A stretch of DNA of 20,000 nt from an uncultured virus (IMG/VR IMGVR_UViG_3300025845_000008) (Duplodnaviria; Heunggongvirae; Uroviricota; Caudoviricetes), in IMG/VR virus record IMGVR_UViG_3300025845_000008, positions 55,473 to 75,472 of that record; one strand, written 5' to 3'. The notes beneath the pieces were generated by a model. It was not told where the DNA came from. It made no database searches and saw nothing but the letters and a program-made list of their open reading frames with translations. Made by a program: the position numbers and the translations under genes. Below, piece by piece: positions 1-20,000 of this stretch; the first letter of the stretch is position 1, and the number at the start of each line of letters is the position of its first letter.

Positions 1-1
1 A

Positions 2-1582
2 TATTCAGGTCAACCAGTATCATTTCATAACGATTTGGGTGAATTACAAGGTGGTACTACAAACGAGTATTATCACGTAACATCAGCACAATCCACTGGT
101 ATTGTTGCACAAAACCCAACAGTTCTTGGTGCCGATTGGCTTCACGGTATGGGTGATGTTGCCACAACACTCGCATTTGATAATGTTACCCATATTTTCA
201 CACTATCAGGAACAAACTTCAAGTATTACTATCAAGGTAAAGAGGTAACTGTTGCCTCTTCTGTCACGATAGATTTGGATACTGCTGGTGGAATTACCTT
301 CCCTGTACAGGGGGAATCATATTTCATCTATTTCGCTGATACTACAGGTGTATTAACCGCATCCGAGGGGCCTTGGGATTTGAACATACATGTTCCTGTT
401 GCACTTATTACATGGAATAGTGCCACCACAACTGGTACCGCCGCTGTATTTGATGAGAGACATGGATATAGACGTGACCTTCAATGGCATTTATGGGCAC
501 ACTCAACCGTTAATACAAGGTACTTGAGTGGTTTTGTTAAGACACTACCTACAGGTGCTACACCTAATGACCTTAGTATAGGTGGTGGTTCGATTGCTGA
601 TGAAGATATTATTCACACTATTGGTGCCAAGACTACCGCAAGGATTTGGTATGAGGTTTCTGCTGGTGTTTGGACGTTCAAAGATGACGTTCTTCCTTAC
701 TACGATACAACGACCCCCGGCGGTGGTAGTCCTGAATGGCCTTTGACTACTTCAGCGTATGCGTTAACTCCATTAGCCGCAGCAAAATATATGCCGACTT
801 GGTGTTATGCTTCTCCTGATATCACTGAGCCAATATATATTATTGTTCCGTCAATGACCTCAACAGGACTTTATAATAGTGCTACAGAGGCACGACAAGC
901 CCCTATACCTTCTGTTCCAGAAATACAAGAAATGAAATTGTTGTATAGGTTCGTTTGGAGTAATACTGGCGCTTTAAGTTATGACGCAACACAGGATGAC
1001 TTTAGAACCAGTGGTTTGATTGCTTCTGCTGGCGTATCTCAAAATGTCTCCGCTTCACAAGTTTCTTTTGCTCCTACTGGAAATGTAACATCCATAAGTG
1101 TACAGGGTGCAATAGAAGAAATAATCAGTGATATTAGACCTACTTATTCTGAACTGGTGATGACCACTACAGGTACCTTGACCGTGACTACCGCTGGTAC
1201 ATACTACGTAATGAACGATACAAACGTGACAGGCACAACCAACTTCGTATTAGGACAAAGTGTTAATGTAACCACTAACGCAAATGCTTGTACGTTTACG
1301 ATTGTTGATGCTGGTGTTTATGAAGTTATTTTTAATGCTTCATATAATAACACTAACGTAAACAGAGTCAATAGAGGTAGATTCTATGTAGATACAGTAC
1401 AACAAACAGGTGGATTTAATAATTCTGGTACCAATACTGCTTCCGCATCACAGAATGTTATGGCGAGTCAGTATTTGAGTTTGACGGCAGGACAAGTCAT
1501 TGATTTTAGATTGACTGCTGACACGTCAGGTACGGTTCAGAATTTCACGATGGTTAATTTCAGAATCAGAAGAATCGCATAA
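2..1582 (+). CDS. Tail fibre / receptor-binding virion protein, 5'-truncated by the window edge
   Basis: The frame is open from base 2 (YSGQPVSFHNDLGELQGG..EYYH), so TTG at 35 is not the true start. Thr/Gly/Ser-rich; carries the fibre-type motif ASQVSFAPTGNVTSISVQGAIEEI and a C1q/BclA-like C-terminal beta domain (FTIVDAGVYEVIFN...LSLTAGQVIDFR). Confidence 0.7.
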   Translation, partial: YSGQPVSFHNDLGELQGGTTNEYYHVTSAQSTGIVAQNPTVLGADWLHGMGDVATTLAFDNVTHIFTLSGTNFKYYYQGKEVTVASSVTIDLDTAGGITFPVQGESYFIYFADTTGVLTASEGPWDLNIHVPVALITWNSATTTGTAAVFDERHGYRRDLQWHLWAHSTVNTRYLSGFVKTLPTGATPNDLSIGGGSIADEDIIHTIGAKTTARIWYEVSAGVWTFKDDVLPYYDTTTPGGGSPEWPLTTSAYALTPLAAAKYMPTWCYASPDITEPIYIIVPSMTSTGLYNSATEARQAPIPSVPEIQEMKLLYRFVWSNTGALSYDATQDDFRTSGLIASAGVSQNVSASQVSFAPTGNVTSISVQGAIEEIISDIRPTYSELVMTTTGTLTVTTAGTYYVMNDTNVTGTTNFVLGQSVNVTTNANACTFTIVDAGVYEVIFNASYNNTNVNRVNRGRFYVDTVQQTGGFNNSGTNTASASQNVMASQYLSLTAGQVIDFRLTADTSGTVQNFTMVNFRIRRIA

Positions 1583-1584
1583 AG

Positions 1585-1613
1585 TTTACATATCACATTT
1601 AATACGTTATACT
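1585..1613 (+). promoter_or_regulatory. sigma70-type early promoter for gp47
   Basis: (G)TTTACA-17 bp-TATACT; GTTTAC also matches the T4 early -35 consensus. Confidence 0.75.
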
Positions 1614-1649
1614 CCCTATATGGTAAAAACTGTATAGGGAGTTTTATTT
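1611..1649 (+). terminator. Hairpin / intrinsic terminator after the fibre gene, overlapping the promoter -10 and the gp47 RBS
   Basis: ACTCCCTATA(tgg)-taaaaa-(ctg)TATAGGGAGT followed by TTTATTT. Confidence 0.65.
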
Positions 1650-2690
1650 GTGAAGAGAATTTTAGTAACTGACACCCACTTGGGTCATAAGAAGGCAAAT
1701 CAGAGATATCTTGATTTAACCCTTGAATTGTTTGAAGACATAGGTAACTATGCAGAAGAGCATGACATTAAAGAGTTAATACACCTTGGTGATTTCTTCG
1801 ATAATCGTAGAAATATGTCATTGATGACGCTTCATTACGCACGTAGAATTGGTCTAAACTTGCGTCATAGGTTTGACAGGTCTTATTTTATTTTAGGTAA
1901 TCACGATCTTTATTATAAAGACAGATATTTGCCCAATTCCCATGAAATTTTCTACTCCATGCCCCATATTCAAGTGGTAGATGAACTGACTGAGGTTGGT
2001 AATATGCTCCTTGTACCTTGGATTGTAGAGGGTTCTGATTGGATTGACCCTGTAGAATTCTTAAAACCTCTTCATGAAACCACCAAAGAATATTGTCTTG
2101 GTCATTGGGAAATCAATGGTGCCAAGATGAACGTATCAGGTCGTGTGGCAGAGGGAAGTAAGTTCAGTTGTACCGATTTTAGAAAGTTTAAGAAGACCTT
2201 TTCTGGTCACTTTCATACCCCCGGCACATATCCCATGAATATTCAGTACTTAGGTGCATCACACCACATGGATTTTAACGATTCAGGTCCGAGGGGGTGG
2301 TATGTATTTGATGATGAGGATGGTTCCCTTGAGTTCATTCGTTGGGATAAATCCCCGAAGTATATCAAATGGAGAGCATTACCTGACAATATCGTTCAGG
2401 GTGAATTTACCGACCAAATTGTTAAGATTGTCTTTGATGAGGATTATGGCACAACAATAAATAACCAAATAATTTCAGATGTTTATGGTACCAATCCCCT
2501 ACAGGTATTCACTGAGTACAAGTTTACGAAAGTGACCACAGATGATACAGTAGAGGAAGAATTGGAATTGTCTGGTCCTGTAGAGGTCCATAAGGGATTT
2601 GTTGAGAAGTCAGAGGTTCCTAAACACCTTAGTAAAAAGATTCTATCTAAGTTTATCGACCAAATTTATGAGGAAGTCAATGCCCAGTAG
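1650..2690 (+). CDS. 47: Recombination nuclease subunit, Mre11/SbcD-like (T4 gp47)
   Basis: Metallophosphoesterase motifs DTHLG, GDFFD, GNHD, GHWE, SGHFH; 346 aa; GTG start with GGAG RBS; lies upstream of gp46. Confidence 0.92.
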   Translation: MKRILVTDTHLGHKKANQRYLDLTLELFEDIGNYAEEHDIKELIHLGDFFDNRRNMSLMTLHYARRIGLNLRHRFDRSYFILGNHDLYYKDRYLPNSHEIFYSMPHIQVVDELTEVGNMLLVPWIVEGSDWIDPVEFLKPLHETTKEYCLGHWEINGAKMNVSGRVAEGSKFSCTDFRKFKKTFSGHFHTPGTYPMNIQYLGASHHMDFNDSGPRGWYVFDDEDGSLEFIRWDKSPKYIKWRALPDNIVQGEFTDQIVKIVFDEDYGTTINNQIISDVYGTNPLQVFTEYKFTKVTTDDTVEEELELSGPVEVHKGFVEKSEVPKHLSKKILSKFIDQIYEEVNAQ

Positions 2691-3309
2691 AATGATACAC
2701 GATATTTTACATCAAATTCTTGAGACAAGTGATGTGGAAATGCGTCACGAATCACAACGAACAACACGTACAAGTGGTGATTATTTTCAAAATTTGTATA
2801 TGGGTGCATTTAGACCCCAATTGATATTGAGAAGGGTGGTCAGACATAGTGAAATTAAAAACCTTCCCGCAGATGTGTACACGGAATTGTTAGATTTGTT
2901 TCAAAGAATGGTCAGAACTGGCGAACCAGTTAATATCAGTAGAAGATTCCGTGATGTGAGACTTTCAAGAGCGGAAATGTTACCAAACCAACATTCATTC
3001 GAATATGATATACGACTTGAATTTGTGTTGAGTGATTTGGATGAAGACCATTGGCGTAATGAATTAGAAGAAGACTCACGTTATGTGCCGGATTGGGGTG
3101 GCCGTAGACGTAGCGCACAAGTTCAACTTGACGGTCAGGGTAGGATACACCCACGTTATTTTGGTGAATCAACAGGTGGTATTGAACCTGTTTATAATAC
3201 TAAGCACCGCTACCGTGCCGCGTGGCCCGATGATGTTGAGATTTTCGGTCAAAAACCTGTAAAAAAGAAACAAGAGAAACACTTTGAGGATGACCTGTTT
3301 GAATTATGA
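2680..3309 (+). CDS. Hypothetical Arg-rich, Lys-poor protein ending HFEDDLFEL
   Basis: ATG at 2680 with AGGA RBS overlaps the end of gp47 and is more plausible than 2599; ATGA coupling to the next gene. Confidence 0.75.
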   Translation: MPSRMIHDILHQILETSDVEMRHESQRTTRTSGDYFQNLYMGAFRPQLILRRVVRHSEIKNLPADVYTELLDLFQRMVRTGEPVNISRRFRDVRLSRAEMLPNQHSFEYDIRLEFVLSDLDEDHWRNELEEDSRYVPDWGGRRRSAQVQLDGQGRIHPRYFGESTGGIEPVYNTKHRYRAAWPDDVEIFGQKPVKKKQEKHFEDDLFEL

Positions 3310-3881
3310 AAAGATATGTATACAGAAATCACCAACAATGTACATGTCCTACCAGACGTGAGATACGGGAAGCAGTTCATAATGATATGAACGAAAGACC
3401 ACAACCGATGAGTCAGATTGTGGTTCCAGTTATACCGAGTATGCCACCCGCTAGTCTTGAACATATGAGATATGATGTTGGTGACTCGTTCAGGATGACA
3501 AGATATATTTTTGAAACAGTGTGTTTCACAACTGCTATATGGGTAGAAGAACATGTAGAGAACGGTGTTTCATGTGGTCATTACACTACACACCACAGTT
3601 ACTTTCAGGTTCCCGAAGGGGTGGAGTTACCACAAACAGAGTTGTTGAATGAAGGTCATTCTTTTCATGACGAACATATTGAAGTATACCGAGGGTTGGA
3701 TGGCGAAGCATATTATAGATACAGAATGTTTGAACTGGAAAGACGATTAAGAGAACTGGAAGATACAAGAGTTATACTTCCTAGAGAAGATATTGATGAT
3801 ATACACGCAGGTAGAGCGATTATTGATAATCAACCTGTACGTCTGGAGTATTTTGAAGATGATGAAATTTTTAACATCTAA
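3306..3881 (+). CDS. Hypothetical protein with a single Lys in 191 aa, ending YFEDDEIFNI
   Basis: ORF track; ATGA overlap with the upstream gene. Confidence 0.75.
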   Translation: MKRYVYRNHQQCTCPTRREIREAVHNDMNERPQPMSQIVVPVIPSMPPASLEHMRYDVGDSFRMTRYIFETVCFTTAIWVEEHVENGVSCGHYTTHHSYFQVPEGVELPQTELLNEGHSFHDEHIEVYRGLDGEAYYRYRMFELERRLRELEDTRVILPREDIDDIHAGRAIIDNQPVRLEYFEDDEIFNI

Positions 3882-4065
3882 AAGATGGCAAACAATTAAA
3901 GATTGGTGTTGGTGGAAATTTGTGATTAAGGAAGATGAATTTCATCACAGTTTGAGTATAGACATGATTAAGGTCTTAAATGGTAAGACGACATTAGATG
4001 CAGAGTTAAAACGTATCGAGCCTCTTCGTGAGAGGGCGCATAAATTAGATTTAAAATGGGGTTAA
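3859..4065 (+). CDS. Hypothetical protein
   Basis: ATG at 3859/3862 after GGAG; fills the gap between neighbours. Confidence 0.6.
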   Translation: MMKFLTSKRWQTIKDWCWWKFVIKEDEFHHSLSIDMIKVLNGKTTLDAELKRIEPLRERAHKLDLKWG

Positions 4066-4067
4066 TA

Positions 4068-4406
4068 ATGACAGATAATGTGAGTTGTGACGTATGTGGT
4101 GCCACAGAAGACATTGAGTGTGAGATTCTATTGAAAGGTGAACAGGTAGATAGAATTTATCACCTATGTCCTGAACATTGGATTAAGGTTTACAGGAAAA
4201 CTTTGGAAGATTTTTTGGAAGCAAACGAGTATAAATGTAATTCGTATATTAAAATGGCGGTGGACAAGTTGATTTCTGATGCAGTAACCAGTACAAAAAT
4301 TAAGCAATTTTCCGATGAAGATGGTTTGGTTGATGTTGCACGTCTTGACCCACAAGAACTAAGAAGATTGCGTCCATATGAAATTGATGATGAGGATGAT
4401 ATATGA
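4068..4406 (+). CDS. Hypothetical protein with N-terminal CxxC...CxxH putative Zn site
   Basis: CDVC...LCPEH; acidic tail; ATG at 4068 just after the previous stop. Confidence 0.7.
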   Translation: MTDNVSCDVCGATEDIECEILLKGEQVDRIYHLCPEHWIKVYRKTLEDFLEANEYKCNSYIKMAVDKLISDAVTSTKIKQFSDEDGLVDVARLDPQELRRLRPYEIDDEDDI

Positions 4407-4906
4407 GTAATTATCATAAACATGCAATAGAGGAAATGAAGAGGATAGGATTCAGGTTTGTTGAAGATGGCTATCCAATTCAAGACCCAAATGAAGAATT
4501 TGATGTGAATGCGGAAATGGCTATGTGTGTCTTGGATATTCTTGATGTGTTTGGTAAACAAGGTCATTCAGGTATGTCAGCGTCATATTGTTTGCAGATT
4601 CTTGAGAAGGTCATGAAGTTTGAGCCTATAACACCCCTAACAGGTGATGATGATGAGTGGAATTGTATTGCTGATGAACGTACCAATGGTGAAGAGATTT
4701 ATCAAAATAAGCGATGTTCACACGTTTTCAAAAGGAACGGACAAGCGTATGATATAGATGGTAAGGTGTTTTGGGAATGGTATACTGATGGGGTAACTGG
4801 CGAGAGACATAAAACTTATTATACCTGTTCAGAGAGTCATGTAGACATAGAGTTTCCGTATACACCAACAAGAGTTGAAGAATATATGGAGAGTGGTTGT
4901 GAGTGA
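4403..4906 (+). CDS. Conserved phage hypothetical protein (GHSGxSA family)
   Basis: Motifs QGHSGMSA, PITPLTGDDDEW and YQNKRCSHVFK, recalled from a widespread uncharacterised phage family. Confidence 0.75.
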   Translation: MSNYHKHAIEEMKRIGFRFVEDGYPIQDPNEEFDVNAEMAMCVLDILDVFGKQGHSGMSASYCLQILEKVMKFEPITPLTGDDDEWNCIADERTNGEEIYQNKRCSHVFKRNGQAYDIDGKVFWEWYTDGVTGERHKTYYTCSESHVDIEFPYTPTRVEEYMESGCE

Positions 4907-5090
4907 AGATGTTCAAGTATTTAAAATATGTGACAACGAAGGATCAACAGTTTATCTTGAGCATGACGAAAATGTTATGAGAATACTGCAAGGTTTTGTT
5001 GACTGGGCCGAACCAAAACAAAAAATGATCGTTGAGGTTGTCGTGGTATCCAGAGAAGATTTGAATAAATTGCCAAGGAGTATGATCTAA
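4899..5090 (+). CDS. Small hypothetical protein
   Basis: GTG at 4899 after GGAG; its TAA overlaps the gp46 ATG. Confidence 0.6.
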   Translation: MSEDVQVFKICDNEGSTVYLEHDENVMRILQGFVDWAEPKQKMIVEVVVVSREDLNKLPRSMI

Positions 5091-7306
5091 TGGGCAAAAT
5101 AAACGTTGATAAGGTTGAATTAAAAAATTTCCTGTCATATGGGAATCAGTGGACAGTTTTTGATTTCCAGACAGGAATTAACGTTGTTCTTGGTCACGAT
5201 AAAGATAAAGAACGATCAAATGGTGCTGGTAAGACCAGTTTTCTAGAGGCTATTCCCTTTGCTCTGTTTGGTCAGATTAATAAAGGTATATCATTACCGA
5301 AAATTGTGAATTGGCGAAACGGTAAACAATGTGAGGTAAAACTTCACTTCCGTAAGGATGGTGTGTCTTACATGATCCACCGTGGAATTAAGCCCGGAAT
5401 CTTAACATTGTTTAAAGATGGTGTTGAGGTTCCAAAATTATCCGATAAGAGGTTGTTTCAGGCAGAACTTGAAGATGATTTGATTGGTATGGACTTTAAA
5501 GCCGCACAAGCACTCTTGTTTCAGAATGCTAATAACATGGTTTCGATGTTTAATACTCCAAAGGCAGACAAACGTAGATTTGTTGAGAAGTTCTTTAATC
5601 TTGAGATTTATTCTAAGGCAACAGAGGTCACCAATAAGAAGCTGAAAGGTGTTGATGACAAGATTTCAGAGATTAGGGTAGATGTGTCATATAAACAGAA
5701 GTCAATAGATGACCTCACCGCTAAGATAGAGTCATTTGTGGCACCTGATTTGGATGTATATCAAGGTAAAGTGGTATCTATTCAAACATTATATGACACA
5801 TTCACGGAAAATAATCCAGACCTTGAAGAACGTTTGAAAAATTTAAACAATTTATGCACAGAGTTGACCAAGAAGCGAGATGAACTGAATACTAAGGTTT
5901 CAAAAACCAAAGAGAAGCTTGGTGATGTGCGTCTTGAGGTTCGAGCATTAGAAACGGAAGCAACAACGAAACGTCAGCGTATAGAAAAGATCGGTGATTT
6001 ATCGGAACAGACAGATAAACTTATTAGGGTTAAGAGTGAGTTAATTAAGCTTTCAGACCTTAATAGAGAACCCACTAAAACTGAAATTGATAATCTTCTT
6101 GATGAATTGGGTAAACAAAAACAACTTCTAACGGAATGTAATACTTACATTCGCCAATACAAGAATGAGATTGAAAGCTTTGAAAATATGGAGACAACAT
6201 CTGAATCGGTATGTCCCACTTGTTTTCAAGAAGTTGATCATGAACATATTAAAAACCATATCGAGTCACAAGTTGCGGGACTGAAACAAGAATTAGTTAT
6301 TAAAAATGGTCATTTGTCTAACATTGAAGAGAATATCATCGAACTTAGCCACAAACACAAAGAAAAAAGTGATCTTCTTGATGGTATAAACTATAAGATT
6401 GAACAAAAAAATAAGTTAGAACAAGCACTTGCAAAACTATCAGGTGTTGAAGAAAAAGAGATAGAACTATCAGAGTTAAAAGTTCGTATTGATGAGATTG
6501 ACACAGTTATTCTACCAGAGTATCGTGATAAAGAATCTGCGTTGGTTGCTCAGATTGAAGCGGAAGATCTGGAATATAAGGATTCATTACTTGAAGTTAA
6601 CAATAACAATGCACTTATTGATAAATGTAAAGACACTATAAGAGAACGAGATAAGTTGTTGAATGAACTTGATACTGCTACGAGTATCCTTGATAATCAA
6701 AAGGAAATCCATGACAGGTTGATTGGTGAAAATGAAGCAAATATTGCGACTAAAGTAAAACTTGAGTCCGAGATTGTATCTACCCAAGCCGAAGTTAGAA
6801 AATTAGAAATAATGAAGGATTACCTAGAGCATATCAAGTTCACCTTAAAAGACGAGAATGTTAAACAATATGCTATTAGTAGTATTATCCCGTACTTACA
6901 GCAACAGATGAACCATTATCTCTCCGAGACAGGGAATTACTACGTTGAGTTGGATAACTGGTTGGACGGAACGATTAAAGGTTTTGGTGTCGGTGAATGT
7001 GACTTTGGAAATATGTCAGGTGGAGAGGGTAAGTCTATTGACCTCGCGTTAAAATTCGCTATGATGGATGTTGCACGTAGACAAGCTGGATCATATCTTG
7101 ATATTCTAGTACTAGATGAACTATTGGACAGTTCTATAGATAGTCATGGTTTAGATAAAATGATGGATATTGTCAGAATGAAACAAAGAGAAGACAACTT
7201 GAAGGTCTTTATCGTCTCTCATAGAGAGGAAGTTGCATCTTTTGATGCCGACAGAACATTTGTTGTGGAAAAAGAGCAAGGAATGTCCAATATTAGGGAA
7301 TTATAA
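5090..7306 (+). CDS. 46: Recombination ATPase, Rad50/SbcC-like (T4 gp46)
   Basis: KNFLSYGN, Walker A SNGAGKTS, long coiled coil with CPTC zinc hook, signature MSGGE, Walker B LVLDE-LLDSSID, H-loop VSH. Confidence 0.95.
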   Translation: MGKINVDKVELKNFLSYGNQWTVFDFQTGINVVLGHDKDKERSNGAGKTSFLEAIPFALFGQINKGISLPKIVNWRNGKQCEVKLHFRKDGVSYMIHRGIKPGILTLFKDGVEVPKLSDKRLFQAELEDDLIGMDFKAAQALLFQNANNMVSMFNTPKADKRRFVEKFFNLEIYSKATEVTNKKLKGVDDKISEIRVDVSYKQKSIDDLTAKIESFVAPDLDVYQGKVVSIQTLYDTFTENNPDLEERLKNLNNLCTELTKKRDELNTKVSKTKEKLGDVRLEVRALETEATTKRQRIEKIGDLSEQTDKLIRVKSELIKLSDLNREPTKTEIDNLLDELGKQKQLLTECNTYIRQYKNEIESFENMETTSESVCPTCFQEVDHEHIKNHIESQVAGLKQELVIKNGHLSNIEENIIELSHKHKEKSDLLDGINYKIEQKNKLEQALAKLSGVEEKEIELSELKVRIDEIDTVILPEYRDKESALVAQIEAEDLEYKDSLLEVNNNNALIDKCKDTIRERDKLLNELDTATSILDNQKEIHDRLIGENEANIATKVKLESEIVSTQAEVRKLEIMKDYLEHIKFTLKDENVKQYAISSIIPYLQQQMNHYLSETGNYYVELDNWLDGTIKGFGVGECDFGNMSGGEGKSIDLALKFAMMDVARRQAGSYLDILVLDELLDSSIDSHGLDKMMDIVRMKQREDNLKVFIVSHREEVASFDADRTFVVEKEQGMSNIREL

Positions 7307-7368
7307 TGGGTGTGGATAAAAAGACCATAGATGCAAAAAAATGTTGAGTGGGAGGATCTATTTGAGAT

Positions 7369-7634
7369 ATGAATAACTTCAAGAATGAAGATGATTGGGA
7401 TTTTTTTTTAATAACATCTTTGATAGTTACACAGAAGATGATTGGGGGATAATAGATAAAGTTGAGTATGGTAGCTGTTGTCTTAGAGAGTCACCGTTTG
7501 TCTCTATTGAGGGTATTCAGAAACAAATTGACAGTATCGAGTGTCCAACTGCTTTGGTATACTATGTACTTGTTGAAAATGGGGAAGTGTACATAAAACA
7601 TCGTGCATTGGAGGTAGAATTATATCATGAGTGA
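7369..7634 (+). CDS. Hypothetical protein split by a -1 frameshift at a T9 run (pseudogene, programmed shift or read error)
   Basis: ATG 7369 gives MNNFKNEDDWDFF and joins the 7395-7634 frame by a -1 shift at T7401-7409; both halves contain EDDW. Confidence 0.5.
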
Positions 7635-7788
7635 AGAAGAGAGATTATTAAGAGAGTTGATGTATACAATACGAATTGCACATCTTGATATGTCAGGAAA
7701 ACACAGATATGCTCTTAACCACAAATCACATCATTTGATTAATGAAATTAAAATTTATCTTTATGAGAAGGATACGAAAAAAGAGTGA
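7627..7788 (+). CDS. Small hypothetical protein (53 aa, below the ORF-track cutoff)
   Basis: MSEEERLLRELMYTIRIAHLDMSGKHRY...DTKKE*; upstream GGAGG; overlaps the previous stop. Confidence 0.65.
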   Translation: MSEEERLLRELMYTIRIAHLDMSGKHRYALNHKSHHLINEIKIYLYEKDTKKE

Positions 7789-7886
7789 GTTCTACCAATA
7801 GAGGTGGTGCTACTGACTCCATTGAATATCAACATTGTGTATGACAAAAAGGGTATCATCCAGAATTTACATAATTAAAGATTTTA
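7785..7886 (+). pseudogene. Probable internally deleted remnant of a phage DNA methyltransferase gene
   Basis: Reads (M)SSTNRGG-ATDSIEYQHCV*QKGYHPEFT*LKIL, resembling from memory the N-terminus and C-terminus of an NPPF-type phage methylase family; two in-frame stops. Confidence 0.5.
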
Positions 7887-7946
7887 TGGGGATTGTATTA
7901 ACAAACAATCTATTTTTTGGTATTATGGTTTTGAGAGGATAGAATA

Positions 7947-8213
7947 ATGTATACAGCACTGTATTTACCCGCAAGTTATGACTATGACCCTACACGATCA
8001 GGATTTATTTCAGAAGATAAAGCTATTGATTTTGTTGTAAAAAATCACCTATGTCATTGCTGTGAAGATGAGGGGTGGGGGTCTGCGTGTGCATCAGAAT
8101 GGATTATTATCAAAACCGATGAAATGGGAATGTGTGAGACTGTCGGTGATATTTTTGATGCAGCAGGATATACGAGAGTGGAAAACTGTCTTGATGTTAA
8201 GGATCGCGAATGA
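7947..8213 (+). CDS. Hypothetical Cys-rich small protein
   Basis: GAGGA RBS; ATGA coupling to the next gene. Confidence 0.7.
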   Translation: MYTALYLPASYDYDPTRSGFISEDKAIDFVVKNHLCHCCEDEGWGSACASEWIIIKTDEMGMCETVGDIFDAAGYTRVENCLDVKDRE

Positions 8214-8632
8214 AATGTGTAATTGCCGGAAGTAGAGATTTAGGAACTTATCGTGATAAGGAAAATCGAAGAATTCAGATGTCTTTGATCGATTGTCCTT
8301 GGTTTGAAGAGGCCATGGGACAGTTTGATTGGAAAGACCGTATCACAGAAATAGTTAGCGGTGCTGCACTTGGTGTTGACACTTTGGGTGAACAATATGC
8401 CGATAAGTATGGTATAGAGAAAAGTATTTTTCCTGCTAAATGGTCAGAATTTGGTCGTCGAGCAGGATCGCTTCGTAATGAAGATATGGCAAAGTATGCA
8501 GATGTGGCAGTTGTCATGATGGTCAAAGGTGGTTCTACGGGTTCCAAGGATATGATTGATCGAATGATGCGAAAAAATAAACCTTATATGGCATTTGAAG
8601 TAATAGGAGGAGTTCCTTGTCAAGTCAAATAG
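8210..8632 (+). CDS. SLOG-superfamily protein (DUF2493 / YspA-like)
   Basis: IAGSRD, IVSGAALGVDTLGEQYA, PAKW..GRRAGSLRNEDM, GGSTGSKDMI. Confidence 0.85.
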   Translation: MKCVIAGSRDLGTYRDKENRRIQMSLIDCPWFEEAMGQFDWKDRITEIVSGAALGVDTLGEQYADKYGIEKSIFPAKWSEFGRRAGSLRNEDMAKYADVAVVMMVKGGSTGSKDMIDRMMRKNKPYMAFEVIGGVPCQVK

Positions 8633-9009
8633 AAGAATTGGCCGAATATGATGATGGTAGTAAAGTATGGAGAACAAGTTGTTCTTGTATGGGTGATGAC
8701 CATTTAACGTTTACCGTCGCCACAGATGACGAATATCCAGAGGTCTATTTGGAGTTTTGGGTGGATGTTGGTGACAGCTATCGTGTATGGGAAAATGATA
8801 AATCTTTCCGTTGGTTCAGGTGTATGTTGGAGAGGATTAAGGTTGCCTGTAGGGTTATTTTCCAAGGTCATGTAAAGATGAATGGTGCCTTTATATTTCG
8901 TGGTGCCAAACAAATTGATGAACTTACTGAAACTATTCAAACACATAAAGAGTTTCTAATTAAAAAACTTAAAGAAAAAAACTATAAAACCGTAACAAAG
9001 GAAAACTAA
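8617..9009 (+). CDS. Hypothetical protein
   Basis: TTG start with strong AGGAGG RBS; CSC...H motif. Confidence 0.7.
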   Translation: MSSQIEELAEYDDGSKVWRTSCSCMGDDHLTFTVATDDEYPEVYLEFWVDVGDSYRVWENDKSFRWFRCMLERIKVACRVIFQGHVKMNGAFIFRGAKQIDELTETIQTHKEFLIKKLKEKNYKTVTKEN

Positions 9010-9320
9010 TGGAACAAAACCCATGTAAAGAAATAAACCTTGGTGACAAGACTGAGGTGGTTGCCGAGAAACATATCATTGAAGTTATTGGTCAGATTTC
9101 TCAGAAAGATTTGGATGATGGAACAGTTTTGATATTCCGTATCGATGATAGAAAATATTCAAGTGCTGTATTGAATAGGGTTGCTGAGAGCATCAAAAAA
9201 GCATGTATTGATACGTTTCAGGGACAAATTAAGGCTATGATTCTACCTTCATCGATAGAAGTTCAAATATTAAGAGATATTTTAAATCATTCCATAAAAC
9301 AAGGAGAAGATAATGAGTAG
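9009..9320 (+). CDS. Hypothetical protein
   Basis: TAATG coupling; AAGGA RBS. Confidence 0.7.
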   Translation: MEQNPCKEINLGDKTEVVAEKHIIEVIGQISQKDLDDGTVLIFRIDDRKYSSAVLNRVAESIKKACIDTFQGQIKAMILPSSIEVQILRDILNHSIKQGEDNE

Positions 9321-9780
9321 TCGATTTGAAGAAGCAACAACAGATGTGATGGATAAGGTGCAACAAGTTATTCGTAATAAGTTCCCTCAGTTGAATGGTT
9401 GTCATATTGAGGTTGTAATGGATACAAAGAAGCGCAAGTCAGGTGGTAAATTCGTCTTGGTAAAACTTGATAAAACATCTCCTATTTTACGTCACATTTC
9501 TGCAACAAATGCAAACCCAGAAGGTGTGGATTATATTCTGTATCTTGACAAGACAGTTTATGTTGAAATGAGTGATACTGATAAAGAGCGTATTATAGCA
9601 CATGGTTTGTATCACGCGGATACCGATTTCGAGAAAGAAGTTCCTTATGGTATACGTAAACCTACCGTACAGACGTTTTATGAAGAAATCGCTGACAATC
9701 AAGACGATGCTCGTTGGGCGGAACGTCTCGATATAATGGCGGAGGGTATTTATGAAAGAGATGCAGAAGAATCAAATTAA
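9313..9780 (+). CDS. Phage metallopeptidase-like protein with degenerate HExxH (HGLYH)
   Basis: Pattern DYILYLD..Y..MSD..KERIIAHGLYH resembles the putative phage metallopeptidase family; AAGGAG RBS. Confidence 0.65.
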   Translation: MSSRFEEATTDVMDKVQQVIRNKFPQLNGCHIEVVMDTKKRKSGGKFVLVKLDKTSPILRHISATNANPEGVDYILYLDKTVYVEMSDTDKERIIAHGLYHADTDFEKEVPYGIRKPTVQTFYEEIADNQDDARWAERLDIMAEGIYERDAEESN

Positions 9781-10270
9781 TCCTTATGAAGAGGAAGTTC
9801 CTCAGAAAACTTTTGATTCTGTTCCAGTAGCACCAGAAGATATTGAAAAGTTGCAGGGATGTTTTTATTTCGATGACCTGTCAGGTGGACTCCAAAATGT
9901 TCAGGTTTCGGATGAAGAACTTGAGCGTCAAAATGAACAATGGGAATATGCGAAATCCTTTATAGATATGAGGGATTTGCGCAACGTTCCATGCTATCAA
10001 ACCGATTTGGTAAGTTTTAAGTTAACCCCTGAACAATTGGTGGTATTGAAACAGTCCCTTGAAGTTCTTAGTCTTAATATGAGTGATGTTAATTATTTGA
10101 AATGTGAGTTAAAACATGAATCTCTCTACCAACAGCAATCATATATTCGATTATTACATGATATTGTTGATAAGACCTTGGATGATTATGCATATAGTAG
10201 ACCATATTCACCATTTTTGCCAAGTTGGTTAAAAAAAATAGGAAAATATGATGTGGAAAAGACTATTTAA
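9761..10270 (+). CDS. Hypothetical protein
   Basis: ORF track; start could be 9752 or 9761. Confidence 0.7.
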   Translation: MQKNQINPYEEEVPQKTFDSVPVAPEDIEKLQGCFYFDDLSGGLQNVQVSDEELERQNEQWEYAKSFIDMRDLRNVPCYQTDLVSFKLTPEQLVVLKQSLEVLSLNMSDVNYLKCELKHESLYQQQSYIRLLHDIVDKTLDDYAYSRPYSPFLPSWLKKIGKYDVEKTI

Positions 10271-10457
10271 TCGAAAATGTAATCACTTATGGTTGGAATA
10301 TCGTAGAAAGTGGGTTGAATATATTCCTCATGAACAGAATCCAAAGTTTAACCGTGAAGGTGCTTATATATTATCGCATGTATATTGCGCGGAATGTGGT
10401 GAGGTTAGAGAGGTTGTGAATGATGGAAACCGGATTAAATTCAGAACAATTCCATAA
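10248..10457 (+). CDS. Small hypothetical protein, putative Zn-binding (CxH...CxxC)
   Basis: CNHLW...CAECG; AGGA RBS. Confidence 0.65.
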   Translation: MMWKRLFNRKCNHLWLEYRRKWVEYIPHEQNPKFNREGAYILSHVYCAECGEVREVVNDGNRIKFRTIP

Positions 10458-10950
10458 TCTAATAGTAAAAAGTAGTGGTAATACTATGATTTGGGCACCA
10501 AGACAGTCAGGTAAAACTACGGCTTTGGTTAGAGAGTTTTTGACTACACCCAATTCCCTTTTTTATACTGTAAATTATGGACAGAAAAGGAGTGTGGAAC
10601 GAATTTGTTATGAGTTGGATGTGCCATTCAGACGAAACGATATACGTATTATGAATGAAGAATCTATAAGATCTTATAACACAAGAACATTTTTTATAGA
10701 CGAAATTGATCATTATGATGGAGATTTATATAGGTTATTGGTACCCATAAGCTTGACGAGTACGAGAATGATTGCTATATCTACTCCTCATCGACCAAGG
10801 TTGAAGGGAACTTACGCCAGTATATTTGAAAGTGAGTATAAATTAAACCATGAAGGTCTGACCGATTGGAGATGCCCAGAATCGGATATAGTTATAACGA
10901 TAAATGTGAATAACCATTTCGAAAGAGAAGGAGAATTATTTAGAATATGA
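10420..10950 (+). CDS. Stand-alone P-loop ATPase resembling the terminase large-subunit ATPase domain
   Basis: Walker A APRQSGKTT, Walker B FFIDE, motif III ISTP; only 176 aa; ends HFEREGELFRI. Confidence 0.75.
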   Translation: MMETGLNSEQFHNLIVKSSGNTMIWAPRQSGKTTALVREFLTTPNSLFYTVNYGQKRSVERICYELDVPFRRNDIRIMNEESIRSYNTRTFFIDEIDHYDGDLYRLLVPISLTSTRMIAISTPHRPRLKGTYASIFESEYKLNHEGLTDWRCPESDIVITINVNNHFEREGELFRI

Positions 10951-11444
10951 GTGATTGTATAGCAAAAGACATATGTAATTGTGATAGAGATAGTAATGAA
11001 ACATTACAATGTTTTGAGCATAGCAAACAACTGGCAACATCAGAACGTGAAAAACAGTGGTTAGAATTTTCAGAAAGGGTGGCAAAACACCTAAGAGAAT
11101 ATACAGTTCCACAGTATGGTGATGTTGGAGAAGATGAAATTACCAACTATGCAGTCGAAGATTGTGTCAAACAGGTAGAAAAGTATGCCAAAAGGTATGG
11201 AAGCCAGTCGAGAGAAGGTCAACAAGAGTTGGATTTCGTTAAAATGGCTCATTATACTCAGTGTGCGTGGGAGAAGTATGAGGAACCACTAACACCACAT
11301 GAAACTGGTGAATACAATTTAAGAGTTTTTTACGTCAAACTTGACGGTAAAGATGGATTTGAATATATGGGTATGGCAAAAGACCAGAACGGTAAAACAA
11401 TTTATATCTATAGGGAGATCTTGACTTATGAGTACGGAGTTTGA
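10947..11444 (+). CDS. Hypothetical protein, possibly DUF3310 / T7 gp1.7-like
   Basis: KYAKRYG...ELDFVKMAHY resembles the KY..R.G..D..K..HY motif; ATGA coupling. Confidence 0.5.
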   Translation: MSDCIAKDICNCDRDSNETLQCFEHSKQLATSEREKQWLEFSERVAKHLREYTVPQYGDVGEDEITNYAVEDCVKQVEKYAKRYGSQSREGQQELDFVKMAHYTQCAWEKYEEPLTPHETGEYNLRVFYVKLDGKDGFEYMGMAKDQNGKTIYIYREILTYEYGV

Positions 11445-11718
11445 AAGTATACTACAAGATTATTTCCATCGTGAAAACGTTGATGAGATGGAGTTTGAAA
11501 GGATTAATGATAAATTATGTCGCATTACCGCACATCTTAAAGGGGGTAATACATTTACCTACACAGATGATATTCATTGGGGTGTAACCTTATCGGATTT
11601 TTATGATACATTGGATCGTTTTACCAATGGAGTTTCGTATACTTTTAACAATTTTGATCCTCAAGATGAGATAGATCACTATCAAGAGAACTCAAGTAAC
11701 TTTTACGGGGATTATTGA
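11428..11718 (+). CDS. Hypothetical acidic protein
   Basis: GGGAG RBS; ORF track. Confidence 0.7.
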   Translation: MSTEFESILQDYFHRENVDEMEFERINDKLCRITAHLKGGNTFTYTDDIHWGVTLSDFYDTLDRFTNGVSYTFNNFDPQDEIDHYQENSSNFYGDY

Positions 11719-11747
11719 TTTACATATATAGTATAAATGTGTATTAT
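11719..11747 (+). promoter_or_regulatory. sigma70-type promoter for uvsX
   Basis: TTTACA-17 bp-TATTAT in the intergenic gap; the spacer contains TATAAATG, a 7/8 match to the T4 late consensus. Confidence 0.65.
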
Positions 11748-11775
11748 AACATAAATAAAATGTGAGGTATGAAAT

Positions 11776-12852
11776 ATGTCAGATGTTTTTGAAGATATCA
11801 AAAAGAAACTCATGGATGCCAGTAAAGGCAAAAGAGTCATGGTTCTTTCTGAAAGTGAGGTTGCACAGATAAATACATGGCTGTTTACTCCAACATATGA
11901 CCTGAATAGAATATTGTCGGGTTCTTTATATAAAGGTGTCGCTGAAAAGACACACACGCTTCTTGTGGGACCAGAGGCGTCAGGTAAATCATCATTTATG
12001 TGTTTGAACCTTGCCGCAGCACAGAAGCTTGGATATACCCCCATCATCATTAATGCGGAAGGTGCATGGACAGCGGAGTTCGTTTCGCGTTGGGGTCTTG
12101 ATGCAACTAAGGCTATGGTTATTAACTCTTCCAGTGTTGAGGATATTCACCGTGATCTTGCCAATATTAAATCAGAAGGGTTCACAAAACTCGCCATTGC
12201 TTTGGATTCCATAGGAGCATTGAGTTCTAACAAGGTCGTAGATGATGCAGACAAGGGTGATATTAAAGCCGACCAAGGTTCCTTGCAGAAGAAAATCAAA
12301 GCCATGATGAAGACAATGGTTGATATTGTTAAATTCCAAGACAGTATCGCTTTTTCTGCTGGTCATTATTACGGCAATCCAAGTGGTTATGGTGACCCTG
12401 AACAGATTGGTGGCGGTAAGTATCCGAGACTTGCTGCAGACTATATTATAACCCTAAAGAAATTCCTTTTATATGAAAATCCAAACGCAAAGGCCGCTGC
12501 GCGTGGAGCAGTTTTGGGTACGGAGATTCATGCCGCAACTATCAAAAACCGTTTTGCACCCCCATTCCAAGAAGCATTATTTGAAATAAACTACCAGAAT
12601 GGTGTTAATAAAATGGCAGGTATCGTGTCCGTTGCTACTGAAATGGGTCTGATCGAGAAGGGTGGGTCGTGGTATACAATTCCGTGTATGGATATTAAGG
12701 CACAAGGCGAAGGTAAACTATACGAAGCAATCCTTCAACAAGACCCAAAACCTTTGTTGGAGGGTATAGAAAACGTGTTAAAAACAAAGGGTTATAGTAC
12801 ACAGAATGCACAACTTGAAGACGAATTAGGTAGTAGTGAGCCAATAGAATAA
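11776..12852 (+). CDS. uvsX: RecA-like recombinase (T4 UvsX)
   Basis: DLNRILSGSL, Walker A GPEASGKS, NAEGA, Walker B ALDSIGAL, ADQG, IGGG, KNRF, KGGSWY. Confidence 0.93.
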   Translation: MSDVFEDIKKKLMDASKGKRVMVLSESEVAQINTWLFTPTYDLNRILSGSLYKGVAEKTHTLLVGPEASGKSSFMCLNLAAAQKLGYTPIIINAEGAWTAEFVSRWGLDATKAMVINSSSVEDIHRDLANIKSEGFTKLAIALDSIGALSSNKVVDDADKGDIKADQGSLQKKIKAMMKTMVDIVKFQDSIAFSAGHYYGNPSGYGDPEQIGGGKYPRLAADYIITLKKFLLYENPNAKAAARGAVLGTEIHAATIKNRFAPPFQEALFEINYQNGVNKMAGIVSVATEMGLIEKGGSWYTIPCMDIKAQGEGKLYEAILQQDPKPLLEGIENVLKTKGYSTQNAQLEDELGSSEPIE

Positions 12853-12877
12853 TCCGAGTGGATTAAGGAGGTAATAT

Positions 12878-13045
12878 ATGGCTCAATTTAAAATGATAAA
12901 AGAGGAAGAACAAAAAGAGAAGTTGTTGGAAGAGTTATACACTTTGAATGATGAGTATAATCAATTTGTTAAAAAGATGGATAAGAGGTTAGATTTAATT
13001 ATAAGCAAAACGGAGAATTTAAATGAGATCGATGATTTTCAGTGA
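12878..13045 (+). CDS. Small coiled-coil hypothetical protein (55 aa)
   Basis: Perfect RBS TAAGGAGGT; MAQFKMIKEEEQKEKLLEEL...EIDDFQ*. Confidence 0.75.
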   Translation: MAQFKMIKEEEQKEKLLEELYTLNDEYNQFVKKMDKRLDLIISKTENLNEIDDFQ

Positions 13046-13238
13046 ATTAATTGAAATTCGAGATTTAACGAAATATAAATTAAATCCGGGGGATAGATTT
13101 CTTACTGGAAATAGCATCTTATCCCAAAAAGATTCAAAGAAAGTTGGTGATTTAATTACATATTATTTGGTTACTGATGTTAATGATGAGACGGGTGTTG
13201 TTAATTACAGACCTGTATATGAAAAACTGGAGGAATAA
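13023..13238 (+). CDS. Small hypothetical protein
   Basis: GGAG RBS; ORF track. Confidence 0.65.
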   Translation: MRSMIFSELIEIRDLTKYKLNPGDRFLTGNSILSQKDSKKVGDLITYYLVTDVNDETGVVNYRPVYEKLEE

Positions 13239-13239
13239 A

Positions 13240-13581
13240 ATGCAAGTATTTGTGGTAAACTATGAGACTGATGATTCAACTTATAAGTTATATTTGTTAG
13301 GTAAGGATCAAGCTGATGCGATGACGTATGTGAAAATGAGGGTAGGCAATCTACCGGGATATAGGATGAATAATTTTGAAAGCCGTGAGGAGATTCACGC
13401 TGTAACCCCTCAACTCCTTGAAATGTTAACTCCACCACCACCAGAAGAAAAAGTTGTTCATAAGATGTTGTGTCCGTGGTGTGGTGCTGATCATTACGAA
13501 ACTTTACATGCATTAAAGATGCATATTTGTAAAAACCATGCAACTTCAAATAAGGATAATCCGAAAAAAAAGGAAAAATAA
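13240..13581 (+). CDS. Protein with C-terminal C2H2 zinc finger
   Basis: GGAGG RBS before ATG 13240; CPWCGADHYETLHALKMHICKNH after a PPPP linker. Confidence 0.75.
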   Translation: MQVFVVNYETDDSTYKLYLLGKDQADAMTYVKMRVGNLPGYRMNNFESREEIHAVTPQLLEMLTPPPPEEKVVHKMLCPWCGADHYETLHALKMHICKNHATSNKDNPKKKEK

Positions 13582-14423
13582 TGAACATAGCGGTGAACAA
13601 TATTGATGATGGGTTGACTGTTGAGTTATCAAAAATATGTGATGTTGTTGACGTTGTTGACAAACCTAAAGGTGTATTTATACAATGGTCCACCCCTGAC
13701 AATAAAAGTCTATTCGTCAGACAGACCAATATGATAGAGAAGTGCATTAAGAATAAATTACCCATGATCATATTTGATGGAGACCAGAAGATTAGTCCTG
13801 ATGAAGCTAGTTTTCTGGTGTCCGAGGGCGCATTTTTATGGGAATCATCCGTTAGTGATAGAATGTTTTTTTCATACCAGCCTGTATGGGGTGAAATAAA
13901 AACTCCTGATAAAATACCGTTGATAGATAAGCCAACTGGTGTTGATTTAGTGTATATGTCACCTTTGACAAAAAAGTTATCTACATTTAAAAGATACTAT
14001 CAACCAATGTCAGAGTTGGGTGGATATGATGTTTTGTTTTTTGATTCAGTTGGAAATCAGACAATCAATCGAAAAGTTGAGGAGATGGGTATTAATATCA
14101 CATCAGAATCAATAAACTTTGATATTAAGTCACTGATACTACTTGGAACCGATCATGAATATCAAACAGGTAGACTTGATCCCTATCTATTCAATTATCT
14201 GGAAAGTGGTATTTTACCGTTGTTACCGATAGAACATAGATGGTATCATTCGGTATTTGATGGTATGGTGGTGGGTACCGATTTTGATGTGGAATATATA
14301 TTGAAGACATGGGATAAGATATCTTTTGGTTCTATATGTGATATATATAAAAATTTGGATATATATCTCCCTGAATGTAATGTTAAGAATGTAGCAAAAA
14401 GAATAGTTAATTACTTTTCATGA
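13581..14423 (+). CDS. Hypothetical protein, possibly a GT-B glycosyltransferase-like fold
   Basis: Two alpha/beta halves; ILLG..EYQTGRLDPYLFNYLESGILPLL resembles the C-terminal donor-binding region of GT-B enzymes. The ORF is solid, the function is weak. Confidence 0.45.
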   Translation: MNIAVNNIDDGLTVELSKICDVVDVVDKPKGVFIQWSTPDNKSLFVRQTNMIEKCIKNKLPMIIFDGDQKISPDEASFLVSEGAFLWESSVSDRMFFSYQPVWGEIKTPDKIPLIDKPTGVDLVYMSPLTKKLSTFKRYYQPMSELGGYDVLFFDSVGNQTINRKVEEMGINITSESINFDIKSLILLGTDHEYQTGRLDPYLFNYLESGILPLLPIEHRWYHSVFDGMVVGTDFDVEYILKTWDKISFGSICDIYKNLDIYLPECNVKNVAKRIVNYFS

Positions 14424-14466
14424 GAGATGCGTTAGAATTATTACCATGTAAAATATGAGGAGATGT

Positions 14467-14775
14467 ATGAAGTTTGAAATAACCAAGAATGGTACTGGTA
14501 TTATTAGGATAAACAAAGATACATATCTATCATTCGGTTCAAATGACAATATAAAAATGGTGTTGATTCGATATAATAATGGTCATAACATTGAGAGTAA
14601 ATTTTTTCCTATCTCGATGCTAAAGCTTCCCAGAATGACAACTAAATCTATAGGTCTTAAAAATATTAAAATAATTCGGGATTTAGTGAGAGATAAGTTG
14701 GTGGATGGTGTGTTACCCCTAAAGGCTGTATCATTAATAGGCGAATCTATTAATAAAAAAAGCGACTCTCAATAA
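14467..14775 (+). CDS. Basic hypothetical protein
   Basis: GAGGAG RBS before ATG 14467. Confidence 0.65.
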   Translation: MKFEITKNGTGIIRINKDTYLSFGSNDNIKMVLIRYNNGHNIESKFFPISMLKLPRMTTKSIGLKNIKIIRDLVRDKLVDGVLPLKAVSLIGESINKKSDSQ

Positions 14776-14782
14776 ATTTACC

Positions 14783-14811
14783 TTGCATCCCTGATCGAAT
14801 TTTGGTATATT
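14783..14811 (+). promoter_or_regulatory. sigma70-type promoter (extended -10)
   Basis: TTGCAT-17 bp-TATATT, with TGn before the -10. Confidence 0.65.
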
Positions 14812-14843
14812 AAATCGTAACCGATTGACGAAAGGAAAAAATC

Positions 14844-14963
14844 ATGGGATACCGTTCTGACGACTTAAAACGACCATCATACGTTCCTCGTAAGCAACAA
14901 GATTTCCTTGTCATTAAACCTAATAAAATCAAGAAAGGTTCTCCGAAAAATGATCAAGTATAA
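14844..14963 (+). CDS. Small basic peptide (39 aa)
   Basis: AAAGGA RBS directly after the promoter; MGYRSDDLKRPSYVPRKQQDFLVIKPNKIKKGSPKNDQV*. Confidence 0.55.
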   Translation: MGYRSDDLKRPSYVPRKQQDFLVIKPNKIKKGSPKNDQV

Positions 14964-15186
14964 AAGGAATCCCAAATATATTGAAATATATTCATCGGGA
15001 TCCCTTGATGATGCAAATGTTTTGTTGGATATTGCTCAAAAAATAGGCAGACAAATTGGTTTTGACAGGGATGATATTAATCTTATTCTTGATGAGATGA
15101 AATCTGGTGATCATGAGAATCTAGTTCAAATTTTTAATGATCATTTTGAGGATTATTTTTGTAATTGTGTTGTTATATATCGTTGA
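14950..15186 (+). CDS. Conserved small phage hypothetical protein
   Basis: ILDEMKSGDHENLVQIFNDHF resembles a common phage family (EM.SGDYE.L...F...F); ATG 14950 preferred over TTG 14908. Confidence 0.7.
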   Translation: MIKYKRNPKYIEIYSSGSLDDANVLLDIAQKIGRQIGFDRDDINLILDEMKSGDHENLVQIFNDHFEDYFCNCVVIYR

Positions 15187-15194
15187 TTTTTTTG

Positions 15195-15223
15195 TTGACA
15201 ACGTGCATTCTCACTGTTAGGAT
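15195..15223 (+). promoter_or_regulatory. sigma70-type promoter for clpB
   Basis: TTGACA-17 bp-TAGGAT with extended -10 TG and an upstream T-tract. Confidence 0.75.
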
Positions 15224-15259
15224 AAATTTCATTGTTAATTGAAACGAAAGGGAATTATT

Positions 15260-17503
15260 ATGGTTTGGTCCACAAATATTGAGAATGAAAGAACTTTTGA
15301 TAATAATTTTATTGGTCGATTGTCAGGTGATCAACGACAAGTATCAAGACCTGATCATTTCCGTGTAGAGGTGGCTGATGCCCCTGTAGATGATCGTCTT
15401 ATCAATGATAATATGTTGATTTTTGGGCGTGATCTTGTCGAAGAATCCCGTCAAGGTCATCTTGATCCGGTTATCGGTCGTGATGATGAAATCCGCCGTA
15501 TGATTCGCATTCTATCTCGCAAAACAAAAAACAACCCTGTCCTCATTGGTGAGCCGGGTGTTGGTAAAACTTCCGTTGTTGAGGGTCTGGCACAACGTAT
15601 TGTTTCTGGTGATGTTCCTGATGGTCTAAAAGAAAAGGTTATTTATTCTTTAGATCTTGGTTCTCTCATGGCAGGAACTAAACACCAAGGTGAACTCGAG
15701 GAACGGGTGAAATTTGTCCTTGATGCGGTTCGTGAGCGTGAGGGCAAAGTCATGTTGTTTATTGATGAAATTCACAACATGGTTGGTATGGGTTCCTCTA
15801 ATGGCGTTGACTTTGGTAACATGCTGAAACCCATGCTGGCTCGTGGCGAACTCCGTTGTATTGGCGCTACTACTTTGGATGAGTATCGTACCGGGGTAGA
15901 AAAAGACGCCGCTTTATCTAGGCGTTTTCAGACTATTTTGGTCGATCAGCCTAATGTCGATGATACTGTTAGCATTCTTCGGGGGTTGAAAGAGACTTAT
16001 GAGATTTATCATGGGGTCACGGTTCGAGATAACGCTTTGATTGCGGCCGCCAAACTAAGCCATCGATACATTAGTGATCGTTTTCTCCCTGATAAAGCTA
16101 TTGATCTTGTGGATGAGGCATGTGCCCAAGTTCGAACTGAACTTGATTCCTCTCCAGCAGAACTTGATGGTGTGACTCGTAGAATTCAACAACTTACCAT
16201 CGAAGAAAAATCTTTAATGAAAGAAGACGATGGTTTGTCTGTTGTTCGTCTTGGCAAAATTCGTGAAGAAAGAGATCTTTTGTTAATCGAACAAAAAATT
16301 CTTCAAGATCAATGGAGTGAAGAAAAAGATAACATTAAAAATCTGGTCGAACTTCGCTCTAAATTGGAAACCGCTCGTAAAGAGTTGGAAACTTGTGAAC
16401 GTCTTAATCAATTAGATCGAGCCAGTGAATTGAAGTATGAAATTATTGTTCAGATAGAATTCGAACTACACAACTACATCAAAAACATCGGTGATATGAG
16501 TATTCTTCATGATTCTATTGATGAGGCTGAAATTGCTAAAGTAATTAGCCGTTGGACTGGAATTCCTGTAGATCGTATGACTGAGGATCAGAGTTCTAAA
16601 ATCCTCAATCTCGATGTTGAATTACATAAACGTCTCGTGGGTCAGGATGAAGCTGTGCAATTGGTTAGTGAAGCTATGATTCGCAGTCGTAGTGGGATTA
16701 AAGACCCTAACCGTCCCATTGGTTCTTTCATTTTTCTTGGACCAACAGGGGTCGGTAAGACTGAATTGGCTAAAGCACTTACCGAAGTTATGTTCGATAC
16801 TGAGCAGAATATCATCCGTATTGATATGTCTGAGTATATGGAAAAACATAGTGTTTCCCGTATGATTGGTGCCCCTCCGGGTTACGTCGGATTTGATGAT
16901 GGGGGTCAATTGACTGAGAAGGTTCGTAGAAAACCGTTCAGTGTCATTCTTTTTGATGAAATTGAAAAGGCTCACCCTGATGTTTTTAATGTTCTTCTTC
17001 AAGTTCTGGATGATGGTCGTATTACTGATGGTCAAGGTCGCACTGTTGATTTTAAAAATACTGTTATTATCATGACAAGCAATATTGGAAGTCAACATTT
17101 GCTTACAGGAATTGACGGTTGGGGTGAGATTAAAGATTCTACTCGTAATCGGGTATTTGAAGACCTTAAAAGGGGGTTTCGACCTGAATTTCTGAACCGT
17201 GTTGATGATATTATTTTGTTCAAACCTTTAACTAAAGATAATGTCAAGATTATCGTTGGATTTCTTCTGAGTGATATTCGTAAGCGTTTGGAAGATCGAC
17301 AAATCAAACTGGAAATCACCGATGAGGCTAAAAATTATGTAGCAGATGTTGCGTATGACCCTATCTACGGGGCAAGACCTCTCAAACGGTATTTGAGTGG
17401 CACTCTCGAAACTCAGATCGGTAAAGCCCTTCTTAGTGGCCAAATTAAAAACGGTGATACTATCACTGTAACCGCTGATCAGAACGGTCTGATTGTTCAA
17501 TAA
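15260..17503 (+). CDS. clpB: ClpB/Hsp104-type AAA+ disaggregase lacking the Clp N-terminal domain
   Basis: [11 protein letters not shown]1 GEPGVGKT / [16 protein letters not shown], long M-domain coiled coil, NBD2 [37 protein letters not shown]; no IGF loop. ATG 15260 has an AAGGGA RBS. Confidence 0.95.
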
Positions 17504-17540
17504 AAGTAAGGGGTGACCAGAAGGTCACCCCTTACTTTTA
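17501..17540. terminator. Bidirectional intrinsic terminator
   Basis: Perfect 18-bp inverted repeat TAAAAGTAAGGGGTGACC-agaa-GGTCACCCCTTACTTTTA. Confidence 0.85.
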
Positions 17541-17553
17541 CAAGGAGAAAAAC

Positions 17554-17802
17554 ATGGAACCCAAATCATTCGAAGTAGTTACACCGTCACCATATTTTAA
17601 GATTACTTTTGGTTGTGGTAACCGAGCGTTCTATAAGGATGGATATATCGACGAAACTTGTGATTACGAGGGTGACTTGGAAGAAATTCTTATATACAAT
17701 CAGGAAAGAGCCGAACTCCTTATTAAAAAGGTTTTAGAGTTTTATGGCGTACCCGAAACGGATCTACCAGAAAATATGAACGTTGCTTTGACAATTTATT
17801 GA
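17554..17802 (+). CDS. Hypothetical protein
   Basis: AAGGAG RBS. Confidence 0.75.
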   Translation: MEPKSFEVVTPSPYFKITFGCGNRAFYKDGYIDETCDYEGDLEEILIYNQERAELLIKKVLEFYGVPETDLPENMNVALTIY

Positions 17803-17818
17803 TAAAGGGGTATTAAAA

Positions 17819-18301
17819 ATGGTAGGAATTAGAAGTCGTGGAATGGGCGGGGGTCAATGGACTGACCATGAAGATTTGGATCTATCGAAACCTTTGACAA
17901 TTATTTGTCATGAAGGGAATCTTCAAGTTGACGTAACTGATGCAATTGAAATCAATTTTGATTACACTCGTTATCATGGTAATCGTGTTGTAAAAATTGA
18001 TCCTGTGGCGAATGCATGGATTGAATATATACTTGGGTATCAGATTGAGCGTGATCTACAGCCACAAGACCGTCCAGACTCTATGGCACATGTTATTGGT
18101 TTATGTGACCTTCCGATTAAGTTGATGCAGAAGGCTGGTCAGGGGTTGCCAATTTTCATTAGAGAACCAGAAGTATCACTTCATCCAAGTCAACAGAGAC
18201 GTGTTTCGGACTTTTTATCCGCAATTTCTCAACATACTGATAATGCAACTGGAAGTTTCACTGAACTACCAAGAGGCTATAAAAATGGTTGGAGTGTATA
18301 A
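17819..18301 (+). CDS. Protein containing an isolated ABC-ATPase Walker-B/D-loop segment
   Basis: IFIREPEVSLHPSQQ matches the hhhEEPExxLHPxxQ motif of AAA_15/AAA_21/OLD-type ATPases; no Walker A. Confidence 0.6.
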   Translation: MVGIRSRGMGGGQWTDHEDLDLSKPLTIICHEGNLQVDVTDAIEINFDYTRYHGNRVVKIDPVANAWIEYILGYQIERDLQPQDRPDSMAHVIGLCDLPIKLMQKAGQGLPIFIREPEVSLHPSQQRRVSDFLSAISQHTDNATGSFTELPRGYKNGWSV

Positions 18302-18309
18302 TAAAATCC

Positions 18310-18343
18310 TTGACACTCACCCCATATTTGGATAGTATGGGGT
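18310..18343 (+). promoter_or_regulatory. sigma70-type promoter with an overlapping inverted repeat
   Basis: TTGACA-17 bp-TAGTAT; ACCCCATA...TATGGGGT spans the spacer and -10. Confidence 0.75.
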
Positions 18344-18370
18344 TATCTCGTTCTACAAAAGGAAAATGTT

Positions 18371-18643
18371 ATGGCGAAACTATTTAAAAACCTCACCCTC
18401 AAAGAACAATACAAAATGTATTTTGAGTCTGTCCGTGGTGCTAAAGAAATTCCTTCCAAAAACAAATATTCTGTGTTAGAATGGGTTACGTCAAAAGGCG
18501 ATAAAAAGTACATTCTTTTGGGGTCTTCTGGATCAGTAAGGGCTAATTCCAAACCAGTTGTCGCCAATTCATTCTCTATCGCAAGTAATGCGTTAAAAGA
18601 TGATGTTAAAAAATGGGCAATCGACAAAGGTTATGAACTTTAA
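18371..18643 (+). CDS. Basic hypothetical early protein
   Basis: AAGGA RBS; first gene after the promoter. Confidence 0.75.
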   Translation: MAKLFKNLTLKEQYKMYFESVRGAKEIPSKNKYSVLEWVTSKGDKKYILLGSSGSVRANSKPVVANSFSIASNALKDDVKKWAIDKGYEL

Positions 18644-18661
18644 TTAATAGGAGATATAAAA

Positions 18662-19516
18662 ATGCAGTTTCTTAATCAATTGAATCCTTTTTACCCTGTA
18701 ATCCGAAATAAACTTTTCACCCCTTTCACCTATGAAGGTGACGAAACTCCTACAGATTTGTATGTTGACCGTGATGCACTGTTGAATGGTGAAAACGGTA
18801 AAGTTCTTGGTACTGTTGGTCCTCACTACAAACTTATGTTGAACGAAGAGGTTTTTGATATTTTCTCAGAAGCCTTTGCCGATCTTCCGATTGAATCAGT
18901 TTGTGACCACCTGAACTGGAAACAGAACCGTTGGCAACGTGATTTTATCCTCGATGGTGATCAGTTCAATATGTCAATTGGCGATGAAATTATTAAAACC
19001 AAGGTTTCAATTTTCAACGGGTACGATGGTAAATCCAGTGTAGGTTTCACTGTTGCCGCATACCGTGATAACGGAAATGTTACTTTCTTGAACAATATGT
19101 TCACTCAGACCTATTCGCACGTTCAACGCGGTCTGGTTGCCCGTATCCGTGAAGACTTTGCAGCAAAACTTGAACTTTTCCGTCAAACCGCTGAAATGTT
19201 TCGCCGTTTTGATCAAGAGGTGTTTACGGGTGAGCAATTTGAGTCTTTTGTTAATGGCCTGGTCGATGAAAGTGGTGGTCGCAATGGCTATTTGTCCGAA
19301 AATCAGGCGCGGTTAATTATCAACTCTTATAATCAACTATTTACTCGTCTCGGAGTTCGACAAACGCGCTTCGGTGCATATACGGTTCTTTCGGCAATCG
19401 CATCCGAACGACCGGGACGCGGTAACAGTTCTCCTATTTTCACGGCCGCTCACAAACGTATCGAAAAAGTTGTCGATGATTTCTTTTCTGATGCCGGAGA
19501 TTTGTTCATCATCTAA
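18662..19516 (+). CDS. DUF932/DUF945-like protein
   Basis: VLGTVGPHYKLMLNEEVF and IFNGYDGKSS resemble the family motifs (LG.V...Y....N; NS.DG.S); AGGAG RBS; ends FFSDAGDLFII. Confidence 0.7.
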   Translation: MQFLNQLNPFYPVIRNKLFTPFTYEGDETPTDLYVDRDALLNGENGKVLGTVGPHYKLMLNEEVFDIFSEAFADLPIESVCDHLNWKQNRWQRDFILDGDQFNMSIGDEIIKTKVSIFNGYDGKSSVGFTVAAYRDNGNVTFLNNMFTQTYSHVQRGLVARIREDFAAKLELFRQTAEMFRRFDQEVFTGEQFESFVNGLVDESGGRNGYLSENQARLIINSYNQLFTRLGVRQTRFGAYTVLSAIASERPGRGNSSPIFTAAHKRIEKVVDDFFSDAGDLFII

Positions 19517-19523
19517 ATCAAAT

Positions 19524-19550
19524 AAAGGGGGTGGCTTATGTCACCCCTTT
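19524..19550 (+). terminator. Intrinsic terminator
   Basis: AAAGGGGGTGGC-ttat-GTCACCCCTTT. Confidence 0.7.
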
Positions 19551-19565
19551 CTATAGGGGTTTATA

Positions 19566-19862
19566 ATGTCGTATATACCAAGATGTGTAAAATGTGGTAG
19601 TGATAAGATTGATATGATGGTTGATATCACCATTGTTTTACCTGCTAAATACCAAAGTCAACTGACCAAGAAAGTTCTGTATTCAAAAGAGTGTGAAGTA
19701 TGGGGTGCGAATTGGGAAAGAGCGTCATACTTCTGTAAGAACCCTGAATGCGGTCACAATCGTCTTGCACCAAACCCGAAATGGGTAGAAAGTATGAAGG
19801 AACTTGAAGAGGAAAATCGTCAGTTAAAACAGCAACTTGAATTGATTAGTGGTTATAATTAA
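19566..19862 (+). CDS. Hypothetical Zn-ribbon protein with C-terminal coiled coil
   Basis: CVKC...CKNPEC; ELEEENRQLKQQL. Confidence 0.7.
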   Translation: MSYIPRCVKCGSDKIDMMVDITIVLPAKYQSQLTKKVLYSKECEVWGANWERASYFCKNPECGHNRLAPNPKWVESMKELEEENRQLKQQLELISGYN

Positions 19863-19903
19863 CACAAATTAATATTTTTTTTTGCAAAAAAAATGAAATT
19901 TTT

Positions 19904-19911
19904 TATAAATA
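19904..19911 (+). promoter_or_regulatory. T4-type late promoter
   Basis: Exact TATAAATA in an intergenic position, upstream of an ORF that leaves the window. Confidence 0.6.
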
Positions 19912-19926
19912 ACTTATAAGAAGATT

Positions 19927-20000
19927 ATGGAGATGTCAATTTCAATGAAAAAATCACGGATACATATTAGTTGGTCGTTTAATATTAGCGACATGAACCC
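19927..20000 (+). CDS. 5' end of a putative gene running off the window
   Basis: Open frame MEMSISMKKSRIHISWSFNISDMN..; start may be 19945 after GGAG. Confidence 0.35.
   Translation, partial: MEMSISMKKSRIHISWSFNISDMN

What the first reader, a model, noticed from the sequence alone, without database searches (positions are those of the whole stretch)
2680..19516. Shared C-terminal peptide tag on unrelated phage proteins: candidate addressing/docking system
Seen: four non-homologous ORFs and a micro-ORF end alike: KHFEDDLFEL* (3309), EYFEDDEIFNI* (3881), NHFEREGELFRI* (10950), DFFSDAGDLFII* (19516) and VEWEDLFEI* (7372). The consensus is aromatic-x(1-4, acidic)-[DE]-[LI]-F-x-[IL]-COOH, with F always third from the end. 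The codons differ, so conservation is at protein level. The tag sits on different folds (terminase-like ATPase, DUF932-like, two unknowns). Known precedent: T4 gp43/gp33/gp55 dock on the gp45 clamp via C-terminal LDFL-type tails, and bacterial SSB uses DDDIPF. Inference: a short linear motif routes these accessory proteins to one hub (clamp, capsid-loading machinery, the phage ClpB or a host factor), or mimics a host tail.
Basis: partly seen in the sequence, partly recalled or inferred. Interest (0 to 1): 0.85.

Follow-up and report, generated by a model that had tools for sequence, protein, structure and literature searches.

The report
Shared docking tail on phage proteins
Several unrelated proteins of an uncultured T4-like phage and its relatives end in the same short acidic, phenylalanine-containing tail, most likely a hook onto one shared partner that is still unidentified.

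Summary
In the 75-kb contig, [DE][LI]Fx[ILV]-stop occurs in 5 of 3359 six-frame termini. These are exactly the four ORFs and the 13-aa micro-ORF. A 164-kb contig of the same phage adds a sixth case and a 57-kb contig a seventh.

The independent test is a 236-kb relative with 51% clamp identity. There 10 of 395 ORFs end this way, against about 0.09 expected.

Tails are kept in orthologues: 6 of 6 for the P-loop ATPase, where tail residues are as invariant as Walker A/B, and 4 of 4 in variant form for the gene after SbcD. Distant DUF932 homologues lack it (1 of 58). Carriers are mostly non-homologous, and linkers are Pro-rich or flexible.

This reads as a clade-specific short linear docking motif. 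The partner is not identified. The phage has a gp45/PCNA-fold clamp, and T4 gp33, gp55 and gp43 are the closest precedent. However, this clade's polymerase tail (…AFNAFFG) belongs to a different motif class. I put the clamp at about 0.35-0.4. The micro-ORF looks like a remnant of a tagged gene.

The parts
2680..3309 (+). g54: ORF of unknown family directly after SbcD, about 209 aa from the ATG at 2680, which has a GAGGA 5-6 nt upstream. The longest frame starts at TTG 2599. Ends ...GQKPVKKKQEKHFEDDLFEL*.
   Evidence: No Pfam or PHROG family. A non-homologous 123-aa ORF at the same position in relative L076 ends ...THFDDELFSI*.
3306..3881 (+). g55: 191-aa ORF of unknown family. Ends ...EYFEDDEIFNI*.
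   Evidence: Orthologues keep variants of the tail in 4 of 4 cases, counting this one: G004 ...DFFENDINFNVE*, L076 ...QHFDEKIFEID*, L077 ...EWFEDENIFEME*. The protein atlas was uninformative.
7331..7372 (+). 13-aa micro-ORF MQKNVEWEDLFEI* in the 88-nt gap after SbcC. It is probably the 3' remnant of a tagged gene.
   Evidence: An ATG overlapping the SbcC stop (TAATG, 7306) opens a 13-codon frame that runs into an A7 run, and the tag lies in the +1 frame. Relatives have full tagged ORFs here: G004 127 aa ...DEDLFSV*; L076 64 aa ...EDLFQI* and 95 aa ...KDLFEI*. The sequence is identical in three contigs.
10420..10950 (+). g71: stand-alone P-loop (ASCE) ATPase domain of 176 aa, resembling the terminase large subunit N-domain or a helicase N-domain. 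Ends ...NHFEREGELFRI*.
   Evidence: weak terminase and AAA hits; structure neighbours Terminase_6N/ResIII, TM 0.64-0.70. Six of 6 family members keep the tail. F167, L173 and F174 are among only 14 invariant columns, alongside Walker A/B.
18662..19516 (+). g87: DUF932-family protein of 284 aa. Ends ...DFFSDAGDLFII*.
   Evidence: In the AF2 model (pLDDT 88.8) the last helix is 262-277 and residues 282-284 are below pLDDT 50. The tail is kept in the 84%-identical P0044 (...GDLFAI*) and in the 41%-identical G004 orthologue (...SDLFVVS*). It is absent in 57 of 58 representatives found.

Best explanation
The tails are a clade-specific short linear docking motif. It has an aromatic-Phe (or Leu) anchor, 2-5 mostly acidic residues, then [LI]-F-x-[ILV] at or within a few residues of the C-terminus, and it is usually carried on a flexible or Pro-rich linker. 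It tethers otherwise unrelated accessory proteins of this uncultured T4-like myovirus lineage to one shared partner.

Shown: the motif is real, terminal, enriched about 100-fold, selected at the protein level, conserved in orthologues as strongly as catalytic residues, and gained by many non-homologous proteins in at least three related phages.

Inferred: it works by docking. About 0.8 for docking as such.

Inferred with less support: the partner is the phage's own gp45/PCNA-type sliding clamp (G001 150147-150884, about 35 kb downstream of the window). On this reading the recombination/replication-module proteins (the genes after SbcD and SbcC, the small ATPase, DUF932, the small ORF beside gp32) and a set of small ORFans would ride on loaded clamps, as T4 gp33, gp55, gp43 and ligase do. 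About 0.35-0.4 for the clamp specifically.

The 13-aa micro-ORF is most likely what a deletion left of such a gene.
For: Enrichment and position. Independent replication of a pattern defined on the window: G004 has 10 of 395 against about 0.09 expected. There are further cases in L076 and L077.

Protein-level selection: synonymous codons differ. The g71 family keeps the tail in 6 of 6 members at 27-51% identity, with tail residues invariant. The g55 family keeps it in 4 of 4 and the g87 close relatives in 2 of 2.

Carriers are unrelated: among 22 tagged proteins only 4 pairs show BLASTP similarity, namely 3 orthologue pairs and 1 paralogue pair.

Linkers: Pro-rich or basic stretches precede the tag, and the g87 tail is unstructured beyond its last helix. 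The motif tolerates C-terminal extensions, as T4 gp55 does (...SLDFLYEAND*).

Clamp-specific points. The phage encodes clamp-loader subunits and a 245-aa protein whose model (pLDDT 91) matches PCNA, beta and gp45. T4 gp45 6drt_A gives TM 0.71/0.75. T4 clamp ligands are 'hydrophobic and acidic C-termini' with core LDFL[FYL] (passages of PMC2988020 and of PMC6212786; sequences read from T4). T4 gp33 ends ...TLDFLL*, with Phe third from the end as here. Most tagged genes of this phage lie in the SbcCD/UvsX/gp32 module. One 60-aa tagged ORF sits two genes after gp32, close to where T4 has gene 33.
Against: The clade's DNA polymerase ends ...EHILEQNQAFNAFFG(G). Of 53 polymerase homologues, 0 carry [DE][LI]Fx[ILV], and nearly all end in ...FF plus 0-3 residues. 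No other protein of G001-G006 carries the polymerase-type tail. In T4, by contrast, all clients share one motif.

The gp55-like late sigma ends in a Lys-rich stretch without the tag. The 60-aa ORF has no detectable similarity to T4 gp33 or to any PHROG, and it is missing at that position in G004.

Most G004 carriers are small ORFans in a hypervariable region with no sign of DNA-related function. G006, whose clamp is 37% identical, has no tagged ORF (0 of 344). No binding was measured.
Confidence: 0.4

Rival explanations
1. The same kind of docking motif, but the hub is not the phage clamp. It would be another conserved phage or host protein. Candidates are the host beta clamp, the recombination machinery next to which the tagged genes cluster (SbcCD, UvsX, gp32), the clade-specific ClpB-like AAA+ protein, and host RNA polymerase.
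For: The tag class differs from the polymerase tail throughout the clade. The positions directly after SbcD and after SbcC hold tagged ORFs again and again, although the ORFs themselves are not homologous. This holds for the window, G004, L076 and L077, and in weaker form for L081-L087 at 35% SbcD identity, e.g. ...DNKLFEVE*. T4 gp46.2, the gene after gene 47, ends ...EVFDI*.

The ClpB-like gene is 67% identical between G001 and G004, has no BLAST hit in G005 or G006, and sits next to g87 in both. The ...[DE][DE]LF core matches positions 3-5 of the bacterial beta-clamp motif QL[SD]LF. That motif is recalled and is also named. The bipartite anchor layout would suit a two-subsite pocket.
Against: No candidate could be tested. 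The host is unknown. The conserved Gln of the beta motif is absent. The tagged genes are not confined to the SbcCD neighbourhood (g87, h246, G002_117, the G004 55-67 kb cluster). ClpB-type proteins are not known to read such tails (my own knowledge).
Confidence: 0.35
2. The tail is a degradation or unfolding signal. It would let a protease or AAA+ unfoldase, of host or phage origin, clear or remodel a set of early accessory proteins at a set time.
For: Many carriers are small ORFans typical of early regions. The phage encodes a ClpB-like AAA+ protein and a conserved small metallopeptidase in the same module. PF18894 lies at window 9313-9780 and is 77-79% identical in L076 and L077. Hydrophobic C-termini are classic degrons (my own knowledge).
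Against: Degrons read through the free C-terminus should not tolerate the 1-10 residue extensions seen in orthologues and sister clades. The tail is conserved on a P-loop ATPase as strongly as its Walker motifs, which fits function better than disposal. No ClpP-type or PDZ protease was seen in the annotation of G000 and G001.
Confidence: 0.12
3. The tail acts within or between copies of the same protein, for example as a strand or helix that closes an oligomer. The likeness between proteins would then be convergence on a generic acidic-hydrophobic ending.
For: Distant DUF932 homologues also end in a short acidic stretch followed by alternating hydrophobic residues, e.g. ...DELALVVA*...EDLMLAA*. 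For that family, some C-terminal element therefore looks intrinsic.
Against: Convergence on the same five-residue pattern in at least 15 unrelated proteins of one lineage, and its near absence in G006 (0 of 344), is hard to explain without a common reader. The g87 tail is not packed in the model.
Confidence: 0.08
4. Chance, or a nucleotide-level signal at gene ends such as a ribosome-binding site or spacer for the next gene.
For: GAGGA or GGAG-like strings occur in the acidic part of three tails. Two tagged genes overlap the next start codon (ATGA).
Against: None of the other 3354 six-frame termini of the contig match. Codons vary at synonymous sites. The SD-like strings lie 13-15 nt from the next ATG (read and the coordinates). 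g87 and h246 are not followed by overlapping genes. The amino-acid pattern is kept in orthologues with diverged DNA.
Confidence: 0.02

Closest known systems
T4 sliding-clamp-binding motif (LDFL[F/Y/L]) of gp43, gp55, gp33 and DNA ligase, which docks on gp45
   Same: A short hydrophobic-plus-acidic peptide at or near the C-terminus, on a flexible linker, shared by unrelated proteins of a T4-type phage. It tolerates a few trailing residues. The phage has a gp45/PCNA-fold clamp and a gp44/62-type loader. gp33 has Phe third from the end.
   Different: The sequence class differs ([DE][LI]Fx[ILV] with an upstream aromatic-Phe anchor, against LDFLF). The phage's own polymerase does not carry it, and neither does the gp55 homologue. 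There are many more clients, mostly ORFans (at least 7 in this phage and at least 14 in G004). Binding is untested.
Bacterial beta-clamp-binding motif QL[SD]LF / QLxLxL (Dalrymple motif)
   Same: An acidic or Ser residue followed by Leu-Phe. It is often at the extreme C-terminus and present on many unrelated clients of one hub.
   Different: There is no conserved Gln-Leu at positions 1-2, and two further residues follow the Phe. The clamp encoded by this phage is of the trimeric gp45/PCNA size (245 aa), not beta-type. The host is unknown.
Clamp-docking tails reported earlier in this scan on other large phages and archaeal viruses (e1-5643168, e1-6426279 and others; unchecked AI notes)
   Same: A lineage-specific C-terminal peptide shared by unrelated proteins of a large virus that encodes its own clamp.
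   Different: In those notes the DNA polymerase carries the same tail and the clients are DNA-modifying enzymes. Here the polymerase has another tail, and the clients are recombination-module proteins and ORFans.

Membership tests
Clients of a T4-type (gp45) sliding clamp via a clamp-binding motif | Short hydrophobic and acidic peptide at or near the C-terminus, outside the folded body | tested here: met
   T4 reference tails read
Clients of a T4-type (gp45) sliding clamp via a clamp-binding motif | The phage encodes the clamp and its loader | tested here: met
   Clamp: AF2 pLDDT 91 with PCNA, beta and gp45 as top Foldseek matches. Loader: phrog_168, phrog_225, PF16790.
Clients of a T4-type (gp45) sliding clamp via a clamp-binding motif | Motif highly similar to the tail of the phage's own DNA polymerase, as in T4 (PMC2988020, passages) | tested here: not met
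   The polymerase ends ...AFNAFFG(G). 0 of 53 polymerase homologues carry the tag. No other ORF has the polymerase-type tail.
Clients of a T4-type (gp45) sliding clamp via a clamp-binding motif | Late-transcription factors (gp55, gp33) carry the motif | tested here: not met
   The gp55-like sigma (phrog_234) ends ...DDIKKKKNSK. No gp33 homologue was found. The 60-aa tagged ORF near gp32 has no similarity to T4 gp33.
Clients of a T4-type (gp45) sliding clamp via a clamp-binding motif | Physical, motif-dependent binding to the clamp | not testable with these tools
   Needs a binding assay or a structure.
Bacterial beta-clamp-binding motif QL[SD]LF | Gln at position 1 and a hydrophobic residue at position 2 | tested here: not met
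   These positions are Asp, Glu, Gly or Ser in all tails.
Bacterial beta-clamp-binding motif QL[SD]LF | [S/D]-L-F at positions 3-5 | tested here: met
   [DE]-[LI]-F in all window tails.
C-terminal degrons read through the free carboxyl end (ssrA-type) | Signal must be at the extreme C-terminus | tested here: not met
   Orthologues and sister clades carry 1-10 extra residues after the motif: G004_399, G004_407, G003_131, L076 and L077 g55 orthologues, L081-L084.
IxI-type tails docking on a phage small heat-shock protein | The phage Hsp20 co-occurs with the tags | tested here: not met
   PF00011 is found in G001 and G006 but not in G004 (98% complete, most tags).
DUF932 (PF06067), for g87 only | Sequence homology to the family | tested here: met
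   g87 itself is below the reporting threshold. However, 44 of 48 of its phmmer homologues (E down to 1.9e-40) match PF06067.
Terminase-large-subunit/helicase-type ASCE ATPase domain, for g71 only | Walker A/B and fold likeness | tested here: inconclusive
   Weak PHROG terminase hits, E 7e-6 and 4e-5. Atlas structure neighbours Terminase_6N/ResIII at TM 0.64-0.70. Walker A/B invariant. There is no nuclease or second helicase lobe.

The most novel reading that the evidence does not exclude
The tag is an addressing code separate from the polymerase's clamp-binding tail. It would define a second client class, with its own site or its own hub, that recruits a fast-turning-over set of accessory ORFans and recombination-module proteins in a lineage of uncultured T4-like jumbo phages. 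New genes would join the network simply by acquiring about 10 C-terminal residues.
Probability: 0.35. Interest if true: 0.8.

Novelty: new variant of a known kind. Interest (0 to 1): 0.62.

Why it matters
If the partner is found, one small peptide would assign a working context to more than twenty phage proteins of unknown function at once. These include a DUF932 protein, a family that is widespread on phages, plasmids and genomic islands and that had no function in the 13 papers returned by a full-text search for 'DUF932' (titles and abstract starts seen).

It would also show how large phages wire new accessory genes into an existing machine by adding a short tail. And it would show whether a T4-type clamp can serve two distinct motif classes, as PCNA does with PIP and APIM (recalled), or whether a different hub exists. 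The motif is simple enough to use as a search key for clients in related metagenomic phages.

Tried and rejected
1. Co-folding. Complex prediction with three copies of the clamp (alignment A1) and residues 192-236 of the g54 frame returned 'no answer' (score 0.02, controls not run). I take it neither for nor against binding.

2. Radical-SAM link. The phage has 8 PF04055 matches, but G004, which has the most tags, has 0. Rejected.

3. Phage Hsp20 as reader. Its own end ...RLEI* resembles an IxI motif, but it is absent from G004. Rejected for the phage protein; a host sHsp is untestable.

4. h246 as a gp33 homologue. There is no BLASTP alignment to T4 gp33 and no PHROG. Only its position near gp32 remains. 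The 213-aa ORF between them has no family hit, so calling it gp59-like rests on size and position alone.

5. Cultured relatives. There was no megablast or tblastn match for the window, g87, g55 or the clamp in 50,697 phage records. SbcD reaches only 26-35% identity to cyanophage and Klebsiella T4-likes.

6. Fold of g87. There is no Foldseek PDB match at E <= 1e-3, and the best VIA-align Z is 7.3, within the background range.

7. Atlas look-up of g55: uninformative.

8. Clade-specific gene list as a hub filter. Of the 130 proteins shared with G004, 55 (each at least 80 aa) lack a hit in G005/G006. That is too many to discriminate.

9. T4 late-promoter word TATAAATA. No site lies within 80 nt upstream of a called gene in the window's stretch of G001. 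This gives only weak timing information.

10. The search for related loci with the 48-row DUF932 alignment failed for lack of a conserved stretch. A 7-row alignment worked but showed no shared tails around distant DUF932 genes, apart from isolated ...PDELFVIE*...QDLFVI* and ...DRLFEV* ORFs.

Full report
WHAT THE DNA IS

The window is the last 20 kb of a 75,472-bp virus contig, with all genes on the + strand. That contig is 99.99% identical to bases 39,507-114,979 of a 163,735-bp IMG/VR contig (G001, CheckV 68% complete). A 56,989-bp contig of the same phage (G002) extends further.

Annotation shows a T4-type myovirus. It has a sheath, tube and baseplate wedge, a gp55-like late sigma, portal, prohead protease, major head protein and terminase. 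It also has a gp32-type SSB, gp44/gp62-type clamp-loader subunits, primase, a family-B polymerase, an RNase H-like exonuclease, and an array of at least 21 tRNAs.

The window itself holds SbcD (1650-2690), SbcC (5090-7306), a Tad3 anti-Thoeris homologue (4403-4906), a SLOG-like protein, a small metallopeptidase (9313-9780), a UvsX/RecA recombinase (11776-12852) and a ClpB-like AAA+ protein (15239-17503).

No cultured phage is close. The window, g87, g55 and the clamp found nothing in 50,697 phage records. SbcD reaches 26-35% identity to T4-like cyanophages and Klebsiella phages.

THE OBSERVATION

All five termini are as described. In a six-frame scan of the contig, [DE][LI]F.[ILV]-stop hits 5 of 3359 stop-to-stop frames of 12 aa or more. 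All five lie on the coding strand in non-overlapping coding positions.

G001 adds a sixth case. It is a 60-aa ORF (136368-136550...DHFDKESDLFEV*) two genes downstream of the gp32-type SSB. G002 adds a seventh (104 aa...SEDLFRI*).

Among ORFs of 50 aa or more, G001 has 5 of 239. Shuffles of the whole protein or of its last 20 residues give 0.05, with at most 2 in any of 2000 shuffles. The motif is positional: 5 of its 14 occurrences anywhere in G001 proteins are at the exact end. Codons differ between copies. The tails also share an upstream aromatic-Phe anchor (HF, YF, FF, EW), separated from [LI]F by 2-5 mostly acidic residues.

INDEPENDENT REPLICATION

I used an alignment of 27 homologues of the clamp candidate to fetch relatives. 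I then read whole records: G004 (235,765 bp, 98% complete, clamp 51% identical), G003 (88,775 bp, 60%), and G005 and G006 (37%).

The pattern had been defined on the window. In G004 it hits 10 of 395 ORFs, against 0.07-0.09 expected, and 10 of its 22 occurrences anywhere are terminal. Looser forms add G004_138, 142, 379, 399 and 407. Seven of the G004 carriers are small ORFans in a 55-67 kb region without family hits.

Elsewhere the counts are lower. G002 has 1 of 114 and G005 1 of 136. G003 has 0 of 154 at the end, but its 55-aa ORF at the position of the 60-aa one carries ...DFFEEEKNLFIV followed by ten more residues. G006 has 0 of 344.

Among 22 tagged proteins, only four pairs are detectably related. 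Three are orthologue pairs and one is a paralogue pair.

CONSERVATION IN ORTHOLOGUES

- g71 is a stand-alone P-loop domain resembling terminase or helicase N-domains. Six of six family members, at 27-51% identity, keep the tail. The tails are NHFEREGELFRI, DHFEREGGLFRI, EHFEEELFTI, KYFDEGLFRI, NIFEEKGELFVI and DHFEGDLFKV. F167, L173 and F174 are among only 14 invariant columns, the others being Walker A/B and two more sites.
- g55: four of four members keep a variant (...IFNI*...IFEID*...IFEME*...INFNVE*).
- g87 is a DUF932 protein by transitive homology (44 of 48 homologues hit PF06067). The 84%-identical representative ends ...GDLFAI* and the G004 orthologue ends ...SDLFVVS*. Of the 58 representatives found, however, 57 lack the tag. 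Many of these end in other acidic-then-alternating-hydrophobic tails. The tag is therefore specific to the lineage, not to the family.
- Tagged ORFs recur directly after SbcD and directly after SbcC even when they are not homologous. Examples are L076 (123 aa ...THFDDELFSI*; 64 aa ...EDLFQI*; 95 aa ...KDLFEI*) and G004 (127 aa ...DEDLFSV*). A sister group at 35% SbcD identity shows ...DNKLFEVE*...PDELFIIEEDE* and ...PDELFVIE*. The motif thus tolerates trailing residues.

THE MICRO-ORF

SbcC ends TAA at 7304-7306. An ATG overlapping it (TAATG) opens MGVDKKTIDAKKC*, which runs through an A7 run. The tagged 13-codon frame (7331-7372) lies +1 to it. Relatives have full-length tagged genes, translationally coupled to SbcC, at this spot.

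The sequence is identical in three contigs from different samples, so it is not an assembly slip. I read it as the two ends of a deleted or decayed tagged gene. A live 13-aa peptide, or a frameshifted product of about 22 aa, is not excluded.

WHAT THE TAIL DOES

The features fit a short linear docking motif. It sits at chain ends. It lies behind Pro-rich or basic linkers, for example ...GQKPVKKKQEK-HFEDDLFEL and ...PPNPPTYFDSGLFVV. In the g87 model it is unstructured beyond the last helix (helix 262-277; residues 282-284 below pLDDT 50). It is conserved like catalytic residues, and it is spread over unrelated carriers in one lineage.

A nucleotide-level cause is contradicted by the six-frame control, by the synonymous variation, and by tails on genes without overlapping successors. 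A degron that reads the free C-terminus fits poorly with the tolerated extensions.

WHICH PARTNER

The obvious candidate is the phage clamp. The 245-aa protein after the clamp-loader genes has no Pfam, PHROG or PDB sequence match. It nevertheless folds with pLDDT 91 into a PCNA/beta/gp45 fold, and T4 gp45 6drt_A gives TM 0.71/0.75.

[quoted passage not shown] I read them from the T4 record: gp43 ...ASLDFLFG*, gp55 ...SLDFLYEAND*, gp33 ...TLDFLL*. The present tails resemble gp33 in having Phe third from the end and an aliphatic last residue. They resemble gp55 in tolerating acidic extensions.

Two expectations of the T4 model fail, however.

1. The polymerase of this clade ends ...EHILEQNQAFNAFFG(G). 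Across 53 polymerase homologues the tail is a ...FF class, and none carries the tag. No other protein carries the polymerase-type tail.
2. The gp55 homologue has no tail, and no gp33 homologue was found.

The clamp may still serve two motif classes, or the hub may be another protein. Alternatives I could narrow are these:

- The phage Hsp20 is excluded by its absence from G004.
- The radical-SAM cluster is excluded in the same way.
- The ClpB-like protein is clade-specific, 67% conserved and adjacent to g87. It stays possible.
- The host beta clamp stays possible. The [DE]LF core matches positions 3-5 of QL[SD]LF, but the Gln is missing and the host is unknown.
- SbcCD stays possible, given the clustering of tagged genes around it. 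T4 gp46.2, the gene after gene 47, ends ...EVFDI*, which may be coincidence.

VERDICT

The reading as a docking tail is well supported. The hub is open, with the clamp first at about 0.35-0.4.

Earlier notes of this scan describe clamp-docking tails in other large phages, but there the polymerase shares the tail (unchecked). This case differs in that respect and in its clients. I class it as a new variant of a known kind.

Noticed in passing
G000 37,069-52,890 (= G001 about 76.5-92.4 kb), upstream of the window: A dense cluster of radical-SAM genes (8 PF04055 matches in G001, 6 in G003, 0 in G004), together with an aminotransferase-like gene and several unknown ORFs. This is an unusually large rSAM set for a phage.
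   Followed up: partly
window 4403-4906: A Tad3 (type I Thoeris inhibitor) homologue, PF25185 with E 2e-35, sits between SbcD and SbcC.
   Followed up: no
window 15239-17503 and G001 128030-128530: The phage encodes a ClpB-like two-ring AAA+ protein without a Pfam N-domain hit (first AAA hit from about residue 78), and an Hsp20. The ClpB-like gene is 67% identical in G004; the Hsp20 is absent there.
   Followed up: partly
G001 115,180-125,400 (just past the window end): An array of at least 21 tRNA genes (ARAGORN), including three tRNA-Met and three tRNA-Ser.
   Followed up: no
G004 180,418-184,224: In the relative, SbcC is in two pieces (80 aa and 815 aa) separated by a 358-aa ORF with no hit in our phage. 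This looks like an insertion, perhaps a mobile endonuclease or an intein-like element.
   Followed up: no
P0045-P0101 (homologues of window 18662-19516): Many phage DUF932 proteins end in a short acidic stretch followed by alternating hydrophobic residues, often ...L-x-[LV]-[AT]-A* or ...LAA*. The family as a whole seems to carry lineage-specific C-terminal peptides.
   Followed up: partly
L153 35168-35431 (T4 gene 46.2) and L153 9410-10729 (T4 dda): T4 gp46.2, the gene directly after gene 47 (SbcD), ends ...EVFDI*, and Dda ends ...DVFYV*. Both fit a loosened form of the tag. This may be chance.
   Followed up: no
G000 19,379-26,989 and G001 20,338-26,910: Two giant ORFs (2536 aa and 2190 aa) lie in the structural region with almost no family hits. 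The only hit is a short HNH-like stretch in the first.
   Followed up: no
P0022: A 61%-identical clamp homologue is deposited under a 'Candidatus Izimaplasma bacterium HR2' metagenome-assembled genome. This is a possible host lead for the clade, or a mis-binned phage contig.
   Followed up: no

Follow-up and report, generated by a model that had tools for sequence, protein, structure and literature searches.

A C-terminally tailed group of lysine-poor, arginine-rich proteins in a large AT-rich uncultured phage

Four unrelated proteins encoded within a single stretch of phage DNA end in the same short tail and contain far less lysine, and far more arginine, than is usual for the genome that carries them. 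These proteins clearly form a class that is kept apart by selection, and not by chance or GC content. The stretch analysed, hereafter the window, is 20,000 nucleotides long and comes from an uncultured phage of about 220 kb with 36% GC and a genome-wide Lys content of 7.2%. The genome is thus AT-rich and Lys-rich overall, yet four unrelated families have excluded Lys over long divergence. The best pairwise E value among the four proteins is 0.64; they show no detectable similarity and are not paralogues. The relevant features of the window are as follows.

1650..2690, plus strand: gp47/SbcD-like nuclease subunit, Lys-rich (24 K, 15 R)
2680..3309, plus strand: ORF 2680, tailed; 209 aa, 7 K, 25 R, K/(K+R) 0.22; family unassigned
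3280..3306, plus strand: C-terminal tail of ORF 2680, HFEDDLFEL
3306..3881, plus strand: ORF 3306, tailed; 191 aa, 1 K (residue 2), 19 R; orphan family
3849..3878, plus strand: C-terminal tail of ORF 3306, YFEDDEIFNI
5090..7306, plus strand: gp46/SbcC-like ATPase, Lys-rich (738 aa; 76 K, 30 R)
10420..10950, plus strand: ORF 10420, tailed; 176 aa, 5 K, 16 R; small stand-alone P-loop ATPase (weak matches)
10915..10947, plus strand: C-terminal tail of ORF 10420, HFEREGELFRI
17819..18301, plus strand: untailed Lys-poor neighbour, two genes upstream of the DUF932 gene; 160 aa, 5 K, 10 R
18662..19516, plus strand: ORF 18662, tailed; 284 aa, 10 K, 19 R; DUF932 (PF06067) clade
19478..19513, plus strand: C-terminal tail of ORF 18662, DFFSDAGDLFII

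A sequence-only reading of this DNA had counted the lysines of the four tailed ORFs by hand, and every count is exact. The same reading described these ORFs as Arg-rich and three neighbours as Lys-rich, in agreement with the 25, 19, 16 and 19 Arg residues of the former and with the Lys contents of gp46 (76/738), ORF 14467 (13/102) and ORF 18371 (15/90). In ORF 2680 the lysines lie at positions 60, 175, 192, 195, 196, 197 and 200, that is, two in the first 190 residues and five just before the tail, in the 18 residues preceding the end. ORF 3306 contains a Lys-free run of 189 of its 191 residues (99%), an event with a chance of about 7e-7 at 7.2% Lys. The longest Lys-free runs of the others are 114/209 in ORF 2680 (or 114/213, 54%, if it is called from an upstream ATG), 72/176 in ORF 10420 (41%) and 95/284 in ORF 18662 (33%).

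Calculation of K/(K+R) for every ORF, a check put forward in the sequence-only reading, places the four tailed ORFs far below the genome distribution. Their values of 0.05-0.34 compare with a median of 0.64 and correspond to ranks 2, 6, 7 and 15 among the 286 ORFs of at least 60 aa in about 216 kb of genome (contig G001 with its extension G003, the tRNA region being dropped). Among the 33 plus-strand ORFs of the window, whose median is 0.60, they take ranks 1, 2, 3 and 7. All six tailed ORFs of the phage differ from the remaining 280 (Mann-Whitney p=0.002), and the combination of Arg above 6% with K/(K+R) below 0.4, a threshold set post hoc, is found in 4/6 tailed versus 11/280 untailed ORFs (Fisher p=7e-5). 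Relative to genome frequencies, Lys is present in the tailed proteins at 0.39x and Arg at 2.29x; K+R totals 12.1% there versus 11.2% in the genome. Increases are likewise seen for His, Gln, Phe and Glu. The Lys poverty is not an effect of base composition, since the tailed ORFs are ordinary for this genome in their FYMIN/GAP index, in Arg codon usage, in AAA:AAG usage and in GC3 (0.27-0.38 versus a median of 0.29, p=0.78).

The link between tail and Lys loss is nevertheless partial, and the tail alone is no predictor of Lys loss. In three related phages, the nine tailed ORFs of at least 130 aa, which represent only four families, have a median K/(K+R) of 0.24 versus 0.65 for untailed ORFs (p=4e-6), whereas the ten tailed ORFs below 130 aa have a median of 0.66 versus 0.60 (p=0.38). 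The source phage has two more tailed ORFs, of 60 and 100 aa, and in both the Lys content is normal. The suggestion that the coincidence of tail and Lys loss marks a functional class is partly supported, in that the tailed window proteins form a selected class. Lys-poor, Arg-rich ORFs without the tail also occur, namely G003 34957-35517 (2 K, 13 R), the window ORF at 17819-18301 and G008 41797-42264. A bias of virion proteins was considered as well, and ORFs of the structural block are ordinary (median K/(K+R) 0.60, n=47). As a separate observation, certain fibre-like virion proteins contain very little Lys; one of them is G001 93801-96560, with 1.4% K.

The tail conforms to the pattern [H/Y/F]F-x(2-5)-[D/E][L/I]F-x-[L/I/V/M], located at the C-terminus or one residue from it. 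Six occurrences are observed in the source phage against 0.10 expected, and 19 in the three related phages against 1.25 expected. Every tailed protein has an acidic tail with two aromatic residues. In the P-loop family, L173 and F174 of the tail are invariant and are conserved to the same degree as the Walker A and B residues, and in the AF2 model of ORF 18662 (pLDDT 90) the tail is disordered, with a pLDDT of 44 for the last residue block. Judged by its excess over chance, its invariant Leu and Phe and its disorder in the DUF932 model, the tail behaves as a functional linear motif. A full-text literature search, whose reach ended at subscription journals and bioRxiv supplements, returned no account of this tail or of Lys-poor tailed phage proteins.

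Searches of Pfam, PHROGs, NCBIfam and PADLOC assigned no family to ORF 2680 or ORF 3306, and neither has a confident fold; the models of ORF 3306 are uninformative (pLDDT 0.35 in the atlas and 36.5 with AF2 on four sequences). In viral contigs ORF 2680 is represented by identical copies only. All four members of the ORF 3306 family are tailed and carry 1-3 Lys, at no conserved position, and nine of the 14 lysines in these four proteins and ORF 2680 fall within the last ~20 residues. Syntenic orthologues of ORF 3306 follow gp47 in G006 (K4 R13), a relative with 30% GC, and in G008 (K6 R12). When metagenomes were searched with the alignment of the ORF 3306 family, the only matches were a 221-kb contig of the same phage, a 1.9-kb fragment and, falsely, a 57% GC bacterial contig (L047); tblastn of ORF 3306 and ORF 18662 against 50,697 phage records gave no match.

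ORF 10420 has weak matches only, to AAA_22/AAA_14 and phrog_2/7579, among them some of the terminase large subunit type. Among 26 representatives of its family, 20 of 21 tailed members have a K/(K+R) of 0.41 or less, and the Walker A Lys, present in 21/21, is the sole invariant Lys. A ratio of 0.55 is found in the G006 orthologue of the P-loop protein and in P0042 and P0032. A 62% GC contig (G007) returned by the viral search with the P-loop alignment is unrelated.

The most direct comparison comes from DUF932. ORF 18662 itself has no Pfam match at E <=0.01 and matches TIGR03299 at no better than E=0.008; its homologues at 45-84% identity and all of the distant ones (25-34%) carry PF06067 and fall with it in one tree. 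The sequence-only reading had called for comparison with untagged homologues, and the expected difference is present: untailed DUF932 proteins are Lys-rich (median K/(K+R) 0.76, n=19) and tailed ones Lys-poor (0.32, n=34), with equal FYMIN/GAP. Neither of the two outcomes that the sequence-only reading named as refuting is thus observed. It had also proposed to look for systematic K-to-R replacement. At the 17 columns that are mostly K in untailed members, 25% of the residues in tailed members are R, 32% are K and most of the rest are N, Q or A. The tailed proteins form one clade, and K/(K+R) falls from 0.71-0.85 outside it to 0.38-0.58 in its nearest untailed relatives, 0.39-0.55 in basal tailed members and 0.21-0.43 in the crown. 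Within DUF932, tail and Lys loss are a single evolutionary transition, which leaves about four independent cases overall and not dozens. Foldseek comparison of the DUF932 model with the PDB gave nothing at E <=0.001, and the best hit of a wide VIA structure search (Z 7.3) lies within the noise range, so that no solved fold is convincing; a profile search of the genome contigs with the DUF932 alignment found no relative. Across these families, Lys loss persists through deep divergence of the homologues, inside AT-rich phages.

The four families occupy variable accessory regions and adjoin a homologue of the anti-defence protein Tad3. Tailed ORFs directly follow gp47 in all three related phages. 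In the window, ORFs 2680 and 3306 share one terminator-free stretch with the Lys-rich gp47 and gp46. The ATG at 2680 has GAGGA 5-10 nt to its 5′ side and overlaps the end of gp47, and the start of ORF 3306 overlaps the stop of ORF 2680 (ATGA), so that both genes read as translationally coupled to, or overlapping, their upstream cistrons. No Rfam family was found within the window, and megablast of the whole window against the 50,697 phage records gave no match.

Genes with a possible bearing on lysine modification are present elsewhere in the phage, where a ThiF-type E1-like protein (196 aa; L013:12932-13522) and a JAB peptidase (288 aa; L013:13760-14626) are encoded side by side. In PADLOC the E1-like protein matches CBASS E1-E2 models only, always in their E1 part (best 1e-16). 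The PRTRC models ThiF and A are matched below their cut-offs. The JAB protein has a tail-like end (...FDDKFDYFKLL) and is itself Lys-rich (22 K, 7 R). Pfam searches of 227 ORFs (28 + 107 + 92) revealed no E2 and no ubiquitin-like protein; what is seen of a bacterial ubiquitin-like system of the Bil, Bub, CBASS Cap2/Cap3 or PRTRC type is the E1-like protein and the JAB peptidase, and the pair could equally function in sulfur transfer. DUF932 and PRTRC cassettes were also considered as a reported pair, and they reside on different elements in PMC7466150.

We tentatively favour the reading that these proteins avoid Lys to escape lysine-directed covalent modification, and avoidance of lysine conjugation is the most plausible of the three mechanisms raised by the sequence-only reading. 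The tail would be a short disordered docking peptide, placed by this phage lineage on many unrelated accessory proteins, that plugs them into one shared partner. The exposed lysines of docked proteins would then undergo a covalent modification aimed at lysine, with ubiquitin-like conjugation as the most plausible form; it may originate in a defence of the host or in the E1-like/JAB pair that the phage itself encodes. Selection on the larger tailed proteins, in four families, has stripped Lys from the body and substituted Arg, keeping the total basic charge, and has spared functionally fixed lysines (e.g. that of Walker A) and those right beside the tail. The bodies would thus become 'lysine deserts', as in components of eukaryotic ubiquitin systems.

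This explanation is favoured by the specific loss of Lys and gain of Arg in four unrelated proteins and its retention in diverged homologues, by replacement at the K columns, by residual lysines that are fixed or adjacent to the tail, and by the functional tail motif. The E1-like/JAB pair, the tail-like end of the JAB protein and the precedents for lysine deserts point in the same direction. It is weakened by the lack of an E2 or ubiquitin-like protein among the ORFs searched, by the small tailed proteins that keep their Lys, by the Lys-rich JAB protein, by the proteins with a ratio of 0.55, by the untailed Lys-poor ORFs and by the existence of about four independent cases. A stronger version would make the tail the handle of a lysine-directed conjugation pathway that operates in infection and is run by the E1-like/JAB pair or by a ubiquitin-like host defence. 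In this pathway the large tailed proteins would serve as adaptors or themselves become linked by their C-termini, and as lysine deserts they would avoid self or mutual conjugation. We regard this version as unlikely. If true, it would provide a phage counterpart of the lysine-free receptors of ubiquitin ligases and the first lysine avoidance in a bacterial virus that is not attributable to GC.

A different cause, somewhat doubtful but deserving consideration, is that Arg is wanted and Lys is not avoided. Guanidinium groups might serve an acidic or aromatic partner, nucleic acid, the protein's own acidic, Phe-rich tail or a multivalent assembly, with Lys loss as a side effect. The 2.3x enrichment of Arg, the raised His, Gln, Phe and Glu, the acidic tail with its two aromatic residues on each protein and the absence of a confident fold for ORFs 2680 and 3306 are consistent with this idea. 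However, the unchanged K+R total indicates replacement and not gain, and the 19 R versus 1 K of ORF 3306 would require an Arg-specific role at nearly all basic sites. The same shift is also seen in the well-folded DUF932 and P-loop proteins, and the K columns of tailed DUF932 members are often filled by N, Q or A and not by R.

Sorting is an unlikely cause. The tail would be a signal for packaging and ejection or for export, and Lys would be avoided for passage through a channel, the constraint proposed in the sequence-only reading, or for extracellular exposure to alkaline pH, Lys-specific proteases or chemical damage. At its very end the tail has a negative residue ahead of hydrophobic ones, an arrangement similar to that of some secretion signals, and the fibre-like virion proteins that are very Lys-poor fit this account. 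The ordinary composition of the structural block and of the small tailed proteins argues against it, as does the P-loop ATPase, for which no extracellular use is obvious; neither signal peptides nor processing sites were observed.

An explanation at the codon level, by which few AAA and AAG codons let translation persist while nucleases of the PrrC or PARIS type cleave tRNA-Lys, is improbable, and this mechanism of the sequence-only reading is disfavoured. A tRNA-Lys(UUU) in the 21-tRNA array just downstream of the window, together with RtcB and an RNA ligase, does imply that tRNA attack is a pressure on the lineage; every tailed protein has 11 or fewer Lys codons, and ORF 17819 bears a weak likeness to AriA, PtuA and GajA in their C-terminal ATPase segment. 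On the other side, a terminator-free stretch contains ORFs 2680 and 3306 between gp47 (24 K) and gp46 (76 K), both genes overlapping or coupled to the cistron before them, and the phage has its own tRNA-Lys. ORF 3306 carries Lys at codon 2, no family is Lys-free, and Lys is abundant in RtcB (26 K) and in the RNA ligase (32 K). Glu and Gln show no depletion, AAA:AAG usage is ordinary, and the association with a tail on the protein would be left unexplained. Equally improbable is a neutral legacy of a GC-richer donor whose proteins are normally Arg-rich, the composition having not yet re-equilibrated: all four families lie in variable accessory regions beside Tad3, and two of the genes, ORFs 2680 and 18662, have a slightly raised GC (0.40 and 0.42), but GC3 and Arg codon choice match the genome, FYMIN/GAP is ordinary and equal in tailed and untailed DUF932, the bias is kept down to 25-45% identity and in the 30% GC relative G006 (4 K, 13 R), and K-to-R changes are single transitions that AT pressure should have reversed.

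The conserved docking tail, if it is one, offers a handle for finding the machinery behind Lys exclusion. Its partner, together with Arg-to-Lys revertants, would tell whether phages shield chosen proteins from lysine-directed tagging, and the partner would also reveal the role of a private docking code with many clients in large uncultured phages. If the cause proves to be an Arg requirement or sorting, the proteins would still represent a clean case of composition-level selection tied to a linear motif.

Several known systems invite comparison with the tail. Small heat-shock proteins dock a C-terminal I-x-I motif into the alpha-crystallin groove. The tag likewise has a hydrophobic-x-hydrophobic end, although this is a resemblance of pattern that supplies no reason for Lys loss. 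The phage Hsp20 (L012:8075-8530) ends in ...RLEI. With regard to ssrA-like C-terminal degrons for Clp proteases, the phage encodes ClpP (L032:13268-13840) and a ClpB-type AAA+ protein without an N-domain, in which no ClpP-docking tripeptide was seen by eye against ClpA/ClpC loops. Another likeness is to the tails that bind the T4 gp45 clamp (NC_000866), those of gp43 (...SLDFLFG), gp33 (...TLDFLL) and gp55 (...SLDFLYEAND). Both sets are short hydrophobic and acidic Phe peptides near the C-terminus, occur on unrelated carriers and tolerate a few extra residues. The phage has a sliding clamp (L013:10147-10884, 245 aa; model TM 0.73-0.76 to PCNA and gp45 clusters) with the clamp loader genes gp44 and gp62 adjoining it, and BLASTP of this clamp candidate against T4 gp45 gave no significant alignment. 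The phage DNA polymerase (G003, 920-aa open frame) ends in ...QAFNAFFG, which is T4 gp43-like, and not in the ...[DE][LI]Fx[LIVM] of the tag, so the tag is not a clamp tail shared with the polymerase; other phage ORFs have T4-like tails (for example ...LSDFFV and ...SLSFFND). The 60-aa tailed ORF was considered as a gp33 analogue, but its BLASTP comparison with T4 gp33 is not significant and only its position by a gp32-like gene remains. Unlike T4 clamp clients, the tagged proteins are not recognizable replication or transcription factors, and the T4 clients are not Lys-poor (judged by eye from the gp33 sequence).

Other systems are comparable in their Lys scarcity. Toxins routed through the ER have Lys-poor catalytic chains (PMC13696103), and there, as we propose for the tailed proteins, the low number of lysines is taken as a way to evade lysine-directed tagging once the protein has relocated; those toxins act in eukaryotic cells with known ubiquitin machinery, whereas the tailed proteins are intracellular phage accessory proteins. 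For bacteria and their phages, the same review regards lysine avoidance as an adaptation that is still hypothetical and confounded by GC (PMC13696103). Lysine deserts that protect ubiquitin-proteasome components, and a Pup-linked claim for Actinobacteria and Mycobacterium phages that for the phages is GC-confounded, are in the literature (PMC13696103, PMC10665810, PMC10169902; bioRxiv 10.1101/2023.01.18.524605). Unlike in the Mycobacterium-phage deserts, the GC confound does not apply at 36% GC, and at 7.2% Lys and a chance of ~7e-7 the depletion exceeds what GC or chance would give. By the criterion quoted in PMC13696103, a protein of 150 aa or more is a lysine desert when a single uninterrupted stretch without Lys makes up 50% or more of it. 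ORFs 3306 and 2680 have such a stretch, ORFs 10420 and 18662 do not, and the total for the phage is 5 of 151 ORFs of that size. In contrast to the ubiquitin-proteasome components, no lysine-directed ligase is tied to the tailed proteins, and two of the four are only Lys-depleted. Like those components, ORFs 3306 and 2680 combine long Lys-free stretches with residual lysines at one end, an apparent docking element and selection.

Four proteins encoded in the window share an acidic Leu-Phe C-terminal tail, [H/Y/F]F-x(2-5)-[D/E][L/I]F-x-[L/I/V/M], and no relationship is detectable among the four. The sequence-only reading had described such tail-bearing proteins as a real functional class, lysine-depleted in an AT-rich genome, and its four hand counts proved exact on recount:

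2680..3309 (+): ORF 2680, 209 aa, 7 Lys (2 within the first 190 residues, 5 at residues 192-200) and 25 Arg, ending HFEDDLFEL
3306..3881 (+): ORF 3306, 191 aa, 1 Lys (residue 2) and 19 Arg, ending YFEDDEIFNI
10420..10950 (+): ORF 10420, 176 aa, 5 Lys and 16 Arg, ending HFEREGELFRI
18662..19516 (+): ORF 18662, 284 aa, 10 Lys and 19 Arg, ending DFFSDAGDLFII

ORFs were called mechanically, as the longest non-overlapping frames with the tRNA region left out, and a few spurious antisense ORFs are consequently in the set. Among the 286 ORFs of at least 60 aa, K/(K+R) has a median of 0.64 and a 5th percentile of 0.35; the four rank 2, 6, 7 and 15, and the neighbours cited as lysine-rich are indeed so. 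As K+R is nearly unchanged (12.1% versus 11.2%), lysine has been replaced at constant charge.

The window makes up the final 20 kb of viral record G000 (75 kb), which a 163.7-kb record (G001) contains at 99.99% identity. A third record (G003) overlaps the end of G001 and extends it by 52 kb, giving approximately 216 kb of one phage, which is also present as a 221-kb metagenome contig; several of its records stop within about 100 bases of one T-rich spot near the G001 end. The genome (36% GC) carries T4-like portal, capsid, prohead protease and terminase genes, as well as gp46/gp47-like nucleases, UvsX, a gp32-like protein, a clamp loader, RNase H, a family B DNA polymerase, 21 tRNAs and a helicase-like gene (ResIII/DEAD) with an inserted Hint/intein domain (L014:2260-3099). 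No DNA match was found in 50,697 phage records, in which UvsX has at most 31% identity to anything, and the phage is remote from any cultured phage. Genes for APS kinase and sulfotransferase, a Mom-family protein, a QueC-like fragment, three radical-SAM-like ORFs, an aminotransferase and a glycosyltransferase (L012:1562-2473; L031:10802-11323; L031:16332-17294; L010:4469-11524) point to unusual modification of DNA or glycans, perhaps sulfation.

The strict core of the tail, [DE][LI]Fx[LIVM] with one extra residue allowed after it, ends 6 of the 286 ORFs, against 0.10 expected from its internal frequency. Among 455 ORFs of three related phages, a looser core ends 19 versus 1.25 expected; one of these, on the minus strand, is likely to be spurious. 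In the P-loop family to which ORF 10420 belongs, the tail Leu and Phe are invariant in all 21 aligned sequences, which share 24-46% identity, making them as conserved as the Walker A/B residues. The model of the DUF932 protein (PF06067, the probable family of ORF 18662) has a pLDDT of 90, and its final residues, after the last helix, have a pLDDT of 44. Given this excess over expectation, the P-loop invariance and the low pLDDT of the modelled end, the tail is best described as a predicted disordered, conserved linear motif. At least 10 kinds of protein carry it, and the majority are small with no known function. Two small tailed proteins of related phages (G006 3515-3778 and G008 55019-55303) contain the stretches KLGLKEAKDFVDS and GFGLRSSLDYISE, respectively, which we take to resemble the C-terminal domain of ribosomal protein L7/L12.

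Lysine loss recurs in homologues. Each of the four ORF 3306 family members has 1-3 Lys and 16-21 Arg, with no Lys position conserved, and in two related phages the syntenic orthologues contain 4 Lys/13 Arg and 6 Lys/12 Arg. Searching exhaustively with the P-loop protein yielded 26 representatives, of which 21 carry the Leu-Phe tail; K/(K+R) is at most 0.41 in 20 of these and 0.55 in the exception, and the sole invariant Lys of the family is that of Walker A. The comparison with untagged homologues, proposed in the sequence-only reading, bears out the earlier claim for DUF932: median K/(K+R) is 0.32 (0.21-0.55) in 34 tailed and 0.76 (0.38-0.85) in 19 untailed sequences. Lys falls from 9.2% to 3.6% and Arg rises from 3.5% to 7.1% (one tailed sequence being counted here among the untailed), while FYMIN/GAP, an index of other AT-driven versus GC-driven residues, is the same (1.66 tailed, 1.76 untailed). 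Maximum-likelihood analysis of 55 sequences groups the tailed proteins in a single clade (support 92/79). K/(K+R) decreases stepwise: 0.71-0.85 outside, 0.38-0.58 in the closest untailed relatives, 0.39-0.55 in basal tailed sequences and 0.21-0.43 in the crown. DUF932 nevertheless counts as one evolutionary transition. Across homologues, then, lysine loss is tied to the tail.

Within genomes the tie is only partial. In three phages, the claimed association stood for tailed ORFs of at least 130 aa (nine ORFs from four families; median K/(K+R) 0.24 versus 0.65 in 192 untailed, p=4e-6) but not for the 10 shorter ones (0.66 versus 0.60, p=0.38). No tailed protein in these phages has more than 11 Lys at any length. 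A P-loop orthologue in a 30% GC relative has a K/(K+R) of 0.55, a JAB peptidase with a tail-resembling end is lysine-rich, and lysine-poor, arginine-rich ORFs without the tail also occur. Of the lysine-poor ORFs below, the first two (G003 34641-35517) are further lysine deserts without the tag:

L032:14641-14955: untailed, very acidic 104-aa ORF, 0 Lys and 2 Arg, after ClpP and a phosphoesterase
L032:14957-15517: untailed 186-aa ORF, 2 Lys and 13 Arg
L010:1-1071 (G001 80001-81071): 356-aa ORF containing a single Lys; Cys-rich repeats of six residues (CTCNCNYS and CICDCNH types) fill the C-terminal two thirds in one long run
Window 17819-18301: 160-aa ORF, 5 Lys and 10 Arg

Between residues 95 and 140 the last ORF shows weak similarity to the C-terminal ATPase segment of the defence ATPases AriA, PtuA, GajA and Old (E 2e-4 to 8e-3 with PADLOC, 0.006 with Pfam AAA_15). 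In this stretch, IFIREPEVSLHP, an Arg stands where the motif has the Walker B Asp; the protein may be a piece of a defence ATPase or a decoy of one.

Neutral inheritance from a GC-rich donor fails to account for the pattern, as GC3 of the four window ORFs (0.27-0.38 versus 0.29 for the genome), their Arg codon choice and their FYMIN/GAP, which is uncorrelated with K/(K+R), are all ordinary, and the bias lasts across deep divergence in AT-rich genomes. A codon-level cause, escape from attack on tRNA-Lys, was an option of the sequence-only reading and is unlikely. The phage does have a tRNA supply and repair kit:

L011:15180-18946 and L012:851-5397: 21 clustered tRNA genes, among them tRNA-Lys(UUU), Glu(UUC) and Gln(UUG); the array begins about 200 bases past the window end
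L033:10606-11736 and L032:7662-8684: RtcB and RNA ligase, away from the array

These repair enzymes, however, are lysine-rich, Glu and Gln are not depleted, and Lys codons persist, including codon 2 of ORF 3306. Moreover, ORFs 2680 and 3306 lie between lysine-rich gp47 and gp46, the former starting inside the gp47 end behind GAGGA and the latter at an ATGA overlap, with no plus-strand terminator from 1650 to 5200. Upstream, a tail-fibre-like ORF is followed at 1585-1642 by a strong hairpin resembling a terminator, with 14 pairs and a subsequent T run; a promoter-like site just ahead of gp47 overlaps this hairpin. Overlapping the ORF 3306 end, but in a different frame, is an ORF at 3793-4065. 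A 1.9-kb relative (L046) conserves the C-terminus of this ORF, LRERAHKLDLKWG, which therefore probably represents a genuine gene whose start lies further downstream. Adjoining the two lysine-poor ORFs is a clear homologue of the Thoeris inhibitor Tad3 (4403-4906; PF25185, E 2e-35), which marks the gp47-gp46 gap as an anti-defence and accessory island.

The candidate readers of the tail include the phage's own proteostasis set (the first three below):

Window 15239-17503: ClpB-type two-ring AAA+ protein without N-domain (TIGR03346, 1078 bits, model positions 158-851)
L032:13268-13840: true ClpP (E 4e-47), additional to the T4-type prohead protease
L012:8075-8530: Hsp20, ending RLEI
L013:12932-13522: ThiF-type E1-like protein, 196 aa, matched in PADLOC only by the E1 portion of CBASS E1-E2 models (best 1e-16)
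L013:13760-14626: adjoining JAB peptidase, 288 aa (pair, G001 152932-154626), with a long acidic C-terminal extension ending FDDKFDYFKLL, similar to the tag
L013:10147-10884: sliding clamp (TM 0.73-0.76 to PCNA and gp45 models)

The clamp is a less likely reader because the polymerase and other ORFs carry T4-like ends instead of the tag. Unlike the tag, the polymerase end QAFNAFFG (G003, approximately 17.4-20.1 kb) resembles that of T4 gp43, SLDFLFG (T4 record). A 249-aa ORF ending LSDFFV (G001 48395-49144; LTDFFG in the G006 orthologue) and a 66-aa ORF ending SLSFFND (G003 25444-25644) are likewise of the T4 gp43/gp55 type. Such ends may be the real clamp-binding code of the phage, and the clamp probably has its own code, different from the tag.

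What remains is selection on the protein, with either lysine harmful or arginine needed. We favour harmful lysine because charge is conserved, almost all basic sites have switched and many former Lys columns carry N, Q or A rather than R. Protection from lysine-directed covalent tagging is the known cause of such a pattern, as in lysine deserts (PMC13696103). We offer that protection here as a tentative, rather doubtful explanation; the tagging could come from the phage E1-like/JAB pair or from host ubiquitin-like defences (PMC10557695 and PMC11601603). Against it, no E2 or ubiquitin-like protein was found among 227 ORFs scanned, and small tailed proteins keep normal lysine. Full-text literature searches did not find a lysine desert combined with a shared docking tail in an AT-rich phage where GC bias is no explanation; lysine deserts and shared docking tails are each already known.
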